From: an uncultured Bacteroidales bacterium | GTDB taxonomy: Bacteria > Bacteroidota > Bacteroidia > Bacteroidales > FEN-979 | Length of the DNA: 64,000 bases | Reading direction: 5' to 3' | NCBI GenBank assembly: GCA_903885595.1 | Contig: CAISJJ010000129.1 | Coordinates: forward strand, 424-64,423 | Part shown: in pieces, positions 1-64,000 of the stretch | How positions within the stretch are numbered: position 1 is the first letter of the stretch | How the letters are laid out: each line of letters begins with the position of its first letter | Notes under the pieces: generated by a model | What the model saw: only the letters and a program-made list of their open reading frames with translations | The model's database searches: none | What the model was told of the DNA's origin: nothing | Translations under genes and position numbers: made by a program

Positions 1-1115
1 GAAACCATGGTAAATGTCTCATTGTGAAAATCACAGGCAGCTGTATAGTTATTTCCGATTTCACCATAAGTGAAAAAACCGATCAGAGGTTTTGCCCAAT
101 TTTGCCAGGCTTCATTAATTTCTTCAGAAATGGTTGGCCCCAAAGCATTGTGTCGGGCCATACATGAAAACAGGATGAGCATATCAGTCTCGCTGTTAAG
201 GAGGTAGAATTCATTGACTTTTTGCCGGGTATCCTCGATTATCTCGAACCCGGGAGAACTTGAGAATGTCACGACAGCTCCATTGGGAACAGTTCCTGCA
301 AAAATCAGAGATTTTTTAGTTGTATCCACATTGATCACTGCTCGTAATACATCCTGGGAATCAGGTTTTTTTATCAGTAAAGGGTATTCAACTCCGATTT
401 CAGGTAGGTCGGTGTCGCGTACATTCAAATAATCCTTATAAACATCAAGTGCGGGTTGACCATCGATGGTATACACAATATTTCCTTCCGAATGGGTAAT
501 GATTTTGTCGGCACCTATACTAACCCATCCGCTGGTAGCAATCCCATTGATTTCATAAAGGTCAGTGTTCAGGACCATGGCAATAGCACCATTGTTCGCG
601 AGGGTTTTTCCGGAGAATACAAACGTCTCCTTAAAACGGGCATCATCGCCTGCTAAACCGCCAAACATCCTGATCGCATTTCCGGTATGATGTTGGATCC
701 CTTTAACAAGTTGCTCTCCGTCGGTTTCAAGCCCACTGCCAAGAACGAGGATTGCGGGCTTTTTAAAAACATCTCCGGCCCATTCACCAATACTGTTTCC
801 CAAATTGAATGATGATTTTCCATTGCCATTGAACAGTTTAATTTCAAAGCTGCCGGGAATTAATGTCATCATCAGGCAAACCAACCCACCCTCTGTGATG
901 ACCTGATCCTGGCCGTCATACAGAAATTCGCCACAGGAACTGCAACCGAACACGCTGACATTCATCGTTTCGAGAAAAGAGACCAGTTCCTGAAGGTCCA
1001 GATCAACTGATGAAAAAATGACTGCAGCATTTGGATAAAAACCATCGTCTGTATTTTTACTCCATGCTTGCCTGAAACCTTTGACGGAATCAGTGTGGAT
1101 TGTTTTAATAATCAT
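1..1115 (-). CDS. FIST N/C-domain sensory protein, 3' end runs off the window
   Basis: Manual translation from ATG 1115: MIIKTIHTDS...VFGCSSCGEF...MFGGLAGDDARF...LRAVINVD...LILFSCMARHNALG...LIGFFTYGEIG...FHNETFTMV. These are typical FIST motifs. The ORF is missing from the ORF track because it has no stop inside the window. Confidence 0.88.
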   Translation of the reverse strand, partial: MIIKTIHTDSVKGFRQAWSKNTDDGFYPNAAVIFSSVDLDLQELVSFLETMNVSVFGCSSCGEFLYDGQDQVITEGGLVCLMMTLIPGSFEIKLFNGNGKSSFNLGNSIGEWAGDVFKKPAILVLGSGLETDGEQLVKGIQHHTGNAIRMFGGLAGDDARFKETFVFSGKTLANNGAIAMVLNTDLYEINGIATSGWVSIGADKIITHSEGNIVYTIDGQPALDVYKDYLNVRDTDLPEIGVEYPLLIKKPDSQDVLRAVINVDTTKKSLIFAGTVPNGAVVTFSSSPGFEIIEDTRQKVNEFYLLNSETDMLILFSCMARHNALGPTISEEINEAWQNWAKPLIGFFTYGEIGNNYTAACDFHNETFTMV

Positions 1116-1248
1116 ACGGGTATGTTTAAGGTCGGGTAACTTTGAACAAATATACAACTTTCAACAAATTGATCAATTGTTTTCAAATGTGACACCCGGG
1201 ATGCAGAATATAGCTATTTTTGTAAATGTTAAGTTAATCAGACTATTT

Positions 1249-3624
1249 ATGAAGAATGTAATTTATCCGCTGTTCCTTTTGGTTTTTTTTGTTCAAATTG
1301 CAGCAGCTCAGAATTCACGGTTGATCCCCAAAACTGACCAACCTGTTTATTTTGATATTTCCCCTCCGCTGAGGGATATGGTCAAAATGTTACCCGAGCA
1401 ATATGATGGAAGCTGGAAAGAGACTGTCGTGAAAAATTTCTTTGACCTTAATGGGGAACAGCAGCGTGGACCTTTCATCAACGATCCGGGATTACAGAAT
1501 CATAATGGCTGGCTACCTGCCGATACAACGATTCAGAATTTTGAGGGAATGGGAAACATCAGTGGTTATATTCCGCCTGATACACACGGTGAAGCAGGAT
1601 TGGATCATTTTTTTCAGACTGTAAATTGTTCATATTCAATATACAACAAGAGTGGTGGAAAGATCCTGGGACCCTTTGCCAATAGTTCTGTCTGGCATGG
1701 GATGCCTAATAATGCAAACAGCGGTGATGCAATTGTCATTTATGATGAGCAGGCAAACCGATGGTTTTTTTCTCAGTTCTCGCTTCCAAATGGTTCATCC
1801 ACAGCCCCTTTTTATCAAATGATCGCAGTGTCTCAAACCCCTGATCCAACTGGCAGTTGGTACAGGTACCAGTATGAATTCTCTGATATGCCCGACTATC
1901 CCAAGTTTGGGGTTTGGCCTGATGCCTATTACATGTCGGCAAATCTTTTTTCAGGAGGAGCCGGTTGGGTCGGCAATGGAGCATATTGTTTTGACCGTGC
2001 AGCGATGCTTTCGGGAAGCCCCGATGCTTTGCGTGTTTCTTTTACCCTTCAACCAGGGGAGGAGGGGTTTATTACCCTTTTACCCGCTGATTGCGATGGA
2101 ACTTTTCCGGTTTATGGAACCCCGAATTATTTTACATATATCCGAACCAACGACAACCAGCGGCTGGGCGTGTTTGAATTTCAGGTTGATTGGGGAACTC
2201 CGGCTAATTCGAGTTTTGGAAATTTACTTTATCTGGATGTCAATCCATTTGGCACACTTGGTGGCTGGGGGGGTGGGATTCCCCAGAAGGATTCGCCGCA
2301 ATTGCTGGAAACGCTCTCTGACCGCCTGATGTACCGGCTTCAGTACAGGAAATTCAACGAATATGCATCCATGGTGCTAAATCATACGGTTGAAGCTGAT
2401 TTGGGTGTTGCTGGGGTAAGGTGGTATGAATTGCGAAAGGCAAATGAAGCCTGGAGTATATACCAGCAGTCGACCTATGCTCCGGCCGACGGCAACTACC
2501 GCTGGATGGGAAGCATTGCGCAGGATACCGCCGGCACTATTGCACTTGGCTATTCGGTCTCCGGTACCAATCTCTATCCGGGTATCCGATACACCGGAAG
2601 GTTAAAAACGGACCCGCTTAACCAGATGACCATCATGGAAAAAGCGATTATTGACGGCGGAGGTTCACAAACCGGCAATTGGAGTGGCCGTAGCCGCTGG
2701 GGTGATTACAGTGCCATGAGCGTTGATCCTTCAGCCCCGACAACCTTTTGGTATACAACAGAGTATTATGCATCGACCTCCTCAAGCAGCTGGCAAACAC
2801 GCATTGCCTCTTTTACTTTTGATAATGTTTTTTCTTCGGCAGTTTCATCCTTCCCTTCCCGTTTATGCTCAACAAGCACCGACTCCTCTCAACTCAACGC
2901 CTATGGCTATGGAGGATCAGGAACTTACACCTATACCTGGACTTCCATTCCGGAAGGATTTTATTCTGCTGTACCTAGCCCGAAGGTCAAGCCGCAGGAG
3001 ACAACCATATATATTGTAGCAATAAGCGATGGGAGTCAAACCAGGATCGACACTACCGAAGTCTCCATCGTCATGAACCTGGAAGCATCTGCCGGAAATG
3101 ACACCATCGTATGCTGGTATACATCACCCGTTCCCCTGTATGCCACGGCAACAAATTATAGCCGAATAGCATGGGGTACAGCAGGCGACGGATATTTTTC
3201 CAATGCATCTTCGCTGGTAACTGATTATTTCCCAGGGATGCAGGATAAAACAACTGGTTCTGTCAACCTGATATTGCTTGCTATACCCATAGCCCCTTGT
3301 GCTTCCAATTCCTTTAGCCCCAAGCATATTATTCTTGATCCCTGCACCGGCATTTCAGAACCTGATGCCGGTATCGTAAAAATCACCATTCAACCAAATC
3401 CGGCCCACGGGCAGGTTATGATCACGGTGAACGGACTAAAATGCAATGCTTCGCTCAAAATAAAAGGGATAGATAGCCAGACTATTTATTCGGATAATGT
3501 TGATCCGGCAGGAAAACAGGTTGTGACGAAGCAATTGGATGTAACAGGATACCCATCAGGATTGTATCTGTTACAATTGAACTGCGACGGTCAGATTACC
3601 ACATCCCGCTTTATTGTTCAATAA
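1249..3624 (+). CDS. Secreted T9SS type A sorting-domain protein of unknown function
   Basis: Signal peptide MKNVIYPLFLLVFFVQIAAAQ (start 1249 preferred over TTG 1081). C-terminal QPNPAHGQV...SGLYLLQL...SRFIVQ sorting domain. The core has PPD, YDEQANRW, DYPKFGVWPDAYY and RWGDY motifs. Confidence 0.85.
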   Translation: MKNVIYPLFLLVFFVQIAAAQNSRLIPKTDQPVYFDISPPLRDMVKMLPEQYDGSWKETVVKNFFDLNGEQQRGPFINDPGLQNHNGWLPADTTIQNFEGMGNISGYIPPDTHGEAGLDHFFQTVNCSYSIYNKSGGKILGPFANSSVWHGMPNNANSGDAIVIYDEQANRWFFSQFSLPNGSSTAPFYQMIAVSQTPDPTGSWYRYQYEFSDMPDYPKFGVWPDAYYMSANLFSGGAGWVGNGAYCFDRAAMLSGSPDALRVSFTLQPGEEGFITLLPADCDGTFPVYGTPNYFTYIRTNDNQRLGVFEFQVDWGTPANSSFGNLLYLDVNPFGTLGGWGGGIPQKDSPQLLETLSDRLMYRLQYRKFNEYASMVLNHTVEADLGVAGVRWYELRKANEAWSIYQQSTYAPADGNYRWMGSIAQDTAGTIALGYSVSGTNLYPGIRYTGRLKTDPLNQMTIMEKAIIDGGGSQTGNWSGRSRWGDYSAMSVDPSAPTTFWYTTEYYASTSSSSWQTRIASFTFDNVFSSAVSSFPSRLCSTSTDSSQLNAYGYGGSGTYTYTWTSIPEGFYSAVPSPKVKPQETTIYIVAISDGSQTRIDTTEVSIVMNLEASAGNDTIVCWYTSPVPLYATATNYSRIAWGTAGDGYFSNASSLVTDYFPGMQDKTTGSVNLILLAIPIAPCASNSFSPKHIILDPCTGISEPDAGIVKITIQPNPAHGQVMITVNGLKCNASLKIKGIDSQTIYSDNVDPAGKQVVTKQLDVTGYPSGLYLLQLNCDGQITTSRFIVQ

Positions 3625-3860
3625 ACCGGTTTGACGGGCGTGCCCGGCATGTATTTAAGGAAAATATTCCTGAAGCTTTCTTATGGATGATGTATCCTGT
3701 TGCCGACTGGATAAACGCTGCATTGAAATGTTTACCTCTTAGAATGCTTCAAAATGATCTGTAAGGTAAATTGACATTTAATTTTTCAACAAATGGTTCC
3801 CATTCCAAATATTTATTACATTTAGATCGCAAAAAATCAATCACTGTTAATTGATTAACA

Positions 3861-4631
3861 ATGGAATATAATATCCTGAAAATCCAAATTGCTGACCGTA
3901 TTGCCATCGTGACCATCAGCCGTCCTGCTGCACTGAATGCGCTGAATACGAATTTTTTTCAAGAGCTGAATCACTTTATTGATGATATTGAGCCACGGGA
4001 TGATGTCAAGGTTTTAATCATTACCGGTGAAGGAAAATCCTTTGTAGCTGGTGCCGATATTGCCGAAATGGCGAACATGAGCGCTGACGAAGGGTACGCT
4101 TTTTCAACCTATGGTCAGCGTACTTTCGACAGGCTTGAGCATCTTCATATTCCTGTTATAGCTGCTGTGAACGGGTATGCGCTAGGCGGTGGATGTGAAC
4201 TGGCCATGGCCTGTGATTTTCGAATTGCCAGTAAACTGGCAAAGTTTGGGCAGCCCGAGATGAACCTGGGTATGATTCCAGGGTACGCTGCAACACAAAG
4301 ATTGTCAAGGCTAACAGGCCTTGGGAATGCGCTCTGGCTCATTTTGACGGCGGAGACTATTTCGGCTGATGATGCATTGCGGATTGGTCTTGTGCAAAAA
4401 GTGACTGAGGCGGAATCTCTTCTGGATGAGGTGATGAAGCTGGCGTCAAAGATAGCAGGCAATGGATCTGAGGCGGTTACTGTTTCGAAAAAAGTGATAC
4501 GTGACGGCTTCTCCATGGATTTCAAGCAGGCCTCTGAATTGGAAGCAGCCGAATTTGGAAAACAATTTGACCGCGAACCAACCAAAGAGGGGATGAGAGC
4601 TTTCCTTGAGAAACGCAAACCAAACTGGTAA
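3861..4631 (+). CDS. Enoyl-CoA hydratase (crotonase)
   Basis: FVAGADI, NGYALGGGCELAMACDFR, FGQPEMNLGMIPG motifs; both catalytic Glu present. Confidence 0.95.
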   Translation: MEYNILKIQIADRIAIVTISRPAALNALNTNFFQELNHFIDDIEPRDDVKVLIITGEGKSFVAGADIAEMANMSADEGYAFSTYGQRTFDRLEHLHIPVIAAVNGYALGGGCELAMACDFRIASKLAKFGQPEMNLGMIPGYAATQRLSRLTGLGNALWLILTAETISADDALRIGLVQKVTEAESLLDEVMKLASKIAGNGSEAVTVSKKVIRDGFSMDFKQASELEAAEFGKQFDREPTKEGMRAFLEKRKPNW

Positions 4632-4637
4632 TAATAA

Positions 4638-4830
4638 TTTGAAAATTTGAAGATGTGAAGATGTGAAGATTTGGAAATGAGGTAATTATAGCAACAGATG
4701 CTGAGAATACCGTGATAATTATTAGTAGCGCTGGTTTTGATCTTTAATCTGTGGTTTTGATCTTTGATCTTTGAGTTTTGATTTTCATTTTTGGTTTTGA
4801 TTTTTGATTTTTAAGTTGTGGTTTTGCATT
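4638..4830. repeat. Intergenic 8-mer (TTTGAAGA/TGTGAAGA) array followed by TTTTGAT/TCTTTGA arrays
   Basis: 4638-4679 reads TTTGAAAA TTTGAAGA TGTGAAGA TGTGAAGA TTTGGAAA; 4733-4828 carries repeated GGTTTTGATCTTTGA / TTTTGAT units. Confidence 0.85.
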
Positions 4831-4873
4831 TTGCAATTATTTCACAGAGATAAACCCCAAATAAGAAAAAAAT

Positions 4874-6211
4874 ATGTCTTACGAAGAACGATTACAACAT
4901 GTTTCGGTATTGGGCGCCGCAGGGAAAATGGGAAGCGGTATTTTGCTGCTTACCGCGGTTGAAATGGCCGACATTAGCCTGAAGCCTGAAAATAAAGGAA
5001 AACCCTTTGTTCTGAATGCCATCGATGTTTCGGATGAAGCCCTGTCGGGGGTGATGAAATATTTAAAGGCCCAGGTTCTCAAAATGGCAGAGAAAAAGAT
5101 GGTAGGATTGCGGAAGGTCTATGCTGATCGTTCCGACCTGATCGACAATGATGAGATCATAGATCAGTACATTTTTGATGTCCTGACCCTTGTTCGACCA
5201 TCCACCAGGATAGAGGCGGCTTATGATTCGAAAATGATATTTGAGGCCATAAAAGAAGATCCTTCGTTAAAAAGCAGCATTTTTTCCAGGATCTCAGCCA
5301 ATAATCCTCATCAACCCTGGTTTTTTACCAACACCTCCTCCATCCCAATATCGAAGCTCGATGAGGATGCCGGTCTTGCCGGACGGATCATCGGGTTTCA
5401 TTTCTACAATCCGCCTGCCGTACAAAAGCTGGTCGAGATCATACGGGCTGAACATACCCTTCAGGAGGTGGAGGCATTTGCACAACAATATGCAAAAAAT
5501 CTGCGCAAGGTGGTAGTTCCTTCGCATGACAAAGCTGGCTTTATTGGCAATGGTCATTTTATGCGCGATATCCTGCATGCGGCCGGCGAAGTTGATAAGC
5601 TAAGCAAGGATTTCACCTTTGTTGAGGCGGTTTATGCTTTGAATAAAATCAGCCAGGATTACCTGGTTCGACCGATGGGAATTTTCCAGTTGATCGATTA
5701 TGTAGGCGTTGACGTTTGCAGTTTCATCATGTCGGTGATGAATCCGTACCTGCCTGGCGAAGAGCTGCACAGTCCGCTTCTCGACAAACTTCTTTCACTT
5801 GGGGTTAAGGGAGGTCAGTTTTCCGATGGTTCCCAGAAAGATGGCATTCTGAAGTATGAAAAGGGCCGGCCGGTTGCAATTTTCGATCCTGAAAAAAACA
5901 GCTATGTTGCGATCTCTGATTTCCAACCAAAGGTGGACGAAAAACTTGGCCCGATGCCTGTTCCTCCTGCCTGGAAGGCTGTTGTTGGCAGCAAAACAAA
6001 AGATGAACTGCTTCGCGGATATTTTGATCAGCTTAAATCGGCCTCAGGCCTTGGTGCAGGCCTGGCAAAAGATTATGCCAACCGTTCCTGTGCAATCGGA
6101 CTGCAACTTGTTACTTCCGGGGTTGCCTTCAACGAAAACGATGTAAATACCGTCCTGCTGACGGGTTTTTTCCATGCATATGGTCCTGTTAACAATTACC
6201 TGAATTCATAA
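4874..6211 (+). CDS. 3-hydroxyacyl-CoA dehydrogenase family protein
   Basis: Rossmann VLGAAGKMGSG, FEAIKE, TNTSSIPI, GFHFYNPP, GFIGN and MGIFQLIDYVGVD motifs. Confidence 0.92.
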   Translation: MSYEERLQHVSVLGAAGKMGSGILLLTAVEMADISLKPENKGKPFVLNAIDVSDEALSGVMKYLKAQVLKMAEKKMVGLRKVYADRSDLIDNDEIIDQYIFDVLTLVRPSTRIEAAYDSKMIFEAIKEDPSLKSSIFSRISANNPHQPWFFTNTSSIPISKLDEDAGLAGRIIGFHFYNPPAVQKLVEIIRAEHTLQEVEAFAQQYAKNLRKVVVPSHDKAGFIGNGHFMRDILHAAGEVDKLSKDFTFVEAVYALNKISQDYLVRPMGIFQLIDYVGVDVCSFIMSVMNPYLPGEELHSPLLDKLLSLGVKGGQFSDGSQKDGILKYEKGRPVAIFDPEKNSYVAISDFQPKVDEKLGPMPVPPAWKAVVGSKTKDELLRGYFDQLKSASGLGAGLAKDYANRSCAIGLQLVTSGVAFNENDVNTVLLTGFFHAYGPVNNYLNS

Positions 6212-6215
6212 ACTC

Positions 6216-7460
6216 ATGAAAAAGTTAAGACGCAAAGTATATATGGTGGCTGGGTATAATACCCTTTCAATGGGAACCGGCCGTAAGGAGTTCAGTCCAA
6301 AAAAGGAACGCCCCGGGTTGGAAGAATATATCAGGGAGGCTGGCCAGGGCACGCTGAGGTTGATCGGGGGTGCGCATCATGTGGATGAATGCGTGATCGG
6401 AAATTTCATGGCCTCACGTTTCAACAGGCAGGCCAACCTGGCTGCTTTTTTTCCTTATGTTGACGAAGGGTTACGCTATAAGCCGGCTATCAGGGTTGAA
6501 GGAGCTTGTGCAACCGGCGGGCTGGCGCTCATGAGTGGCATCAAAAGCGTACTGGCCGAAACGGCCGAGGTAGTACTTGTGATCGGCGTCGAGGTTCAGA
6601 ATACGGTAAAGGCCATCTATTGTGCTGATTATCTTGCCGGTGCAGGCTGGTTTAAGAACAGGAAAAACGGTCATGCCTATTTTTTCCCCGGGCAGTTCAG
6701 CGATCGTGCAGGGTCCTATTTCGAGAAATACGGAAGGGATAAAACCCGGCAGGCGCTTGCACGCTGGTTTCGCAATGCCATCGAAAATGCACGCCTTTGT
6801 CCTACGGCACAGGAGTATCATAACACAACAAAGGATCTTGATGCACTGGGGCTGACAGAACCCAATGGCCGGGCTTTTATCGATAATCTGAATGTGTTTG
6901 ATTGTTCCAAAGTATCTGATGGCGCTTCGGCTATTGCCATCGTTTCTGAAGAGGGATTAAAACGCTGTGGAATTCCTGCCGGAGAGGCGATTGAAGTAGT
7001 GGGATGGGGGCAGATAGAGGAGGACATTACCAAACCACCCATTGATCCCACAGAATTAAGTACAACAAAACAGGCTGTCAGGGAAGCCCTGTCTTCTGCC
7101 GGCATCACCCGTGAACAGATCGGGACAGCTGAAATTCACGATTGTTTCACTATTGCCGGTCTGATGTGTATGGAAGCCATTGGGTTTGCTGAAAAAGGCA
7201 AAGGCGCTGATTTTATTCTCGAAGGACATACATCCCGAACCGGGCGTGTTCCCGTCAACACAACGGGGGGGCTTATTGGGTGGGGACATCCCACGGGAGG
7301 CACCGGCGTTCACCAGGCGGTTACCATTCTGGAACAACTTACCGGCAAAGCCGGAGATGCCCAGGTTAACATTCCCGCCGATCGCCCATACGGCCTTACC
7401 GTGAATATGGGAGGGGACGATAAGTCGCTGGTTTCGATCGTGTATCGGAAAGGAAATTAA
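6216..7460 (+). CDS. Thiolase, SCP2-type
   Basis: RVEGACATGGLA nucleophile loop, EIHDCF, GHPTGGTG and C-terminal NMGGDD. Confidence 0.9.
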   Translation: MKKLRRKVYMVAGYNTLSMGTGRKEFSPKKERPGLEEYIREAGQGTLRLIGGAHHVDECVIGNFMASRFNRQANLAAFFPYVDEGLRYKPAIRVEGACATGGLALMSGIKSVLAETAEVVLVIGVEVQNTVKAIYCADYLAGAGWFKNRKNGHAYFFPGQFSDRAGSYFEKYGRDKTRQALARWFRNAIENARLCPTAQEYHNTTKDLDALGLTEPNGRAFIDNLNVFDCSKVSDGASAIAIVSEEGLKRCGIPAGEAIEVVGWGQIEEDITKPPIDPTELSTTKQAVREALSSAGITREQIGTAEIHDCFTIAGLMCMEAIGFAEKGKGADFILEGHTSRTGRVPVNTTGGLIGWGHPTGGTGVHQAVTILEQLTGKAGDAQVNIPADRPYGLTVNMGGDDKSLVSIVYRKGN

Positions 7461-7463
7461 TAC

Positions 7464-7607
7464 AAAACTCAAAATGCAAAATGCAAATGTTGAAATTGTA
7501 AAGAAGATTGGCCTTTGGAAAGCAAAGATTGAACAATATCTTTTTACGGGGCCTTACTAAGAATTGCTGTTTTGAACTTTGCATTTTTCACTTTGCAATT
7601 TGAATTT
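7464..7607. repeat. Inverted heptamer cassette (CAAAATG arm / TTTGCA-type arm)
   Basis: The left arm AAACTCAAAATGCAAAATGC matches the reverse complement of the right arm (AAATTCAAATTGCAAAGTGA) at 16/20 positions; spacer is about 65 nt. Confidence 0.8.
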
Positions 7608-7629
7608 ATTCAAACATCCATAATTCCCT

Positions 7630-8589
7630 TTGAAAAACCGGATAACCTCTCTCTTTGGCATTGATTTCCCAATCATCCAGGCCGGGATGATCTGGTGCAG
7701 TGGATGGCGGCTTGTTTCGGCTGTAAGTAATGCCGGCGGACTGGGATTACTTGGTGCGGGTTCAATGTCGCCAGGCTTGCTTAAAGAGCATATCGGAAAG
7801 TGTAAAGCAGCAACCAACAGGCCTTTTGGAGTTAACATCCCATTGCTTTATTCACTTGTTGATGAACAGTTCGATGTAATAATCCGTGAAGGAGTAAAGA
7901 TTGTTTTCACTTCAGCAGGGAATCCGGCAATCTGGACTTCCATATTGAAAACACATGGTATTACGGTTGTCCACGTAATCGCAAACGTTAAGTCGGCATT
8001 GAAATGCGAACAATCAGGCGTGGATGCCATTGTTGCTGAAGGGTTTGAGGCCGGCGGCCACAATGGTAAGGAAGAGACCACTACTTTAACGCTGATTCCG
8101 TTGATAAAGAAAGCTACCGCGTTGCCTCTGATCGCTGCCGGTGGTATCGCAAGCGGTCGAAGCATGCTGGCTGCATTTGCTCTTGGCGCCGAAGGGGTTC
8201 AGATAGGCAGCCGTTTTATTGCATCTGAAGAATCATCTGCACATCCCGCTTTCAAACAAAGGATTCTGGAAACCGGTGATGGCGGTACATCCCTGGCATT
8301 GAAAAAGGTTGTTCCTGTTCGACTGATCAGGAATTCTTTCTTTCAAAAGGTTCACCAACTGGAAGATTCCGGCGCTACTGCAGAAGAACTTAAAGAATTG
8401 CTTGGCAAGGGCCGGGCAAAACTCGGCATGTTCGATGGAAATTCAGAGGATGGTGAACTTGAAATCGGACAGGTTGCTGCATTAATCAGTCACATTCAGC
8501 CAGCAGGGGAAATCATCAGCGAAATTGTTGGTGAATTTGAAACAGCTAGAAAAGAACTCCTTGAATATCGAATATCGAATGTTGAATGA
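7630..8589 (+). CDS. FabK / nitronate monooxygenase family flavoprotein (enoyl reductase-like)
   Basis: PIIQAGM, GGLGLLGAG, VAEGFEAGGH, IAAGGIASG and GVQIGSRF motifs; TTG start. Confidence 0.9.
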   Translation: MKNRITSLFGIDFPIIQAGMIWCSGWRLVSAVSNAGGLGLLGAGSMSPGLLKEHIGKCKAATNRPFGVNIPLLYSLVDEQFDVIIREGVKIVFTSAGNPAIWTSILKTHGITVVHVIANVKSALKCEQSGVDAIVAEGFEAGGHNGKEETTTLTLIPLIKKATALPLIAAGGIASGRSMLAAFALGAEGVQIGSRFIASEESSAHPAFKQRILETGDGGTSLALKKVVPVRLIRNSFFQKVHQLEDSGATAEELKELLGKGRAKLGMFDGNSEDGELEIGQVAALISHIQPAGEIISEIVGEFETARKELLEYRISNVE

Positions 8590-8602
8590 TGAATGTCGAA
8601 GT
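8563..8602 (+). repeat. GAATRTC heptamer arm overlapping the 3' end of the FabK-like gene
   Basis: GAATATC GAATATC GAATGTT GAATGAT GAATGTC GAAGT; it encodes the last residues EYRISNVE and the TGA stop. Confidence 0.9.
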
Positions 8603-8721
8603 TTTTCTGCATCCGGATTTACTCAGTTTTGGTCATTTTCCAAATGGCACGCGGAAAAACAAATTCTTCAGACAGCAGAAATATCAGTAATTCCTTTGAA
8701 ACATAACTCAGGCAAATGTGT

Positions 8722-8729
8722 TATATTTG
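8722..8729 (+). promoter_or_regulatory. Putative Bacteroidota -7 promoter box
   Basis: TATATTTG about 20 nt upstream of ATG 8750, with TTTG at 8695-8698. Confidence 0.45.
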
Positions 8730-8749
8730 TTGAACCAATATTTTGTCCT

Positions 8750-9427
8750 ATGAAAAAGATGATTTTAGTCCTTTTCCTGGTTTTATGTCAGGCTATTTCG
8801 CTGATGTCCCAGGATGAACCCGTTGTCAAGTCTGATGCAACAAATGATGACGGAGAAATAAAAACCCTATTCAGGAAATCGGATCACCCGGTAAAAGTCG
8901 GCTATTATATCGGCCCTGAAGCGGCTTACACACAATTCAAGGGCAAGGATGTTTTCCTGGGAGGCCTTAGTTTTGGCGTCATCCTCAACCATTTCTTCTC
9001 GGTTGGGCTTGCAGGTTATGGTATCGTGAACTCAGGAAACCTTTGGTACGACGATGTTGACGTTATAACCCATCAGGGAGCTTACCTTTACGGAGGTTAT
9101 GGTGGTGTGAAATTTGAATTCAGGGTATTCCCAACTTCACCAGTACATCTTAATTTTCCGATTCTGATAGGCGGAGGAGGCTTGGTTTACAATAGTTGGT
9201 CATACCGTGGAAATGATTATAACTATAACGATGGCTATACCCTTGATTCAGATGGTTTTTTTGTGGTAGAACCAGGTGTGTTAATAGAGCTGAACCTTCT
9301 GAAATTTATGCGTATTGATGCCGGGATTTCTTATCGTTATACCCCCAACCTGGATCTGATCAATACCAGCACAGGCCTGATTAACAACTTCAATGCAAAT
9401 TTATCCCTGAAATTCGGGAAGTTTTAA
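8750..9427 (+). CDS. Outer-membrane beta-barrel-like hypothetical protein
   Basis: Signal peptide MKKMILVLFLVLCQAISLMSQ, alternating hydrophobic beta-strands, terminal Phe (LSLKFGKF). Start 8750 is preferred over TTG 8525. Confidence 0.7.
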   Translation: MKKMILVLFLVLCQAISLMSQDEPVVKSDATNDDGEIKTLFRKSDHPVKVGYYIGPEAAYTQFKGKDVFLGGLSFGVILNHFFSVGLAGYGIVNSGNLWYDDVDVITHQGAYLYGGYGGVKFEFRVFPTSPVHLNFPILIGGGGLVYNSWSYRGNDYNYNDGYTLDSDGFFVVEPGVLIELNLLKFMRIDAGISYRYTPNLDLINTSTGLINNFNANLSLKFGKF

Positions 9428-9758
9428 AGAAACAGGATTTTCGGTATTTGAAACAGCCGGTCTTTAACTTCATCCTGTTGCGTGGCATTTGAGTATGACG
9501 GTGCCGGTATTGATACTTCATTATAGCGAATGCAATACCCTGGCCATATCAGGTGAAATCCTCCAATGATCTCTTTCTTTTCTCTTCGTTAATTGGTTTT
9601 TTTTCAAGTCATTTTACCCAATTTGACTATTTTTGTTTTTCAAACCACCTTGAAAATATTTATTATTTTTCAGAATGAATTTTTCATAATTCAGAGAAGT
9701 TTTTTTCTTGGTCAAGGTAAAATGATTTTTACAAAATAAAATTAAACCGGGACATCAC

Positions 9759-11144
9759 ATGAAGATCAGAACAGTTTTTATGTTTGTGGTTTTTTCCTTT
9801 ATCATAGGATCCGCACAGCCACAGCAGCTTGTATTTAAATCACATGGAAAGGTTAATTATCCTTTAACACCTCAGGAAGAGACGATGTTTGATACAATTC
9901 AGCGTGAAACGTTTCTTTTCTTTTTAAAAGAACATCAGCCTGAAAAGGGTATTGTAAAGGACCGTACCGCAAAATGGGCTCCTGCCAGTATCGCATCAAC
10001 AGGTTTCGGCATTCCCTCATTCGCCGTCGGCGTTGAAAGAAATTGGATATCTCGTGAAAAAGCGGCACAGATTACACTTAATATTCTTAAATTCTTTGCA
10101 AATTCAGTTCAAAGTACTGATACAAATGCAACGGGATACAAAGGATTCTACTATCATTTCCTTAAAATGAATTCCGGCACCCGCGAATGGAAATGCGAAC
10201 TTTCATCAATTGATACCGGCATTCTGTTAATGGGTATCATTTTTGCCCGTAATTATTACAACCTGGACAATGATGTTGAAAAACAGATCCGTTCACTGGC
10301 AGCATTCATCCTTGGCCGGGTTGAATGGAATTTCATGTTATTGCCGGCGTCAAGTAAATACGCCTACACGATTTCCATGGCCTGGTCTCCAGAAAAAGGA
10401 TTGCAGGATTATGGATGGTGTGGCTATAATGAGGCGCTCTTCCTATATGTGTTAGCGGCTGGGAGTGGAATGGAAAATGCTGAACAAAGTTACAAAGCCT
10501 GGCTATCCACATATAAATGGAATACGCCGTACAAAGGACTCTCACATGTGGCATTCCCCCCTCTGTTCGGTCATCAGTTTTCCCAGGCATTTATCGATTA
10601 TCGCGGTATCGTTGATGAATATATGAAAGATAAAGGAATTGATTATTTTGAAAACTCCCGCCGTGCTACCTATGTTCAGCGTCAATATGCCATAGATAAT
10701 CCCAAAGGTTGGATTGGTTATGATTCGCTTTGCTGGGGAGTTACAGCCAGTGACGGACCCGGGGATAAATATAATTTTGGAGATAAAAAGTTTTTGGGTT
10801 ATGCCGGAAGGGGAACGAGCGGACCTGATTACAATTATTTTGACGATGGAACCATTGCACCTTACGGGCCGCTTTCATCACTGCCATTTGCACCTGAAAT
10901 AGTTCTGCCGACCATTAAATCAATCAATCAGAAGTATGGTAAGCATTTATGGGGTAAATATGGCTATTATGATTCTTTCAACCCTACAGCCAAATGGTTT
11001 AATGACGATTTTATCGGTATCGACGAAGGCCCGATGCTGATCATGATCGAGAATTTCAGAACAGGATTTGTCTGGAATTATATGATGAAGGATCCGATAA
11101 TCCAGAAAGGGTTAAACAAACTAGGATATGAATCCTTAAACTAG
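9759..11144 (+). CDS. GH144 / glycoamylase-family protein (putative endo-beta-1,2-glucanase)
   Basis: Signal peptide; ASIASTGFG, ELSSIDTGILL, GYNEA, PPLFGHQFSQAFID, WGVTASDGP, DDGTIAP, GKYGYYDSFN and GIDEGP motifs. Confidence 0.85.
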   Translation: MKIRTVFMFVVFSFIIGSAQPQQLVFKSHGKVNYPLTPQEETMFDTIQRETFLFFLKEHQPEKGIVKDRTAKWAPASIASTGFGIPSFAVGVERNWISREKAAQITLNILKFFANSVQSTDTNATGYKGFYYHFLKMNSGTREWKCELSSIDTGILLMGIIFARNYYNLDNDVEKQIRSLAAFILGRVEWNFMLLPASSKYAYTISMAWSPEKGLQDYGWCGYNEALFLYVLAAGSGMENAEQSYKAWLSTYKWNTPYKGLSHVAFPPLFGHQFSQAFIDYRGIVDEYMKDKGIDYFENSRRATYVQRQYAIDNPKGWIGYDSLCWGVTASDGPGDKYNFGDKKFLGYAGRGTSGPDYNYFDDGTIAPYGPLSSLPFAPEIVLPTIKSINQKYGKHLWGKYGYYDSFNPTAKWFNDDFIGIDEGPMLIMIENFRTGFVWNYMMKDPIIQKGLNKLGYESLN

Positions 11145-11167
11145 GATTTATGGTCTGTAACGCCGGG

Positions 11168-11290
11168 GCAGATGCCGGAAAAAGTTCCCGCAGATTAAAC
11201 TGAAAAACTGCAGATGAGCGCAGAATCATTCATTGATCAAGCTTTATTTTGCGCAATCTGCGGGAAAATTCTCCGCAAATCCGGGAGAAA
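11168..11290. repeat. Inverted-repeat element (GCAGAT family)
   Basis: Perfect 12-bp inverted repeat TTCCCGCAGATT (11185-11196) / AATCTGCGGGAA (11255-11266), plus extra imperfect GCAGAT copies. Confidence 0.8.
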
Positions 11291-11339
11291 TAATAAGGTG
11301 ACTAATACAAAATTTCATATAGTTATATAGCAGTCCACA

Positions 11340-14300
11340 ATGAAAAATCTGATTAAAATGAGGATCATACCATTGATCATGATGATTCTTGCAGCCACAA
11401 TTATCCAGGCACAAACTAAAACCCTTGACGAATTTGAAAACAAAAACGGCTGGGCTTTCATCCGGTCCGATGGTGTTAACCTCAACTTATCCACGGAAAA
11501 AGGATTAACCGGTAATGCGATCCGTTTCGATTATGATTTCACCAAAGGCACCGGTTACGGCGGAATACAGAAGCTATTTCCAATTGATCTCCCCGATAAT
11601 TATGAATTCACCTTTTATGTTAAAGCCGAATCACCTTCCAATAATTTTGAAATAAAATTTATTGACAGCACAGGAAACAATGTTTGGTGGATCAGCAACC
11701 GCAACTATGATTTTCCTTCGGAATGGAAAAAGATCCGGATAAAGAAAAGGCATATCAATTTTGCCTGGGGACCAACGGCTGATCAAAATTTAAAGCGGAT
11801 CGACAGGATTGAATTCACCATTGCATCATTTGTCGGAGGGAAAGGTACCATCTGGCTTGATGATTTGAAATTTGAAGCGCTTCCTCCCGAAGCACAATCA
11901 TATCCCATACCATCCGTCACAGCTTCGTCATCGGTGAAAAACCATTCACCCAACTTAATTATTGATCATTCAGGTGATACGTTTTGGCAGAGCAAAGGGA
12001 TTAAAGATCAGTATGTTGTGATTGATTTTAGGACCCGCCGCGAATTTGGCGGTTTACAGATCAACTGGCTGAAAGATCATTTCGCCGGAAGTTTCGACGT
12101 GCTGTTATCGGAGGATGGTAAGAATTGGGAAAAAGCATATTCGGTCGGATCAAACCGGAGTGATATCAGTTTTATCAGGCTGCCCGAAGCAGAGGCAGCC
12201 TATGTTAAGATAGATCTGAAATATTGCAATTCTGATAAAGGATTCGGTATCTGCGAGGTGAATTTCCTGGATATTAAAAATTCTTTAACGCTGAATGATT
12301 TCCTGATTTACGCTGCGAAAAATTCGCCCGCAGGAAATTATCCGAGATACTTTTCAGAACAAGCATCCTATTGGACCATCACGGGTGTCAACAATGACGT
12401 CAAAGAAGCGCTGATCAATGAAGACGGCATGGTGGAGGTAGATAAAGCCCAATTTTCGGTTGAGCCGATGATAAAGATGGGTGATTCACTTTTTAACTGG
12501 AGCAATGTCAAGGCCGTTCAATCGATGGGATATTCCAACGGTAAAAAGGAATTTGAGTTTGTACCGACTGTTACCTGGCAATGCAACGGTCTGAAATTTG
12601 AAACCGGGGTGACGGCATACGGAGAGGCGAATAAAAATTCCAGGCTTGATATAAGCTATTCTTTTGCAAATCAATCAAATCAGCCAAAGGATTTTGAGCT
12701 TTATCTGTTGATCCGTCCGTACCAGGTTAATCCATACTACCAGTTTCTCAATCTTGCCGGCGGTGTCGGAAAAATATACTCAATTAAAGAAGAGGGTGGA
12801 ATCATAGAGGCCGATAATAAAACGATCCTGTCTCTGAAAAAATATGATTCCTTTGGGGCAGGTGTTTTTGATGAGGGAAATATCGTTGGGCTTCTGCGGA
12901 GCGGAAATGTTCCTCAAAGCACTACTGCTGTTGATAAAAGCGGGCTTGCAAACGGCATAATCAAATATTCATTTCACCTGAATCCCGGGGAACAAACCAA
13001 ATTCTATGTGGTGGTTCCGTTTTACGGGAAACAATCAATTGATAAAAAGCTCAGCAATGCGTCTGTTTCAGAAGAGGCCGGGAAGTCGACTGAATTCTGG
13101 AAAACGAAAGTCGGGCATGTTACATTCAGGTTACCTGCATCAGGCGACAGGATTGTAAACACCTACAGGTCAAATCTTGCGTATATATTGATCAACAGGG
13201 ATCTTGTAGGCGTTCAGCCCGGTTCGCGTTCGTATGAGCGGAGCTGGATGCGCGACGGCGCGCTGACTTCCTCGGCCCTGTTGAAATCAGGCATCGTGCA
13301 GGAGGTGAAAGACTTTATTGACTGGTATGCCGGTCATCAGTATGAAAACGGTAAAGTTCCCTGCGTGGTCGATCACAGGGGGCCCGATCCGGTTCCCGAA
13401 CATGACAGCCATGGTGAACTGATTTATCTGATCCGCGAATATTTCAACTTTACAAAGGATACAACTTTCCTCAGGTCAAAGAACAAAAATGTATTGCAGG
13501 CAGTTACATATATCGAATCGCTGATTGCCGAGCGGTCAACGGATCATTTCAAATACGGGAACGACAGCGTGCGTGCCTACTACGGACTTGTTCCGGAATC
13601 GATCAGTCACGAAGGATATTCCGCAAAACCGATGCACTCATACTGGGATGATTTCTTTGTCATGAAAGGGTTAAAAGATGCAACGGAGATTCAGCAAATA
13701 CTCGGAGTGAAAGAATCGTATGAAAGGCTGAAAAAAGTCCGCGATACATTTAAGGAAAATCTTTACAACTCCTTGAATCTCGCAATGAAAACGCGGAAAA
13801 TCAATTATATCCCCGGCTGTGTGGAACTTGGTGATTTTGATGCAACCTCAACAACAATCGCGTTAACTCCCTGCAACGAACTCAACAACCTGCCAAAACC
13901 GCAGGTTTATAACACCTTTGACAAATACTATGAATTTTTCAAAAACCGGAGAGACGGAAAACTCAACTGGATCAATTACACACCCTATGAAAACCGTTTA
14001 ATTGGTTCGTTCATCATTTTAGATCAGCCAGAAAGAGCCCATGAATTAATTGAATTTTTCCTGAATGATCAGCGTCCGCAGGGATGGAATCACTGGGCTG
14101 AAGTTGTATGGAAAGGATACCGTTTCCCGGGTTATATCGGGGATATGCCGCACACGTGGGTTGGCAGCGATTTTATCAATGCCATCAGGGCCATGTTTGT
14201 TTATGAAAACGAGTCTGATCAATCGCTTGTTCTGGCATCAGCCCTATACCAGGATTGGATCGATTCGCCGGATGGAATGTTGGTTGGAAACCTGCCGACC

Positions 14301-14522
14301 TATTATGGAGAGATCTCCTACACAATAAAAAAAGACAACAATAAATATCTCTTTTCAATTTCCGGTGATCTGAAACTTCCTGCAAACGGAATCAAGATCA
14401 AAAACTTCAACGGGTCAAAACTTCCATCAAAAGTTGTAGTAAATGGAGTTGAAAGCAAAGAGTTCAACGAAAAGGAAATATCGGTGAACACAGTACCTGC
14501 AGAGGTTGTGATTTATTATTAA
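11340..14522 (+). CDS. Secreted multidomain protein: CBM11/CIA30-like + F5/8 type C (discoidin) + putative (alpha/alpha)6 glycoside hydrolase
   Basis: Signal peptide (the start may be the second Met at 11358); GTIWLDDLKF; discoidin SVTASS...FWQS...VIDF...LLSEDGKNW; C-terminal SYERSWMRDGA, EHDSHGE, SHEGYSAKPMHSYWDDF and GDMPHTW. Confidence 0.75.
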   Translation: MKNLIKMRIIPLIMMILAATIIQAQTKTLDEFENKNGWAFIRSDGVNLNLSTEKGLTGNAIRFDYDFTKGTGYGGIQKLFPIDLPDNYEFTFYVKAESPSNNFEIKFIDSTGNNVWWISNRNYDFPSEWKKIRIKKRHINFAWGPTADQNLKRIDRIEFTIASFVGGKGTIWLDDLKFEALPPEAQSYPIPSVTASSSVKNHSPNLIIDHSGDTFWQSKGIKDQYVVIDFRTRREFGGLQINWLKDHFAGSFDVLLSEDGKNWEKAYSVGSNRSDISFIRLPEAEAAYVKIDLKYCNSDKGFGICEVNFLDIKNSLTLNDFLIYAAKNSPAGNYPRYFSEQASYWTITGVNNDVKEALINEDGMVEVDKAQFSVEPMIKMGDSLFNWSNVKAVQSMGYSNGKKEFEFVPTVTWQCNGLKFETGVTAYGEANKNSRLDISYSFANQSNQPKDFELYLLIRPYQVNPYYQFLNLAGGVGKIYSIKEEGGIIEADNKTILSLKKYDSFGAGVFDEGNIVGLLRSGNVPQSTTAVDKSGLANGIIKYSFHLNPGEQTKFYVVVPFYGKQSIDKKLSNASVSEEAGKSTEFWKTKVGHVTFRLPASGDRIVNTYRSNLAYILINRDLVGVQPGSRSYERSWMRDGALTSSALLKSGIVQEVKDFIDWYAGHQYENGKVPCVVDHRGPDPVPEHDSHGELIYLIREYFNFTKDTTFLRSKNKNVLQAVTYIESLIAERSTDHFKYGNDSVRAYYGLVPESISHEGYSAKPMHSYWDDFFVMKGLKDATEIQQILGVKESYERLKKVRDTFKENLYNSLNLAMKTRKINYIPGCVELGDFDATSTTIALTPCNELNNLPKPQVYNTFDKYYEFFKNRRDGKLNWINYTPYENRLIGSFIILDQPERAHELIEFFLNDQRPQGWNHWAEVVWKGYRFPGYIGDMPHTWVGSDFINAIRAMFVYENESDQSLVLASALYQDWIDSPDGMLVGNLPTYYGEISYTIKKDNNKYLFSISGDLKLPANGIKIKNFNGSKLPSKVVVNGVESKEFNEKEISVNTVPAEVVIYY

Positions 14523-14544
14523 CCAAAAGAATCAACAGGGATTT

Positions 14545-16617
14545 ATGAAAGAACAAGAAATTAGCCCGGACCACGCAACAAAACCTGAAGACCGGATTCG
14601 CTTTTCACAATTAGCCGCATATGGCGCCGGCGGGATAATCCCCATTGCCCTTTTCAACATTGCCGGAATCCTCGTTGGTTTGATGGGCAACATAAGTTTG
14701 GGACTGAGCGCATTCTGGCTTGGGGCAATTTTAATCGTCCCCCGTTTATGGGATGCCCTTTCTGATCCTTTTATCGGGCACCTGTCTGATAATACCCGGA
14801 CCCGCTGGGGACGCCGGCGTCCCTATCTGCTGATCGGCGGGATACTCGTCGCAGTGTTTTTTGTGGTCATCTGGTGGATTCCGAAGGGGGATATGGTGCG
14901 AACGTGGTTCCCGTCGGATACGGGGTTCCAATGGTTCCAGCTTGGCTATATCCTTTTTTCCCTTTTGCTGTTTTTTACTGCCGTCAATCTTTTCGAGATC
15001 CCTCACGGTGCCCTCGGCATGGAGATGACCACCGATTACCACGAACGCACCCGGCTGTTCAGCGCCAAGAGTTTTGTAGGCAATCTTTTTGCCATGGGCA
15101 CGCCCTGGCTTTTTGCCCTCGCCAGCATGGAAATTTTCAAAGGTCCCGGAGGAAATGAAGCCGATGGCATGCGTTACGTTTCATTGATGATCGCTGCTGT
15201 TCTGATCCCGCTTTCCTTCTGGTGGTTTTTCAAATTACGTGAACCGGGATTTGTAAAAGCTGCAAAGCATGAAAAAACACCCTTCTGGCAAGACATGAAA
15301 CATACCACCGGCAACCGGAACTTTATCATGCTGACACTGACGATCTTCACGCTGGCCATGGGCTTTAATTTCGTCCAGCTGATAGGGTCATATATCCCTA
15401 TTTTTTATGTTTTCGGGGGAGATAAGGTTGCCGGAGCTTACCTGCTCGCGATCAACGGGATGATCTGGGCCATCACCGGGGTACTGGCAGTATTTCCTCT
15501 TAACTGGATCAGCCCGAGGCTGGGTAAAAGAAATACGCTGACCATTGCTATTTTACTCATGTGCCTTGCACAACTGTCTAAAATTGTATGCTATAACCCT
15601 TCATATCCCTACCTGATCATCATCCCCACGGTGCTGCTTTCTGCCGGAATGCTGTTTTTCTTCACCCTGGGATCCTCCATGGTGGGCGATATCTGTGATG
15701 AAGATGAATTAAAGACAGGGTATCGTTCAGAGGGAAGTTATTACTCGGTATTCTGGTGGTTCATTAAAATGGGATCTGCCCTGGCCAGCTTTGTAACTGG
15801 CGTGTTGATCGTATTTACCATGTTCGATGAAACCCAGGTCACCAAGGTCGATAAGATACAGGGAAGCGTCAGGGAGATGCGAAGCATCGTTCAGTACTGG
15901 AAGGGATACCAGGGGCTCGGCAGCACCAATAAAGAGTGGCTGGAAAACACTAAAACCAAGACAGCCGAAGCGCTAACGGAATCAAAAGAATATATTACCT
16001 ATTTAGGCAAAGAATCCCTGAAAGAGCCTGATAAGGCGAATCAGATCCTGACCTCCTATCCGGATCAGCGGAAAAACATGCTTTCAAATGCACTTCTCAA
16101 AACACAGGTAACAGTCAATGAACTGGAACAGGTTCAATCGCTTCTGGCAAACCTGGTGCCCGGGACTCAGGACTCCCTGATGAATGCCGCCGTTGCAAAA
16201 GCAATCCCACTGACGCTGGAAACAAAACTTGTAAAAGCCAGGATGTATTCTTTTGAGCTCAGGTCGCACCTGGAAGCCAAATCACAGGAAACGAAAAACA
16301 GCAGGGAACACTATGATGTCATCATGCAGGAAATTTCCGGGGTAGACAGCCGGCTTGCCGTCATGAACACTGCATCATCCATGGTTTTGCTGGATAATGA
16401 ACTCGGCGCCATTGAAAGCAGAATCGTACCACTCACTCAGCAAACCCCGTATACACTTTTAATGATGCGTGTGGTTGAGATTGGATTGCCCCTGCTGTTG
16501 AGCCTCTTTTCAATCTTCTTTGTTATGAAGTACTCACTGACGGAGAAACGGAGTCACGAGATTAAGGATTTGCTCAGGGAAAGAAACGTGACGCGTGACG
16601 AAAATCGTGACACGTGA
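14545..16617 (+). CDS. MFS sugar transporter (GPH/MelB family) with a large loop insertion
   Basis: RLWDALSDPFIGHLSDNTRTRWGRRRPY, EMTTDYHERT and SMVGDICDEDEL..G.RSEGSY motifs; about 200 hydrophilic residues lie between the last two TM helices. Confidence 0.88.
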   Translation: MKEQEISPDHATKPEDRIRFSQLAAYGAGGIIPIALFNIAGILVGLMGNISLGLSAFWLGAILIVPRLWDALSDPFIGHLSDNTRTRWGRRRPYLLIGGILVAVFFVVIWWIPKGDMVRTWFPSDTGFQWFQLGYILFSLLLFFTAVNLFEIPHGALGMEMTTDYHERTRLFSAKSFVGNLFAMGTPWLFALASMEIFKGPGGNEADGMRYVSLMIAAVLIPLSFWWFFKLREPGFVKAAKHEKTPFWQDMKHTTGNRNFIMLTLTIFTLAMGFNFVQLIGSYIPIFYVFGGDKVAGAYLLAINGMIWAITGVLAVFPLNWISPRLGKRNTLTIAILLMCLAQLSKIVCYNPSYPYLIIIPTVLLSAGMLFFFTLGSSMVGDICDEDELKTGYRSEGSYYSVFWWFIKMGSALASFVTGVLIVFTMFDETQVTKVDKIQGSVREMRSIVQYWKGYQGLGSTNKEWLENTKTKTAEALTESKEYITYLGKESLKEPDKANQILTSYPDQRKNMLSNALLKTQVTVNELEQVQSLLANLVPGTQDSLMNAAVAKAIPLTLETKLVKARMYSFELRSHLEAKSQETKNSREHYDVIMQEISGVDSRLAVMNTASSMVLLDNELGAIESRIVPLTQQTPYTLLMMRVVEIGLPLLLSLFSIFFVMKYSLTEKRSHEIKDLLRERNVTRDENRDT

Positions 16618-16661
16618 CAAAAAACGTGACGCGTGACGCGTGACAAAAAAACAAGTGACAA
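16587..16661 (+). repeat. CGTGACR heptamer array spanning the MFS stop and ending at the GH35 start
   Basis: CGTGACG x2, CGTGACA x2, CGTGACG x2, CGTGACA, then AGTGACA immediately before ATG 16662. Confidence 0.9.
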
Positions 16662-19094
16662 ATGAAATTCAGGATTAAAGAAAATAGTTTTTATCTTGAC
16701 GACAGGAAGGTTTTTCTCAATTCGGGGGAGATTCATTATTTCAGGATAAAGCGCGAACTTTGGGACAGGCACCTGGATGCAGCCAGGGAGGCCGGTTTGA
16801 CGACTGTCAGCACCTATGTTCCATGGGCATGGCACGAACCGGAGGAATCTGTTTTTGATTTTGACGGTATATCATGTCCCGAACGCGACCTGGAGGGCTG
16901 GCTTCAGCGTTGCCAGGCCCATGGGTTGAACTGCATTATAAAGCCAGGCCCGTTTATCCTGGCTGAGTTCCGGGGAGCCGGTTTGCCTGACTGGTTTATG
17001 GATCAGTATCACGACGAAGTCAGGATGCGCAGCAGCAAAGGTGAGATCGTTCCGGGTGACGGCGTCAGCCTGTTCAATCAAAAATACCTGGAAAAGGTAA
17101 CCTTGTGGTACGATCAGATCATGCCCTTTATCAGTGAACGGGAAATATCAGCCGGTGGTCCCGTCATCATGATGCAGATATGCAATGAGATCGGCGTATT
17201 TTCGTGGCTGGCCAGGCAGGCTGACTATGGCAATGAGGTGAAGGATCGTTTTGTTTCTTACTTATCCCGAAAATTCACAGCCATTTCTGAAGTGAATCGT
17301 TTATGGGGAACAGGTTACCCGGACTTTACACATGTCGAACTTCCTCCCGACGGTAAGCTTCCTTATGTATCCAGGGGTGATCGTGGCCGCGATTACGAAT
17401 GGCACTGTTTCTGGAGAACCTATTACGGCGACTACCTGAGAATGCTGACCGCCATGGCACGTGAAAGAGGCGTGACAGTTCCTTTGTATCACAACCTTCC
17501 TGGCTGGATCTATGGAAACGGCTATGAATTCCCGGTCAACATCACCATGTATGAAGATCTTTTTGGCGATAAGAGCGAGATCATGTTCGGCGTTGATCAT
17601 ATACCGGAATTCATGTCATACCGTAACCTGCACGACGACCGGATCATCAACGACATCACCTTTGCCATGCAGGGGAAGAAACCCCTGTTTGCCGCCGAAT
17701 TCCAGTGCGGTTCCCGTGAATATCACGTGGTGACGAATCCGCGGGAGATGGAACTCTTTTACAAGGCAAGCATTGCCAACGGCCTGGTTGGCTGGAATTA
17801 CTACATGTTCTCACAGGGGCGCAACCCAAGCCGAAAAGGCTATTCGGGGGAGACTTTTTACTGGTTCAACCCGCTTACACCGGAAGGGGAGCGCACCAGC
17901 GCCTTCCCGCTGGTGAAACGGATGAATAAAATTGTAAAAACCTCCGAAACACTTATCGTTAATGCAAAACGGAAAGCTGAAATTTGTGTTCTTTTTTATC
18001 CGCCATATTATGCAACGGAGCTGGAAAGACCGGTTGACGGGGTAATTGAGCTGATGTTCACCGCTTCCGCCATCCGCAGGCCGGCCTATTTCGACGGATT
18101 GCTGAAAGCGCTCCAGGTGCTGAATGTTGATTACGACATGATCGACCTGAGCAAAGCTTCTGCGGATACATTGCATGGATACAAACAGGTGTGGGCATTC
18201 AGCACAGATGAAATGAATGCGGGGGATCAGCAGACCATGGTTGATTATACCAAAGCCGGGGGCAATTGTGTCCTTTTCCCTTATCTTCCTGATCGGGAAA
18301 TGTCGCAGAAACCATGCACCATCATTCGCGATGCCTTGTCCGTATCACCATCCGGGAGAGAAATCATTGATTCTCCGCTGGTCGATATCTATGATCTGAA
18401 AGAGATCAAGTGCGCCAATCCGCTGATCACCTATTCAGAAGAATCACTCTCCGGTGCAGAAATCATTGCCCGGACGCTTCATGGCACTCCATGTGGATTC
18501 ACCAAAGTTCTCGGACTCGGAACGGTGATCCACCTCGGAACCTGGATCGGGTTCGACACCGAGGGACATAAACCGGTATATGAGGCAATCCTGGAAAGAT
18601 CAGATGCAAAACTCAGGCAGGCATCAGTCAGCAATGATTTTATCGCGGTCAGGGAACGTTTCACGGATGACAATACCGCAATGCTTTTCGTTGGGAATTA
18701 TTACAACGAAGAACAAACCGGCAAAGTAACCTATACGCATCCGGAAACCGGCGAAACAATATCAATGCCTTACACCCGGGATGAAATTTTATGGCCGGCA
18801 CTTTACGGTTTATTAACTCCGGTTTGCCTGGAAGTTTCTGACGGGTTTAAGATCCTTCACAGCACCTCCGACATTCTCGGGATTGCACGGGTTGACGGTC
18901 AAATAGAGATAACCCTTCACGGAGACCGTGACCTGGCCGGGGAGATTGTTTTTGAAGGTGTAAAAGTTGATAGAATTGAATCCGCAACATTAAATGGCGA
19001 AAATGTAAAAATGGTTCGTGATGGCAAACGGGTTGCATTTGTTTACAATCATCTGCATATGGTGGAAATGATTCTGACTATCAGAATAGAATAG
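16662..19094 (+). CDS. GH35 family glycosidase/transglucosylase (GlmA-like architecture), cytoplasmic
   Basis: SGEIHYFR, TYVPWAWHEP, KPGPFILAE, MQICNE (acid/base) and AAEFQCG (nucleophile) motifs; GH42-like insertion; no signal peptide. Confidence 0.85.
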   Translation: MKFRIKENSFYLDDRKVFLNSGEIHYFRIKRELWDRHLDAAREAGLTTVSTYVPWAWHEPEESVFDFDGISCPERDLEGWLQRCQAHGLNCIIKPGPFILAEFRGAGLPDWFMDQYHDEVRMRSSKGEIVPGDGVSLFNQKYLEKVTLWYDQIMPFISEREISAGGPVIMMQICNEIGVFSWLARQADYGNEVKDRFVSYLSRKFTAISEVNRLWGTGYPDFTHVELPPDGKLPYVSRGDRGRDYEWHCFWRTYYGDYLRMLTAMARERGVTVPLYHNLPGWIYGNGYEFPVNITMYEDLFGDKSEIMFGVDHIPEFMSYRNLHDDRIINDITFAMQGKKPLFAAEFQCGSREYHVVTNPREMELFYKASIANGLVGWNYYMFSQGRNPSRKGYSGETFYWFNPLTPEGERTSAFPLVKRMNKIVKTSETLIVNAKRKAEICVLFYPPYYATELERPVDGVIELMFTASAIRRPAYFDGLLKALQVLNVDYDMIDLSKASADTLHGYKQVWAFSTDEMNAGDQQTMVDYTKAGGNCVLFPYLPDREMSQKPCTIIRDALSVSPSGREIIDSPLVDIYDLKEIKCANPLITYSEESLSGAEIIARTLHGTPCGFTKVLGLGTVIHLGTWIGFDTEGHKPVYEAILERSDAKLRQASVSNDFIAVRERFTDDNTAMLFVGNYYNEEQTGKVTYTHPETGETISMPYTRDEILWPALYGLLTPVCLEVSDGFKILHSTSDILGIARVDGQIEITLHGDRDLAGEIVFEGVKVDRIESATLNGENVKMVRDGKRVAFVYNHLHMVEMILTIRIE

Positions 19095-19119
19095 GTTTTT
19101 ACAAAATACAGAAAACAAT

Positions 19120-19220
19120 AACCGCAAAGGGCGCACAGAATCACAAAAAGAACACGAAGTAATAATCAGGGTGTTCTCCTCTGCGAACTCCGCGATAATC
19201 TCCGCGACCTCTGCGTTAAA
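19120..19220. repeat. Degenerate inverted element (CGCAGAG/CTCTGCG family)
   Basis: ACCGCAAAGGGCGCACAG...GAACAC on the left; GTGTTC..CTCTGCG..CTCCGCG..CTCCGCG..CTCTGCGTT on the right. Confidence 0.6.
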
Positions 19221-19229
19221 ATATATATC

Positions 19230-22200
19230 ATGAAGATCAAAAACTCCCTCGGATTATCAATCGGTTTCCTGGAAAATGGCTCAATGAAGAGCATCGAAGT
19301 TGCTCCAATCAGAATAAGCCTCAAACCGGCAACGCCTTTTTCAAAATCAGGTCCAAACATTTGGTTAAGGAAACGAACAAAAACCATTGAATACAAAGCA
19401 TTGCTGGGTCCCGAAAGCAACAGCCGGTTTGCGGTGACTGACAATGAACTGTATGCCGAAGGCAGCTGGGACGGTCTTGATTATGTTTGTGTGCTACAGC
19501 TTTCAGAAAAAAGTCTGAGCTGGAAGTGGCGCATCGGGATTCATAATTCTTCGGGCGATGTTGCTGACCTTGATTTGATTTATGTGCAGGATGCCGGATT
19601 AAAGCAAATATCCGATGGATTGGTGAACGAATATTATGTTAGCCAGTATCTCGAGCGGCGCATCCTGGAAGATAAAATTTATGGTTCCGTCATCTGTTGC
19701 CGTCAAAACATGAAAGAATCCGCCAGGCATCCATGGCTGATGATGGCCTGTAAAAATGCAGCTGTAGCTGCAGGTGTTGACGGGATGCAGTTTTACGGCA
19801 AAACATACAGGGAAACCGGGATTCCGGAAGGGTTGCTTACCGACAGGCTTGGTGGCGAGTATGCCGGGGAATCGTCGGTTCTTGCCCTGCAGGAGAAACC
19901 GTTTATGCTTGCTCCGGGAGCTCATCATCAAAGTATTTTTGTCGCGACCTGTTTGCCGGATCACCCGCTGGCCACCTCAGATGATGACCTGAACCGGTTA
20001 CCCGGGCTGATGATAGAATTTGACTCCGAATCTTCTTATGCAAGGCCGGCTGAATTGTTATCTCCGGTTAAAAATATTTTTAATACGACGGGATTTTTAC
20101 CGGTTGATGATTTGAATGATGAAGAACTTGACCGGTTTTTTGGCAATGAACGGCGTCATTGTGAAGAAGAAAATGGTCAGCTTTTGTCATTTTTCTGTGA
20201 TCATAATAACCATGTCGTTCTACGTACGAAAGAAATTTTGGCTGACCGGCCGCATGCACATATCATGCAGGCCCGTGCAGGTTATGCTCCCGATGAAAAT
20301 ATAATTTCAACCACTTCATTCGCATTTGGTGTTTTCAATTCACATCTTTCGCAGGGGAATACGAACTTCAATGTGTTTCTTTCCATATGTACCAGTCAGT
20401 TCAATCTGGAACCTGAAGCAGGACAACGGATCATAGTAACGATCGATGGCCGGCAGTATTTACTTGGAGTTCCTTCAGCTTTCGAAATCGGGCTGAATCA
20501 TTGCCGTTGGATTTACAAATCAGGTGATCATTGTTTTCAGGTCCGCAGCTGGCCCTCCGCAACTGTGCCACAGGTAAACATGGATTTCAAGGTTATCAGC
20601 GGCTGCAAGGTGAATTTACTGATCACCCATGATTTTGACCGGCTCAATGGCTGGACTGTCTCCGCAGGTCATTCAGACAGGGAGTTTGTTGCTACACCAA
20701 TGGCAGGCAGCATGATCGCGGAAAAGTTTCCCGGGGCACAATTCAGAATGATAATTCAACAGCTTAATTCCGATTACAAACCCTGTGGAAAAGAGGCGCT
20801 ATACCCGGTTTATCAAAGCCAGGGGTCATCGTTGTTCGTCCTCGAAGTACGGGAACCATCTGATTTCTGTATGAGTTTCATTGGTGAGGTTTGTTCGGCT
20901 GTTAAGACTGATAGAATTGCAGATGCAGATGCTCAGTGGGTTTCAGATTGTGAGGCAGGCCAGTCAGTATGGAACGACCTGTGTTTAAATCTGTCTTTGA
21001 AAGGAGACCAGGAAGATGCCGCAGCAATCCGGGAAATCCTGCCATGGTATGGCATGAATGCGCTGACCCATTTTTTGACGCCCTATGGATTGGAACAATT
21101 CAGCGGAGCTGCCTGGGGAACGCGCGATATTTCGCAGGGCCCGTTAGACCTGTTGCTGTGCATGGAAAAATATGATGCAGCCCGGCAGATCCTGCGCACC
21201 ATCTTCTCCAACCAGAACCCTGACGGCGGATGGCCTCAATGGTGGATGTTCGACAGCTACGCAAATATCAGGGCCGGCGACTCGCATGGCGATGTGGTTT
21301 ACTGGACCATCATTGCCCTCAGCAACTATATAAAGGTTACCGGAGATATCAAAATCCTTGACGAGATTCTTCCTTTCTATTATGACAAAGGTATTTCCCA
21401 TGCTGAAACAGCCCCCCTCAGCGAACATGTTGACCGGCTTGTCAAAATGATCGTTGATTCATTCATTTCCGGCACCTCCCTGGTGCCCTTCGGAGGCGGC
21501 GACTGGAACGACTCCCTGCAACCGGTCAGCAAGGATCTGGCGCATCGCATGATCTCAAGCTGGACAGTCGAAATGAATTACCAGGCCTTTATGCAATACC
21601 AACTGGTTTATGCACAATCGGGAAACAGGGGAAAAGCCGGTGAATTGAAGGCGATCTGTGAGCACATAAAATCAGACTTTAACAAATACCTGGTTAAAGA
21701 TGGAATTGTTGCAGGATACGGACTGGTCGAAGAAGATCGCACCATCAGCGTACTGCTTCACCCAAGTGATCACACGACCAACATCCATTACAGCATACTG
21801 CCGATGAACCGGGGCATCATCAGTGAAATTTTTACCAAAGAGCAGGCGCTCTATCACCAGGATTTAATTGAAAAGTACCTGAAAGGTCCCGATGGCGCGC
21901 GTTTGATGGATCGTCCGCTCAGATACAAGGGTGGGATTCAAACTATTTTCCAGAGAGCAGAAAGCAGCACCTTCTTTGGCCGCGAGATAGGACTCATGTA
22001 TGTACACGAACATATTCGCTATGCAGAAGCCCAGGCCCGGACGGGCAGGGCCGATGCCTTTCTGAAAGCGCTCCGCCAGGCCATCCCGGTTGCATACCGG
22101 GATATTGTATCCTGCGGGGATGTCCGCCAGGCGAATTGTTATTACAGCAGTTCCGACGTTGCTTTTAAAAGCCGGTATGAAGCCGATGATCTTTACGATG

Positions 22201-22574
22201 AAATAAAAACAGGAAAGATCACGCTCAGGGGCGGATGGAGGGTTTATTCCAGCGGTCCGGGCATTTATGTCGGGTTGATAGTAACCCGGTTGCTTGGCCT
22301 GCGCATCGAATCCGGCAATGTAATTATCGACCCGGTTATTGCCCATTCTTTAAATGATTTTTCTGCATCCCTGGAATTTATGGGCTATCCGGTCACCTTA
22401 ACCTATGTGGTAAAGGAGGATTGTTTTGGTCCTAAAGCCATCACCATTAACGAAAAGCCAGTTGAGTTCATCTGCGAAGAAAACAAATACCGGCAGGGAG
22501 GGGCAATCATTCCGGCAGACCGGTTTTTAGCCAGGTTAAATCAAACAGATAATAGGATTGAGGTACAGTTATAG
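19230..22574 (+). CDS. GH94 phosphorylase, 1,2-beta-oligoglucan phosphorylase (SOGP)-like
   Basis: 1114 aa with no signal peptide; GAAWGTRD, WPQWWMFD, SHGDVVYW, GDWNDSLQP, RAESSTFFGREIGLMYVHEHIRY and GWRVYSSGPGIY motifs recalled from the SOGP clade. Confidence 0.85.
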   Translation: MKIKNSLGLSIGFLENGSMKSIEVAPIRISLKPATPFSKSGPNIWLRKRTKTIEYKALLGPESNSRFAVTDNELYAEGSWDGLDYVCVLQLSEKSLSWKWRIGIHNSSGDVADLDLIYVQDAGLKQISDGLVNEYYVSQYLERRILEDKIYGSVICCRQNMKESARHPWLMMACKNAAVAAGVDGMQFYGKTYRETGIPEGLLTDRLGGEYAGESSVLALQEKPFMLAPGAHHQSIFVATCLPDHPLATSDDDLNRLPGLMIEFDSESSYARPAELLSPVKNIFNTTGFLPVDDLNDEELDRFFGNERRHCEEENGQLLSFFCDHNNHVVLRTKEILADRPHAHIMQARAGYAPDENIISTTSFAFGVFNSHLSQGNTNFNVFLSICTSQFNLEPEAGQRIIVTIDGRQYLLGVPSAFEIGLNHCRWIYKSGDHCFQVRSWPSATVPQVNMDFKVISGCKVNLLITHDFDRLNGWTVSAGHSDREFVATPMAGSMIAEKFPGAQFRMIIQQLNSDYKPCGKEALYPVYQSQGSSLFVLEVREPSDFCMSFIGEVCSAVKTDRIADADAQWVSDCEAGQSVWNDLCLNLSLKGDQEDAAAIREILPWYGMNALTHFLTPYGLEQFSGAAWGTRDISQGPLDLLLCMEKYDAARQILRTIFSNQNPDGGWPQWWMFDSYANIRAGDSHGDVVYWTIIALSNYIKVTGDIKILDEILPFYYDKGISHAETAPLSEHVDRLVKMIVDSFISGTSLVPFGGGDWNDSLQPVSKDLAHRMISSWTVEMNYQAFMQYQLVYAQSGNRGKAGELKAICEHIKSDFNKYLVKDGIVAGYGLVEEDRTISVLLHPSDHTTNIHYSILPMNRGIISEIFTKEQALYHQDLIEKYLKGPDGARLMDRPLRYKGGIQTIFQRAESSTFFGREIGLMYVHEHIRYAEAQARTGRADAFLKALRQAIPVAYRDIVSCGDVRQANCYYSSSDVAFKSRYEADDLYDEIKTGKITLRGGWRVYSSGPGIYVGLIVTRLLGLRIESGNVIIDPVIAHSLNDFSASLEFMGYPVTLTYVVKEDCFGPKAITINEKPVEFICEENKYRQGGAIIPADRFLARLNQTDNRIEVQL

Positions 22575-22614
22575 TACGGTTCTCGGTGCGTTGTGTCCGG
22601 GATTTCTAACAGGT

Positions 22615-23169
22615 TTACTGCTTAATAATCTTAATAGTTTCAGTATTGTCACCTGTGATTGCACGGAGAAAATAAACCCATGGTAGCTTGTCTGACAACG
22701 AGAACTCATGCTTGCGTTCTCCCTTCAGGACTTTCGACAACACCTTTTCGCCCCGAATTCCATAGATATCCACCGTGACCTCATTGGTTGGATCCCCTCC
22801 TTTTAACTCCAGAATAAAACTGCCGGTAGTGGGATTCGGATAGATTTTTATTTTGGAATCATTTATGTAATTAATCCCGACATTTCCAATGGCAACTTCC
22901 ACCATGACGGTGTCTGCAATACAACCGGTTTCATTATCCGTTTCTACCAAAACGACATACCCATACCCTGTTGAGAGCCACTGAACAGTAATACTGGCGC
23001 TCGTTTGATCAATTTCATTACCCCCGGTAACCGCAAAATCATATGCATGGTTTTGTTGTTCATTTACCGAGTAGACCGCTACTTCATTTTCATCCACATA
23101 CCGCGGTCCGGATATAGTTCCAGCGCCTCCTTCATCGCCACCTGCAACAATTGGAAAATGTGTGTGCAC
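22615..23169 (-). pseudogene. C-terminal fragment of a T9SS cargo protein (Ig/PKD-like module + sorting domain)
   Basis: KIYPNPTTG...YFLRAITGDNTETIKIIKQ sorting domain; no signal peptide; GTG pseudo-start; in-frame TAA TGA just upstream (about 23197-23202). Confidence 0.65.
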
Positions 23170-23376
23170 GTAAAAATAAAAACTCTGTGAACCTTGTCAT
23201 TATTGGTTTACAGGGTATAACTGTGTGGAGCTGGAGGGGTTGGAGGATGATAAATTCCAGATGGAAACAAACACATGTCTATTAAGCACATATGTAATAT
23301 AGGTGTAAAAATAGGTGTAGATAAAATATAAATCTACGAAATGCCAGTAAATACTGATATTTTTTGAGGGTACCTG

Positions 23377-23450
23377 TGGAGTATACCGGAGTCGAACCGG
23401 TGACCTCTGCATTGCGAACGCAGCGCTCTGGCCAACTGAGCTAATACCCC
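23377..23450 (-). tRNA. tRNA-Ala (anticodon CGC)
   Basis: Acceptor stem GGGGTAT/ATACTCC with G3:U70; D arm GCTC..GAGC; anticodon loop TTCGCAA; T loop GGTTCGACTCC; CCA not encoded. Confidence 0.95.
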
Positions 23451-23474
23451 CCTTTTTGCTATAAGAACGGGGTG

Positions 23475-23482
23475 CAAAGATA
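23475..23482 (-). promoter_or_regulatory. Bacteroidota -7 box for the tRNA
   Basis: TATCTTTG(CA) on the minus strand about 25 nt upstream of the tRNA 5' end. Confidence 0.7.
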
Positions 23483-23485
23483 ACG

Positions 23486-23618
23486 GAATTACCAATTACC
23501 AATGACTAATTACCAATGACCAGTATGCAGTTTAACATGATTCCTGATAAGATTTTTTGCGATTTCAGAAATTTTAAAAAATCGTCATTGGTCATTGGTC
23601 ATTGGTAATTGGTAATTC
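23486..23618. repeat. Long inverted heptamer cassette (ACCAATK / MATTGGT)
   Basis: GAATTACCAATTACCAATGACTAATTACCAATGA against the reverse complement of the right arm GAATTACCAATTACCAATGACCAATGACCAATGA; spacer is about 60 nt. Confidence 0.92.
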
Positions 23619-24600
23619 ATAAGGCCGGTTTTGTCTTAATAACTTTGTTGCTTCCCGGCTTCAGGCTTTGAAGGTACTTATAAATGGCTGATAGATCTGT
23701 AGTATCCATTCCGGCATACATGGTCCAAGGCATGATCGATTGATCGTCACCCTTATGAATTACCGGAGGTTTGAATGTGGATAAATCATATGTCTTAAAA
23801 CGGAAGATGAAAGCCTCTTTCGTCCATTTCCCGATACCAGTCTCCTTATCCGGGGTGATATTTGAAGAAATGAGCATGCTGCCATCCGGCATCTGAAATT
23901 CACGTCCGCCTGTAAAAGCAAGCGCTTTTACGATTTGACCATGTTCGGCAGGTGTATGACACTCAATGCAGCCCGAGGCTCTCACCAGATATTCACCATA
24001 ACCCAGCGTATCGCTTACAGGAGGTATTGCATTCGGTTCAGCCTTTTTTGGAATGAGATGAAGGATTACATTCATCGGGAAAGTCGGATTTGAGCGGGAT
24101 GCCGTGTATTCAATGGGTGAAAGACTTCGGATGTAGGCTATGATGCTATAAATATCCTCCGTGTCGAGCGTGCCATAAGCCGGATAGGGCATAATCGGGA
24201 ACATGGGACGCCCGCCTTTGCTTACGCCACTGGTTATGGCACGATAAATTTCTGCGTCGGTCCAATCTTTCAGTGCAAAAGGTGTGATGTTCGGCGACAT
24301 GAAATGCCCGGGGAATCCCAGTTTTTCATCGAAAACCTCACCTCCTTTTCCTTCTGTGCCGGCAACCAGGGGACCTGAAAACTTACTCCAGTCGCGGGTG
24401 GAGTGGCAATCGATGCAGACCATCACATGGTAGGCAAGGTATCTCCCCCGTTCGATGCGTTCGGGTGACGATGCCACCGTTACCTCCTTGACCGGCACAT
24501 TGGGAAGGAACCAGACAATATACAGGACAATGCCGATAAGGATAAGTACAACGGCAGCAACAATTCCGCCGAGGATCTTGGGCCATTTTTTCTTTTTCAT
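23617..24600 (-). CDS. Membrane-anchored diheme cytochrome c
   Basis: N-terminal TM helix; CIDCH and CIECH heme motifs; SPNITP..MFPIMPY and SSNITPD..MPW distal Met motifs. Confidence 0.9.
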   Translation of the reverse strand: MKKKKWPKILGGIVAAVVLILIGIVLYIVWFLPNVPVKEVTVASSPERIERGRYLAYHVMVCIDCHSTRDWSKFSGPLVAGTEGKGGEVFDEKLGFPGHFMSPNITPFALKDWTDAEIYRAITSGVSKGGRPMFPIMPYPAYGTLDTEDIYSIIAYIRSLSPIEYTASRSNPTFPMNVILHLIPKKAEPNAIPPVSDTLGYGEYLVRASGCIECHTPAEHGQIVKALAFTGGREFQMPDGSMLISSNITPDKETGIGKWTKEAFIFRFKTYDLSTFKPPVIHKGDDQSIMPWTMYAGMDTTDLSAIYKYLQSLKPGSNKVIKTKPAL

Positions 24601-24851
24601 GTTTAAAAGATTAATTATGAATGGAGAGCAATCTGCTGCCGGGTAAGCTTCATTTTAAAAACGGTTTTATAAAAAATGGATGGTGCGTTCCATTTCTGCC
24701 ACAGGAATTTCGAACCATCCAATAACGTTATGTTTAAATTCCATAGTATCAGAATCAAGGTTAAGAAAACCTTATCAAAAATACTAAATAAATGACAGTT
24801 TGTCAATTTTGATTAATCACAATTTCCTATGATAAAACCATGTTGAAAGCT

Positions 24852-25466
24852 TTATTTGAGGCTGTATTTTTTCATGATTTCATTACGTTCGGTAAAAGCA
24901 TCGGATGGGAAAATGACGCCAAATTTTTCATTTAGATCATTAATTTCTTTCTTTTTGGCTTCAGAGCCTTCAGGAAATCCATTTTCTGCCGTGAGCTCAT
25001 GAAAAATCCGCTCCAGGTATTCCTCAAATGGCTGATTGAAATACATATCTATAAATCGGAGTGGTTTGTCGGAGGCATTCCAGAAGGTGTGTTTGATCAG
25101 TCGCGGACGTAAATGCCACCCACCGGCCTGTACTTCAACAATATCGTCGCCTATGAGTATGCTGGCCGTACCATCAGCTACATACATGAGCTCGTCCAAT
25201 TCCCTGTGAAAGTGTGGCGGAGGCCCCATCATTTTTGGTGCAACAGCACATTCAACGTTTGAATATAACCCATCGGTCACGGAAGACCGGATCAGGACCC
25301 GGATTTCCATCCCCCCTTTGTCTTCCAAAGGCGCCCGGGCAGGAAGCAGAAATGGCTTTAAAGCAACCTCGGGAGGTGTGACTGCTGATACTCCAAATGA
25401 ATTTTGTGATAAAACCCCTGAAGCTGTCAATATCATTGATTTTAAAATAAACGCTCGTCTTTCCAT
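24852..25466 (-). CDS. Cupin-domain protein with a probable Tat signal
   Basis: MERRAFILK twin-arginine motif; PPPHFHRELDE and GGWHLRPRLIKHTFWN cupin metal motifs. Confidence 0.8.
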   Translation of the reverse strand: MERRAFILKSMILTASGVLSQNSFGVSAVTPPEVALKPFLLPARAPLEDKGGMEIRVLIRSSVTDGLYSNVECAVAPKMMGPPPHFHRELDELMYVADGTASILIGDDIVEVQAGGWHLRPRLIKHTFWNASDKPLRFIDMYFNQPFEEYLERIFHELTAENGFPEGSEAKKKEINDLNEKFGVIFPSDAFTERNEIMKKYSLK

Positions 25467-25677
25467 ATATGTAATTATTAGTAATAATTCTATTGTTGAT
25501 TGATTCCCTGCAAATAAACCGATGTCTGAGGCTTAGTGATTGCCCGGTGGTCATTCAGGTTATTGCCCGGAATTGAGAATCAAAAATACTAAATTATAAT
25601 GATTCCAAATAAGAATGCATCAAATTTATTCTGAAATAATTATGTTGGAGTTGAAGGGACGATTGATTCCCGGGAAT

Positions 25678-27105
25678 TTAATCCGCATCCGAAAAAGCAG
25701 ATTCAAGAACATGATTCCATCCGCATTTCACTGTTTCAAGTGTGGTATGAGTTTGCCCGGCTACAAACCGGATTACATACTTTCCGTTCAGCCTGGTTTG
25801 TGTAAGGAATACTGTTCCGGAACGATTGATTTCATGAAGCTTGTTTTCATTGTATTTGTCCAGTAAAGTGGCATCATCCATCCCTTCGGGGTGGAAACGA
25901 AAGCAGACCAGGTTGAAGGGTGCGGGTGCCATCAGTTCAATTCCGGGGGTTTTGAGGATCTCCGCTTTAAGCCATTGCCCGGCTGCAATGTGATGGCGGA
26001 TCATCTGCTGCATACCGGCAATTCCGTAAGTCCTGATCACGAACCAGAGTTTCAGCGCCCTGAACCTTCTTCCAAGGGGAACACCCCAGTCGCGGTAGTT
26101 ATTCACTAATTTATCTTCCTGTGTTTTTAGGTATTCAGGTAAGATGCTGAAGGTGTTGACCAGTGCCTGTTTATCGCGGATGAAATAGGCCGAACAATCA
26201 AAATTGGTGAACATCCATTTGTGCGGATTCACTACGAATGAGTCACACCGGTCCATCCCAGGCGCCATCTCACGGATTTCAGACAGCATCAGGGCTGTTC
26301 CGGCATATGATGCATCCACATGATGCCAGCAATTGTATTTCGCGCAAATGATCCCGATCTCACCAATGGGGTCGATGGCCGTTGAACTGGTTGTGCCAAA
26401 GGTGGATACTACGGCCAGCGGCACCAAACCATCAGCCAGATCACGGGTGATGGCCTCTTCAAGTTTATCTGCCAGTATGGCAAAATTCGGATCAACCTCG
26501 ATTTTGACCAGGTTTTCAATGCCGATCCCGGCGATCTTTACATCCTTATCAATGGAGGAATGACCTTGCGTGGATGTGTACACCCTGAACTTGTCGGCAG
26601 GGCTGAAACCCCTCCGGTTGATCTCAAATCCTGACCTTTTTTCACGGGCCGAAAGAAGGGCAACGAGCGTGGCTGATGAACTGCTGTCCTGAATCACCCC
26701 AATGAACTCCTTTGGAAGTCCCAGGATGTCGCGCAACCATTCCATCACGCGCTCCTCAAGCTCTTCCGCTGCAGGGGAGGTGAGCCAGAGCATGCACTGG
26801 GCGCCCATGGTGGCAGTAAGCATTTCGGCCAGGATGGAGGGTTCGCTGTTGTTTGCCGGGAAATAGGCGAAAAAGCCGGGATGCTGCCAGTGGGTCATCC
26901 CCGGGATGATGATATTTTTAAAATCGGAGAAGATCGCTTGAAAATCTTCCCCGTTTACCGGCGCTGCTGAAGGAAGCTGACTTTTGATATCGCCCGGTTT
27001 AATATCCGATTTTACAGAATAATGCTCCAGGTTCCCCAGGTAATCAGCCATCCAGTCGACCAGTTCATGGGCATTCAGGCGGAATTCTTCATTGGTCATA
27101 TGCAT
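25678..27105 (-). CDS. PLP-dependent aromatic L-amino-acid decarboxylase (group II)
   Basis: PGMTHWQHPGFFAYFP, HVDASYAG, NPHKW (PLP Lys) and DWGVPLGRRFRALKLW motifs; start is 27105 or 27099. Confidence 0.92.
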   Translation of the reverse strand: MHMTNEEFRLNAHELVDWMADYLGNLEHYSVKSDIKPGDIKSQLPSAAPVNGEDFQAIFSDFKNIIIPGMTHWQHPGFFAYFPANNSEPSILAEMLTATMGAQCMLWLTSPAAEELEERVMEWLRDILGLPKEFIGVIQDSSSSATLVALLSAREKRSGFEINRRGFSPADKFRVYTSTQGHSSIDKDVKIAGIGIENLVKIEVDPNFAILADKLEEAITRDLADGLVPLAVVSTFGTTSSTAIDPIGEIGIICAKYNCWHHVDASYAGTALMLSEIREMAPGMDRCDSFVVNPHKWMFTNFDCSAYFIRDKQALVNTFSILPEYLKTQEDKLVNNYRDWGVPLGRRFRALKLWFVIRTYGIAGMQQMIRHHIAAGQWLKAEILKTPGIELMAPAPFNLVCFRFHPEGMDDATLLDKYNENKLHEINRSGTVFLTQTRLNGKYVIRFVAGQTHTTLETVKCGWNHVLESAFSDAD

Positions 27106-27180
27106 TCGATTAAATCTGCAATGTTTGAAAAAAACAATATAAGATGGGTACAGCGATGCCCGGAGGGTATTTGATCCCAA

Positions 27181-27459
27181 TCACTGTTCCAGCGCCATTA
27201 ATTCCTGAATCCGCTTTGCAGCATGATCCAACATCATTTCATACAACTCAAAGGCTTCATCTTCATCGATTGAAATATCAAACGCTTCTTCCAAATCAAG
27301 CAAGGGCTCGGTATCTTCAAGCACATCAGGAGGATCGTCGGATGACCACATACAACACATTTGTTTGGAATCCGGATTTTCCAGGTGTTTTTTCCGATGC
27401 TTTTGATAAATCGTATGGAGGGTTTTATATACTTCAGTAAGGTTTTGATCTGAATTCAT
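27181..27459 (-). CDS. Small acidic hypothetical protein
   Basis: 92-aa ORF MNSDQNLTEV...MWSSDDPPDVLEDTEPLLDLEEAFDISIDEDEAFELYEM, in line with its neighbours. Confidence 0.6.
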   Translation of the reverse strand: MNSDQNLTEVYKTLHTIYQKHRKKHLENPDSKQMCCMWSSDDPPDVLEDTEPLLDLEEAFDISIDEDEAFELYEMMLDHAAKRIQELMALEQ

Positions 27460-27464
27460 GTGTT

Positions 27465-28241
27465 TTATTGGTATTTTCCCGCGTGATGAATAAAGCATGC
27501 GCCTCCTCTACATAAAGGCGCCGGCAACCGGTCATGATTAAACAGAATATCCTCCAGTTTAATCAGATGGTTCCAGCCATCGCCAAAATCATATTCATAA
27601 ATGATGATTTCATGAGGGTAAAGCAACAGATCACTGATTCGGGTATTCTTGTAATCAATCGTGCCATCAGGATCTTCCTCCCAAGGCACACCATATCGTT
27701 CATCTTTACAAATAAACTGGTGAAGATGGTAATTTTTCCAACCCATGGCGATCTGGATGATCTTATGCAGGGTTTTCAAGGCAGTGGAAGGCAAAATAAG
27801 CAACCTTCGCCATATCTTCGGATTGATCTCTTCAAGTGAAATATGAATCTGAAAATATACCGGGTTTTCTTTGGCTTGCTTGCCAATCCATGATTTTCGT
27901 ACTCTTCTTACCTTTTCCTCCCTCAACATTTCACGCAGATAAATTGAATGATCACCTCCCAGTCCTTCTACCTGTAACTGAGTTGCGAAATATTTATACC
28001 ATGCATCGGGTGGTTCGGAAGAATAGACTGATACGGATTCTCCACATTTGCTGCATTTGCCTTCCATGGTGATGGTGTTGTCTCTTGTCAGAATGATTTT
28101 AAAAGTTTCAGTAGAATTCTCATTTTGACAATGGTAACACAGAGCAAAATGTAGCAGATGATTCAGATAGAGCGGTTGTGTTTTGTACAATTCACATAAT
28201 TGGTCACGGGTGATTTCGATCTCCTGTTTGATCAGGTTCAT
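27465..28241 (-). CDS. pRiA4b ORF-3 family protein with an N-terminal CxxC-CxxC domain, probably C-terminally truncated
   Basis: KIWRRLLI, LHKIIQIAMGWKNYHLHQF and YEYDFGDGWNHLI motifs; N-terminal CYHC...CSKC; the usual CPPEDCGG tail is absent. Confidence 0.8.
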   Translation of the reverse strand: MNLIKQEIEITRDQLCELYKTQPLYLNHLLHFALCYHCQNENSTETFKIILTRDNTITMEGKCSKCGESVSVYSSEPPDAWYKYFATQLQVEGLGGDHSIYLREMLREEKVRRVRKSWIGKQAKENPVYFQIHISLEEINPKIWRRLLILPSTALKTLHKIIQIAMGWKNYHLHQFICKDERYGVPWEEDPDGTIDYKNTRISDLLLYPHEIIIYEYDFGDGWNHLIKLEDILFNHDRLPAPLCRGGACFIHHAGKYQ

Positions 28242-28251
28242 AGGTGTAGGA

Positions 28252-28350
28252 TTAAAATGATTCAATGATCGCAATGTTAACGACCTGATGCTCTTTTTAA
28301 TCCAACCTGATATACAAAAAGTCGGTTTCCGAATCATATTGAATAGTCAT
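28252..28350 (-). pseudogene. DUF2283-like antitoxin remnant
   Basis: MTIQYDSETDFLYIRLD*KEHQVVN matches the DUF2283 N-terminal pattern, with a premature TAA; ATGA overlap with the upstream ORF. Confidence 0.7.
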
Positions 28351-28493
28351 AAGTCACGCTCCCCTTTTCCATAAAAAACATAAACTGTAACTGTTATCAG
28401 GCGATCCTTTTCAAGAACATCAACAATTTCAAGCCTATCGGACCCACGTTCCAAAGCTCTCGATAAAGTATGTTCATGAATCTCGATTTTCAT
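28347..28493 (-). pseudogene. DUF4258-like (RelE-superfamily) toxin remnant with an internal deletion
   Basis: 48 aa: MKIEIHEHTLSRALERG...EIVDVLE joined directly to KDRLITVTVYVFYG. Both family ends are present and the middle is missing. Confidence 0.7.
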
Positions 28494-28562
28494 TCTCAAA
28501 TATATGTATTATTTCTGATTTTTAAAGGTTTGCATGAATATTAAAAGCTTGAATGATCTTCA

Positions 28563-28939
28563 TCACGAATCACGTGTCATTAATTCCATAATCCTATTAG
28601 ACGCCTGATACAGGGTCATTTCATACTGAACGATCATTTGCGCCGGATAGAATCTAAAAACTGATTTGTATTAACATATTCCCCGGTTTCTCCATCCTTA
28701 ATGGCTTTTAGCAACATGATATCTTCCATGTCTTCTATCGAGAGCTTGCGGGTTTTATATCTTGGTATCGGTAGCTGTGACTTGTTTGTATTCCGACATT
28801 GAGATTCCCACCTTATGGACAGGAAAATCGAAGTAATCAAGTTCAGATGAAACAGTTTCAAGGCTATTGAAAGCAGGAGGTCGTTCACCGGTTTTGGGGG
28901 AGGAGAAAAATCAGTCGCCAGGAGAAGATCAAAGAACAC
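28563..28939 (-). pseudogene. Second toxin-antitoxin-like remnant (antitoxin C-terminus plus a 24-codon MIVQYE stub)
   Basis: ..EDMEDIMLLKAIKDGETGEYVNTNQFLDSIRRK* resembles Bacteroidota antitoxin tails; ATGA-coupled MIVQYE... starts at 28637 and stops at 28563. Confidence 0.4.
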
Positions 28940-29060
28940 AAAGCTTTTGTCATGGCCTGTTTCAGAACAAATTGTTAATACTTTTTTCTCAGAAATGCAA
29001 ATTTATTTTCACCTGATTCAGGAATGTAAATTTTAACATATCCCGGTTTCAGAATTGCTA

Positions 29061-29089
29061 TTGAAACCCCCGAAAACTCCCTACTTTTG
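29061..29089 (+). promoter_or_regulatory. Putative -33/-7 promoter of the uvrA-like gene
   Basis: TTG at 29061-29063 and TACTTTTG at 29082-29089, 17 nt before ATG 29107. Confidence 0.6.
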
Positions 29090-29106
29090 CTGCTATATTT
29101 TCCCTC

Positions 29107-32100
29107 ATGCCTTCCAGCGAATCGATAAAAATCACCAACGCCTCTGAACATAATCTCCGTTCGGTTAGTCTTGAATTCCCAAAGAACAAACTGATTGTGG
29201 TTACCGGTGTCTCCGGATCAGGGAAATCATCGCTTATTTTCGATGTATTATACCGGGAAGCCGAAAGTCGCTATCTTGGCTCGTTTTCATCATTTGCCCG
29301 GCAGTTCATGGGCAAACTGAAAAAACCAGCAGTTGAAAAGGTGGATGGATTGTCACCTGCCATTGCCCTCGATCAGAAATCGGTGGTCTCCAATCCCCGC
29401 TCAACGGTTGGAACCATTACGGGCATATATGATTCGCTCCGGTTACTGTTTGCCCGCATCGGTCATCTGCCCGACAAAGGGGTGCCATTTCCATTGAACA
29501 GGAGTTTGTTTTCTTTTAATTCGCCCGAAGGCGCCTGCCCGGGATGCAAGGGAATTGGTGTTGAGGATTTCCTTGACCCGGAGTTATTGATTGCCGATCA
29601 AAACCGGACCCTGCGTCAGGGAGCGCTTAAAATTACAGCGCCCAATGGCTATATCATCTATTCACAGGTGACCCTTGATGTGCTTGACCAGGTTTGCCGG
29701 TCCGAAGGGTTTCATATTGATATCCCCTGGAAAGACCTTACACCAGAACAAAAAAATATTGTCCTTTACGGCAGCGACAAGATCGAAATTCCTTACGGGA
29801 AACATCCCCTCGAATCGCGTATGAAATGGAGTGGCATAACAGCGAAACCACGTGAACTGGGTTTTTACAAGGGGATTCTTCCGGTTATGGAGGTCATACT
29901 GCAACGTGACCGGAACAAAAATATCCTGCGGTTTGTTCGCAGCGGGCAATGTAAAGCATGTGGCGGCCGACGGCTAAATGATAAAGCCCTTTCGGTGAAA
30001 ATTCCCGGTGAAAGTACGATAGTTCATGAAATCAGACATGCTGACGAGAACACCGTCCATGGTTTTGATGGAACCATCCATGCAGATGAGAAAACCATCC
30101 AAGCATACGAAGATACTATCCATGAAGAAGAAGGAACCATCCCTGAATACGAGGGAACCATCCTTCCTTTAAACAAAAAAGAACCAACCTTTTTAAAATC
30201 ATACAACATTGCTGAACTGGCAGCGCTTCAGCTGGATGATCTTCAGAGTGTACTCCGGGGCATCCACTTCGAAAAACCAGATCAGATGATCGCAGGTCCA
30301 ATTGTCACACAAATATCGAAGCAGGTAGACCTGTTGAAACGGCTGGGACTTTGTTACCTGACGACCGATCGCGATTCAACCACCTTGTCGGGTGGGGAAT
30401 CTCAGCGTTTGCGAATGGCTACGCAGGCCGGAACCGGGCTAAGCGGTCTGATCTGCATTTTCGATGAACCCTCGGTCGGGCTGCATCAGCACGATATAAA
30501 AAATTTGATTGACATTCTGAAGGAAATCCGGGACAAGGGCAACACTGTAATCGTTGTGGAACATGAAGAGGAATTCATGCATCATGCCGATTGGCTGATC
30601 GATATTGGTCCTGGACCGGGAACTAACGGGGGCGAAGTGTTGTTCAACGGCACGTTGGAAATGGCCCGTACCCTGTCAGATACTGAAATCAGGAAAAGCC
30701 GGACCTTTTCCTTCCTGTTTGGATTCGAAAAGTTTGAAGGTGGAATCCCTCGGTCAGGACCCATTCCCATGGATTGTAACGGTAAACGCGTACTTCCTGA
30801 GGCAGGATTTATAACCATTGAAGGAGCTTCAGCGCGCAATCTAAGGAACATCGATGTCACCTTTATGCTTCAGGCCCTGAATGTAGTTACAGGAGTATCA
30901 GGCGCTGGAAAATCTACACTGACGAATCATATCCTGGGAGCATTTTTGAATAATAAGCTGCATGATGCCAATGAAGATGTAGGGAAGCACCTGGAAATCA
31001 AAGGCTGGGAAAGGATTGGGAAACTGATCTCCATTGACCAGGCCCCTATCGGCCGCACTCCGCGCAGCAATCCGGCCACCTACACCGGGTTGTTTGATTA
31101 TATCCGCGATCTCTATGCACGGCTACCGCTGGCAATCAGCCGAGGGTACGATAAAAGCCGGTTTTCATTCAATACAGCAGGGGGTCGCTGTGAATCCTGC
31201 CAGGGTGCAGGCTATCAGCAGGTGGGCATGCATTTCATGGGAAATGTGGAAGTGTTGTGCGAGGCGTGCGAAGGCAGACGGTTTGACGATGAAACACTTG
31301 AAATTACCTGTTCCGGCTATGGTGGTTATATTTCATCGCCCCCCGAGCTTACACAAAACAACCATTTTGACGCAGGGGTTACCCCAAAACCTGGAAAAAA
31401 TATTTCTGAAGTTTTGGAAATGACAGTTGCTGAGGCCCTTTCGTTTTTTTCAGATGAACCTAAGATTGCGCGATATCTTGGAACATTAGATAGTCTTGGC
31501 CTGGGATATCTTACACTTGGGCAGCGGTCTTCAACCCTGAGCGGCGGCGAAGCCCAACGAATTAAACTGGCAACTGAACTGGCAAAACCGCAATCGGATC
31601 ATACCCTCTACATTATGGATGAACCGACTACCGGATTGCACCAGGCTGATACCGGAATCTTGCTTAAAGCCCTCGACCGCTTGATAAAACAAGGCCATAC
31701 CGTCATCCTGATTGAACATCATTTGGGACTCATCGCAGCTGCCGATCATATCATCGACCTTGGCCCCGGAAGCGGACGCGATGGCGGGCGATTGATTTTT
31801 TCGGGGTCGCCGGAGGAGATGATTAATTGTAAGGATTCATTTACTGCTGAAGCGCTGAATGAATATCGAATATTGAACAACGAATATCGAATATCGAAGT
31901 TTTTTTCTAACGAAAATCAAGGTGTTTCAACCATACTGTCACAGGGCAATTCATTCGATGTTCGACATTCGACATTCGATATTCAACCTTCAATCTCCCT
32001 AAAGGGCATCTCCACGAACAACCTCAAACACATCGATGCCATTATCCCGCACAACAAGATCACGGTAATCACGGGTGTTTCCGGAAGCGGAAAATCTTCC

Positions 32101-34581
32101 CTGGCATTTGATACCATTTTTGCCGAAGGGCAGAACCGTTTCCTGGAAAGCTTCTCTCCTTATGTGCGAAGTCGCATCGGGCTTAAGGAAAAGGCCGATT
32201 TTGAAAACATTTCCGGACTTACACCCACGTTTGCTGTCGACCAGGGTGGCACCAGCCGGAATTCTCGTTCCACCGTAGGAACCATGACAGGTATCTATGA
32301 CCATTACCGGCTTTTATTCTCGCGCATCGGGAGAAAGGAGGAGGGGAAGGAATCTCGAATATCGAATATTGAATATCGAATGTCGAAGTCTGACCCTGAC
32401 CAGCAGAATGGCAAAATCGTAAATCGTAAATCGTATATCGTAAATCCTCCGCCTTCCTCCAGTCTCTTTTCCTTCAACCACAAGCATGGCGCTTGCCCCG
32501 ATTGCGACGGATTGGGTTTGCTAACGGTTTGTGATCCGGAAAAATTGATTACCCACCCTGGGAGATCCTTGGTGGATGGCGCCATGGATGGTACCAAGAC
32601 CGGGAAATTCTATGGCGATCCATATGGGCAGTATGTGGCCACCCTCAAAGAAGTCGGCGTTCAACATGGCATTGATTTTAACCACACATGGGATTTACTT
32701 TCGAGAGAGGCAAAGGAGATTGCTTTGTATGGAACCGGAGAGGAGATGTACCAAGTTACCTGGGAATTCAAACGGGATGGCCGCATCGGGGAACATCACT
32801 TTACAGGACCCTGGAAAGGAATGGTGACCCTAGTCAATGAAGAATACAGCCGTAAACATGCCGACCATCGGGGCGAAAGCATGATATCGCTCATGAAATC
32901 TGGACCATGTCTTTCCTGTTCTGGGACAAGGTTGCGAAAGGATGCACTGGAGTATGTCGTTCAGGGAAAAAATATTGCTGAGGTTTCGGCGCTGTCGGTT
33001 TCGGCATCGGTCACCTTCTTTAAATCTTTGCTGCCTCAGCTATCAAATTCAATGGAAGTGGAGTCTGCCAAACCACTGATTGGTGAAATTTTACGGAAAC
33101 TAGAGTTTCTATCCGGACTTGGCTTATCATACATTACCATCGACCGCATTTCTTCTACCTTGTCGGGTGGCGAATCCCAACGCATCAGGCTGGCCGGGCA
33201 GCTTGGCTCAGGCCTGACCGGTATCACCTATGTTCTTGATGAACCTACCATCGGACTTCATCCCAGGGATACAGCTAAACTGATGAAACTAATCCGTTCA
33301 CTGCAGGAAAAAGGCAATACTGTCGTAATTGTTGAACACGACAGGGATGTCATCCTCTCAGCCGATTACATCCTTGACATCGGTCCTGGCGCCGGAAAAA
33401 CCGGCGGAACCGTGGTGGCAGCAGGAACACCATCCGAAATTATGAATAATCCCGCTTCAGTAACTGGTCCCTATCTTTTGGAACAGTCAGGCATTTTGCC
33501 TTTGAAAACTTCATCGAAAGCCCTCACGGGGTTAAGCGATGATCTTTCTGCCCAGTCTCGTAGTTTGTCTCTTGGTACTTTCTCAAGCGGGGCCATGGCA
33601 AGTGATAGTCTGAAATCAACCAGGATCAGCCGGAAAAGTATCGGATATTGCCATCGAAACCTGAAACCCGGGCTGGTCATAAGGAATGCCTTTGCCAATA
33701 ATCTTAAGGGTTTCGATCTTGAAATTCCCTCTACCGGGATAATTGCCATCACCGGCGTGTCGGGCAGTGGGAAATCCACTCTGCTATTTGAAGTGATACT
33801 TGCCTCCTGGGAAAATAACAGGCCTGTCGGATGTTCCGGCATTGATGGATTTGAACATTTTCAGCAAATCATCAGCGTTCATCAGCGCACAGGCTTTAAC
33901 TCCTCCCTTGCCACACCGGCCACTTATACTGGTGTTTTCGATCATATCCGCGACCTGTTCGCCGCTTTGTCTGATGCAAAACAATCGGGGGTTGGTAAAA
34001 GCGCTTTTTCATACCTGAATAAGGAGGGGAGATGCGCAACATGTGCCGGTGCAGGTCAGATCCGTATTTCCATGGATTTTCTGTCGGATGTGAATACCCC
34101 ATGTGAACAATGCCAGGGAAAGCGATACAATTCTGAAATCCTTTCATTCCGTTATCAGGAGCACAATATTGCAACCGTTCTGGAGATGACGGTTGCAGAA
34201 GCAGCTCTTTTTTTTAACGGTCATAAGAACATTTCACATAAACTTCAAATGCTTGACAAGGTGGGATTGGGTTACCTCCGGATCGGACAATCCCTTGAAA
34301 CACTTTCGGGAGGTGAATCTCAGCGCCTGGCACTGGCAGCCGAACTGATGAACCCGGGGAAGGGATCCGCATTATACCTGTTTGAGGAACCTTCGACCGG
34401 GCTTCATTTTCGCGATATTGAATTTTTAATGACGTTATTCCATCAACTGGCCGATCAGGGGAATACTTTGCTTGTAATTGAACATGATCCGATGATCATC
34501 GCTCATGCCGACCATGTAATTGAACTAGGGCCTGATGGAGGCGACCAGGGAGGATACCTGGTAAACGTCTCTTCGCCTTGA
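29107..34581 (+). CDS. uvrA: Double-length UvrA-family ABC ATPase (two fused class II-like UvrA units)
   Basis: Four Walker A motifs (GVSG[S/A]GKS[S/T]), four LSGGE[S/A]QR signatures, four [D/E]EP..GLH Walker B motifs and Zn-finger CxxC pairs; 1824 aa. Confidence 0.92.
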   Translation: MPSSESIKITNASEHNLRSVSLEFPKNKLIVVTGVSGSGKSSLIFDVLYREAESRYLGSFSSFARQFMGKLKKPAVEKVDGLSPAIALDQKSVVSNPRSTVGTITGIYDSLRLLFARIGHLPDKGVPFPLNRSLFSFNSPEGACPGCKGIGVEDFLDPELLIADQNRTLRQGALKITAPNGYIIYSQVTLDVLDQVCRSEGFHIDIPWKDLTPEQKNIVLYGSDKIEIPYGKHPLESRMKWSGITAKPRELGFYKGILPVMEVILQRDRNKNILRFVRSGQCKACGGRRLNDKALSVKIPGESTIVHEIRHADENTVHGFDGTIHADEKTIQAYEDTIHEEEGTIPEYEGTILPLNKKEPTFLKSYNIAELAALQLDDLQSVLRGIHFEKPDQMIAGPIVTQISKQVDLLKRLGLCYLTTDRDSTTLSGGESQRLRMATQAGTGLSGLICIFDEPSVGLHQHDIKNLIDILKEIRDKGNTVIVVEHEEEFMHHADWLIDIGPGPGTNGGEVLFNGTLEMARTLSDTEIRKSRTFSFLFGFEKFEGGIPRSGPIPMDCNGKRVLPEAGFITIEGASARNLRNIDVTFMLQALNVVTGVSGAGKSTLTNHILGAFLNNKLHDANEDVGKHLEIKGWERIGKLISIDQAPIGRTPRSNPATYTGLFDYIRDLYARLPLAISRGYDKSRFSFNTAGGRCESCQGAGYQQVGMHFMGNVEVLCEACEGRRFDDETLEITCSGYGGYISSPPELTQNNHFDAGVTPKPGKNISEVLEMTVAEALSFFSDEPKIARYLGTLDSLGLGYLTLGQRSSTLSGGEAQRIKLATELAKPQSDHTLYIMDEPTTGLHQADTGILLKALDRLIKQGHTVILIEHHLGLIAAADHIIDLGPGSGRDGGRLIFSGSPEEMINCKDSFTAEALNEYRILNNEYRISKFFSNENQGVSTILSQGNSFDVRHSTFDIQPSISLKGISTNNLKHIDAIIPHNKITVITGVSGSGKSSLAFDTIFAEGQNRFLESFSPYVRSRIGLKEKADFENISGLTPTFAVDQGGTSRNSRSTVGTMTGIYDHYRLLFSRIGRKEEGKESRISNIEYRMSKSDPDQQNGKIVNRKSYIVNPPPSSSLFSFNHKHGACPDCDGLGLLTVCDPEKLITHPGRSLVDGAMDGTKTGKFYGDPYGQYVATLKEVGVQHGIDFNHTWDLLSREAKEIALYGTGEEMYQVTWEFKRDGRIGEHHFTGPWKGMVTLVNEEYSRKHADHRGESMISLMKSGPCLSCSGTRLRKDALEYVVQGKNIAEVSALSVSASVTFFKSLLPQLSNSMEVESAKPLIGEILRKLEFLSGLGLSYITIDRISSTLSGGESQRIRLAGQLGSGLTGITYVLDEPTIGLHPRDTAKLMKLIRSLQEKGNTVVIVEHDRDVILSADYILDIGPGAGKTGGTVVAAGTPSEIMNNPASVTGPYLLEQSGILPLKTSSKALTGLSDDLSAQSRSLSLGTFSSGAMASDSLKSTRISRKSIGYCHRNLKPGLVIRNAFANNLKGFDLEIPSTGIIAITGVSGSGKSTLLFEVILASWENNRPVGCSGIDGFEHFQQIISVHQRTGFNSSLATPATYTGVFDHIRDLFAALSDAKQSGVGKSAFSYLNKEGRCATCAGAGQIRISMDFLSDVNTPCEQCQGKRYNSEILSFRYQEHNIATVLEMTVAEAALFFNGHKNISHKLQMLDKVGLGYLRIGQSLETLSGGESQRLALAAELMNPGKGSALYLFEEPSTGLHFRDIEFLMTLFHQLADQGNTLLVIEHDPMIIAHADHVIELGPDGGDQGGYLVNVSSP
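30046..30171 (+). repeat. In-frame 21-nt tandem repeat x6 inside uvrA
   Basis: ENTVHGF DGTIHAD EKTIQAY EDTIHEE EGTIPEY EGTILPL; DNA core ACCATCC. Confidence 0.85.
31861..31984. repeat. In-frame inverted GAATRTC cassette in the uvrA inter-unit linker
   Basis: Five heptads + GAAGT, about 50 nt spacer, then TTCGATGTTCGACATTCGACATTCGATATTC. Confidence 0.9.
32350..32445 (+). repeat. In-frame GAATRTC arm plus AAATCGT array inside uvrA
   Basis: Five heptads + GAAGT (32350-32389); AAATCGT x3 ATATCGT AAAT (32414-32445). Confidence 0.9.
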
Positions 34582-34701
34582 CAATAAAAAAATAGGGAAA
34601 GAACCCAATCCTGGCCGCAGTTCTCTCTTTCCCGGATAAAAACAGCGATATTCCAGTGTTTTTTAGTTTTTCTTTTCCGCAGGAACAAATACTGACAGGA
34701 T

Positions 34702-34732
34702 AAAAAAAACCGCCCAGTGTTTGGGGCGGTTT
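34702..34732 (-). terminator. Rho-independent terminator of the OYE gene
   Basis: AAACCGCCC-loop-GGGCGGTTT stem followed by a T-run on the minus strand, in a convergent gap. Confidence 0.75.
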
Positions 34733-34937
34733 CGCATTTGCGATTTAAATCATCCGGCAATCTTGAGATTCCGGATCAGCCTTTGGCTTTTAACACATGT
34801 TCCGGATCAGCGAAACATGCCATAAAATCAAAATAGTTCTGTTACTTTTTTGTAGGTTTCTAAGTTTTAAAATTAGTTGAACAAATATAACTCAAATGAG
34901 GCAGATGTCAAGAAATTTAACGTTTCTTAACACAACA

Positions 34938-36029
34938 TCAGGATGGCTGATAAGGTGGATAATCAGTATATCCATGATGGTCAGGAGTATAGAATGTGTT
35001 AAAATCCCACTGTGTGTTTATATCCCAATCATTCGTCATCCGTTCCACCAAGTCGGGGTTTGTAATGTAGGGTTTTCCAAAAGCAATCAGGTCGGCCAAT
35101 CCACTCTGGAGATCACGTTCGGCAGTCTCCTTTGAATATCCTCCGGCCAGGATCAGGGTGTTATTCAATTTTTCGCGGATGGTTTGTTTGATGGTAATGG
35201 GGACTGCAGGAGCTCCCATGGCGCTGTGATCAACCAGGTGAATGTAAAGAACACCCAGCTTGTCGAGCTGTGAAGCCAGGTAGGTGTATGTGTCGTTGAT
35301 TTCCGGGTAGGGAACCATGCCGCCATTGACCCCATAAGGCGATAGCCTGATAGCAACTTTATCCATCCCGATCGACTGCCCAACTGATTCCACCACTTCC
35401 AGCACAAAGCGGCAGCGGTTTTCGATGCTTCCACCATATTCATCGGTTCGCTGGTTGCTGACGGGTGAAAGAAACTGTTCAAGGAGGTATCCGTTGGCCC
35501 CATGGAGTTCCACTCCGTCAAAGCCTGCAGTAATGGCATTGATGGCTGACTTCATGAATTCCTTTTTGGTATTTATAATATCTTCTGATGTCATCTCCCT
35601 GGGTATAGGTAAGTCCTGCATTCCCTGGCTGTCGGTATACATTTGCCCTGATGCGGCTATGGCTGATGGTGCAATAACTTCAGCACCCAAAGGAAGATTA
35701 TCCTGATGGCCCATCCTGCCGGTATGCATGAACTGGATGAAAATTTTCCCGCCTTTGCTATGAACAGCATCAGTTATCTTTTTCCAGCCAGTTACCTGAG
35801 CATCGCTGTAAATTCCGGGAATCCTGGCATATCCCAAACCGTTTGGAGAGGGGGAAGCACCTTCAGTGATGATCAGGCCGGCACTGGCGCGCTGCCCATA
35901 ATAGGTTGCAATCAGATCGTTCGGGATATTGTTAAGGGCACGCGACCGCGTCATCGGGGCCATCACGACCCTGTTTTTTAATTCAATATTTCCCAGTTTA
36001 TATGGGCTGAATAGTTTGTACATGTTCAT
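34938..36029 (-). CDS. Old yellow enzyme alkene reductase (NemA-like)
   Basis: MAPMTRSR, YYGQRASAGLIITEG, FDGVELHGANGYLLEQFL, NQRTDEYGGSIENR and GYTDYP motifs. Confidence 0.95.
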   Translation of the reverse strand: MNMYKLFSPYKLGNIELKNRVVMAPMTRSRALNNIPNDLIATYYGQRASAGLIITEGASPSPNGLGYARIPGIYSDAQVTGWKKITDAVHSKGGKIFIQFMHTGRMGHQDNLPLGAEVIAPSAIAASGQMYTDSQGMQDLPIPREMTSEDIINTKKEFMKSAINAITAGFDGVELHGANGYLLEQFLSPVSNQRTDEYGGSIENRCRFVLEVVESVGQSIGMDKVAIRLSPYGVNGGMVPYPEINDTYTYLASQLDKLGVLYIHLVDHSAMGAPAVPITIKQTIREKLNNTLILAGGYSKETAERDLQSGLADLIAFGKPYITNPDLVERMTNDWDINTQWDFNTFYTPDHHGYTDYPPYQPS

Positions 36030-36113
36030 GAAATAAGTAAATGATTAAATTTTTTTGCAAAATTATTGCTTTTATTTAGAATTAATATAAATTTGTAGGA
36101 GATTCTTTCAAAA

Positions 36114-36803
36114 ATGAACAAAATAGTAAACAATGCCCTGGAGGCAATCAAAGGGATAGAGAGCAATATGAGCTTGATGTTGGGCGGCTTTGGCTTATGC
36201 GGGATCCCCGAAAACTGCATTGCAGCATTAGCTGCAAGTGATATAACTGGTTTAACCTGCATTTCGAACAATGCCGGGGTCGATGGATTTGGGCTTGGTA
36301 TGTTATTACGCCACCACCAGATCAGGAAAATGATCTCATCATATGTTGGAGAGAATAAGGAATTTGAGCGTCAACTGCTCAGCGGGGAGCTTGAAGTAGA
36401 ATTGATTCCACAAGGAACCCTTGCCGAACGTATCAGGGCAGGAGGGGCAGGTATCCCGGCTTTTTTTGTCCCGGCAGGTTTCGGAACCGAAGTAGCCGAA
36501 GGAAAACCTGTAAGGGAGTTCGACGGTAAAATGTATTTGGAAGAACGCTGGCTGAAAGCTGATTTCGCCATTGTCAAGGCATGGAAAGGGGATACCTACG
36601 GAAATCTTATTTACAGGCATACTGCCAATAACTTCAACCAGGCCATGGCCACCGCCGGCAGAATCACTATTGCTGAGGTGGAGGAGCTTGTCCCGGCCGG
36701 AACCCTCGATCCCGACCACATCCATACTCCCGGTGTATTTGTCCAGCGCATTTTCCAGGGAAGCAACTATGAAAAACGAATCGAATTCGCCACAACCCGC
36801 TAA
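36114..36803 (+). CDS. scoA: 3-oxoacid CoA-transferase subunit A
   Basis: GGFGLCGIPEN, ISSYVGEN, PQGTLAERIRAGGAGIPAF and NFNQAMATAG motifs. Confidence 0.92.
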   Translation: MNKIVNNALEAIKGIESNMSLMLGGFGLCGIPENCIAALAASDITGLTCISNNAGVDGFGLGMLLRHHQIRKMISSYVGENKEFERQLLSGELEVELIPQGTLAERIRAGGAGIPAFFVPAGFGTEVAEGKPVREFDGKMYLEERWLKADFAIVKAWKGDTYGNLIYRHTANNFNQAMATAGRITIAEVEELVPAGTLDPDHIHTPGVFVQRIFQGSNYEKRIEFATTR

Positions 36804-36828
36804 TATGCCGCACACAAATTATAATTCC

Positions 36829-36910
36829 TCACTTGTCATTCGTCACTCGTCATTGGTAATTGGTCATTAGTCATTTTTCATTTGTAAATCGTACCTCGTA
36901 AATCGTAAAT
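36829..36910 (+). repeat. Composite CAYTNGT + AAATCGT heptamer array between scoA and scoB
   Basis: CACTTGT CATTCGT CACTCGT CATTGGT AATTGGT CATTAGT ... AAATCGT ACCTCGT AAATCGT. Confidence 0.9.
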
Positions 36911-36918
36911 TTTCTCCC

Positions 36919-37575
36919 ATGGGTTTAGATAAAAATGGAATAGCAAAACGAATCGCCAGGGAACTCCACGACGGTTATTATGTTAACCTGGGCATAGGAA
37001 TACCGACCCTGGTAGCCAATTACATTCCTGCCGGAATGCAGATTGTGCTCCAGTCGGAAAACGGCTTGCTCGGCATCGGACCGTACCCTTCAAAAGATGA
37101 TATCGATCCCGACCTGATCAATGCAGGAAAGCAAACCATTACGGCACTGCCGGGGGCAGCTTTCTTCGATTCAGCAGCAAGTTTCGCCATGATCCGGGGC
37201 GGACATATTGATCTCACCGTCCTGGGTGCCTTTGAAGTATCGGAAACCGGCGATATCGCTTCCTGGAAGATTCCCGGGAAGCTTGTGAAGGGCATGGGAG
37301 GCGCCATGGACCTGGTTGCATCGGCCAGGAATATCATTGTGGCCATGATGCACACCAATCCGCAAGGGGAATCAAAATTGCTGAAGAAATGCACCCTGCC
37401 GCTGACCGGTGTCGGGGTTGTCAAACGTATCGTTACCGACCTGGCAGTCGTAGACGTAACGCCCATGGGGTTCAAACTGATTGAACGTGCTCCCGGGGTA
37501 TCTGTTCAGGAAATCATTAATGCAACTGAGGGTAACCTCATCGTTGAAGGAGAAATCCCGGAAATAGCTATTTAA
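36919..37575 (+). CDS. scoB: 3-oxoacid CoA-transferase subunit B
   Basis: [17 protein letters not shown] (catalytic Glu), MIRGGHID and GMGGAMDLV motifs. Confidence 0.93.
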
Positions 37576-37578
37576 AAT

Positions 37579-37745
37579 GAATGTCGAATGTCGAATATCG
37601 AATAACGAATATCGAATAACAAACCCATTATTTAGAAAATCTAAAATCCTAAAATGTTACCAGCAATTCGTCACTCGTCATTAGTAATTAGTCATTTGTC
37701 ACTTGTCATTCGTAAATCGTAAATCGTAAATCGTATATCGTAAAT
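37579..37745 (+). repeat. Composite GAATRTC + CAYTNGT + AAATCGT array between scoB and hmgA
   Basis: Six GAATNNC heptads right after the stop; a CAYTNGT block; AAATCGT x3 ATATCGT AAAT ending 4 nt before the ATG. Confidence 0.92.
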
Positions 37746-37749
37746 TACC

Positions 37750-38907
37750 ATGTCTCACTACTTTTCCCTCGGCCAGATTCCCCGAAAACGGCATGTTGTA
37801 TTCCGCAAACCCGACGGAGGCCTTTATGCCGAACAGCTGGTTTCAACGGAGGGTTTTTCCGATGTCTATTCCCTGGTATATCATTGTCATCCGCCAACCG
37901 TGGTGACAAAAATTGATGAGGCATATTCCATTGCCCCGAAAATAGCCGATCCGAAAAATATGCAACACCGGCTTTTTCGCGGATTTGATGCTGTGCCGGC
38001 CGATGATTACCTCGAAAGCCGCATTCCAATGCTGGTCAACAGCGATTGTCAAATCAGTCTGGCTGCCCCGCGAAAATCGATGAGCGATTATTACTTTAAA
38101 AATTCCGGGGCCGATGAGATGATCTTTATCCATCGCGGCGAAGGCACCTTGAAAACCATGTATGGAAACATTCCTTTCAGTTATGGTGATCATTTGGTCA
38201 TTCCGCGCGGTGTAATCTATCAGATTGAATTCCGCGCTTCCGACAACAGGCTTTTCATTCTCGAATCATTTACCCCGCTTCGCTTCCCGAAACGATACCT
38301 CAATAAATCCGGGCAACTGCTTGAGCACGCACCGTTTTGTGAGCGCGACATCCGTAAGCCGCAGGTACTGGAAACCCATGATGAGAAAGGAGATTTCCTT
38401 GTCAGGATCAAGCGGGAAGATATGATATGGCCTTACCATTTTGCTACACATCCCTTCGATCTGGTTGGCTGGGATGGGTTTCATTATCCATTTGCTTTTT
38501 CCATTCATGACTTTGAGCCTATCACCGGCCGCTTGCATCAGCCGCCCCCGGTTCATCAGACTTTTGAAACCCCGTCTTTTGTGGTTTGCGCTTTTGTTCC
38601 CCGGTTGTATGATTACCATCCCGACTCTATCCCGACTCCATACAACCACAGCAATGTCGATTCGGATGAAGTGCTTTATTACGTGGATGGCGATTTCATG
38701 AGCCGGAACAATATAAAGCCCGGGAATATAACCCTGCACCCGACAGGGATCGTGCACGGTCCGCATCCGGGTGCAGTAGAGCGGAGCATCGGGGCAAGAG
38801 AGACAAAGGAACTCGCGCTGATGGTCGATACGTTTAAACCGCTTAAGATTACGGAACAGGCGTTTGCCGTTGAAGATCCTGACTATTACAGGTCATGGTT
38901 TGTGTAA
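37750..38907 (+). CDS. hmgA: Homogentisate 1,2-dioxygenase (short bacterial type)
   Basis: PFDLVGWDG, HQPPPVHQTF, PYNHSNVDSDEVLYY and HPTGIVHGPHPG iron-site motifs. Confidence 0.93.
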   Translation: MSHYFSLGQIPRKRHVVFRKPDGGLYAEQLVSTEGFSDVYSLVYHCHPPTVVTKIDEAYSIAPKIADPKNMQHRLFRGFDAVPADDYLESRIPMLVNSDCQISLAAPRKSMSDYYFKNSGADEMIFIHRGEGTLKTMYGNIPFSYGDHLVIPRGVIYQIEFRASDNRLFILESFTPLRFPKRYLNKSGQLLEHAPFCERDIRKPQVLETHDEKGDFLVRIKREDMIWPYHFATHPFDLVGWDGFHYPFAFSIHDFEPITGRLHQPPPVHQTFETPSFVVCAFVPRLYDYHPDSIPTPYNHSNVDSDEVLYYVDGDFMSRNNIKPGNITLHPTGIVHGPHPGAVERSIGARETKELALMVDTFKPLKITEQAFAVEDPDYYRSWFV

Positions 38908-38913
38908 AAGGTG

Positions 38914-39005
38914 AATGCAGGCAATGCAGGCAATGAATGGCAATGAAGGCAATGAAGGCAGGCAATGAAGGCAATGCATACAAGGAAATAATACAGGCAA
39001 TGAAG
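38914..39005 (+). repeat. 9-mer GGCAATGMA array downstream of hmgA
   Basis: About seven GGCAATGCA/GGCAATGAA units. Confidence 0.88.
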
Positions 39006-39112
39006 AAAACCAAGGGAATCCAGTTAATTTCATCCAAGCTTGAAATGAAAAAATGACAGTTAATAACAAACATAATGTGACTAAAGCGCTCAATATCAAA
39101 CAGTTTTATAAA

Positions 39113-39130
39113 CCCGGACTGAAGTCCGGG
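39113..39130. repeat. REP-like perfect palindrome
   Basis: CCCGGACT-GA-AGTCCGGG followed by ACAATTGA. Confidence 0.7.
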
Positions 39131-39192
39131 ACAATTGATAATCAATCGATAGCATTATTACAACATCAGATCCGATACTTTTTGGAGTAGGC

Positions 39193-39237
39193 TCAATCTT
39201 CAAATCCCCAAATCCTCAAATCTTCAAATTTTCAAAT
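39193..39237. repeat. 8-mer CAAATCYT array before hppD
   Basis: Its reverse complement begins ATTTGAAAATTTGAAGAT, identical over 18 nt to 4637-4654. Confidence 0.85.
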
Positions 39238-39248
39238 CATAAAAAGAC

Positions 39249-40349
39249 ATGACTCCTAAAGATGATTTTCTTCCGATAAACGGAACCGATTATGTTGAGT
39301 TTTATGTGGGCAATGCCAAGCAGGCCGCCCATTTCTATCAAACCGCATTTGGATTTCAGCCGTTAGCCTATGCCGGGCTGGAAACCGGGTTGAAGGACCG
39401 CACCTCTTATGTGATCCGGCAGGAAAAGATCACATTTGTTTTCACAACTGCATTGATCCCTGATTCACCCATCGCCGATCATTGTAAATTACACGGAGAT
39501 GGAGTCAAGGTGATAGCCCTGTGGGTTGATGATGCCCTTAAATCATTTGACGAGACTACCAATCGGGGCGCTAAACCCTATCTGCAACCCATTGTTGAAA
39601 AAGATGACCAAGGTATGGTGGTGTTGTCAGGAATTCACACATATGGCGAAACGGTGCATGTTTTTGTAGAACGGAAAAATTATAATGGCGTTTTCCTGCC
39701 AGGATTCGTAAAATGGGATCCTTTGTACCGCCCTGAACCGGCCGGATTGCTCTACGTTGACCATATAGTCGGCAATGTGGATTGGGGACAAATGGATACG
39801 TGGGTAAATTTTTATCACGACGTATTGGGGTTTGACCAGCTGATCTCCTTCGACGACAAGGATATTTCAACCGAATACACAGCCTTGATGAGCAAGGTGG
39901 TGGCAAGCAGGAATCTTTATATCAAGTTTCCGCTGAATGAACCTGCCCGTGGAAAGAAAAAATCGCAGATCGAGGAGTACATCGATTTCTACAGAGGTGC
40001 AGGCGTACAGCATGTTGCCATGGCCACGAACAACATCCTGAAGACAGTTGCTGATCTGAAAAGCCGCGGGGTGGAGTTTCTACGGGTTCCTGATAAATAT
40101 TACGACCTGCTCCTCCAGCGCGTGGGGACCATCGATGAAACCATTGAACCGCTGCGTGAACTTGGCATCCTGGTCGACCGGGATGAAGATGGTTACCTGT
40201 TGCAGATTTTCACCAAGCCGGTTGAGGACCGCCCCACCGTTTTCTATGAAATTATACAGCGTAAAGGCGCCAAATCATTTGGGAAAGGCAACTTTAAGGC
40301 ACTGTTCGAATCAATCGAACTGGAACAGGGAAGAAGAGGAACCTTGTAG
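39249..40349 (+). CDS. hppD: 4-hydroxyphenylpyruvate dioxygenase
   Basis: DHIVGNV, SQIEEY, GAGVQHVA, GYLLQIFT and FYEIIQRKGAKSFGKGNFKALFESIE motifs. Confidence 0.97.
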   Translation: MTPKDDFLPINGTDYVEFYVGNAKQAAHFYQTAFGFQPLAYAGLETGLKDRTSYVIRQEKITFVFTTALIPDSPIADHCKLHGDGVKVIALWVDDALKSFDETTNRGAKPYLQPIVEKDDQGMVVLSGIHTYGETVHVFVERKNYNGVFLPGFVKWDPLYRPEPAGLLYVDHIVGNVDWGQMDTWVNFYHDVLGFDQLISFDDKDISTEYTALMSKVVASRNLYIKFPLNEPARGKKKSQIEEYIDFYRGAGVQHVAMATNNILKTVADLKSRGVEFLRVPDKYYDLLLQRVGTIDETIEPLRELGILVDRDEDGYLLQIFTKPVEDRPTVFYEIIQRKGAKSFGKGNFKALFESIELEQGRRGTL

Positions 40350-40379
40350 AATAACGAATATCGAATGTCGAATTACGAA
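40349..40379 (+). repeat. GAATNNC heptamer array between hppD and fahA
   Basis: GAATAAC GAATATC GAATGTC GAATTAC starting on the hppD stop. Confidence 0.85.
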
Positions 40380-40398
40380 ATGGACTTAATATAGGAAG

Positions 40399-41673
40399 AT
40401 GATAAAAGTAATAGACCCTGGGTTGAAGTCCTGGATTGACGTAAAGGAATACTGCGATTTTCCAATTCAGAACATTCCATTCGGAATTTTTAAGACTCCC
40501 GGAGGGCATGCAAGGGTTGCAACTCGGATAGGCGATACTATTATAGATCTTAATGCTCTTGCAAAGCATGGGTTTTTGGGCGATTTGGACATTGACCCGG
40601 TCATTTTCAGTTCGGAGATTCTCAACCCGCTAATGGTCCTGGGCAAACCAATCTGCCGGGCGTTACGCAACCGAATTGCCGATATCTTTGAAAAAAGCAA
40701 CGTTTCCCTTCGCGATCATCCTGAAATTCAACGCAAGATCCTGTTCCCACTGAATGCCGTTCAGATGCTGATGCCTGTTCAGGTTGGTGATTACACCGAT
40801 TTTTACTCCAGCATTGAACATGCCACAAACGTTGGAATAATGTTCCGTGATCCGGCAAATGCATTGTTGCCCAACTGGAGGCATCTCCCCGTGGGTTACC
40901 ATGGCAGGAGTTCATCCATTGTTGTTTCCGGTACCAATATTCACCGGCCCAAGGGACAAACAAAGGCTGTTACAGCAGAAGTTCCTGAGTTTGGCCCTTC
41001 AAAACAGGTTGATTTCGAACTTGAAATAGCCTTTGTCACCTGTAAAAAAACCAAACTTGGACAATCTGTTTCCACAGCAGATGCAGAAGATCATGTTTTT
41101 GGCCTGGCATTATTCAACGATCTTTCGGCCCGGGATATTCAGGCCTGGGAATATGTTCCGCTGGGTCCGTTTCTGGCGAAAAATTTTGGTTCAGTAGTCT
41201 CTCCATGGATTGTCACGCTTGATGCCCTGGAACCATTCCGTGTACCGGGTCCTAAACAGGAACCGGCTGTGCTTGCTTATTTGCATGCGGAGGGAGCCCA
41301 TAATTTTGATATTCAGCTGGATGTGCTGATTAAGCCAGAAAGGCAGGAGGAACATCAGGTTTGCCACTCTAACTACAAATACATGTATTGGAATCTGGCC
41401 CAGCAACTGGCACATCAAACGGTGAATGGTTGCAATATCAACGTTGGCGACCTGTATGGCTCCGGAACCATAAGCGGACCCACACCCGATTCATTTGGCT
41501 CCATGCTCGAAATTGCCTGGAAGGGAACCCGGCCTGTGAAAATGCCGGACGGGACCGAACGAAAATTCATCAATGATAACGACACCATCATCATGCGAGG
41601 ATACTCCATTAAGGATAACCTGCGGATCGGATTTGGCGAAGTCTCCACGAAAATATTACCCGCCCTGCCCTAA
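40399..41673 (+). CDS. fahA: Fumarylacetoacetase
   Basis: DFPIQNIPFG, GDYTDFYSSIEHA, PVGYHGRSSS, DFELE, NDLSARDIQAWEYVPLGPF and SGTISG motifs. Confidence 0.96.
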   Translation: MIKVIDPGLKSWIDVKEYCDFPIQNIPFGIFKTPGGHARVATRIGDTIIDLNALAKHGFLGDLDIDPVIFSSEILNPLMVLGKPICRALRNRIADIFEKSNVSLRDHPEIQRKILFPLNAVQMLMPVQVGDYTDFYSSIEHATNVGIMFRDPANALLPNWRHLPVGYHGRSSSIVVSGTNIHRPKGQTKAVTAEVPEFGPSKQVDFELEIAFVTCKKTKLGQSVSTADAEDHVFGLALFNDLSARDIQAWEYVPLGPFLAKNFGSVVSPWIVTLDALEPFRVPGPKQEPAVLAYLHAEGAHNFDIQLDVLIKPERQEEHQVCHSNYKYMYWNLAQQLAHQTVNGCNINVGDLYGSGTISGPTPDSFGSMLEIAWKGTRPVKMPDGTERKFINDNDTIIMRGYSIKDNLRIGFGEVSTKILPALP

Positions 41674-41704
41674 AATCCCTGATAATGAATACTGCCACCA
41701 CCTA

Positions 41705-41815
41705 TTCATCATTCATCACTTGTCCCGCGTCCCGCGTCCCGTGTCCCGTTTCATACGTCCCGTGTCCCATGTCCCGCGTCCCGATTATTTGTCAATCATA
41801 ATTCGTAATTCGTAA
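41705..41815 (+). repeat. CGYGTCC heptamer array between fahA and the flavin reductase gene
   Basis: TTCATCA x2, CGCGTCC/CGTGTCC x~6, AATTCGT x2 directly before ATG 41816. Confidence 0.9.
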
Positions 41816-42451
41816 ATGAGCTCCACCCCCTACCTCCACTTCGATCCCACCGAAACCTCCATCCCGAAGTTTCACCACCTTATGCTCGGGGCAATTGCAC
41901 CACGCCCGATTGCACTTGCAAGTACCATTGATAATGAGGGGAGACCTAACCTTTCCCCTTTCAGTTTTTTCAATGCATTTGGAGCCAATCCGCCCATCAT
42001 CGTTTTTTCTCCGTCAAGACGTGGTGTCGACAATACAACCAAGCATACCTATGAAAATGTAAAAGAGGTGCCTGAAGTGGTCATCAACGCGGTTACCTAT
42101 GAAATGATTCAGAAAGTAAGCGATTCCAGCGCTGATTTTCCAAAGGGGGTCAATGAATTCGAGATGGTGGGATTCAAAATGGAACCATCTGATCTTGTCA
42201 GACCCTTCAGGGTAAAGGAATCACCGGTTCAGTTTGAATGCAAGGTGCTCCAGATAATTGAAACAGGTATGGGAAATGCCGCAGGGAACCTGGTCATTTG
42301 CGAGATCTTACGGATCCATGTCAATCCGGAGGTAATGGATGAATACGGAAGGATTGACCAACAGAGGATTGACCTGGTCGGAAGAATGGGGGGGGAGTAT
42401 TACGTCAGGGCTCAGGGACCATCACTTTTCGAACTTGCTAAACCACAGTAA
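41816..42451 (+). CDS. Flavin reductase-like (DIM6/NTAB family) FMN-binding protein
   Basis: IAPRPIALAST, NLSPFSFFN, KHTYENV, VKESPVQFECK and VGRMGGEYY motifs. Confidence 0.9.
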   Translation: MSSTPYLHFDPTETSIPKFHHLMLGAIAPRPIALASTIDNEGRPNLSPFSFFNAFGANPPIIVFSPSRRGVDNTTKHTYENVKEVPEVVINAVTYEMIQKVSDSSADFPKGVNEFEMVGFKMEPSDLVRPFRVKESPVQFECKVLQIIETGMGNAAGNLVICEILRIHVNPEVMDEYGRIDQQRIDLVGRMGGEYYVRAQGPSLFELAKPQ

Positions 42452-42481
42452 ATTCAGGGTGGCTCAAAAGTCAAATTTTAA

Positions 42482-42549
42482 TGCTAAGACACTAAGACGC
42501 GAAAAGAACATGATTGATTTTCAATTATTTGTCCATTAGTGTCTTGGCA
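42482..42549. repeat. Inverted repeat (CTAAGACAC family)
   Basis: 14-bp stem TGCTAAGACACTAA / TTAGTGTCTTGGCA with one G-U pair and a 40-nt loop. Confidence 0.75.
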
Positions 42550-42600
42550 ATTAAGCAGGTAATTCAGTATCAATAACCAGCCTCGCAAATAACATGAATC

Positions 42601-44364
42601 ATGGAAATGAATGAAATCCTCGATAAACTGCCCAGGCACCTGATGAGCCTGGTAATAGATCAGCCATACAATGAATATACCCCGCAGGATCATGCTCTTT
42701 GGCGCTATGTGATGCGGCAAAATGTTCGATATCTCGGAAAGGTCGCGCATGGCGCTTACCTTGATGGATTGCGTAAAACAGGCATCAGCATTGAAACTAT
42801 TCCAAGCATGTATGGCATGAACCGGATACTCAAGGAGATCGGCTGGGCAGCTGTAGCCGTCGATGGTTTTGTTCCGCCTTCGGCTTTCATGGCGTTTCAG
42901 GCCTACAATGTACTGGTGATCGCTGCCGATATCCGCCCGATCGACCAGATCGGATATACCCCGGCACCCGATATTATTCATGAAGCCGCAGGTCATGCAC
43001 CAATTATTGCCGACCCGGTTTATGCTGATTTTCTTAGCAGATTTGGTGAAATAGGGGCTAAAGCATTCTTGTCACACCAGGATTATGCACTCTTTGAGGC
43101 TATCCGCCATCTTTCGATCGTTAAAGCCGATCCTTACTCTTCGAAGGATGTGATTGAAGGGGCTGAAAAGCGGCTGACGGATATTTCAAACAACATGGGA
43201 GAACCCTCTGAACTCGCCCGGATCCGGAACCTTCACTGGTGGACTGTCGAATATGGGCTTATCGGTGATCTGGATGATCCTAAGATTTATGGTGCGGGTC
43301 TACTCTCATCAATCGCTGAAAGCCACCTTTGCCTGCAGCCAAAAGTCAGGAAAATACCACTGACCACGGATGCGGCCAACTATAATTACGATATAACAGA
43401 ACCGCAGCCACAGCTGTTTGTCACACCCGATTTTGAAACCCTGAACTGCGTGCTCGAAGAGTTTACGGAAACCATGGCATTGCGCCGGGGTGGTTTGTAC
43501 GGGCTCGAACAAGCGATCCGGTCGGGGAACACAGGTACTGCAGTATACAGTTCGGGACTCCAGGTATCAGGTACATTCACAGAGGTTTTGGAGAAAAACG
43601 GGGAGCTGGTTTACCTGAAAACCTCCAGACCGACAAATCTTAATTTTGATTACAAGGAATTGCCGGGACATAATAAAAAATACCATGCCCATGGATTCGG
43701 ATCTCCGGTTGGAAAGATAAAGAACCTGGCCGTTTCACTCGAAGATTTTTCGGAGGAAGAACTCGATCAGATCGGACTGACCGAGGGTGAATCGGCAAAC
43801 CTGGCATTCGAGTCGGGGGTGAATGTTCGCGGGAAAGTTCTGAGTAAGACAATCTGCAACGGACATCTCGTATTGCTAAGTTTTGTCGAATGTATGGTAA
43901 CCTATGAAGGAAAAACACTTTTTGAACCATCATGGGGAACTTTCGACATGGCCGTTGGTAATAAAATTGTTTCAGTGTTTTCAGGTCCGGCAGATCCTGA
44001 TGCATTCGAATTGAGTTATCCTGCCCCTGAAGAGAAAACACATAAAATATTGCACGACGATAAAGCGAAGAGATTGCATGCCATTTATCAAAAAGTGCGC
44101 GACATCCGCGGGCAAAACGGCTCCTTTGCCCAGTTACCTTCGATATGGCAGGAGTTGAAAAGTGATCATTCCGGCGACTGGCTTTGTGCTCTTGAAATAC
44201 TTGAACTTCTTAAAATAAAGCAAATAGAAGATGGATTTGCAGAGGAGGTAATTCAATACCTGCAATCAAAAAAATCGGAAGGGGCCACGATGATAAAACT
44301 GATTGATGATGGATTTGCTTTGCTTGAATCGCCCGATCAAAGCACTACCAGACCGGCTTCCTGA
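42601..44364 (+). CDS. phhA: Phenylalanine 4-monooxygenase, long form
   Basis: YTPAPDIIHEAAGH, WWTVEYGL, IYGAGLLSSIAE and YDITEPQPQLFV motifs; C-terminal extension of about 280 aa. Confidence 0.9.
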   Translation: MEMNEILDKLPRHLMSLVIDQPYNEYTPQDHALWRYVMRQNVRYLGKVAHGAYLDGLRKTGISIETIPSMYGMNRILKEIGWAAVAVDGFVPPSAFMAFQAYNVLVIAADIRPIDQIGYTPAPDIIHEAAGHAPIIADPVYADFLSRFGEIGAKAFLSHQDYALFEAIRHLSIVKADPYSSKDVIEGAEKRLTDISNNMGEPSELARIRNLHWWTVEYGLIGDLDDPKIYGAGLLSSIAESHLCLQPKVRKIPLTTDAANYNYDITEPQPQLFVTPDFETLNCVLEEFTETMALRRGGLYGLEQAIRSGNTGTAVYSSGLQVSGTFTEVLEKNGELVYLKTSRPTNLNFDYKELPGHNKKYHAHGFGSPVGKIKNLAVSLEDFSEEELDQIGLTEGESANLAFESGVNVRGKVLSKTICNGHLVLLSFVECMVTYEGKTLFEPSWGTFDMAVGNKIVSVFSGPADPDAFELSYPAPEEKTHKILHDDKAKRLHAIYQKVRDIRGQNGSFAQLPSIWQELKSDHSGDWLCALEILELLKIKQIEDGFAEEVIQYLQSKKSEGATMIKLIDDGFALLESPDQSTTRPAS

Positions 44365-44986
44365 TTTCTCCTTTTACAACGGGGATCAACTGGCTCCCTC
44401 CTTCATAAAAATAATAGAAATCTTCAGGGGCTAGTGGCTGGCTTATTCTGAATTTAAGATGTTCCCTGAAGGTGAACTTGATCTGCTTGCCATCAGTGGT
44501 AATGTTGATCTTTGAGACGGGGTAGGAAACTTTGGTAGCAAGCGCATCATCCAGATCCACATCGATTTTCCCCATCTTTTTAACTATTCCATTTTTAAAC
44601 AGGTACGCACGCAGCTCAGAATCGTATATGTAGCGTGATTCCCAAATAATCACCACCCCGTCGGAAGGATTCTGTGTACGGTAAAAATATAAGCGGGTTG
44701 TATCGCTTACATTCACGGTGTCGAAAGCGGCAGCAACTTCACTGTTGCGATTGTTTTTAAATACCCCGACACACATATCGATATGCCAATAGCGAAATAC
44801 TATACCAATTGCCGTTGTATTATCGAGGTTGTAGCAATGACGAACGCTCAAGGTATCAAATTTCTTTATGGTGTTGTTTTTCACCGGGGTGAATGCTGAA
44901 TAGGACCTGGCGTATTGTGCTCTTACCTCCTGGAATAACATCGTAACCAGCAAAACCAGGATCGACACTTTATAAGTTATGCGCAT
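44345..44986 (-). CDS. Exported hypothetical protein
   Basis: 213-aa ORF with a signal-peptide-like N-terminus; converges on phhA with a 20-nt overlap. Confidence 0.6.
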   Translation of the reverse strand: MRITYKVSILVLLVTMLFQEVRAQYARSYSAFTPVKNNTIKKFDTLSVRHCYNLDNTTAIGIVFRYWHIDMCVGVFKNNRNSEVAAAFDTVNVSDTTRLYFYRTQNPSDGVVIIWESRYIYDSELRAYLFKNGIVKKMGKIDVDLDDALATKVSYPVSKINITTDGKQIKFTFREHLKFRISQPLAPEDFYYFYEGGSQLIPVVKGEIRKPVW

Positions 44987-44998
44987 AGATTTGGTTAA

Positions 44999-45640
44999 TT
45001 ATCTCTTTTTAGTATCGCCGTTGTTTTTTCTGAATTTAATAATACCTCGAATCAGTATGGTCATGGTAATTAATGTAATTCCCAGTACAAAATATTCAAT
45101 GTTGTCCAGGGAGGCTGGAATTTTTTTTCCTACCAGGTATCCAAGAGGAATCAGGGACCCCACCCATAATACCGCACCTGTGATGTTATATATATTGAAC
45201 TTCCAGAAATTCATTTCGATCGTGCCGGCAAGGATGGGTACAAACGTGCGGACAACCGGCATAAACCGGCCGGCAATGAGGGCAATACCCCCATATTTTT
45301 CATAATATGCCTTCGATTTATCCAAATGCCGCTGTTTAAAAAACCAGGTGTCCTTTTTCAGTAATAATTTATGGCCGAAATATTTTCCTGTTAAAAAGCC
45401 GACAATATTTCCTGCAAAAGCAGCCGCAATAACAGTCACTACCAACAACCAGATATTCACAGCCAGGTCACTGCCACAAAGCAGTCCCGCAGTAAATAAC
45501 AAAGCATCCCCGGCAAAAATGAATCCGATAACCAAACCTGTTTCAGCAAATATGATAATCAGCAGGAGTGTGAGGCCTCCATAATGAATTAGTTTCTCTG
45601 AATTTAGCAGAATTTCAAAAAAATCTTTTATTTCTTGCAT
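44999..45640 (-). CDS. DedA/VTT family membrane protein
   Basis: IIFAETG..GDALLFTAG and GRFMPVVRTFVPILAG motifs; start 45640. Confidence 0.92.
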   Translation of the reverse strand: MQEIKDFFEILLNSEKLIHYGGLTLLLIIIFAETGLVIGFIFAGDALLFTAGLLCGSDLAVNIWLLVVTVIAAAFAGNIVGFLTGKYFGHKLLLKKDTWFFKQRHLDKSKAYYEKYGGIALIAGRFMPVVRTFVPILAGTIEMNFWKFNIYNITGAVLWVGSLIPLGYLVGKKIPASLDNIEYFVLGITLITMTILIRGIIKFRKNNGDTKKR

Positions 45641-45650
45641 GAATTTGATG

Positions 45651-45872
45651 TCACTTTTTCGTGATCTCCTGGTACAACTCCATGATCTCTGATTTACACC
45701 TGGCAGGGGCTTCAACATAACCCCATCCATATTCCATTTCAATAATTCCGCCCAGGGCCGTATCATCTGAAGTAACAATACCATGAGGAATTTTACGATC
45801 AGTAAGTACTTCTTCCAGCAACCCAGCTTCAAACTCATTGTTCAGAACAAGAATTTTTTCAAAAGTTTCCAT
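45651..45872 (-). CDS. DUF2007-like small signal-transducing protein
   Basis: NNEFEAGLLEEVLTDRKIP pattern; 73 aa. Confidence 0.6.
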   Translation of the reverse strand: METFEKILVLNNEFEAGLLEEVLTDRKIPHGIVTSDDTALGGIIEMEYGWGYVEAPARCKSEIMELYQEITKK

Positions 45873-45917
45873 AGTCAGTTATTTTTCATCTAAGATACGA
45901 AAATTTTCATGAATCCA

Positions 45918-46523
45918 TTATGATTTAACTGTTTTTTGAAATGGATTCAGTATCGAGAAGATGGACTTGTTTTTCCGGTCAAAGTAACCTCCGCTCACAA
46001 TTTTAACCTCATCAATTGTATAAAATGCCGTTGGATTGAATTGCTTGATAATTTCAATAACGTGATTAGCTTCTTTGCGCCTGATTGTGGTGAAAAGCAT
46101 TTTTGTTGGGCCCATCATTCCATCAACCGGAACCACCGTTACGCCATAACCTAATTCACGAAGGTATTTGATCAGTGCGGTGGTATCTTTTTTTGGAATC
46201 ACCCGGATAACCACATTGCCAATAGAAAGTTTTTCCTCCAGGAGGATGCCAAAATAGTTACCGGCAGCGTATCCACCTGCATAAGCAATATAGCAGTAAA
46301 CATTGTCGAGGTGCTTCATGATTTGTCCGATGGCAACAAGCCAGATAAAGGATTCAAAGAAGGCAAAGAATGGAGCAAGCCGCTTTAGCCCTTTTGCAGC
46401 AAATATCAACCGGAGCGTTCCGATGGATTGGTCGATGATCCGGAAAAAAAAGATGAGCAATGGCAGTACAATGAATGCAAATGTTTCATTTTCAAAGAAC
46501 CGGGCAATGTAATCGAAGTTCAT
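45918..46523 (-). CDS. DUF2179 / UPF0316 membrane protein
   Basis: RIIDQSIGTLR, YAGGYAAGNYFG, GYGVT and FNPTAFYTIDEVK motifs. Confidence 0.85.
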   Translation of the reverse strand: MNFDYIARFFENETFAFIVLPLLIFFFRIIDQSIGTLRLIFAAKGLKRLAPFFAFFESFIWLVAIGQIMKHLDNVYCYIAYAGGYAAGNYFGILLEEKLSIGNVVIRVIPKKDTTALIKYLRELGYGVTVVPVDGMMGPTKMLFTTIRRKEANHVIEIIKQFNPTAFYTIDEVKIVSGGYFDRKNKSIFSILNPFQKTVKS

Positions 46524-46630
46524 TGGCTGATTTGTTAATGTGTTAATTTGTAAATGTGCTGATGACAGATCCAAATATGAACTGATTTGTTAGTTGGAAT
46601 ATCGATAAAATATCGTGGCCCCAATTGAGT

Positions 46631-46876
46631 TTAAAGTCGGAGTCTATTCAGATAACTTATTAAACTTAATGTTGAAACAATTGTCCAACAACCCTCAAGA
46701 ATGATAAATGGCAAATAATTCAATAAAACAGAAGCCATACAGGCTATCCCGGCCCCTATAAGATTCATGAGCAGATAAGTTAAACTCTCTTTTTTTATTA
46801 TATCTCGTAGGTTCAGAAAAAACGCAGTTAGGAGAATTGCCACTCCGATAAATCCTATCCAGTCTGTATTTGTCAT
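46631..46876 (-). CDS. CBU_0592-like small membrane protein
   Basis: DWIGFIGVAILLTAF..YLLMNLIGA..FIILEGCW pattern. Confidence 0.75.
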   Translation of the reverse strand: MTNTDWIGFIGVAILLTAFFLNLRDIIKKESLTYLLMNLIGAGIACMASVLLNYLPFIILEGCWTIVSTLSLISYLNRLRL

Positions 46877-47003
46877 AAATTTACATTTCGCATCACACAA
46901 ATAATGAGCACTTCAGATAAAATAAATTACTAATATGTCGGTCCAATAATAAAAACAATGGCTAGTCCCATTGGGATGGTTTTTTGCCCCATATCGGAGT
47001 TGT

Positions 47004-47717
47004 TTAACGTTCAAAATTTGATTCCGAAACGGTCAGCCGGTAACCTACATTGTGTATGTTCTCAATTTTTATTTTTGGATCGGAAAACAGGATCTTACGC
47101 AGTCGTGAAATAAATACATCAAGGCTGCGGCTTGAAAAAAAATGGTCATTTCCCCAAACCTTCATGAGTAATACTTCCCGTTTGAGGATGGTGTTTGGAT
47201 TTCCTGCAAGAATTTGTAAAAGTTCAGATTCCTTGTGGGTCAAGGTGATCCGTTGTTCGCCTTCAATTAATTGCTGGTTTATTTGATCGAACATGAATTT
47301 TCCGATCGGGTTGATGTCTGACTTCCTTATTCCTGGCTGAAAAATACGTGTACGTTTTAAAAAGACCTCGATTTTTAATACCAGTTCCTCTATGCTATAT
47401 GGTTTGGTGATATAGTCATCTGCACCAAGCTGCAATCCATGAATTTTATCTTCCTTTGTCGACTTGGCAGTGAGGAAGATTATGGGAATATGATCATTTG
47501 TTTCCCTGATCCTTCGTGCAAGGGTAAACCCATCCATTTTTGGAAGCATCACATCCAGGATACACAGATCATAGGGGCGGGTACCCAGTTTTTCCAGGGC
47601 GGTCATACCATCCATGCAATGGTCTACTTCATATCCCCTGAGTTCCAGATTGTCACGGGTGACAAAGGAAAGTGTTTCATCATCCTCAACATATAGCAGC
47701 ATAGCTTTTTCTTTCAT
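47004..47717 (-). CDS. OmpR-family response regulator
   Basis: VEDD, ILDVMLPKMDG, GADDYITKPY and RSLDVFISRLRK motifs. Confidence 0.96.
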   Translation of the reverse strand: MKEKAMLLYVEDDETLSFVTRDNLELRGYEVDHCMDGMTALEKLGTRPYDLCILDVMLPKMDGFTLARRIRETNDHIPIIFLTAKSTKEDKIHGLQLGADDYITKPYSIEELVLKIEVFLKRTRIFQPGIRKSDINPIGKFMFDQINQQLIEGEQRITLTHKESELLQILAGNPNTILKREVLLMKVWGNDHFFSSRSLDVFISRLRKILFSDPKIKIENIHNVGYRLTVSESNFER

Positions 47718-47718
47718 T

Positions 47719-48993
47719 TTAAAGATTCTTTTTCAGAGGGATGTCAATCCTGAATGTCGACCCTTTTCCCATTTCACTGTGCAACCGGATCTTCCAGCCA
47801 TGAGCCCGGCAGATATTTTTTACATAGTAAAGACCAAGGCCAAAACCCTTAACATCATGAACATTCCCGGAGGGTACCCGGAAAAATTTCTCAAAAACCT
47901 GTTTCTGATACCTGGTACTGATTCCCGGGCCATCGTCGCGCACCATCATGACTGCCTGTTTATTTTCCATTGTTGTGATCAGGGTGATGTGTGATCTTTC
48001 CCCCGAATACTTTACCGCATTGTCCAGGAGGTTAAACAGGATATTGGTAAGGTGAAGTACATCGGCATCAACACGAACAAGGGAGGGATCAAGCGATGTT
48101 CCAATACGAATGCCATCGGGGGTATTTGCGGTAAATGTTTCCGCAACCGTTTCGACCAGGTTGTTCAGGTCCATTGGTTCCTTTTTCAGCTGGATTCCCT
48201 GTTTCTCAATTTTCGCTACCTGAAGTACTTTCTCAACTTGCTGGATCAGGCGGTTATTCTCCTGTTTAATGACCGAAGCATAGGTCATCAGTCTGTCCGG
48301 ATCACCTGCAATTCCTGGTTGAGATATCACATCGGCTGAAATATTGATGCTTGACAGGGGCGTTTTGAATTCGTGGGTCATCGTATTGATAAAGTCCTTC
48401 TGCATTTCAGAGTACCTTTTCTGGCTAAGGATTACAAACAGGGCATACACGAAAAAGATAACAGAAAGGAGGAGAATCGAACTGAAAAAAAACCAGATGA
48501 CCATATCGCCGGCAAGGGTATTTCTAAAGGCCGGAAATCTTATCCCGAAATAGTAGATGTAGCGGTCGTATTTGGGAAGGGAAGATGATAGTGTAGCAGA
48601 TTTCCCTGATCCATCGGCTGAAATATAATTCCCATAAACCATCTTATCGGTATGGCAGTCATAAATGGCATATTCATAATCAGTATGGAGGTTCAGTTTG
48701 GCGAACTCAGTCTTAAGGTAATATTCCAGGATATTTGCGTCGATCACACTGTTGACATCCACCACAAAATAGTTGGAAGTGATCTGTTTTACCGGATTTT
48801 CATGGGGTAAGGTTGATTGGTTAAAGAAACAAATTCTTTCTGCAACTTTTTGAAGGCCGATCACCACTGTTTGATGAAACTGTTTTTCCCTTATATCCCA
48901 GGCCTGCAGCAGGAAATAGATTTGAATGACAATAATCCCGATGATGGAAATTGCGCCTAACAATACAACCCACCGAACCTGTTTATGCCTCAT
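47719..48993 (-). CDS. Sensor histidine kinase
   Basis: Two TM helices; H box MTHEFKTPLSSI, NLLDNAVKY, DDGPGI and GFGLGL motifs; start is 48993 or 49026. Confidence 0.95.
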   Translation of the reverse strand: MRHKQVRWVVLLGAISIIGIIVIQIYFLLQAWDIREKQFHQTVVIGLQKVAERICFFNQSTLPHENPVKQITSNYFVVDVNSVIDANILEYYLKTEFAKLNLHTDYEYAIYDCHTDKMVYGNYISADGSGKSATLSSSLPKYDRYIYYFGIRFPAFRNTLAGDMVIWFFFSSILLLSVIFFVYALFVILSQKRYSEMQKDFINTMTHEFKTPLSSINISADVISQPGIAGDPDRLMTYASVIKQENNRLIQQVEKVLQVAKIEKQGIQLKKEPMDLNNLVETVAETFTANTPDGIRIGTSLDPSLVRVDADVLHLTNILFNLLDNAVKYSGERSHITLITTMENKQAVMMVRDDGPGISTRYQKQVFEKFFRVPSGNVHDVKGFGLGLYYVKNICRAHGWKIRLHSEMGKGSTFRIDIPLKKNL

Positions 48994-49230
48994 AGGATAT
49001 TGCTCATAATGTTTAAACCACCTCATCGGGATATAGCTCCCTGTAAGGTTGGTAAAAATAGGTATATTTCGTAGTCGTGGACCTGGTTTTACATTTCGTT
49101 AACACAGTTTTACATTCTGTTATAACATTTTTACGTTTCATTAACTTGATTCTCTTAAAGAAGAGAGATCTTTGCGTCTTCAAATACGATTCAAATTTAT
49201 AGATAATCATTAACCATAAAATCTACTACC

Positions 49231-49674
49231 ATGAAAAAAATGATCTTCGTGCTTTTAATGCCTGCTGTATTCATTTTATCACAAGCAAGTGCACAAAACC
49301 AACCTGCGCAGAATGCTGCGAAAACCGAGACCAAAGCAAAAGTGAATGGGCCTGTTGCCCGGTGGGACATTACAGAAAATCAAATGGGAGATATTCCTCA
49401 GGGTATTCCGCGAGCAGCTCAATTTATCCTGACCAACGATGGAAACGAACCGCTGATTATCTCAACTGCTCAGGCTTCATGTGGGTGTACAAACCTGAAT
49501 TATTCTAAAGAACCCCTGATGCCGGGAAAATCGACTACAATTTCTGCTACTTACAATGCTGCTGCGAAAGGGAATTTTTCAAAAACAGTCACAGTCAGAA
49601 CCAATGCGAGCGACCAGCCGACAATCCTCTGGATTAAAGGGAACGTGGTTGAGAAAGCAGCGGAACAGAAATAA
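49231..49674 (+). CDS. DUF1573 domain exported protein
   Basis: Signal peptide; NDGNEPLII...SCGCT...PLMPGKS...FSKTVTVRTN motifs. Confidence 0.9.
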   Translation: MKKMIFVLLMPAVFILSQASAQNQPAQNAAKTETKAKVNGPVARWDITENQMGDIPQGIPRAAQFILTNDGNEPLIISTAQASCGCTNLNYSKEPLMPGKSTTISATYNAAAKGNFSKTVTVRTNASDQPTILWIKGNVVEKAAEQK

Positions 49675-49903
49675 CAGGTTTCCGGAATTTCCTGATTCCC
49701 ATCAAGCCAAAATAACCAGTCAGAAATATCACAATGCCGGAGATCAACCCGGGGTGTGTAGAAACCATGTTCTTCGCGAGATTGAAGAGCAAATGGAAAA
49801 TACCCTGAAAGGCATGAACAATGGGATTAAACATTTGAGGGAAAGCATTGATGATGACCTGAAAAATGTCGAATGATGCGATGATGTGGGAGAGGGTTTC
49901 CAT
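49634..49903 (-). CDS. Small membrane hypothetical protein
   Basis: 89 aa with an amphipathic N-terminus and one TM helix followed by RKFRK; overlaps the DUF1573 gene end by 41 nt. Confidence 0.45.
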   Translation of the reverse strand: METLSHIIASFDIFQVIINAFPQMFNPIVHAFQGIFHLLFNLAKNMVSTHPGLISGIVIFLTGYFGLMGIRKFRKPVISVPLLSQPRSL

Positions 49904-50028
49904 GGGTTAAGAATTTCTGTCAAAATTAATGCGGCGGGGGCCTCTTGAGAATTCTTTTTCGATGAATCGCCGAAAAAAGGGGGATGAATGGCCAATACTG
50001 CATGACAGATTCTTAATTCTCATTATTG

Positions 50029-50077
50029 ATGCCGGAATTTCCTGATCAAAGGAATCCGGCATTATCTTTTATCTTTG
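50029..50077 (+). promoter_or_regulatory. Hairpin plus -7 box upstream of alkaline phosphatase
   Basis: ATGCCGGA..TTCCT-loop-AGGAA TCCGGCAT stem (50029-50062) followed by TATCTTTG at 50070-50077. Confidence 0.55.
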
Positions 50078-50104
50078 CACGTAGTATCATCAACTCTTTT
50101 CTCT

Positions 50105-51535
50105 ATGAAACGCCTGAATCGGTTTCTTCTGCTAGTTTCACTGATGCTTTGTTATGCTCCCGGTAATCATCTTTCCGCACAAAAAAGAAAGGGCATTCCA
50201 AATCCAAAAAGCATTATTTTTCTTATTGGAGACGGGATGGGGTATAATCATATCAAAGCCACTAATTATTACCTGGGAATTGCCCAGCAGGTTTATGAAC
50301 ATTTTCCTGTACAATTTGCTGTAGCTCACTACCCTGCCAAGGTAGGCGAGTACAAAGCCAATAATCCCGGTTCAAATTATTTTTCATCAGGATACAATCC
50401 GCATTTGGCCTGGAAAGACACTGCCTATGTGAAGAAAGATTATACGGAGTCTGCAGCTGCAGCCACGGCTTTGTCAACCGGAATAAAAACATATAATAAT
50501 TCAATCGGAATGTCCCTCGATGGCGATTCCCTGGTAAACCTGGTGCAATGGGCCAAGCGCATCGGCAAATCAGCAGGAGTTGTTACTTCGGTGCCGTTCA
50601 GCCATGCCACGCCAGCTGGTTTCGTTGCTCATAATGCGACCCGCACTCAATACGCTGAGATTGCAAGGGAGATGCTCCTCGACAGCCGCTGCGATGTCAT
50701 TATGGGATGCGGAGACCCGATGTATGACGAAGATGGTCTTTTTCAGGACAAGAAGTGGAAAAATTCAAAATATGTCGGGGATAGTGTTTTCTGGCAGGAG
50801 TTTATAGCCGGCTCCGGGAAGCAGATAAAATTCAAGGTGAACGGTGCAACAAGAATCGTTGGGGATATCAATAACGATGGCAGACCTGATCCCTGGACAG
50901 TTATCCGAAGTGTGGATGAGTTCAGAGCACTTCAACATGGAAAAACCCCTGCAAGAGTATTGGGGTGTGCAAAAGTTTATTCTACCCTTCAACAGGGGCG
51001 AACGATGAAAAACGGGGAAACGAAAGATTCACCCCCTTTTGTCACCCCTTTTCTCGAAACTGTTCCAACACTGGCCAACATGGTAAGTGGTGCCTTGAAT
51101 GTACTTGACAACAATTCCAAGGGTTTTTTTATAATGATCGAGGGCGGGGCAACAGACTGGGCTTCACATTCCAACCAGAAAGGCCGCCTTATTGAAGAAA
51201 TGACAGATTTTAATGAAGCCATTCAGGTTGTGGTAACTTGGGTAAATACCCATAGCAGTTGGGATGAAACGCTTGTGATTGTCACCGGCGATCATGAAAC
51301 CGGTTTTTTGTGGGGAGGAGATCCATTCATATCCGTTAAAGATCAAGGAAAACACAACCTCCCTTTGATGAAATATAATTCAACAGATCATACCAATTCA
51401 CTGCTTCCCTTCTTTGCCAAAGGATCGGGCAGCGAACTATACCGGAATTGGGCCGATGAATGTGATAGTGTGCGGGGGCCTTTCATTCAGAATTCGGAGA
51501 TCGCGCAACTGATCCATCTGCTTTGGGGAGAATGA
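50105..51535 (+). CDS. Alkaline phosphatase (PhoA family)
   Basis: IFLIGDGMG, TESAAAATA (catalytic Ser), HATPA, MIEGGATDWASH and TGDHETG motifs; signal peptide. Confidence 0.93.
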   Translation: MKRLNRFLLLVSLMLCYAPGNHLSAQKRKGIPNPKSIIFLIGDGMGYNHIKATNYYLGIAQQVYEHFPVQFAVAHYPAKVGEYKANNPGSNYFSSGYNPHLAWKDTAYVKKDYTESAAAATALSTGIKTYNNSIGMSLDGDSLVNLVQWAKRIGKSAGVVTSVPFSHATPAGFVAHNATRTQYAEIAREMLLDSRCDVIMGCGDPMYDEDGLFQDKKWKNSKYVGDSVFWQEFIAGSGKQIKFKVNGATRIVGDINNDGRPDPWTVIRSVDEFRALQHGKTPARVLGCAKVYSTLQQGRTMKNGETKDSPPFVTPFLETVPTLANMVSGALNVLDNNSKGFFIMIEGGATDWASHSNQKGRLIEEMTDFNEAIQVVVTWVNTHSSWDETLVIVTGDHETGFLWGGDPFISVKDQGKHNLPLMKYNSTDHTNSLLPFFAKGSGSELYRNWADECDSVRGPFIQNSEIAQLIHLLWGE

Positions 51536-51587
51536 TTTCAGTTACTGTCTGACCTGCAGTGTTCGCCTTGTGAAGGGCGGATTGGCT

Positions 51588-52274
51588 TTATTCGCCGAAT
51601 TTTCGTTCAATTTTCGCAAAATTCTCCAGTACTTTGGTTAAATCTGCAGTTGTAAAATCGTTAAATAGTTTATCGAAAAAGAAAAGCCGGGCATAGCCCG
51701 ACTGAAGGGGAAGGAAATTGCTCAGCAATTGGGCATTCCCAGTTCTGATAACGATATCGACCGGGGTGTTTATCCACAGATGGTTATAAAAGTATTCCGG
51801 ATTATCCGATTTTTTAACAGCATCAAGAATTTCTTCGAGTGGATCATAAGCCAGCAAAAGATTTAACTGTCCACGGCTGTTTTGCGATGTTGATTGTTCC
51901 ATCGCGATTACGACAGAAAGCAATGAAGATGGGATGATCAGCCGGTTTCCTGCAATAACAACCTTGAGATCATTCAGATTGGCAATGTCGGTGATCTCAT
52001 TTGAAAAGGCTGATTCGATCAGCTTAACATACACAGCCAGGTCAGCTGGTTCTCTCCGGAAGTTTTGTATGCTTGAGAGATAGATGCTGATCACCCGCAC
52101 TCCTTTTTCAAGTAAAAGACCAACCATGGCCTCCAGGATTGATCTGGTTTTTTTATATGCTTCCTCAAGGGTGCAGCCATGGGCATGAGCCCAGCGCCTT
52201 CCGCCATCAGGAATTATTCCTACATGTGTAGGAACGGAGCCGTGTGAGGGATGGAAGTCGAAGGTTTTCTTCAT
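51588..52274 (-). CDS. Divergent cis-prenyltransferase (UppS fold)
   Basis: HVGIIPDGGRRWA, SIQNFRR, RTGNAQLLSNFL and C-terminal RKFG motifs. Confidence 0.85.
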   Translation of the reverse strand: MKKTFDFHPSHGSVPTHVGIIPDGGRRWAHAHGCTLEEAYKKTRSILEAMVGLLLEKGVRVISIYLSSIQNFRREPADLAVYVKLIESAFSNEITDIANLNDLKVVIAGNRLIIPSSLLSVVIAMEQSTSQNSRGQLNLLLAYDPLEEILDAVKKSDNPEYFYNHLWINTPVDIVIRTGNAQLLSNFLPLQSGYARLFFFDKLFNDFTTADLTKVLENFAKIERKFGE

Positions 52275-53275
52275 GCGCCAGGTTTTTTATATGTTATCCG
52301 TTTGGATAACTCCATAAAGGGTTGTTCAATGAATTTAAAAAACAACCAGGCAGAAAAAAGTGATATGATAAGTGCAATGAAGACAAAGAGACTGCGTATC
52401 CATTCGTTTTGAACAAAGGTTTCGCAGAGATTGATAATTCTTCCCCCGATTGGAATGTGAACAAGGTAAAGTGAATAAGAAATATTTCCCAGGAACCTTG
52501 AAACCTTGTCATGAAACTCAAAATAGGTGATAAAAAAATAGGGTAGGAGCGCAGCCACAAGATAACGGTTATCGAATTTTGAATATATCAGCAGCAAAGT
52601 GATCAGGAAAAATGATCCAAACTGTTTTTTATTCAGGTAGCCTATGTAAAACTGGAACAACAGAATGCCTGCAATAAACAGGAATGCATAGTTGAAAATA
52701 TAATTGTGGCTTGAGAGCATGAAACTTGAAAAACCAAAAATCATCAGAGTGCCAAATGAGTATTTCTTTTCGGAATGGATCAGCAAAGGAAAAACCAGTG
52801 CTATAAGGATATAGTATTGAAATTCAATAGCCAATGTCCAGTAAACATCGTTGACCCATGGAAAGTTGAAAAAAGCATTTAAATATCCCAAATGAAGGGC
52901 GAGTGCTTCGAAGTTTACTGAGAATGCTGCACCCCGGTAATATGGAGATAAGGTACTGATCCAGTTCAGCAGAAGCACCAGCGCAATGCTTACCAGGTAT
53001 GGCGGTTCAATACGGACCAGGCGTTTGGTCAAAAACCTGCCAAAGTTTTTAATTTGGTAATTGCCGCGAAACATTGCATAAGGAATAACAAATCCTGAAA
53101 GCACAAAAAAAACATCCACTCCCAGGAAACCAAATCTGCCTGAGATATAAAGAATGTTGGTTTTACTTAGAAAATCGGGGTTGCCGTGTGTGAAATGAAA
53201 ATAACACACAGCAACAGCTGCCAGTCCCCTGAGCAGATCAAGGGACGTTAAATACCCCAGTTTACTGGTTTTCAT
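52271..53275 (-). CDS. Acyltransferase-3 (OafA-like) membrane O-acyltransferase
   Basis: LDLLRGLAA, GVDVFFVLSGF, WTLAIEFQYY and ISYSLYLVH motifs. Confidence 0.93.
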   Translation of the reverse strand: MKTSKLGYLTSLDLLRGLAAVAVCYFHFTHGNPDFLSKTNILYISGRFGFLGVDVFFVLSGFVIPYAMFRGNYQIKNFGRFLTKRLVRIEPPYLVSIALVLLLNWISTLSPYYRGAAFSVNFEALALHLGYLNAFFNFPWVNDVYWTLAIEFQYYILIALVFPLLIHSEKKYSFGTLMIFGFSSFMLSSHNYIFNYAFLFIAGILLFQFYIGYLNKKQFGSFFLITLLLIYSKFDNRYLVAALLPYFFITYFEFHDKVSRFLGNISYSLYLVHIPIGGRIINLCETFVQNEWIRSLFVFIALIISLFSAWLFFKFIEQPFMELSKRITYKKPGA

Positions 53276-53284
53276 AAGCGAAGT

Positions 53285-54130
53285 CTATTGAATTGTTTCT
53301 TGCTGAATCGAACTAAAAATTTTTTTAGCCCGGAGAATATTGGTTTTAAAAAGATATTCTCCCTGGGATGATAAAGAAGCATTGAACTGATATCCTGAAA
53401 TATTAATCCGGAAATCGGTTTTATTGATTACCGCGTTCATCATTGATTGTACTTCGGGTGATGGATTGTATTTAAAAATAGTTGATAATAATCCAATAAT
53501 TTCAGGGATTTTTGTATTTAAGGGTTCATTTACTGGGTAGAGAGCAGGAATTCTTACAAATCCGGTTTGTTTTCCAGCCAGGGTATGCTGTACCAGCATA
53601 TCGTAAACAATCCCAAAACGAGATGTTGCGGTGAAATCTGTTATTGCATCCATTTTCATCGCACGATAACCGCATGCGACATCTGGCAACTTGATATTCA
53701 GAAATTTTCTAAAGAGCATGATAGCAAACAGATTAGAAGCAATTTTACTGGCAGGTACGATGGAGAGATCATGGAAACGGTTACCCGAAACGAGGTCGAA
53801 ATGCTCCAATTCCTTAATAAACAGGGAAATATATTGTGGATCATGCTGGCCATCTGCATCAAGGGATATAATATGGGTGTATTTATGCTGAATTGCGTGA
53901 ACCCTTGCGGTATTAAAGAATCCTGAAAGGCCTTGATTTGATTCCCTTGAAAAACAGGCAAAACCCATCTCCTTTACCACATTTGCAGTTTGGTCGGTGC
54001 TGCCGTCATCGATGACAATGACATCCATTTTCCATTGTTCCAGTAATGGTAGCAGATGTTGAATATTAACCTCCTCGTTGAAGGCTGGTAGTGCGATCAG
54101 TATTTTTTTATTTTTCCCTGGTTCCCTCAT
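53285..54130 (-). CDS. GT2 glycosyltransferase (DPM1/polyprenol-phosphate type)
   Basis: LPAFNEE, VIDDGSTD, SLDADGQHDP and GNRF..DVACGYRA motifs. Confidence 0.88.
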   Translation of the reverse strand: MREPGKNKKILIALPAFNEEVNIQHLLPLLEQWKMDVIVIDDGSTDQTANVVKEMGFACFSRESNQGLSGFFNTARVHAIQHKYTHIISLDADGQHDPQYISLFIKELEHFDLVSGNRFHDLSIVPASKIASNLFAIMLFRKFLNIKLPDVACGYRAMKMDAITDFTATSRFGIVYDMLVQHTLAGKQTGFVRIPALYPVNEPLNTKIPEIIGLLSTIFKYNPSPEVQSMMNAVINKTDFRINISGYQFNASLSSQGEYLFKTNILRAKKIFSSIQQETIQ

Positions 54131-54891
54131 TCAAACAAATATTTTGGGGATTTATAAAAATGTGCAATAGGTCTCATGGTTTTAAAAAAGAGGGTGAAAA
54201 GATTTCCAAAGTTATTTTTTTTCATCGCACGGTAATCTTCCTTCCATTTCATTGAAATATTTTTCATTGTCCGGTTACTGACCCCTCCGACCCGCATCTT
54301 AACCATCACCATGGGAATGTAGGTTGTACTTATTTTATGTTTGACCAGGAGTCGAAGGATGGAATCGTAATCGGCCGAAATTTTAAAAGTCGTATCAAAA
54401 TTTCCGAAACTAATATATAATTTCCGCCTGACATAAAATGTAGGATGTGGCGGCAACCATCCGAATCTGAGCTTTGTCCTGCAAAACTTGCCTGATTTCC
54501 TGTTCGTGAGTATTTTGCGAATGTCGTTCTGATCAACATACTGAATATCCCCATAAACAGAGTCTAACCCGGGATTTGTGAAAAAATCAGCTATGGTTTC
54601 AATCACAGTTTCATTAACAAAAATGTCGTCGGAGTGTAAAAAACCGACGATCTCTCCCGTTGCCATGGCAAGCCCTTTATTCAGTGCATCGTACAAACCT
54701 TTGTCAGGTTCGCTGACCCATTTACTGATTTGTGATCCGAACGATTTGATGATCTCCAGTGTATTATCCTGCGAGTTCCCATCTACAATGATATATTCAA
54801 TCTCAGGATATGTTTGCGACAAAACGGAACGAATGGTGTCCCCAATGAAATGCTCACTGTTGTGACAAATTGTGATTACCGAGACTTTCAT
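54127..54891 (-). CDS. GT2 glycosyltransferase (WcaE-like)
   Basis: EPDKGLYDALNKG, FLHSDD, PPHPTFY and ISADYD motifs. Confidence 0.92.
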   Translation of the reverse strand: MKVSVITICHNSEHFIGDTIRSVLSQTYPEIEYIIVDGNSQDNTLEIIKSFGSQISKWVSEPDKGLYDALNKGLAMATGEIVGFLHSDDIFVNETVIETIADFFTNPGLDSVYGDIQYVDQNDIRKILTNRKSGKFCRTKLRFGWLPPHPTFYVRRKLYISFGNFDTTFKISADYDSILRLLVKHKISTTYIPMVMVKMRVGGVSNRTMKNISMKWKEDYRAMKKNNFGNLFTLFFKTMRPIAHFYKSPKYLFE

Positions 54892-54933
54892 TGTGAATTT
54901 AGCTGGATTAAGTTTTTTTTGTGAATTGCTATC

Positions 54934-56340
54934 TCAATTGCCCGATAAATTATCAGATTGTGCCCTGATAATTTTCCGGCTGCTTTGATTCATTTCCATT
55001 ATCACTTTGGTCAAATAAAAGGCAAGAAAAGTGACCAGTGCTGCCTTGGTAAGATAATTGAAAACAGTCGCGAAATCGGTTTCCGCCTTCATCACCTGGA
55101 AAAACAGCAATGGAATCCAGAGAATCAGGGTGGGGTTGTTTTTTGACAATTCAATTACTTTGACGATCACCCAATTGTATAGCAAAGAAACCAGGAAGAT
55201 AAAAACCATTCCTCCTAATAGCCCAAAATTTGCATATCCTTCTCCTACAAGTGAAATATCCATACTGGTGGTTTCCGGTAAGGGCGTACCGGTAAACCTT
55301 TCGAAATTTGCCCTTCCGCCCGCTTTTATCTTTCCCGGGACCAGAATCCTTGGCACAAGCGCCGCGTAAAGCGCTGTTTCTATGGTTTCACCTCTGACAA
55401 AGGGTTGTTTTTCGGGCATATAATTCATAATACGGGCAATAATCCAACCCTGGTTCAACCTGGCAGCCATATTTCCCATTGATCCCGACTCCCAGAGTAG
55501 CGAGGGGGAGGAGAGTCGCGAGAGGATGATTTCGTTATAGATCTCGGAATTGGTTTTAGTACTGCTGGCATACCAGGTGGCCATGCGGTACTCCTCTTTC
55601 GTTGACTGAACGAGCATGATAAGAAAGAATCCGATTGAAATCATTGCTGCTTTACCCCACATCGGAATGTTTATCACCATGGCAACGATCAGGAATGATA
55701 ACATAAACCATTGTACCAATTCTCCGAACATCCCCTGGAGGATCGCCGCAGAAGTCGCCAGTCCCATGATACCGGCAAAAATGAGCCATTTGAATTTTGA
55801 ATTACTGAAGAGGATCATGTAGATACCGACATACTGGATGTTGGTGACAAGGAACATCAGGAATGTCAGGCTTGACGGCAGGCTTTTTCCTGCGAATCCT
55901 GCGATCAGGCCGATTCCGGCCAGAATGTAACCAACCCAAGGATGTTCAGCAAGGTAAATTTTAAGCCTGTCGATATCCTCATGATTTACGATCCGTTCAT
56001 CTTTCAACGGAAGATAGAGACCTAAAACCATAAAATAACAAACAGGTACAACAAAGTCCATATAAACTGCTTCCGGCTCGGCCATGTAATACAGATCATC
56101 GTAAGGCAGGAAATTATATGCCATAACGGGTCCGACAATCCATTGCATGACCGACATGAAAGAGATCAGGTCGCGGATTTCGATACGTTTCCCAAGATCC
56201 TGAATGAATTTTGTGGCGACTCCTGCAAAAAGTGCAATGCCAATACCTGACATGTAATAAAGACCCGTAAACAGTTCGAGGTATGAGAATACCAGCACAC
56301 CGAGCGCCATTAATCGTATACTGCGGCTTGATAAGTACAT
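54934..56340 (-). CDS. Multi-TM protein, probable Wzy-type polysaccharide polymerase
   Basis: About 10 TM helices, a large late periplasmic loop (ARLNQGW...PRILVPGK) and GEGYANFG; lies inside the GT cluster. Confidence 0.65.
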   Translation of the reverse strand: MYLSSRSIRLMALGVLVFSYLELFTGLYYMSGIGIALFAGVATKFIQDLGKRIEIRDLISFMSVMQWIVGPVMAYNFLPYDDLYYMAEPEAVYMDFVVPVCYFMVLGLYLPLKDERIVNHEDIDRLKIYLAEHPWVGYILAGIGLIAGFAGKSLPSSLTFLMFLVTNIQYVGIYMILFSNSKFKWLIFAGIMGLATSAAILQGMFGELVQWFMLSFLIVAMVINIPMWGKAAMISIGFFLIMLVQSTKEEYRMATWYASSTKTNSEIYNEIILSRLSSPSLLWESGSMGNMAARLNQGWIIARIMNYMPEKQPFVRGETIETALYAALVPRILVPGKIKAGGRANFERFTGTPLPETTSMDISLVGEGYANFGLLGGMVFIFLVSLLYNWVIVKVIELSKNNPTLILWIPLLFFQVMKAETDFATVFNYLTKAALVTFLAFYLTKVIMEMNQSSRKIIRAQSDNLSGN

Positions 56341-56418
56341 CTGCTCTTCTTGTTTGTCTGTCGGGTTTATAAATCCATTCCGGAGGGCAAATCAGGTATT
56401 TCTGAATTGCTGTTAATT

Positions 56419-57588
56419 TTATTTCTGTGTATGTGTGGTTATGTTGATCTCAAAACTCTTGCATATAGATTCGAAGGACCATGAAGCGATTCGTCGTCGG
56501 GAGGCCTCCCCCAATATCCTGGTATATTCCCATGATTTGGTCATTTTTTCAAGTAAGGCAACACATTGATCTGTATCGCCTGAAGCCATAATGTATCCGT
56601 TTTCGCCTGGTTTTACCAGATCGACGGCACATCCCGATTTATCGCTCACAAGAATCGCCTTTCCACATGCCATAGCTTCATTTACCACCAGACCCCAGGT
56701 TTCACCCGGCCCCTGGGAAGGCAATGCCAAAATATCGCCCAGATAATAAACTACAGGCATTTGGCTTTGGTTTTGAAAAGGCAAAAAATGAAATGTATTT
56801 TTCTCTGATGTCAAATCTTTCATTTGTCGTTCCAGCGCTCCATTTCCTACAAAGACATAATGTACCGATGGACTTTGTAATTGTAACCCCGCGCGGATTA
56901 AGAGCAATGGATTTTTTTTCGGTTCGAACTTTCCAACAAATAATACGGCAATGTCATCATTGCCAATTCCGAGTTCAGCCCTCAATTTTTCCGCATCCCG
57001 GCGCATTTCACCGGTTGGATCTCCAAACCGGTGGTTGTCGATGGCATGGGGAGCGAAAAACAAATGATCGTCGTGAAAGCCATGTTTCAGATAATATTGC
57101 CTGTTATTCTCACCCACAAAAAATGCATAATCGGCTTTCCGGTAAACAAATCGAAGAATCATCCTGCGCAACGTCTGTTTCAATCCTCCGGTTTCATCAA
57201 GCAATGTCGAATCACCCCTGAACCATACCGGGACTTTGCCTTTGAAATATTTCATGGCTTGATAATGGGCCTGATAATTCCATCCGTAGACCAGTAAAGC
57301 TTCGGCGCCCCAATCTTTGATCTTTTGGTTTAGTTGGGGACAAACGATCCCTCTGAAAGATCCCGGACCGGGGTTTTTAGAAACATTTTCCACAAACTCA
57401 TAAGGATAACCCTCGAGCAGCGGAATATCCCACTGGATTGTTTTTCCAAAATCCTTATCAAAGAGCGCATCCTTACTTTGGCTCCAGGTATAAAACACTT
57501 TGATGTCAAGCAGTGCCGATTTGGCAAGCAAGGCAAAAAGAGGAGCGTTGTACTGAATAGGGTGTGAACTGATAATGGCAACGTTCAT
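56419..57588 (-). CDS. GT4 glycosyltransferase
   Basis: FVGKFEPKKNP and LPSQGPGETWGLVVNEAMACG motifs. Confidence 0.93.
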   Translation of the reverse strand: MNVAIISSHPIQYNAPLFALLAKSALLDIKVFYTWSQSKDALFDKDFGKTIQWDIPLLEGYPYEFVENVSKNPGPGSFRGIVCPQLNQKIKDWGAEALLVYGWNYQAHYQAMKYFKGKVPVWFRGDSTLLDETGGLKQTLRRMILRFVYRKADYAFFVGENNRQYYLKHGFHDDHLFFAPHAIDNHRFGDPTGEMRRDAEKLRAELGIGNDDIAVLFVGKFEPKKNPLLLIRAGLQLQSPSVHYVFVGNGALERQMKDLTSEKNTFHFLPFQNQSQMPVVYYLGDILALPSQGPGETWGLVVNEAMACGKAILVSDKSGCAVDLVKPGENGYIMASGDTDQCVALLEKMTKSWEYTRILGEASRRRIASWSFESICKSFEINITTHTQK

Positions 57589-57666
57589 GTGTTCATGTTT
57601 AATTTTTACAAAGCGGTCACATGGAATACCCATAAATTAACATTCACGGTTTGCATGGACGTTGGC

Positions 57667-58971
57667 CTAATGGGTAATTCGTGATTTCAGAATTTTGTTG
57701 AAAAATTCAACTTGCCTCCGGGTGGCTTCTCTTGCCGAATAGGGTTCGAATTCATTCCAATTGGTATCAGGAACAAAAGGAATCCGTTGCAGATATTGGT
57801 GTATAACAGCGTATATTTTTTCAGCCAGCATATCAACAGGATCATCATTAAGAAATGTGACACAATCACCGGCCCTTGTCTTTTCAAGAATATCAACCAC
57901 AGAACTGTTTTGGTTGAAGACGGCTATCAGCGGACGATTTGCAAGGATGTAGGGATAGAGTTTCGATGCGGTATAATTGGTGTCGGTTGAGCCTGGAATT
58001 ATCAGAACATCAGCATCCTTAAGCACTTTCATTGCAGAGAAATAGGGCAACCGGTCGGTAATTTCAACCACACAAGACCCTACACCATATTTTACAGCCA
58101 AAGGCTCGATTGTTTTTTGTCCCTGCCCGTCAGCAGCATAACTGGTCCCGACAAAATACATTTTCATTTTCGAAAACAGGCCGGGTTCGCGGTCGAGCCC
58201 TTTTTTAACCGCAGCAAAAATACCGCTGACAGCCAGTCCCATATCATGGCCTCCGCGGCCAATGTAAGCAAAGTTAATGGCTTGATCTGTTTTGTCAAAA
58301 AGAGTATTCCGGACCTGTGCTTTATCAAGTACATCAAAATCGACGGATGCCCCGCCAAACGGAATGACCGTGCACATGGCAGCATTGATATTTGCGTATC
58401 GCTCCATCAAAGTTTTTGGATAACCTGGGGAAACCGAAACAATTCCATCGACTTTTTTCATCGTAAAAGCCTCCAGAAATTTATCCATGTTATAGGCAAA
58501 CAGAAATTTAGGAGGACGTTCGTGCTTAGGTTTATCCAGATAGAAATCGTTTCGCCAGGGATCCTGCATGTCAATGATAAAGGGTAAACCGAATTTCCGC
58601 TTCCAATACCGGCCCAGGATCATCACAGGAAAGGCAGTGGTAGAGAAGTAGACCAAGTCGAACTGGTGCTTCCTGATCAGCGCATTGCATGCTTTAAGGT
58701 AGAACCAGAGTGCACGGTATCCAAGGTTTCCCAGCCCGATTTTTCTGGTGAATTTTGGATTAAAGGCCCTGATCCGGATTACATTTGCACCTTCGGGGAT
58801 TGTTTCGAGCAGCAGTGGATCTTCGCTCATTTCAACAAAAGCCGGTTCGACTGCCACAACAGTGGCTTCCCAACCCATCTCAGGAAAACAGGCCAGGCTT
58901 TGTCTCACCCGGTGCATGTCGGCAGCATTGATGGGAGGGAAATTAGGAGAAATAATCAATACTTTTTTCAT
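57667..58971 (-). CDS. GT4-like glycosyltransferase
   Basis: ISPNFPP, DMQDPW and ASKLYPY motifs (GT-B fold). Confidence 0.75.
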   Translation of the reverse strand: MKKVLIISPNFPPINAADMHRVRQSLACFPEMGWEATVVAVEPAFVEMSEDPLLLETIPEGANVIRIRAFNPKFTRKIGLGNLGYRALWFYLKACNALIRKHQFDLVYFSTTAFPVMILGRYWKRKFGLPFIIDMQDPWRNDFYLDKPKHERPPKFLFAYNMDKFLEAFTMKKVDGIVSVSPGYPKTLMERYANINAAMCTVIPFGGASVDFDVLDKAQVRNTLFDKTDQAINFAYIGRGGHDMGLAVSGIFAAVKKGLDREPGLFSKMKMYFVGTSYAADGQGQKTIEPLAVKYGVGSCVVEITDRLPYFSAMKVLKDADVLIIPGSTDTNYTASKLYPYILANRPLIAVFNQNSSVVDILEKTRAGDCVTFLNDDPVDMLAEKIYAVIHQYLQRIPFVPDTNWNEFEPYSAREATRRQVEFFNKILKSRITH

Positions 58972-60215
58972 GAACCTTTCGTATTTAAAGCATCCTGAAC
59001 CCAAACTACCAGCCATTTTTCCTGTCTTTCCCAGCAAAATTTCTCCCGGGCTGCCTTCAAGGCTGCTTGTTTTGCCCTTTCAAGGCGTTCGCGGTCAGAT
59101 AGTAAATTATTCATCAGCAATGCAAGTCCCTGACGATCTTTGTTTTTGAAAAGGAAGACAGCTCCCGGCGCCTCATGGGCCACCTCCTGCTGTCCGAGTG
59201 TATCGGACGCAACCACGGCGATTCCTCCCTGAAGGTATTGTAATATTTTATTGGTTATGGTCAGGTTCCGGCTGTCGGGAACATACTCCTCTGTTGCCAG
59301 CCCGATGTCGTGCTCAGCAATGCGGGACAACAGTTCGTTGTGTGGCACCAGCGGGTGAAAAAACAGCCGGTGCCCTTTGTCTTCAGGGAAACGTTGCACC
59401 AGTTCCTGACGGAAATTTTGAAACAAATTTCCACGCAAATGGAGTTCAAGTGGAATTTGAACATCATGTAAACTTTCAAGAAGAAATTCGAGACCCCGTC
59501 CGGGGCCAATGGTCTGTGAATACCAATGCACTGATGGGAGGGCTGGATTGACGCGGTCCATCGTCAGATGATCGATTTGATTCCGGTCACTGAAAGGAAA
59601 CACATTCTGCAAAACTTTTGGTGGAGTAGTCCCGGCAAAAGAGCCAAGGGCATTGGCCAAGGCCAGGGATGTGGTGTAGGAAAGAACACCCTTTTGCAAA
59701 GCCATCTTCTCGTATCGTTCAAGAAGCCGGACAGGGCGAGATCGGTTAGCCTCAGGAAGCAGGTCGTGCGAGTACCAGTCCTCCAGATCAAACGCTACTT
59801 TGAATCCCTTTTGAATTAGTTTACAACCGATCACCGTGCTCATTTCCTGGTGGCAGGTGTACAAGTCAGCCTTTTCCCGAACGGCAGCACCAAGGTTCTT
59901 ATGATAGTCATAACCCAGGGCATAAATATTGTCAAGGCCAAACCGCGCAATGACTTCACCAGCTCCACGTCTCACCAGCCGTTCCTTAAGACGGTACCAT
60001 CCCGCAGCCTGCGAAGGCATCATATTAACGACCCCTTTCAGGGTAACTCCGGAACCTGCTATAAGATTCCGGTCCTCTTCAAGTAAAACAGGATTGGTAA
60101 AAGTAGTGAGGATGGTCACATTAAAACCGGCATTGGCTAGCGTAACCGACTCCTTTACTACCCGGGGGTTGCGGCACAGGTGACTTTGTGTTAAAATGCA
60201 AATCTTTTTTTTCAT
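58968..60215 (-). CDS. GT4-like glycosyltransferase
   Basis: NPRVVKE, DLEDWY, DIGLATE..ITNKILQYLQGG and VVASD motifs. Confidence 0.8.
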   Translation of the reverse strand: MKKKICILTQSHLCRNPRVVKESVTLANAGFNVTILTTFTNPVLLEEDRNLIAGSGVTLKGVVNMMPSQAAGWYRLKERLVRRGAGEVIARFGLDNIYALGYDYHKNLGAAVREKADLYTCHQEMSTVIGCKLIQKGFKVAFDLEDWYSHDLLPEANRSRPVRLLERYEKMALQKGVLSYTTSLALANALGSFAGTTPPKVLQNVFPFSDRNQIDHLTMDRVNPALPSVHWYSQTIGPGRGLEFLLESLHDVQIPLELHLRGNLFQNFRQELVQRFPEDKGHRLFFHPLVPHNELLSRIAEHDIGLATEEYVPDSRNLTITNKILQYLQGGIAVVASDTLGQQEVAHEAPGAVFLFKNKDRQGLALLMNNLLSDRERLERAKQAALKAAREKFCWERQEKWLVVWVQDALNTKGS

Positions 60216-60225
60216 GGTGATCCTG

Positions 60226-61206
60226 TTATTTTATCAGCGCATGAATTTTATTTCTCAATAATTTCGCCGCTTTCCATCCAAATACCTGTTTTGTCGTTTC
60301 AATCAGCCTGCCCCCAAGTTTAGGGATGTCAGGTTTTTTACCGGTTTTTCGCACTTCAGCTTCACATTCTGCGACAAGTTCAGGAAATTTGGGATAAGCA
60401 TTAATCGCAATTTCCTGATAGAGAGTCGACATTGCCTGCAAAAACCGGTCTGAACTCGTATGCGCCATCAGATATTGCGATTTCAGACTCAACGCGAGGA
60501 AAGCGCTCCGGAGATTTTCCATTTTATTGGCTTTGGCCGAGATATTTCCTCCCAGTGTAAACCGGCGGTAGTAATTGACACCACCAGTTGTCCTGATTCC
60601 TTTGGAGGCAAGAACCGCACGGGCAAAGTATTCGCCGTCCTGATCGAGTAATAAATTCTCGTTCCAGGGTCCAATAGTATCGGTGATTGTTTTTGGTGTA
60701 AGCCAGGCGCTGGTTTGTACCATCCACCGTTCGCCATCGCCACCATACATCCGGACCAAAAAGTCGACAGGATCGTCGGTATTGTGAATCCAGAACGATT
60801 CTTCACGGGGTTTCATGTGAAGGTAATCCTGGCCGTTCATAAAATGGACTGTGGGGCTCACTCCCAGGTAGCCAGGATTACCTTCAAGTATTTCGATCTG
60901 CCGCTCTATTTTATCATGGCTTAACACATCATCGGCATCGAGGAACTGTAAGTATTTTCCCTTGCTCAAAGCGAGTCCTTTGTTCCTTGCTACGCAGGCG
61001 CCACTGTTTTTTTGTTCGACAACACTGATCCTTTCTGAAATGTATTTTCGGGCAATTTCAACGGTATTATCGGAAGATTCATCGTCAATGACAAAAACTT
61101 CCAGCAATGGCCAGGTCTGACCGATTACGGAATCGAGTGTTTCATGAATATATTTGCCGGCGTTATAGGCAGGGATGATCACCGATACGAGAGGCCTGTT
61201 ATCCAT
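60226..61206 (-). CDS. GT2 glycosyltransferase
   Basis: VIIPAYN, IDDESSD, ARNKG, FLDADD and DQDGEY motifs. Confidence 0.92.
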
Positions 61207-61981
61207 TATTTTCCTTTTTTTTGATCAATGATTTAGCCGGGATTCCTCCGACAATATCCCCGGCCATGACATCTTTGGTAACCACCGATCCGGCAGCAAC
61301 GATCGCCCGGCGGCCGATAGTCACGCCTGGCAGCAGAACAACCCGGGCCCCAACCCAGGCGCCATCTTCAATGATAACTTTGCCTGTGTGCACGCCCCCT
61401 TTCCAGGCGGCAAAAGTATCGGAGTGGTAATTGTGATCATGGGTATAAACAATATCGAAAGGGCCGAGGGCTACCTGGTCGCCGATAATCACGTCATCGC
61501 TGGTGTCAATGATGGTGTTGTCACCGACATTCGAACCCTGCCCCATGATAAATTTTCCGTCATAACCTGGCTCGCGGGGGAAGATGTTGCAATAACTTGA
61601 CACCGAACTTCCGTTACCTATTTCAACCCCTTTTCCGTTTCGTAAAACCGAATGCGTTAAAACTGCACATTTTTCTCCCAGGCTGATCATCGTATCTTTC
61701 CCTGCGTGGATGTTGGCCTCCGGATGAATGCGTGATCCATTGCCAATAATAACACGGCTCCCCGGCGACAAGCCAATCTTTGAGCGCTTCATGAGTTCAG
61801 TTCCAGAACCGAGGGTTAGTTTGCCATTGCCTTCAATAATCACCGGAAAATGTATTCTGATGCCGGAGCCCAAAGTTGACTGGGCCAGCCGCAGATTCCA
61901 GTAGAAAAAACGACCAAGCCTGTTTCCCAAATATTTGAAATAAAGAAGTTTTATTCTGATCAGGTTGATAAAGGTCTTCAT
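61199..61981 (-). CDS. Hexapeptide-repeat (LbH) O-acetyltransferase
   Basis: [37 protein letters not shown] and GGIPAK motifs. Confidence 0.92.
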
Positions 61982-61985
61982 GGTA

Positions 61986-62873
61986 TTAAAATTTTGGCTC
62001 CTTCCGCGCTAACATTAATAACTGCAAATACGAAAATGGTGTTTGTTTGCGGAGTTCCTGCATTATTTTTCTGGAATGGTTTTTCCCGACACCCAATATA
62101 TACCTGGCCTGGTTCCAGTGCAGCTTTTCCAGGGCTTTCCTCCGGTCATCCGCTGATAATGGGCACTCCGGGCGGTTGATCATCTCCTCGGCACACTGAA
62201 GGTATTTGAATGGGATGGTAAAATCGGTCCGGTTATTCTGCATCTCCTGTTCTTCATGCTCGCGATACCAGACAATGCCGTGCGGCATAAGCACCACAGG
62301 GTATTGTGCTGCCAGGATATGCCACATTTCAAAATCACCGAGGTACCGGCGACCTGTAAATCCTCCCACTTTCTCGAAAATATCTTTACGGATAATGGCC
62401 GAAAGTGGCGCTTTATGAAAGAGCTGTTCCTTAAAATAATGCCGATGATAAGCCTCTTCAGGTGTTAGCATAAATGGAAAAATCCTGAATTTATCCTGAG
62501 GCAGAGAGCCCAGACCGAACCCGGCTTCAGGGAACCGTTCCATTCCGCTTACCAGGACTTCCAGCCCTGTCGGATAAATAAGATCATCGGCATCCACATA
62601 CTTAAGATACTTACCCTTGGCCAGGCTGGCTGCTTTATTTCTGTTCGGATAATCTCCCAGGTTTTTCTCATTCAGAATCGCCTTTACACGGGGATCATTT
62701 GCGGCAAATTCGCGGGCAATGGATAGACTACTGTCTTTCGACTGATCATCGACTATGATCAGCTCAAAATAGGGGTAGGTCGATGCCAGCACACTCTCTA
62801 CAGCCTGGGCGAGGTATTTCTCGCGGTTATAGGTGGTCATGAGCACACTCACCAAAGGTTTTTCTGTTTCCAT
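61986..62873 (-). CDS. GT2 glycosyltransferase
   Basis: [26 protein letters not shown] and GDFEMW motifs. Confidence 0.92.
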
Positions 62874-62884
62874 TTCAATACAGG

Positions 62885-63856
62885 TTATTTTGTCTTTGCC
62901 TGAACACCCTGAGGCGGATATCCGACGAAATATTTTTGTGATGCTTCAACCCCTTTTAATCCCCGGGTTGAGGCTATCACCGAAAAAAGCAGGGCTGCAT
63001 ACCATGATGCCATGACCAGGTTTAAGTTGTACAGCAGCCAGTTGATTTTTTCTTTGAACGACAATTGTTTCCGGATAATTCTCACAAGGATCTGTGGAAC
63101 GCTAACCAGGGGATTTTTTGGAAATTTAATATAATCGTAAAACTTATAATTTTGATAAAGGATGATATAGGTCCGCTTAAAATAAAATTTGAAATTCTGA
63201 TGATGGTAGTGATAAACCCGGGCCCTGTAATCATAAACGATAGCATAGCCTTGCGACAGGGCATCTTTGGCCCATAAAGTATCTTCTGAGAACATCAGTT
63301 TTTTAAACGGAAGATTCACTTTGACAGATTTACGGTACATTGTGGTTACATCATCCCAGTTGCAGTATTCGTGCTGCTTTTTTCCTGGTAACGATGTAAA
63401 GGCAGAAGTATCTTTAAACTGAATAAACCTTGGTTTGGCTTCGCTTGCGGGTGAAAACCACTGCAGTGGATTTTTATCAGGGTCGGCTCTGACAATTTGC
63501 TGACCGCAAACACCTGTAACTTCGGGATTTTCGAAATGTGAGAGCATAGTCTCAATCCAGTCATCTGTTGCGGGAGTTGCATCCTGAACTGTCATCACCA
63601 CAAATATTCCTTTTGAAAGTTGAATTCCCAGATTACGTGTTTCACCGTGGTTAAACTCTTTCGGTGGGAGATGATGGATTCTGACCGGGTATTTTTTCAG
63701 CAATTCAAGGGTTCCGTCGGTTGATCCCGAGTCAATGATGATTACCTCAAGTTTGTCCTTTAGTGTCTGACGAAACAAACCATCGAGGCATGGCGGCAGG
63801 GTTTCGATCCCGTTTTTCACCGGAATGACTACCGAAATCAAAGGATTATTCACCAT
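62885..63856 (-). CDS. GT2 glycosyltransferase (rhamnosyltransferase-like)
   Basis: VIPVKNG, IDSGSTD, FNHGETRN, TVQDA and FSEDTLWA..VYHYH motifs; start 63856 preferred over 63877. Confidence 0.88.
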   Translation of the reverse strand: MVNNPLISVVIPVKNGIETLPPCLDGLFRQTLKDKLEVIIIDSGSTDGTLELLKKYPVRIHHLPPKEFNHGETRNLGIQLSKGIFVVMTVQDATPATDDWIETMLSHFENPEVTGVCGQQIVRADPDKNPLQWFSPASEAKPRFIQFKDTSAFTSLPGKKQHEYCNWDDVTTMYRKSVKVNLPFKKLMFSEDTLWAKDALSQGYAIVYDYRARVYHYHHQNFKFYFKRTYIILYQNYKFYDYIKFPKNPLVSVPQILVRIIRKQLSFKEKINWLLYNLNLVMASWYAALLFSVIASTRGLKGVEASQKYFVGYPPQGVQAKTK

Positions 63857-64000
63857 GCCTGTTTCCATTTTTTTCAACTTTCAAGAAGGTATGTTTGCCG
63901 ATGTTACTATCCTGGCGGTATTTTTGAGTCAGTTTTTTGATTTGCCTGTCGAAGAAGGGAATCCGGTTGAGCCTCAAAAAGTAAAAAATCTGGATCATGA
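63846..64000 (-). CDS. 3' end of an upstream gene of the glycan locus (partial)
   Basis: Open frame ..MIQIFYFLRLNRIPFFDRQIKK...GNRHGE* whose TAA overlaps the next gene's start. Confidence 0.6.
   Translation of the reverse strand, partial: MIQIFYFLRLNRIPFFDRQIKKLTQKYRQDSNIGKHTFLKVEKNGNRHGE

Follow-up and report, generated by a model that had tools for sequence, protein, structure and literature searches.

REP/BIME elements are extragenic palindromes found in hundreds of copies at gene 3' ends; each REP is a single conserved palindrome, and inverted copies bracket the associated RAYT gene, which encodes an HUH Y1 transposase. Rickettsia palindromic elements (RPE) are palindromes of 100-150 nt and of unique sequence, which lie in frame in genes and are translated; we know of no gene family associated with them. 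Many bacterial genomes contain an excess of heptamer repeats, for which there is, to our knowledge, no accepted cause. ORF-bearing intervening sequences (IVS) are found in the 23S rRNA of Leptospira as well as of Coxiella burnetii. The Coxiella IVS is the closest published case to the elements described below: its stem contains tandem heptamers (GACAGAT x3), whose copy number varies by strain, an RNase III site lies at the first heptamer repeat, and IVS have been suggested to spread through horizontal transfer or mobility (Warrier et al. 2016, PMC4990558). Intergenic heptamer SSRs have been described from Xanthomonas (GGGAATC), Nostoc (GGGGAYT) and Calothrix (STRR); approximately 90% of these arrays lie in intergenic DNA near the upstream ORF, they are seldom found between divergent genes, and Xanthomonas harbours 70-75 convergent inverted heptamer pairs (Rehm et al. 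2015, PMC4692102).

Here we analysed a window of 64,000 nt from an uncultured Bacteroidales bacterium, whose genome is labelled G000 in the genome comparisons. We consider the short tandem arrays of this window most likely to be gene-less kin of a small hairpin cassette, which elsewhere bears a four-helix-bundle (4HB, PF05635/TIGR02436) gene. As in the IVS, a protein of PF05635 (S23p), a large family, is encoded in the loop of a long stem built by inverted flanks, the stem contains heptamers and the ORF decays readily; unlike the IVS, which sits in rRNA helices, the elements lie between or inside protein-coding genes, their arms are long arrays (up to ~300 nt) and gene-less and one-armed forms number in the hundreds. 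With REP/BIME they share the 3'-end position, the hundreds of copies and an associated gene bracketed by inverted repeats, but their arms are tandem arrays, and the three Y1 transposase (Y1_Tnp) genes of the genome have no flanking arrays. Like RPE they are small palindromic repeats tolerated in ORFs as extra peptide segments, although built of heptamer arrays instead of unique sequence. Intergenic 7-nt arrays of differing length, whose position is conserved between species, are likewise found in Xanthomonas and Nostoc; those genomes have approximately one G-rich, quadruplex-capable unit, whereas over 100 unit families occur here, the majority of which are not rich in G, and the link to a gene family was not made for those SSRs (PMC4692102).

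Tandem arrays of the window

Tandem Repeats Finder (TRF) detected approximately 22 arrays at 12 sites, among them arrays at every place named in a first-pass annotation made from the sequence alone. That annotation had counted at least 14 intergenic gaps; the arrays are real, but the count is approximately 12 sites, and while most of these are intergenic, those at 31861-31991 and 32350-32446 lie in frame inside an ORF of 1824 amino acids (29107-34581). The units listed there are matched by GAATATC, AAATCGT, ATTCGTC/CAYTNGT, AATGCAA, CGTGACR, GTCCCGY, AATCTTCA/TTTGAAGA and GGCAATGAA. From 44.4 to 64 kb, where no arrays had been seen, only weak TRF rows were obtained, and gene gaps in that stretch are tiny. 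The solo arrays in the first part of the window are the following (here and below, TRF limits are bracketed where they differ):

4636..4679 (+), 8/16-nt array of TGAAGATG type, beginning 4 nt past the stop of an enoyl-CoA hydratase gene
4732..4832 (+), 7/20-nt TTTGATC-type array preceding the gene at 4874
8563..8600 (+), GAATATC array, giving an NMO-like gene (7687-8589) its last codons and stop
16584..16645 (+), CGTGACR array of period 7/19, spanning the stop of the ORF 14545-16617 and ending 16 nt ahead of the ATG at 16662

Direct reading confirmed that an 18-nt stretch of the array 4636-4679 (ATTTGAAAATTTGAAGAT, at 4637) recurs as its reverse complement within 39195-39238 (at 39237), whereas RNA pairing of 4732-4832 with 4636-4679 is possible via G-U pairs only. 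CGTGACR is also the arm unit of a 4HB cassette elsewhere in the genome (G000:C166). That several arrays form long inverted pairs, as had been noted, holds for four sites:

7455..7610 (+), gene-less hairpin with arms (AAAATGC)n 7455-7487 and (GCATTTT)n 7578-7610 (33 nt, 79% complementary) and a loop of 90 nt (TRF 7459-7487, 7571-7612)
23486..23618 (-), best gene-less hairpin of the window, with arms (AATTACC/AATGACC)n at 23486-23520 and 23584-23618 (35 nt, 94% complementary) and a loop of 63 nt (TRF 23487-23522, 23584-23617)
31860..31985 (+), (GAATATC)n...(GATATTC)n hairpin pair with arms 31860-31892 and 31953-31985 (33 nt, 82% complementary), in frame, the linker joining the halves of a fused double UvrA (TRF 31861-31898, 31952-31991)
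42477..42554 (+), short inverted repeat of a CTAAGACA-type unit with arms 42477-42495 and 42536-42554 (19 nt, 84% complementary), in the gap ahead of an aromatic amino acid hydroxylase gene

The inverted flanks at these four sites are capable of long stems, with fold z of -4.9 to -8.4 at two of them. In the hairpin 7455-7610 the left arm overlaps the stop codon of a thiolase gene, and its unit equals the arm unit of the 4HB cassette at G000:C520. The hairpin 23486-23618 (z = -8.4 for the sense strand, -10 for the antisense strand) is flanked by a tRNA (23377-23450) and the stop of the gene 23617-24600.

The tyrosine catabolism operon at 36-42 kb contains a further five sites:

36824..36910 (+), continuous 7-nt-phased run, TCAYTNG drifting to TAAATCG, filling the scoA-scoB gap
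37579..37745 (+), composite (GAATRTC)6, spacer, (ATTCGTC-like)7, (AAATCGT)5, filling the gap between scoB and an hmgA-like gene from 3 nt past the stop to 4 nt ahead of the ATG (TRF 37579-37618, 37666-37745)
38912..39238 (+), (GGCAATGMA)n 9-mer array starting 4 nt past the stop, 218-nt spacer, then (AATCYTCA)n 8-mer array ending 10 nt ahead of the hppD ATG (TRF 38912-38976, 39195-39238)
40349..40379 (+), (GAATATC)4 overlapping the hppD stop codon
41704..41815 (+), (ATTCATC)2, (GTCCCGY)9, (TAATTCG)2.4, ending at the ATG of a flavin-reductase-like gene

The 4HB cassettes at G000:C131 and C303 have arms built of GTCCCGY. Comparison of this operon in nine genomes revealed that a unit family recurs at the matching junction in 5-7 genomes (the GGCAATGMA 9-mer family in seven congeneric genomes, GAATATC at the hppD stop in six of the nine), with differing copy number. 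Most of the junction arrays are unstructured (z from +2.9 to -0.9), the run 36824-36910 even being less structured than its shuffles (z = +2.9), and neither long-stem-forming inverted flanks nor terminator-like features were found at the arrays of this operon.

In-frame arrays in the double UvrA

Besides the hairpin pair in its linker, the double UvrA contains a second in-frame site:

32350..32446 (+), (GAATATC)5, spacer, (AAATCGT)5, within the second UvrA half, where it occupies a hypervariable loop (TRF 32350-32387, 32414-32446)

In this array a unit reads TATATCG where TAA would come in frame, and the linker peptide is conserved in five congeneric genomes (KEYRILNNEYRISKFF...GNSFDIQHSxFNIQYSI). 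One 32-mer that includes a unique variant unit is found only at window positions 32414 and 37714, which suggests copying between loci. Arrays are thus found inside ORFs as well, and such in-frame arrays offer a concrete route from repeat insertion to protein linker and gene fusion.

Genome-wide excess and placement

The whole genome holds 1183 arrays, among which there are 91 same-unit inverted pairs, most arrays being unpaired. TRF rows of at least three copies exceed those of a local-Markov shuffle at period 7 (792 vs 37, ~21x), period 8 (308 vs 19) and period 9 (50 vs 14); tandem heptamers greatly outnumber the chance expectation, as is characteristic of STRR-type arrays. Intergenic DNA wholly contains 857 of the 1183 arrays (77% of those of period 7 are intergenic), compared with 14% non-coding DNA in the genome.

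The frequent start of arrays at stop codons, as claimed in the first-pass annotation, is evident both in the window, where 7 of 10 junction blocks begin within 5 nt of a stop, and genome-wide (144 of 360 vs 71 under random placement in the same gaps), the first array beginning a median of 11 nt after the stop as against 29 nt for random placement. The accompanying claim that arrays end at the next ATG applies to approximately five window junctions, but genome-wide no enrichment was found (median 39 vs 38 nt), a test that is weak because start-codon calls are crude. Arrays occur in 15.4% of co-directional and 16.4% of convergent gaps and are depleted in divergent gaps only; their share of gap DNA amounts to 6.1, 5.5 and 2.5%, respectively. 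Being equally frequent in convergent and co-directional gaps, they are not operon-specific. The positional scan that had been suggested thus revealed a non-random placement, biased to intergenic DNA and to stop codons.

Four-helix-bundle gene cassettes

The genome has 14 4HB genes, all of them outside the window, and 10-12 of these lie between inverted arrays whose unit is specific to the locus. A statement in the first-pass annotation, that TIGR02436 genes often sit between such arrays, is confirmed; the same was stated of GxxExxY genes and was not borne out, flanking arrays being found at only one of five. 4HB is the sole recurrent gene between same-unit inverted arrays. The association extends to 26 of 30 4HB loci from 30 other Bacteroidales families and to at least 12 other phyla, where 31 loci were sampled: 27 have an array upstream, 24 downstream and 21 on both sides, and 51 of the 65 arrays in this set have period 7.

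Five of the eight unit families listed in the first-pass annotation (GAATATC, CGTGACR, CGYGTCC, AAAATGC and a GGCAATGMA-like unit) serve as 4HB arms in G000. CGGGACR is common to the paralogues C131 and C303 (71% identical), and CGTGACR is found at C166, which is 71% identical to C131; such related units of related paralogues suggest that arms move together with their gene. The overlap of arm units with free arrays, 46% at one mismatch, is not stringent because the unit families are large. No 4HB ORF or relic was detectable in the window contig, and the window elements can therefore at most be gene-less derivatives. No transposase was found to be linked to the arrays, and counts of RT and Y1 genes do not track them. 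A match to PF22296 relates the 4HB family to bAvd, a DGR accessory protein that binds nucleic acids; the family's nearest relative with a solved structure, 2GSC, was deposited with five chains and has been described as a homopentameric ring (PMC4990558).

Content of one orthologous junction

Filled counterparts in relatives, for which the first-pass annotation had proposed to search, were found at a junction outside the window. Among 35 congeneric genomes, six (G000 and five others) have this junction filled with a 4HB cassette with GGCAATA arms. G083 carries an internal-deletion derivative, which has kept its two arms and the leader together with the final ~50 nt of the 4HB ORF, as expected of MITE-like elements arising by internal deletion from a gene-bearing element (one case, at a non-window locus), and G016 is a precise empty site. 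Other hallmarks of MITEs were not found: the compared empty and filled sites share only TTG, which is no clear target-site duplication, and no transposase could be connected with the terminal repeats. Several unrelated arrays occupy the junction in other genomes, and five well-supported sister pairs differ in its content. These filled, deleted and empty states imply that gene-less arms can be cassette footprints and that junction content turns over fast. The idea of empty footprints of a mobile cassette has thus gained support in kind, from another locus, but no 4HB relic accompanies it in the window. The filled and empty states can also be read as ancestral presence followed by repeated deletion of the palindrome.

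Origin of the arrays

On balance, we lean towards a lineage-specific bloom of 7-8-nt (some 9-nt) arrays, which are of the same sequence kind as the arms of 4HB cassettes. The gene-bearing form is present at the 14 other loci and the window has gene-less forms only: its four hairpin pairs can be read as 'empty' cassettes and its approximately fifteen solo or composite arrays as partnerless arms, which unit slippage may since have lengthened, shortened and altered, and which may have been copied from one locus to another. The arrays would be DNA insertions at gene 3' ends, often replacing the last codons and supplying the stop, and would persist where they are harmless, that is, depleted in divergent promoter gaps and tolerated in frame if stop-free. 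The window arrays may descend from cassettes or have spread by the same process; paired arms might fold in transcripts and be cut or protected by analogy with the rRNA IVS (RNase III), and solo arrays would mostly be passengers. Points that speak against this reading are the missing 4HB relic in the window contig, the predominance of unpaired arrays, a free-array density that bears no relation to 4HB copy number and the largest unit family, AAATCGT, for which the genome offers no 4HB partner; moreover, neither a transposase nor a clear target-site duplication nor any movement was observed.

A possible, though not a probable, account is that the arrays are ordinary SSRs, born by slippage in place from proto-repeats near stops, with heptamers favoured by the replicase, as quoted for the general heptamer excess of bacteria, and with 4HB genes merely landing nearby. 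Such an excess with the same position bias is known from many bacteria, and in Xanthomonas and Nostoc the arrays lie between genes near the upstream ORF and keep their position while their length varies (PMC4692102). At each of the orthologous junctions compared, copy number varies, the run 36824-36910 drifts gradually between units, and the array-free orthologue of the cassette junction in G084 ends ...GCACAATAGCAATATG, which could be a GGCAATA proto-repeat. Moreover, free-array density shows no relation to 4HB copy number among congeneric genomes (17.6 arrays per 100 kb with 14 4HB genes in G000, 3.2 with 10 in G005, 1.2 with 11 in G047). The same densities, however, vary at least 10-fold among congeners, whose replication machinery presumably is very similar, and slippage leaves unexplained the matched reverse-complement, locus-specific arms that surround a single gene family in 12 or more phyla, their co-divergence with the 4HB protein, the presence or absence of whole cassettes and the recurrence of unit families at unrelated junctions (AATGCAAAC occurs at two different ones). 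It seems unlikely that the arrays are cognate sites of pentameric 4HB proteins; each paralogue would read its own heptamer, which would make free arrays and genes one trans-acting system. The 7-nt period accompanying the family in all sampled phyla, the related units of related paralogues, the kinship with bAvd and the pentameric 2GSC fit this proposal, whereas the density uncoupled from gene number, in-frame stops in 2 of the 14 4HB genes, the lack of a gene partner for AAATCGT, the largest unit family (82 arrays, in a fragmented assembly), and the Coxiella protein, which apparently is not made and is decaying (PMC4990558), argue against it.

Most improbable appears a role as REP/BIME-like RNA elements, which would set the relative expression of neighbouring cistrons by stabilisation of the upstream mRNA, as processing sites or by closing three frames ahead of a restart. 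The start at stop codons would agree with it, as would the retention of unit families at matching junctions in species with ~85% protein identity and the AAATCGT arrays 0-15 nt ahead of start codons in several genomes. Several unit families are orientation-biased relative to transcription, and the units contain stop codons more often when read on the sense strand (187) than when read on the antisense (131; p = 0.002), which hints at some transcript-level selection and is left unexplained if all arrays are pure passengers. Yet this excess of stop codons is small and might stem from the composition of the strands, arrays also lie inside ORFs, and orthologous junctions of close relatives are array-free or contain unrelated units; in 18 empty hairpins, arm pairing has no bias towards the RNA strand (27 G-U pairs sense vs 26 antisense). 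The post-transcriptional control of operon stoichiometry offered in the first-pass annotation finds no support, given the missing co-directional excess, the mostly unstructured, not terminator-like operon arrays and the congeneric genome G017, which retains the operon with array-free junctions of 33-55 nt.

Significance

For annotation, arrays of this kind explain assembly breaks as well as false ORF extensions and fusions in such genomes. The genus represents a natural experiment, with at least 35 genomes, a junction that is filled, deleted, empty or replaced and an at least 10-fold range of density, and makes cassette-wise spread, the reading of its own repeat by the 4HB protein and hairpin effects on transcripts testable. 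Whether 4HB genes and heptamer arrays form one pan-bacterial system is doubtful; it would consist of a structure-defined hairpin cassette, which enters and leaves transcribed junctions (rRNA helices, cistron boundaries, protein loops), and of a pentameric 4HB protein recognising its own 7-nt unit. If this were true, gene-less arms would account for the long-unexplained heptamer excess in bacterial genomes, and stop-free arrays would be a source of new linkers and gene fusions, such as the double UvrA.

Short tandem arrays in the window and the genome

The arrays of the window are real and non-random. In the source assembly (C129:424-64423; 6.02 Mb in 547 contigs, 44% GC, from lake-water metagenomes), TRF recovered about 22 arrays in the 4.6-42.6 kb interval, and their repeat units are those listed by the first-pass annotation; they form 12 sites rather than the 14 or more gaps it had counted. 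Ten of these 12 sites are gene junctions; the arrays at the other two (31861-31991 and 32350-32446), likewise described as intergenic, lie in frame inside the ORF at 29107-34581. The arrays at 4637 and 39237 are, as stated before, reverse complements over 18 nt when read from the sequence, and four inverted array pairs are present in the window. An operon at 36.1-44.4 kb contains scoA, scoB, an hmgA-like gene, hppD and genes for fumarylacetoacetase, a flavin-reductase-like protein and an aromatic amino acid hydroxylase. Arrays fill most of five of the operon's six junctions, and the sixth, upstream of the hydroxylase gene, holds a short inverted repeat only. This hairpin (42477-42554; CTAAGACA/AGTGTCTT-type unit) is akin to 9-nt arrays around the sole array-flanked GxxExxY gene of the genome (C169:7941-8418). 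A divergent gap further downstream (49086-49145) contains 2.9 copies of a 21-nt unit (GTTTTACATTTCGTTAACACA), which may be a set of operator sites and is unrelated to the heptamer arrays.

Throughout the genome that carries the window (G000), 1183 non-redundant arrays (period 6-10, at least three copies) were found, 767 of period 7 and 291 of period 8, with more than 100 unit families among them. Compared with a local first-order Markov shuffle, TRF rows numbered 792 versus 37 at period 7 and 308 versus 19 at period 8; periods 5 and 6 were close to the shuffle expectation. On crude gene calls comprising 4572 ORFs (85.8% coding), 857 of the 1183 arrays fall wholly between genes and 229 inside ORFs. 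The share of gaps with an array is 15.4% for the co-directional, 16.4% for the convergent and 12.5% for the divergent type, and arrays account for 6.1%, 5.5% and 2.5% of the respective gap DNA. The idea that arrays begin at stop codons proved correct: the first array starts at a median of 11 nt past the upstream stop (29 nt under random placement) and within 5 nt of it in 144 of 360 gaps (71 under random placement). Their proposed ending at the next ATG did not recur genome-wide, as the distance to the next start codon, on the same crude gene calls, is that of random placement. Stop-proximal starts, the absence of a start-codon bias and the gap-type frequencies together tie the arrays to the 3' ends of genes rather than to operon junctions as such. 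Array types combine very diversely in the gaps of G000, and no fixed 'grammar' was found. Two MITE-like families, about 310-330 nt long (29 and 58 BLAST matches), also occur in gaps with arrays (C56:5371-5674 and C110:62067-62397 of G000; also L119 and L136 junctions), one of them with an internal palindrome (CCCCTTCTCCTC..GAGAAGGGG).

Arrays within coding sequence

In G000, 99 period-7/8 arrays lie at least 150 nt within long ORFs, some of which may be artificial fusions from the crude gene calls. The ORF at 29107-34581 encodes a fused double UvrA-like protein of 1824 aa, whose two class-II-like halves are without the UvrB-binding insert; the fusion is kept across the genus at 1650-1750 aa. 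A translated hairpin pair makes up its inter-domain linker; the peptide is conserved in five genomes, and the linker looks like a former intergenic hairpin turned coding. The hypervariable loop that follows LLFSRIG derives from arrays in three genomes. The unit of its (AAATCGT)n array that would place TAA in frame is TATATCG, and a 32-mer of this array recurs at 37714 only, which points to copying between loci. The UvrA-like gene of G000 also has, at 30070-30163 (insert ca. 30040-30230), a 64-aa insert with a TIHxDE-like 21-nt (7-aa) tandem repeat, present in no aligned congener.

Association with four-helix-bundle genes

Fourteen TIGR02436 (four-helix-bundle, 4HB) genes and five GxxExxY genes were counted in G000, both named in the first-pass annotation as frequent cargo between such arrays. 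For the former this is borne out: 10-12 of the 14 are preceded by arrays of one unit and followed by arrays of its reverse complement. Only one of the five GxxExxY genes is array-flanked, and GxxExxY genes were rejected as cassette cargo for G000. The arm unit is locus-specific (TGCAAAA/TTTTGCA, AGTTCCC/GGGAACT, ACGTGAC/GTCACGT, TAGCGAAA/TTTCGCTA and others), arm complementarity is far greater within a 4HB locus than between loci, and related paralogues have related arms (CGGGACR on contigs C131 and C303, CGTGACR on C166). The 4HB gene is the sole recurrent gene between same-unit inverted arrays in G000, and five of the eight unit families listed for the window are arm units of 4HB cassettes resident in this genome.

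The association extends well beyond the genus. Flanking arrays were found at 26 of 30 4HB loci, one from each of 30 other families of the order, and at 31 loci spread over at least 12 other phyla, collected with a single protein as query, an array lies upstream in 27, downstream in 24 and on both sides in 21; period 7 accounts for 51 of the 65 flanking arrays in these phyla. The 4HB proteins of G000 match PF05635, with an additional weak bAvd match; the nearest solved structure is Xanthomonas XCC0516 (PDB 2GSC, E = 3e-30), and the closest relatives come from uncultured Bacteroidales and a Draconibacterium MAG, in line with an uncultured Bacteroidales as the source of the window. Some 4HB genes of G000 (C166, C116, C131, C453, C356, C303, C412:10738) have a common leader (TTACCTTT...TTTTCYGATWAAGCRGAAAA) holding a small hairpin whose stem sequence varies among copies. 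Such a promoter-like, hairpin-bearing leader was rejected as a conserved feature of 4HB genes in general, being confined to this subset of G000 copies and absent in the order's other families.

Filled and empty states of one junction

A 4HB gene between arms at an orthologous junction, which the first-pass annotation had proposed to look for in relatives, was found around the 4HB cassette on contig C412, which is not a window junction. This junction, between two conserved genes, was gathered from 35 congeneric genomes, and six of them are filled, with the arrangement (GGCARTA)n-4HB-(TAYTGCC)m. In G083, the same arms as in the filled genomes enclose just the leader plus the final ~50 nt of the 4HB ORF; this is an internal-deletion derivative of the cassette. 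In G016 the junction reads GAGTACTTTG|CCTCATATAAATAAC, both flanks of the G010 cassette exactly joined with only TTG shared. In the remaining genomes the junction carries one of six or more further array combinations, a palindromic MITE, or no element at all (G084: an array-free gap of 7 nt). A G/C-rich palindromic element (CCTCCCC..GGGGAGG type) at this junction in G093 and G082 resembles the MITE-like palindrome of G000. Junction states are patchy on the upstream-gene tree, and five well-supported sister pairs differ. G010 and G085 are 94.8% identical over 793 aligned nt of the upstream flank and 100% over 52 nt downstream, yet their junctions are entirely different, last codons of the upstream gene included. 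It follows from the comparison of the 35 genomes that a 4HB cassette can give rise to gene-less arms and that the content of the junction is exchanged in blocks.

At the window junctions, the unit family is often kept across ~85% protein identity while copy number varies, and some orthologues carry other units.

Array units kept at orthologues of window junctions (unit, position, genomes)
CAATGCARA, 3' of hmgA, 7 genomes
GAATATC, 3' of hppD, 6 genomes
AAATCGT, 5' of scoB, 5 genomes

The congener G017 and one genome of another family have short gaps without arrays at these junctions. In random 80-kb samples, array density per 100 kb was 17.6 in G000, 17.5 in G012, 3.2 in G005, 1.2 in G018 and 0 in G017, and 0 to 5 in other families irrespective of 4HB gene number. 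The copy number of 4HB genes was accordingly rejected as a predictor of free-array density, as were reverse transcriptase and Y1 transposase as drivers, since their gene counts do not track it. In three lake metagenome runs (X1-X3), array k-mers from the window (36663-37767, 39094-39314, 41525-41966) reach 10-400x the depth of the flanking genes; the same units must thus be abundant in the lake community, either across many loci or across many organisms.

Possible operon control or cassette remnants

The first-pass annotation had also offered post-transcriptional control of operon stoichiometry as an explanation. Only some array sites of the window are predicted to fold as hairpins.

Predicted hairpins of the window (position, fold z)
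23480-23625, -8.4
31850-32000, -4.9
32335-32460 and 16575-16665, ~ -3

The best gene-less hairpin has a tRNA gene (23377-23450) at a distance of 36 nt, and tRNA genes also lie ~100-200 nt from 4HB genes in genomes of two other families (L015, L036). The operon junctions at 36801-36921, 37573-37752, 40340-40401 and 41671-41818 are unstructured (z +2.9 to -0.9), terminator-like sites were found in none of the junctions of the 36.1-44.4 kb operon, and an Rfam scan of arrays and 4HB leaders returned tRNAs only and no known RNA family. Several unit families of G000 show an orientation bias relative to transcription, and stop codons in array units number 187 on the sense versus 131 on the antisense strand. 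Selection on arm pairing at the RNA level was rejected, as there is no strand asymmetry: the sense strand is stabler at 48 and the antisense at 42 of 91 4HB loci (p = 0.49, a test diluted by background pairing), and 18 empty hairpins contain 27 sense versus 26 antisense G-U pairs. With operon junction arrays mostly unstructured and arrays not operon-specific, control of operons is not supported.

An excess of heptameric SSRs, and arrays in Xanthomonas and Nostoc, are on record with function unknown (PMC4692102), and PF05635 has been termed functionally uncharacterised (PMC11270868). [quoted passage not shown] Two of the 14 4HB genes of G000 (C412:36189-36506 and C412:10738-11043) contain an in-frame TAA and are probably decaying, similar to what is reported for the ORF of the Coxiella IVS. 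Literature searches turned up no published link between flanking heptamer arrays and PF05635 genes located outside rRNA. The best reading of the window arrays is that they are members, lacking the gene, of a family of heptamer-armed 4HB/IVS-type cassettes, together with their slippage products.

Follow-up and report, generated by a model that had tools for sequence, protein, structure and literature searches.

Beta-1,2-Glucans, either cyclic or osmoregulated periplasmic, are produced by many Proteobacteria and are relevant to symbiosis and infection; to our knowledge, their natural recycling is known from only a few gene clusters. In the cluster of Ignavibacterium album (around IALB_1177-1187; Kobayashi et al. 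2022, PMC8861115), for which beta-1,2-glucan degradation has been proposed and which contains no beta-glucosidase, a GH144 gene is immediately followed by an ortholog (P0316) of a 1060-aa protein, as in the lake Bacteroidota locus described here. The cluster likewise holds a GH35 gene, encoding the beta-1,2-glucosyltransferase IaSGT (36% identity to the GH35 protein here), as well as an assigned GH94 gene that lies outside the region mapped by tblastn in this study (PMC8861115). However, the I. album GH94 is described as homologous to the SOGP domain found in cyclic glucan synthase, whereas the enzyme here is a long, Firmicutes-type SOGP with the additional Ndom1 domain. Import also differs: I. 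album has an ABC transporter with a homolog of the binding protein for sophoro-oligosaccharides (Sopn), together with a TonB-dependent receptor, in place of an MFS transporter with a large insert, and its cluster additionally includes an esterase gene and another GH144, which carries a T9SS tail. The 1060-aa ortholog is not taken up in the text of that paper and is presumably among the genes drawn there with a function difficult to predict (PMC8861115).

Four-domain SOGPs like the one here are represented in Listeria innocua (lin1839-1843) and Lachnoclostridium phytofermentans (LpSOGP), where, as predicted here, energy is saved at the core of the pathway by phosphorolysis of Sopn (DP 3 or more) to Glc-1-P. 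In contrast, the Listeria cluster uses a GH3 beta-glucosidase (Lin1840) to finish sophorose and ABC import (Lin1841-1843), neither of which occurs at the present locus, while GH144, GH35 and a homolog of the 1060-aa protein, all three present here, are not described there. As here, the Chloroflexus aurantiacus cluster Chy400_4165-4178 (PMC13731917, 2026) contains GH144 glucanases together with a putative SOGP and an IaSGT homolog of family GH35, but it also has GH3 and two ABC systems, has no MFS transporter, and its SOGP is only distantly related to characterised ones. A GH144 depolymerase is likewise shared with the GH144 loci of other Bacteroidota (the Bacteroides thetaiotaomicron SGL cluster with GH3, and Chitinophaga pinensis CpSGL), from which the present locus differs in a cytoplasmic half that is predicted to be phosphorolytic and transglycosylating instead of hydrolytic, with no adjacent SusC/D, regulator or GH3. 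Clusters containing GH144, GH35 and GH94 have been reported before, in Ignavibacterium and Chloroflexus, and the locus is a variant, not previously described, of this known type of beta-1,2-glucan cluster.

Gene content and surroundings of the locus

Five adjacent genes on the plus strand occupy positions 9759-22574 of the window (the whole 64-kb stretch of DNA that was analysed) in a lake Bacteroidota MAG, with the ORFs located exactly where the initial annotation had placed five co-directional genes. They are separated, in gene order, by 195, 22, 44 and 135 bp. The largest gap ahead of the cluster (9428..9758, plus strand, 331 bp) is its likely promoter region and contains one copy, at 9628, of the Bacteroidota-type -7 motif TAnnTTTG; this assignment is weak, since sigma-70 promoter scans, like the terminator scans, returned no more sites than shuffled sequence. 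The flanking genes are unrelated, with beta-oxidation-type genes upstream and, on the opposite strand downstream, genes for a T9SS-tail protein and a cytochrome c. No SusC/SusD pair, regulator or GH3 was found at the flanks or among the scanned large ORFs of the window, and the locus falls outside the canonical definition of a Bacteroidota PUL, that is, one with an adjacent SusC/SusD pair. The base-composition profile contained no anomaly pointing to recent acquisition. The locus was detected in lake-water DNA metagenomes only, and none of the RNA sequencing runs searched contained it.

The first gene (9759..11144, plus strand) encodes a 461-aa GH144 family member (PF10091, E 4.5e-71, 239 bits; cut-off, 27 bits) that is predicted to be an endo-beta-1,2-glucanase. 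In agreement with the family originally assigned, its best solved relative is the characterised Xanthomonas endo-beta-1,2-glucanase XcSGL (8xul, E 4e-109), and it also matches CpSGL (5gzh, E 3.5e-42). The clan-defining residues of SGL enzymes, XcSGL E239, F286 and Y367 (PMC12102758), are conserved within the segments GYNE, PLFGHQ and FLGYAGRG in the alignment to 8xul, which is an E239Q construct with a SEQRES offset of 14. On inspection of the N-termini, signal peptides were recognised only in the GH144 and 1060-aa proteins, both previously labelled as secreted, and the GH35 and GH94 proteins have none, consistent with the cytoplasmic location already proposed for them. The hydrophobic N-termini of the two exported proteins have no lipobox Cys (that of GH144, MKIRTVFMFVVFSFIIGSAQ, has no Cys at all) and neither protein carries a T9SS tail, suggesting that both are periplasmic, a narrower location than first given.

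The 690-aa product of the third gene (14545..16617, plus strand), annotated from the outset as an MFS transporter, is assigned by its profile matches to the GPH cation symporters of this superfamily (MFS_2, E 1.5e-65, 222 bits; TIGR00792 gph, E 3.6e-50, short of the trusted cut-off for this model). Its hydropathy plot has 12 hydrophobic segments, including 10 distinct TM peaks up to residue 427, a weaker TM5 at ~170-195 and a last segment at 643-661, with an insert of ~205 aa, at residues 436-640, separating TM11 from TM12. The insert forms six helices (pLDDT 70-92) in an AF2 model that is poor as a whole (pLDDT 60, pTM 0.46); the model was used for the secondary structure of the insert only, its overall quality being too low for a fold search. 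Bacteroidota MAGs contain 989 insert-bearing homologs, many of which share a contig with homologs of the 1060-aa protein. The transporter is predicted to import beta-1,2-glucooligosaccharides; the literature holds no characterised MFS transporter for Sopn, and the protein is the first candidate importer of this type.

For the fourth gene (16662..19094, plus strand; 810 aa; Glyco_hydro_35 and GLMA_2nd domains) the GH35 label stood and could be made more precise. The best solved relative is I. album IaSGT (7vkw/7vkx, E 1.6e-148), compared with 3e-65 to 4e-58 for GlmA-type enzymes and about 1e-26 or weaker for beta-galactosidases; a beta-galactosidase-type GH35 was rejected, the IaSGT grouping being far stronger. 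At about 36% identity overall, the alignment places identical residues at IaSGT E176 (acid/base), E343 (nucleophile), L100, V179, F180 and L183 (aglycone pocket; PMC8861115), as well as at E102. The protein is thus predicted to be an IaSGT-type beta-1,2-glucosyltransferase disproportionating sophoro-oligosaccharides. IaSGT itself disproportionates Sop2-5 by transfer of single glucose units, without hydrolysis (PMC8861115).

The fifth gene (19230..22574, plus strand; 1114 aa) encodes the four-domain GH94, with Pfam matches to SOGP_N (residues 13-237, 1.2e-51), SOGP_2nd (308-550, 7.6e-48), the catalytic domain Glyco_hydro_94 and SOGP_4th (1023-1110). Residues 37-1110 align with LpSOGP (5h3z) over its full length at E 4e-169, as opposed to 2e-9 to 8e-4 for cellobiose, chitobiose and cellobionic acid phosphorylases; the grouping with other phosphorylases, named in the initial annotation as counting against its reading of the locus, was not found, the cellobiose and chitobiose types scoring about 1e-9. 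The architecture includes the additional N-terminal sandwich domain, Ndom1, by which the pocket of the monomer is closed. In a HMMER alignment, LpSOGP N138, Y141, Q621, A626, R630, D631, W758 and D760 are conserved, as are R907, R916, E917, Y922, H924, Y1004, S1005 and S1006, and the sole substitution among the LpSOGP contacts checked is that of G623, a water-mediated Sop2 contact, by Ser. The conserved set includes the catalytic acid D760, the subsite -1 residues, the specificity pair R907/Y141 and the phosphate ligands Y922, H924 and S1005 of LpSOGP (PMC5309861). By these sequence features the protein is a long SOGP and a predicted sophoro-oligosaccharide phosphorylase; SOGPs phosphorolyse only substrates of DP 3 or more, and sophorose is not a substrate (PMC5309861).

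The order of the five genes is conserved in all the same-genus loci examined (8/8, as far as the contigs extend), in one genome from the same class, and in a Lentimicrobium MAG, where it is identical except that a GH172 gene lies between GH35 and SOGP; because of this recurrence, the clustering is not attributable to chance. The layout had been described as unusual for Bacteroidota, and indeed a long SOGP occurs in only 2 of 301 genomes of reference species of the phylum. SGT-type GH35 genes number four across 301 phylum genomes, and each of the four adjoins a homolog of the 1060-aa gene. Within this lineage, GH35 is always directly upstream of the SOGP gene. Some sister species have GH3 and a second GH144 immediately upstream of the five-gene module, and a SusC/SusD pair precedes it on one related contig. 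Mutual exclusivity of GH35 and GH3 among related loci was considered and rejected, as same-genus loci carry both.

Elsewhere, the genome to which the locus belongs contains GH3 genes and three further GH144 genes, with one GH3 sharing a contig with a GH144 fragment. The earlier statement that the locus contains no GH3 therefore holds for the locus itself, but not as a fixed feature, given the GH3 upstream in sister species and elsewhere in the genome: the absence of a beta-glucosidase gene is not a fixed design, because some same-genus loci add GH3. On a separate contig (C425) of the same genome, a T9SS-tailed GH144, SusC and SusD are encoded together with a sensor-type regulator protein, whose Pfam matches are Reg_prop/Y_Y_Y only, and this locus probably supplies outer-membrane uptake.

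The 1060-aa protein as a candidate glycoside hydrolase

The second gene (11340..14522, plus strand) encodes an uncharacterised periplasmic protein of 1060 aa, for which F5/8 type C (residues 192-305) is the sole Pfam match. Its successive domains are CBM11-like, CBM32 (F5/8 type C), a beta-supersandwich, a helical linker, an (alpha/alpha)6 barrel and a C-terminal beta domain; the initial description of an unclassified protein with CBM and (alpha/alpha)6 parts agrees with both the Pfam result and the barrel in the AF2 model (pLDDT 91, pTM 0.88). The catalytic part had no PDB match by sequence or family profile. The PDB searches matched CBM32 and, weakly, CBM11 only, their single contact with GH94 (E 0.08) being in the linker region, and NCBIfam returned only a sub-threshold, GH15-like hint. 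In Foldseek searches with the model, GH94 phosphorylases ranked at the top (E 3e-17, 11-13% identity), ahead of GH15-like, GH116 and GH65 proteins, and hhalign related the protein family to GH94 with a probability of 91-92%. No GH94 Pfam match was found, and significant sequence membership in GH94 was not reached. Membership in the SGL clan (GH144/162/189/192-194) was rejected, as no GH144-type chain (8xul, 5gzh, 4gl3) was present among the top 50 Foldseek matches and sequence similarity to the clan was likewise not found.

In the hhalign alignment, which is remote and may be shifted, an invariant P882 is found at the position of LpSOGP H924 and a gap at that of S1005, so that the protein seems to lack two GH94 phosphate ligands (His and Ser). 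The catalytic Asp of the GH94 W-x-D motif aligns, again remotely, with E753, which is kept in 49/58 and 61/70 homologs and is thus not invariant; E758, five residues on, is invariant. Eight acidic residues are invariant down to homologs at 33% identity to the protein here, as are W636-x-R638-D639, SISHEGY and YE884xR, motifs that form the lining of the sugar pocket in barrels of the GH94/GH15 type. Because the model resembles GH94 phosphorylases yet seems to be without these two phosphate ligands, the protein is predicted to be a periplasmic, GH94-like glycoside hydrolase of a new family.

The family is large, comprising 987 clusters (E<1e-30; clustered at 50% identity). Among 23 other loci, drawn from the phylum and from KSB1, 22 have a member of the family next to genes for GH144 and/or sophoro-oligosaccharide-type ABC transporters, and three protein clusters show a fusion of a member with GH144. 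The I. album ortholog, inside the published IaSGT cluster, is 57% identical to the protein here. The role proposed for the protein draws on gene context, predicted fold and one remote alignment.

It is conceivable, though somewhat unlikely, that the protein does not hydrolyse beta-1,2 linkages and instead removes decorations or closures of natural beta-1,2-glucans (such as the beta-1,6 branches found on osmoregulated periplasmic glucans or the alpha-1,6 linkage that closes Xanthomonas-type cyclic glucans), or that it is a non-catalytic binder. Its two CBM-like domains are compatible with such roles, and substituted natural substrates are suggested by esterase and GDSL links in related loci, namely an esterase beside the I. 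album ortholog, a GDSL-GH3 fusion in a KSB1 locus and a GDSL domain fused to the homologs P0280 and P0281. Co-occurrence with GH144, and sometimes with GH3, would moreover make a plain exo-glucosidase partly redundant. Against a purely binding function, however, the eight invariant acidic residues and the pocket-lining motifs argue for catalysis.

A proposed route for beta-1,2-glucan utilization

Taken as a whole, the five genes very probably serve together as a single module for the catabolism of beta-1,2-glucan or Sopn, and the confinement of signal peptides to the first two proteins fits the compartment logic of such a module. The functions of all five proteins, including their activities and the transported substrate, are inferred from sequence; homology and predicted compartments support the scheme of cleavage, MFS import and phosphorolysis in the initial annotation. 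In the periplasm, GH144 would cleave beta-1,2-glucan internally to short Sopn, and the 1060-aa protein may serve as a second glycoside hydrolase, active on this polymer or on those of its forms that GH144 handles poorly. The GPH/MFS symporter would then move Sopn into the cytoplasm, where SOGP would convert Sopn (DP 3 or more) to alpha-glucose-1-phosphate, stopping at sophorose. Here the GH35 transglucosylase might turn two sophorose molecules into sophorotriose and glucose, refeeding SOGP, so that the net reaction of the last two steps would be sophorose + Pi -> glucose + Glc-1-P and a beta-glucosidase would not be required. By analogy only, this logic mirrors that of MalQ (amylomaltase) and MalP (maltodextrin phosphorylase) in maltose use by E. 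coli, where the transglycosylase extends a disaccharide that is no substrate for the phosphorylase, freeing glucose, and the phosphorylase yields sugar-1-phosphate. The MalQ/MalP enzymes are alpha-1,4-specific (GH77 and GT35), and are unrelated in fold and linkage to the beta-1,2 pair of GH35 and GH94.

Disproportionation has been accepted as a metabolic role in the Chloroflexus cluster with SOGP, GH35 and GH3 (PMC13731917). Two observations count against it here: IaSGT has very poor Km values (120 mM for Sop2 and 300 mM for Sop3; PMC8861115), so that its role may be sophoroside formation, and the GH35 protein shares no more than about 36% identity with IaSGT. The data also do not require a glucosidase-free route, because sister species keep an adjacent GH3 and the genome itself has GH3 elsewhere. 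Beta-1,2-glucan might be used as proposed while GH35 glucosylates aryl or alkyl glucosides from sophorose, forming sophorosides, and sophorose is hydrolysed by a GH3 encoded elsewhere. IaSGT prefers aryl/alkyl glucosides as acceptors, with kcat/Km values 30-800 times above that for Sop2 alone (PMC8861115), and its hydrophobic aglycone-pocket residues L100, V179, F180 and L183 are retained here; the GH3 genes in the genome, the one sharing a contig with a GH144 fragment and those immediately upstream in sister loci are also consistent with this division of labor. We nonetheless consider it unlikely: no candidate aglycone pathway is present in or near the locus, GH35 invariably lies just upstream of SOGP in the lineage, and the published discussion of the Chloroflexus cluster prefers disproportionation (PMC13731917).

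A synthetic direction, in which SOGP and GH35 would build beta-1,2-glucooligosaccharides or sophorosides from Glc-1-P in the cytoplasm for export by the MFS protein, accords with the reversibility of SOGP reactions and with IaSGT being a pure transferase, but is highly improbable, as the cluster is headed by two periplasmic proteins of degradative type, GPH transporters are importing cation symporters, in relatives the module is accompanied by SusC/D and GH3, which are hallmarks of catabolism, and known beta-1,2-glucan synthesis proceeds through other genes, GT84 Cgs or OpgH (PMC12102758).

The preferred reading is of the locus as a compact degradative module for beta-1,2-glucan in a lake Bacteroidota. 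Its broadest form is put forward tentatively, at somewhat less than even chances: the 1060-aa protein would found a new GH family, a CBM-bearing hydrolase cousin of GH94 that acts on beta-1,2-glucan and is an overlooked core of loci in Ignavibacteria, Bacteroidia, KSB1 and others, working in this lineage with a new type of MFS importer with a periplasmic six-helix domain and a glucosidase-free GH35/SOGP end pathway. New variants of SOGP and transglucosylase are of practical value because such enzymes serve as tools for the bulk production of beta-1,2-glucan. For the organism, the pairing of GH35 with SOGP could explain the use of sophorose without a beta-glucosidase, with one ATP saved per glucose, and the 1060-aa family represents a very widespread, uncharacterised CAZyme family that almost always occurs beside GH144 and that went unstudied in the Ignavibacterium cluster.

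Gene content of the locus and assignment of its enzymes

The five co-directional genes described in the initial annotation were all recovered, exactly in place, on the forward strand: a GH144 gene (9759-11144; PF10091, E = 4.5e-71), a gene for a second protein of 1060 aa whose sole Pfam match is an F5/8 type C domain (11340-14522), an MFS transporter gene (14545-16617; MFS_2, E = 1.5e-65), a GH35 gene (16662-19094; Glyco_hydro_35 and GLMA_2nd), and a GH94 gene (19230-22574) with all four domains of the long phosphorylase type, SOGP. They are separated, in order, by 195, 22, 44, and 135 bp. Short GC-rich repeats occur in these spacers (11200-11290, 16626-16644, and 19165-19215), with 2.7 tandem copies of GTGACGC between the MFS and GH35 genes and CTGCG/CTCCGCG-type motifs in the spacers that precede the second gene and the SOGP gene; REP-like elements, an attenuator, or a regulator site are candidate roles. 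The neighbors are unrelated to the cluster: 3-hydroxyacyl-CoA dehydrogenase, thiolase, and nitronate monooxygenase-type genes upstream and, on the opposite strand downstream, genes for a T9SS-tail protein and a cytochrome c. Among the other large ORFs scanned in the window, no SusC/D, GH3, or sugar regulator was found, in agreement with the reported lack of a GH3. GC content is level throughout the region; the window, contig C129, belongs to a 6.0-Mb genome in 547 contigs (94.5% complete), and the locus DNA is present in lake-water metagenomes.

Judged by its sequence, the GH94 is an SOGP-type enzyme: it matches the Lachnoclostridium phytofermentans reference LpSOGP (5h3z) over its full length (E = 4e-169), as opposed to about 1e-9 or weaker for cellobiose and chitobiose phosphorylases, so the original SOGP-like label stands. 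With functional residues taken from PMC5309861, N138, Y141, Q621, A626, R630, D631, W758, D760 (the acid), R907, R916, E917, Y922, H924, Y1004, S1005, and S1006 are retained, and the sole difference among those checked is a Ser at G623, a water-mediated contact. The closest solved structures to the GH35 are 7vkw and 7vkx of the Ignavibacterium album beta-1,2-glucosyltransferase IaSGT (E = 1.6e-148), followed by archaeal GlmA glucosaminidases (3e-65 to 4e-58) and beta-galactosidases (1e-26 or weaker). Identity to IaSGT is modest (36%); the aligned nucleophile E343, acid/base E176, and E102 are kept, as is the entire aglycone pocket (L100, V179, F180, and L183). Neither enzyme has a signal peptide, consistent with their earlier cytoplasmic assignment. 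Among solved structures, the GH144 is closest to the glucanase XcSGL (XCC2207, 8xul; E = 4e-109), with CpSGL at 3.5e-42, and has E, F, and Y at the clan-defining positions E239, F286, and Y367 (PMC12102758), as mapped with the SEQRES offset of 14 in 8xul, an E239Q construct. Both the GH144 and the second protein were previously called secreted; they do have SPI-like N-termini, and since these lack a lipobox cysteine and the proteins lack a T9SS tail, both are predicted to be periplasmic rather than cell-surface proteins.

A GH94-like family represented by the second protein

No sequence or family-profile match of the second protein to a solved catalytic domain was detected, and no published characterization of its family was found in the literature searched. 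The family comprises 3398 representatives (50% identity) at E ≤ 1e-3, and 987 at E < 1e-30, from Bacteroidota, Ignavibacteriales, KSB1, and Longimicrobium; most are ~1050 aa long and alignable end to end, and sources annotate them only as "discoidin domain-containing" or hypothetical. A confident AlphaFold2 model built from 70 sequences (pLDDT 91, pTM 0.88) comprises a weakly CBM11-like beta-sandwich (residues 27-180), a CBM32 (192-310), a beta-supersandwich (345-560), a helical linker (573-590), an (alpha/alpha)6 barrel (600-953), and a C-terminal beta domain (954-1060), bearing out the initial description of an unclassified CBM/(alpha/alpha)6 protein. The core of this model has the architecture described for GH94 enzymes (PMC5309861). 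The top of a Foldseek search of the PDB was taken by GH94 cellobiose and chitobiose phosphorylases (E = 3e-17, target TM 0.53-0.59, identity 11-13%), ahead of a GH15-like dextran dextrinase and then GH116, GH15, GH65, and GH78. Profile-profile comparison with GH94 sequences from related loci gave a probability of 91-92% (E of about 1e-6), with as many as 468 columns aligned.

In this single remote alignment, W636-x-R638-D639, which is invariant, corresponds to the GH94 R-D pair holding glucose in subsite -1. The catalytic Asp of GH94 aligns with the non-invariant E753, five residues before the invariant E758 of a SISHEGY motif. The phosphate-binding H924 of LpSOGP aligns with the invariant P882, directly followed by the invariant Y883-E884, and the phosphate-binding S1005 with a gap. 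Because both phosphate-binding equivalents are missing from the alignment and the protein is predicted to be periplasmic, a hydrolase appears more likely than a phosphorylase, with E758 together with E884, E921, or D935 as candidate catalytic residues. The view of the second protein as a glycoside hydrolase with some form of beta-1,2-glucan as its substrate is given an even chance or slightly better.

The ortholog of the second protein in I. album (P0316; 57% identity) is flanked by a GH144 gene and an esterase gene, the latter followed by IaSGT (IALB_1185), and thus lies inside the published IaSGT cluster (PMC8861115). The text of that paper does not discuss the ortholog, which presumably belongs to the group of genes for which "prediction of functions is difficult." In 22 of 23 further loci mapped by tblastn, the second protein adjoins a GH144 and/or an ABC system with a binding protein resembling the I. 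album homolog of the sophoro-oligosaccharide (Sopn)-binding protein; a short 800-aa GH94 is often also present, and a GH3 or esterase sometimes. Three protein clusters (P0029, P0031, and P0071) contain putative GH144-second-protein fusions of 1481-1516 aa, possibly joined by gene calling, and one putative fusion sits in a SusC/SusD/GH144/GH3/.../MFS locus (ENA contig). Esterases accompany the family as a serine esterase in I. album (L004, 13226-13957), a GDSL domain fused to GH3 in a KSB1 MAG (L005, 13247-16075), and GDSL domains fused to the homologs P0280 and P0281, which hints at acylated (e.g., succinylated) beta-1,2-glucans as natural substrates.

Proposed pathway and transport

Assignment of the locus as a whole to beta-1,2-glucan is well favored. 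In the proposed pathway, GH144 would cleave the glucan internally in the periplasm, the second protein would carry out a second periplasmic hydrolysis, and the MFS transporter would import the products. SOGP would then phosphorolyze Sopn (DP 3 or more) to sophorose (Sop2), which GH35 would disproportionate (2 Sop2 -> Sop3 + Glc), with Sop3 feeding back to SOGP for a net reaction of Sop2 + Pi -> Glc + Glc-1-P. Disproportionation as the main route is evenly balanced: IaSGT disproportionates Sop2-5 without hydrolysis, but its Km for Sop2 and Sop3 is 120-300 mM, and aryl/alkyl glucosides are by far its favored acceptors (PMC8861115); a 2026 Chloroflexus paper nonetheless regards disproportionation as the metabolic role (PMC13731917).

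The transporter, a GPH-family MFS protein, has eleven TM segments before residue 427 and a twelfth at 643-661, between which lies a hydrophilic, helix-rich insert of ~205 residues (about 436-640; 15850-16470, forward strand). Given the basic C-terminal tail, this insert probably faces the periplasm. The AlphaFold2 model is poor in the membrane part (pLDDT 60), and six helices are predicted in the insert (pLDDT 70-92). Among Bacteroidota MAGs, 989 insert-bearing homologs were found, at least a dozen of which lie on contigs equal in length to contigs that carry the second protein. Genomic context suggests Sopn as the candidate substrate.

Distribution and comparison with published clusters

Across 301 genomes sampled evenly from the phylum, which includes Ignavibacterium under the taxonomy used, the second protein occurs in 30, an SGT-type GH35 in 4 (each time beside the second protein), and the long SOGP in 2. 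SOGP was detected in 10 of 18 other species of the genus; the 12 genomes sampled from the order's other families all lack it. The gene order is kept in all eight same-genus loci, as far as contigs reach. In three of them, a second, divergent GH144 is found upstream, accompanied in two of these by a GH3. Lack of a beta-glucosidase at this locus is thus a lineage-level detail rather than a rule of design, and the layout initially considered unusual for Bacteroidota is so with respect to its long SOGP, but not in a fixed absence of a glucosidase. A Lentimicrobium MAG has an otherwise identical module with a GH172 gene between GH35 and SOGP (L003, 17814-19802). The second protein is 70% identical to one in an Ignavibacteriaceae genome versus 63% in G131, a same-class genome with the same five genes, whereas the GH35 is 65% identical to that of G131 versus 36-39% for Ignavibacteriaceae; these differing closest relatives suggest a mosaic module with parts exchanged between classes.

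Elsewhere in the genome are three further GH144 genes. One, on contig C425 (L011, 1-12000), encodes an 808-aa protein with a T9SS C-terminal sorting domain in a PUL-like locus with SusC, SusD (cut by the contig end), an adjoining GH30, and a sensor-type regulator protein matching only Reg_prop/Y_Y_Y in Pfam; this locus could plausibly supply the outer-membrane step for the five-gene module. Contigs C203 and C89 have GH3 fragments at their ends, and a GH144 fragment stands at the start of C203.

Clusters with GH144, GH35, and GH94 have already been published for Ignavibacterium and Chloroflexus, and one with SOGP, GH3, and an ABC system for Listeria. In contrast, the present locus is compact, lacks a regulator and SusC/D, places a long Firmicutes-type SOGP inside a Bacteroidota genome, and replaces the ABC system with an MFS transporter bearing a putative periplasmic insert. 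According to PMC13731917, ABC systems alone have to date been tied to beta-1,2-glucans, so an MFS importer for their products would, if true, be new. Of the individual elements, the uncharacterized GH94-like family of the second protein is of greatest interest.

Follow-up and report, generated by a model that had tools for sequence, protein, structure and literature searches.

A translated palindrome of heptamer arrays in the linker of a fused UvrA, and its dispersed family in a genus of freshwater Bacteroidales

The locus and its host gene

The window considered here is a 64-kb stretch of freshwater Bacteroidales DNA, in which one long open frame encodes two UvrA proteins fused in tandem (Table 1). 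Each chain contains two complete UvrA units, both missing the UvrB-binding domain; indeed, the alignment to 2R6F skips chain residues 139-282. The orthologs of relatives are also fused, with lengths of 1577-1764 aa, and fused UvrA proteins of 1600-1870 aa number at least 8000, including ones named Acidobacteriia and SAR324. The distant fused homologues that were aligned have short and mostly repeat-free linkers, and about 10 residues in the loop named site 2 below. Sequence comparison thus places the fusion before the repeat cassette that now occupies the linker; since the fusion is older and the distant linkers are short and mostly repeat-free, the cassette would have come into a linker that was already present when the clade arose. 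The opposite order, in which an intergenic hairpin was read through and caused the fusion, is ruled out, because fused UvrA proteins with non-repeat linkers are widespread outside the genus.

Table 1. Coordinates of the host gene and of the heptamer features in the window
Feature	Positions	Strand	Description
Single family arm	8563..8602	+	Without inverted partner; ORF 7630-8589 ends in it, with nine codons (LEYRISNVE) and the stop
Tandem-fused UvrA-UvrA	29107..34581	+	1824 aa; ORF, translation, Pfam and NCBIfam UvrA matches in both halves
Left arm of UvrA cassette	31861-31900	+	Five heptads and GAAGT; encodes EYRILNNEYRISK
Loop (spacer) of UvrA cassette	31901-31953	+	53 nt; encodes FFSNENQGVSTILSQGNS
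Right arm of UvrA cassette	31954-31991	+	Left arm inverted; encodes FDVRHSTFDIQPS
Site 2, second in-frame UvrA cassette	32350..32446	+	(GAATNTC)x5+GAAGT, 24-nt spacer, (AAATCGT)x4.7; encodes ESRISNIEYRMSKSDPDQQNGKIVNRKSYIVN
Intergenic composite	37579..37745	+	(GAATNTC)x6, spacer, (ATTCGTC)x7, (AAATCGT)x5

Anatomy and folding of the UvrA cassette

The cassette is 131 nt long, lies entirely within the single open frame of the fused gene, where it is read as ...EALNEYRILNNEYRISKFFSNENQGVSTILSQGNSFDVRHSTFDIQPSISLKG..., and contributes about 42 residues to the translated linker. A preliminary description had recognised an imperfect inverted repeat of heptads, spacer and reverse-complement arm, translated in the linker between the UvrA units, and the sequence is as described there: positions 31861-31898 pair with 31954-31991 in an imperfect stem of 38 bp, and the RNA fold of 31850-31995 reaches -40.9 kcal/mol, versus a mean of -24.9 for shuffled sequences (z = -4.68; none of 200 shuffles as good). 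The left arm had been given as five GAATNNC heptads followed by GAAGT; five heptads and the closing GAAGT are present, in the order GAATATC, GAATATT, GAACAAC, GAATATC, GAATATC, GAAGT, but the second and third units deviate slightly from that formula. The loop is specific to the locus and diverges quickly among species. Across the 64 kb, the pattern GAATNNCGAATNNCGAA (up to 2 mismatches) has 35 matches against a mean of 3.1 in shuffled sequences, a count reached by 0 of 100 shuffles.

The hairpin does not correspond to a known RNA family: an Rfam search of the cassette returned sub-threshold matches alone, to generic hairpin miRNA precursors. RNA runs of the same study contain hardly any of the words sampled from the gene. 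An AlphaFold2 model of residues 731-1229, with 19 orthologs, has a mean pLDDT of 44.7, too low to be read, and the lowest values (27-31) fall in the linker. The peptides EYRILNNEYRISK and SFDVRHSTFDIQ are named as targets for metaproteomics.

A dispersed family of heptamer arrays

The left arm has exact 25-35-mers, with a non-periodic order of units, in common with seven other loci of the genome; the matches include a 35-mer at C27:22972-23006 and a 33-mer in C294. Therefore, the arm belongs to a dispersed, genus-specific family. The recurring order is GAATATC, GAATATT, GAACAAC or GATCAAC, GAATATC, GAAGT, and it is mirrored in the right arm; intergenic palindromic twins lie at C321:3659-3782 and C490:6112-6362. 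A 23-nt family motif has 137 matches in the genome G000 and between 0 and 112 in its congeners, and outside the genus it is nearly absent, while its reversed pattern, used as control, gives counts of 0-3. These matches support the view that the arm is a defined dispersed unit and not the product of random slippage, and the two further arms that had been reported in the window (at the start of site 2 and at the end of ORF 7630-8589) are both real.

Genome-wide, strict tandem arrays number 466 for period 7 and 205 for period 8, versus at most 10 for each of periods 5, 6 and 9-12, and the TRF listing has 1051 period-7 rows. The unit types form one mutational network, to which 460 of these 466 period-7 arrays belong. 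At least 36 of the 466 have an inverted partner no more than 300 nt away, a share which is a lower bound, since the strict detector misses imperfect arms such as those of the UvrA linker itself.

Copies of the family are mostly intergenic, and dozens are found in frame in conserved genes. Site 2, in the second UvrA unit, occupies the position of the UvrB-binding domain of canonical UvrA; its arm (32350-32389) is followed by the AAATCGT array at 32414-32446, with no inverted arm, and it shares an exact 32-mer with the intergenic positions 37714-37745. Its length is a multiple of three in 24 of 24 extracted orthologs. Other in-frame cassettes lie in a hydrogenase-like gene (C374), a FAD/FeS oxidase (C251), PurL (C250) and an alpha-2-macroglobulin-like gene (C217), so that the proposal that such cassettes create new peptide sequence holds well beyond the UvrA linker. 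Both at site 2 and in the loop of the hydrogenase-like gene the in-frame arrays differ from species to species. A TAT variant at site 2, which removes an in-frame TAA, was considered as proof of local selection and discarded: intergenic copies contain this unit too, and all that follows from it is that stop-containing copies cannot survive in the gene. The intergenic composite, which ends right before an ATG, shows the coding cassettes to be built from modules of the intergenic type.

Conservation at the orthologous linker

A strain-specific insertion, as had been envisaged, or any recent one does not agree with the distribution of the cassette, since a palindromic repeat cassette is found at the same UvrA position in about 20 congeneric species, represented by lake MAGs, throughout a genus-level clade of more than 20 species. 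When the linker is measured between the flanking anchors DLGPGSG and ITVITGVSGSGKSS, the distance is exactly 282 nt in 11 orthologs, even across switches of unit type. In the tree the GAATATC-type linker is widespread and the other unit types correspond to derived clades; the peptides encoded by the different types, EYRILNNEYRISK, EYLFTIYDLRLTK and ELPMANDQLPIKK, are wholly different.

Among 21 species pairs, identity at third codon positions is 83% in the arms versus 46% in the flanks, while at codon positions 1 and 2 it is 78% in the arms and 86% in the flanks; the loop is identical at 55% of positions, versus 78-83% in the arms. On these comparisons, the constraint on the arms is exerted at the nucleotide level and not on the protein. 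Pairing of the stem is retained: across 11 species 78.5% of the cells are paired, versus 24-46% in slid registers, and both sides have changed in 21 of the 38 stem pairs, a result matched by 0 of 500 shuffles. Whole units have been switched together in both arms, in the same register, giving ACGATTT/AAATCGT, GAATGAC/GTCATTC and CCAATGA/TCATTGG.

The type of linker partly follows the content of the genome. Where the GAATATC linker is intact (11 genomes), every genome has at least 12 matches to the family motif; where the linker is of another type or degenerate (also 11 genomes), 8 genomes have fewer than 10. Three genomes have the ACGATTT-type linker although they are rich in the GAATATC family. 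The GAAGTTC variant of the G002 linker has no other copy in the G002 genome, which points to local evolution. Gene conversion from other genomic copies was considered as sole homogeniser of the arms and rejected on these two grounds, the unique GAAGTTC and the three discordant genomes.

Decay and deletion of the cassette

In three species (L039, L040 and L054) in-frame internal deletions have removed much of the cassette, and L049 has lost the inner part of the palindrome; an out-of-frame deletion of 109 nt apparently splits the fused uvrA of one MAG. The palindrome is a deletion hotspot. The frame is kept in all orthologs with extracted linkers except L049. Heptamers are absent from the linkers of the L044/L051/L053 group, and those of L023 and L024 are degenerate. 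Orthologs lacking the family and having an alignable linker of the same length had been proposed as evidence against an inserted element, and G010 comes close to this case, with a single copy of the family motif and a linker of comparable length (312 nt) in which heptamers are not visible; however, its placement in the tree suggests a decayed cassette rather than an original empty site.

Origin and maintenance of the cassette

The explanation that we favour, with a probability of roughly 0.6, is that the cassette is a long-resident, tolerated and translated copy of a genus-specific dispersed hairpin, with arms held by processes acting on DNA. It sits in the pre-existing tether of a fused UvrA of class-II type, and there it would merely be translated as linker. 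Selection on the protein would demand just an open frame, in phase and of workable length, leaving the peptide sequence free to vary, and the sequence and palindromy of the arms would be maintained at the level of nucleic acid. The most likely causes would be slippage of the arrays, template switching from arm to arm and exchange with other genomic copies, acting on the background of a family consensus conserved across species. The preliminary idea of a dispersed, mobile or once-mobile element stands as regards dispersal; mobility at the UvrA site, the arrival of the cassette there and the process that keeps its arms alike are what we infer. By inspection, no direct repeat indicative of a target-site duplication, such as borders the terminal inverted repeats of MITEs (elements related to an autonomous IS), flanks the UvrA cassette or the C321 twin, and neither a transposase associated with the UvrA cassette nor an insertion scar was found. 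A RAYT or IS200-type transposase was considered as driver and dismissed, because the counts of Y1_Tnp (PF01797) genes do not follow the abundance of the repeats (0 genes versus 90 motif matches in G018, 0 versus 38 in G032, 8 versus 0 in G015).

Synonymous-site conservation, the constant 282 nt and covariation are also expected of a selected functional hairpin, which weighs against a mere passenger. It is possible, though we consider it doubtful, that selection keeps the hairpin as a cis-acting element within the coding sequence, with the peptide as a by-product. In the mRNA, the hairpin could delay the ribosome on its way from one UvrA unit to the next, letting the first unit fold first, or it could set the stability or processing of the message; in either DNA or RNA, its array could serve to bind a factor recognising the heptamer family. 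Such a role would agree with the third-codon identity of the arms where the flanks are saturated, with the covarying pairs in a fixed register, with an anchor distance that survives switches of unit type and with the family consensus kept in many species. However, the gene persists where the hairpin is decayed or lost (the L044/L051/L053 group, L023, L024, L039, L040 and L054), fused UvrA elsewhere works without it, Rfam gives no match, and similar cassettes turn over fast in unrelated loops of unrelated genes. Somewhat more speculative is the proposal that an undescribed, lineage-specific propagation system left the heptamer cassettes, the copy in the UvrA linker being kept by that system or co-opted. 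If so, a trans-acting factor would recognise, copy and homogenise defined hairpins of heptamer arrays, these would have been repeatedly written into tolerant loops and linkers of housekeeping genes, and the UvrA copy would have been kept, or co-opted as an intragenic hairpin, over the entire history of the genus.

An origin in place is unlikely. The cassette would then be an ordinary simple-sequence repeat of easily slipped AT-rich heptamers, extended by the polymerase from a chance seed, and its likeness to other loci would be convergence. The excess of period-7 arrays, the single network that holds nearly all of them and the GAAGTTC unit unique to one linker are in line with slippage, and among the long simple repeats of bacteria heptamers are the most frequent (Mrazek 2007, as reported in PMC4679880); yet seven other loci repeat exactly a non-periodic order of units that the right arm mirrors, and slippage alone fails to explain the conservation of units among species whose synonymous sites are saturated. 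The least probable reading, to which we give almost no weight, is that the open frame is an artefact, due either to mis-assembly across repeats or to a repeat without stops that connects two separate genes or the parts of a pseudogene. Short-read assemblies do break at repeats, Logan contigs end within the arms, the contig of the nearest relative stops short of the linker, and GAATATC has no stop in any of the six frames, so that frames could be joined by chance. Against it, contigs from independent runs cross the spacer and the right arm into the second unit: lake metagenome contigs from two studies match 31863-32353 without a difference and 31863-32379 with a single one. Independent MAGs of about 20 species agree with this arrangement, all extracted linkers but one are in frame, site 2 keeps a length divisible by three, and fused UvrA is widespread; the assembly artefact that the preliminary description had allowed for is thus contradicted.

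Relationship to known systems

REPINs and REP elements are reportedly mobilised by RAYT transposases. The family described here shares with REPINs the arrangement of two inverted short repeats around a spacer, the hairpin, the tens to hundreds of copies and a within-genome consensus; inverted hairpin doublets are present in many copies, although such a partner was recognised for just 36 of the 466 strict arrays. Unlike this family, REPINs lie outside genes and depend on a RAYT gene, a link that the PF01797 counts do not reveal, and the arms of the present family are heptamer arrays.

Tandem heptamers are known from other bacteria: the GGGAATC repeats of Xanthomonas include about 70 sites at which two arrays converge and could fold into a stem-loop (Rehm et al. 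2015, PMC4692102), and TAACTGA heptamers are found in Beggiatoaceae, cyanobacteria and some Bacteroidetes (MacGregor 2015, PMC4679880). Under the definition of LSSR as tandem units of 5-11 nt in excess (Mrazek 2007, as given in PMC4679880), the family shows the excess of tandem units, and slippage alone, with no shared descent, does not describe it. Like the heptanucleotide LSSR, including the cyanobacterial STRR, it consists of over-represented tandem 7-nt units, mainly intergenic and often near gene ends, with a lineage-specific and patchy distribution. Unlike them, it has many inter-related unit types, a defined non-periodic order in its arms and dozens of in-frame copies in conserved genes, one of which has kept its nucleotide sequence, with covarying changes, throughout a genus.

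The closest resemblance is to the Rickettsia palindromic elements, or RPE (Ogata et al. 2000, 2002, as described in PMC10969869), and the analogy drawn in the preliminary description is apt as regards behaviour. Both are dispersed palindromes of about 100-150 bp that encode no transposase; both are inserted in frame in unrelated conserved genes and translated at fold-compatible positions, with copies kept at orthologous sites in several species. The UvrA family probably belongs to none of the RPE consensus families, and it shares neither their peptide nor their lineage: unlike RPE, it has arms of tandem heptamers whose unit type and copy number vary, its copies are mostly intergenic, and, as RPE are described, it is set apart by its host, a freshwater Bacteroidales and not a Rickettsia, and by a peptide that is not conserved family-wide, because the peptide changes with the unit type.

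These cassettes remodel the linkers and loops of genes for repair and purine synthesis and of hydrogenase-like genes, and have apparently split a fused gene. They are also a warning for assembly and annotation: contigs break at them, they insert peptides of low complexity, and they can join or divide open frames. The UvrA linker offers a natural experiment in which a free peptide and a nucleotide hairpin that is conserved and covaries in more than 20 species separate the constraint on DNA or RNA from that on protein within one ORF. To our knowledge, in-frame coding palindromes are textbook matter for Rickettsia only; here, freshwater Bacteroidales, which are free-living, show RPE-like behaviour in elements whose arms are heptamer arrays that themselves evolve.

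The linker cassette and its host gene

The palindromic cassette lies between the two units of a fused UvrA (Table) and, as the preliminary description had proposed, it is part of the reading frame, encoding EYRILNNEYRISK...SFDVRHSTFDIQ. As RNA, the region forms a 38-bp stem with interruptions and a folding energy of -40.9 kcal/mol, against a shuffle mean of -24.9 (z = -4.68), and the heptad pattern is matched 35 times in the window versus 3.1 expected. Two further arms named in that description are real: the one at 32350-32389 is in frame inside the second UvrA unit, and the one at 8563-8602 provides the final nine codons and the stop of ORF 7630-8589. This ORF resembles a nitronate-monooxygenase-type gene, whose 3' end is overlapped by the single GAATNNC arm, with residues LEYRISNVE followed by a TGA stop. 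An assembly artefact, which had been considered, is contradicted by lake-metagenome contigs from two studies, which run from the spacer through the right arm into the start of unit 2 with 0-1 differences. The linker region modelled poorly in AlphaFold (mean pLDDT 44.7, too low for use), and an Rfam search with the cassette matched no family.

Table. Coordinates of the cassette and of other repeats in the window and in contigs (C-numbers) of the source genome
Feature	Position	Description
Fused uvrA ORF	29107-34581	single open frame, 1824 aa, two complete UvrA units
Left arm	31861-31900	GAATATC GAATATT GAACAAC GAATATC GAATATC GAAGT
Spacer between arms		53 nt
Right arm	31954-31991	inverted copy of left arm
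Site 2	32350-32446	between RLLFSRIG and SLFSFNH
Unit 1 insert	30070-30163	21-nt repeat GGAACCATCCATGAAGACGAA, x4.5
UvrA insert	31309-31395	residues 735-763 (CSGYGGYISSPPELTQNNHFDAGVTPKPG)
UvrA insert	33484-33645	residues 1460-1513, Ser/Leu-rich
Left-arm match	C27:22972-23006	exact 35-mer
Left-arm match	C294	exact 33-mer
Left-arm matches	C490, C321, C350 (two copies), C297	exact 25-28-mers
Palindromic twins	C321:3659-3782; C490:6112-6362	intergenic, same unit order mirrored
Palindromic pair	23487-23617; also at C124, C272, C502	in the window intergenic, (AATTACC)x5 + (GTCATTG/GGTAATT)x5, gap ~60 nt
TTGAATATCGAATATTGAATATTGATCAACGAAGTTTGAAGTATTCACTTCGTGA unit	C150:7290-7450; C56:5288-5760; C315:6816-6900; C209:9243-9325	
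Intergenic arrays	36824-36910; 37666-37745	grade from CATTNGT into AAATCGT units
Hydrogenase-like gene	C374:19223-20860	in-frame ATTTACG/AAATCGT palindrome in a loop
FAD/FeS oxidase	C251:2470-5589	in-frame array
PurL	C250:14551-18348	in-frame array
Alpha-2-macroglobulin-like gene	C217:18148-24552	in-frame array

A dispersed family of heptamer arrays

The source MAG (6.0 Mb, 44% GC) contains, by a strict detector, 466 tandem arrays of period 7 and 205 of period 8, with at most 10 for each of the periods 5, 6 and 9-12. Placed on crude longest-ORF gene calls (88% coding), the period-7 arrays are intergenic in 271 cases, lie across an ORF end in 74 and fall within an ORF in 121, 70 of these last being at least 30 codons away from either end. 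The 70 unit types of the period-7 arrays can be linked by mutation into a single network, which takes in 460 of the 466 arrays; the mean share in random sets of units was 33% and the maximum 65%. An inverted partner within 300 nt is found for just 36 arrays (control 3), indicating that palindromic cassettes are a minority class.

The left arm of the UvrA cassette has a non-periodic unit order and shares exact matches with seven other loci of the genome, which bears out the earlier view of a defined dispersed unit rather than generic slippage. A 23-nt arm motif has 137 matches in this genome and between 0 and 112 in each of 24 congeners; it is absent from 12 of the 16 searched genomes of the order's other families and present 2-15 times in the remaining four (15 in G039), all genomes compared being MAGs, whose assemblies are broken by repeats. 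A reversed-pattern control gave 0-3 matches per genome. The closest relative (G050, about 85% UvrA identity, carrying the uvrA locus L047) has no match, versus the 137 of the source genome; either a very recent expansion of the family or the loss of repeat-rich contigs from the G050 MAG may account for this contrast.

Other arrays are found in intergenic positions. Two in the window, composed of CATTNGT and AAATCGT units, each stop about 10 nt or less 5' of an ATG, so that the leader is filled up to the candidate start codon. A further repeat, the defined ~60-nt unit TTGAATATCGAATATTGAATATTGATCAACGAAGTTTGAAGTATTCACTTCGTGA, is made of heptads and a small CGAAGT/ACTTCG hairpin and forms tandem doublets at several sites. 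In four metagenome runs (X1-X4), the summed contig word depth in window 32388-32461 is 690-5950 over the AAATCGT array and 3-16 on its flanks, suggesting that this unit is extremely abundant community-wide in the lake, beyond this genome.

Age of the cassette and of the UvrA fusion

Fused orthologs come from about 25 MAGs of freshwater Bacteroidales, which bear the labels Draconibacterium, Prolixibacteraceae or Bacteroidales and originate from Lac Pavin, Loclat, Kiruna and the Experimental Lakes Area. About 20 of these orthologs have a repeat cassette flanked by the conserved anchors DLGPGSG and ITVITGVSGSGKSS, which are exactly 282 nt apart in 11 of them. GAATATC-type arms are the majority state among cassette-bearing orthologs. 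Left ACGATTT and right AAATCGT arms characterize one clade (L033, L034, L038), L042 has GAATGAC/GTCATTC and L055 CCAATGA/TCATTGG; each of these has kept the heptad register and switched both arms together. The linker of L043 contains a direct repeat, and that of the long-branched L044, L051 and L053 measures 312 nt, with heptamers not visible. In a phylogeny built from the flanking protein, linkers of the GAATATC type occur throughout and the other states are nested among them, indicating that the cassette is ancestral to the clade; thus, the strain-specific insertion envisaged in the preliminary description is not borne out.

A junction-spanning search retrieved at least 8000 fused UvrA proteins of 1600-1870 aa, including some named by their sources as Acidobacteriia and SAR324. 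In 13 out-of-clade representatives the inter-unit linker has about 20-45 residues, repeat-free in most, and the site-2 loop about 10. Since the fusion is widespread and these linkers are short, the cassette appears to have entered or grown in an existing linker, rather than having produced the fusion, which, judging from these comparisons, is the older of the two. In three fused UvrA proteins from other Bacteroidales genera (P0041, P0082, P0092), HPASSIQ-type seven-residue linker repeats are the three-frame reading of (CATCCAG)n, suggesting that the UvrA linker attracts heptamer arrays repeatedly.

Conservation and instability of the palindrome

Among seven GAATATC-type species (21 pairs), the flanking coding sequence is 86% identical at codon positions 1+2 and 46%, near saturation, at position 3; the corresponding values for the cassette arms are 78% and 83%, and the loop has 55% identity over all positions. 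The arms are thus without a codon signature, which indicates a constraint on nucleotides rather than on amino acids. Across 11 aligned species, pairing in the 38-bp stem stands at 78.5%, versus 24-46% in slid registers, and both sides have changed in 21 of the 38 pairs; the observed values were reached by none of 500 shuffles. At least 12 motif matches were counted in each of the 11 genomes whose GAATATC linker is intact. Of 11 others, whose linker is degenerate or of another type, eight have fewer than 10, and the remaining three are those of the ACGATTT-type clade. Arm state thus seems to track the abundance of the motif family, in a set of genomes that are phylogenetically non-independent.

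In-frame internal deletions have reduced the linker to 237 nt in L039, 231 nt in L040 and 252 nt in L054. In L049 (G005:C33) the interior of the palindrome is missing and GAATATCGAATATT directly abuts CAATATTCC; 173 nt remain, with a +2 frame, and the fused gene becomes two ORFs of 845 and 829 aa. As L049 is nested deep in the tree, its split would be a derived fission, which needs confirmation, since it comes from one MAG and an obvious ATG start is lacking in the second ORF.

Other in-frame arrays

Alignment to the solved structure 2R6F places site 2, the second in-frame cassette, at the position of the canonical UvrB-binding domain (chain residues 139-282), absent here. In 24 orthologs this segment measures 45-138 nt, a multiple of three in every case, and its arrays vary by species (GTCACGC, ATTCGTC, CATCCCG, GAAATCC, or GAATATC plus AAATCGT), even between sister species. 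L043 has a 135-nt octamer array (GGCAGTTG/GGCAGTCG), read as AVGSRQL repeats, and the AAATCGT array of the source genome shares an exact 32-mer with intergenic positions 37714-37745.

UvrA carries three further inserts. The 21-nt repeat is the core of one of about 64 residues in unit 1 (aa 302-364), with GTIHEDE-like heptapeptide repeats; its counterpart in L047, the nearest relative, is shorter, L042 carries a short insert of unrelated sequence at the same position, and the other aligned orthologs have none. Residues 735-763 have a counterpart in L047 only, and residues 1460-1513, preceding the last ATP-binding domain, form a segment far longer than in aligned orthologs.

The loop of the hydrogenase-like gene was compared in 13 genomes: the array type varies, congeners having other arrays, always in lengths divisible by three; in an out-of-family genome the loop is short. 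Two of the in-frame cassettes in this and the other three host genes are palindromic.

Maintenance of the cassette and comparison with known systems

On the best-supported reading, the cassette is one copy of a dispersed heptamer-hairpin family that has long resided in the linker and is tolerated there. This copy would be read as a tether between the UvrA units, its amino-acid sequence being immaterial, and selection on the protein would purge only stop codons, frameshifts and unworkable lengths, with arm sequence and palindromy kept at the nucleic-acid level. We favour, as the upkeep process, a DNA-level homogenisation that would proceed through slippage, template switching between the arms and exchange with other copies. 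A hairpin under selection, as RNA or as DNA, fits the data almost as well, but several lineages have lost or shortened the hairpin and yet retain the gene, which argues against an essential function for it. The GAAGTTC variant in the linker of one relative (G002), found nowhere else in that genome, and three GAATATC-rich genomes with ACGATTT-type linkers argue against exchange with other copies as the sole process. A REPIN-like mechanism is unsupported, as Y1_Tnp genes do not follow repeat abundance across genomes.

The analogy with Rickettsia palindromic elements, drawn in the preliminary description, holds for behaviour, these being likewise dispersed, palindromic and placed in frame where unrelated genes tolerate them (PMC10969869), but the cassette falls outside that family. 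Its arms are made of the same substance as heptanucleotide long simple repeats: inverted pairs are described for the GGGAATC heptamers of Xanthomonas (PMC4692102), and TAACTGA heptamers form intergenic arrays in Beggiatoaceae, cyanobacteria and a few Bacteroidetes (PMC4679880). Particular to the present case are the genus-wide fixation of one copy, the conservation of its synonymous sites and the covariation of its two arms.
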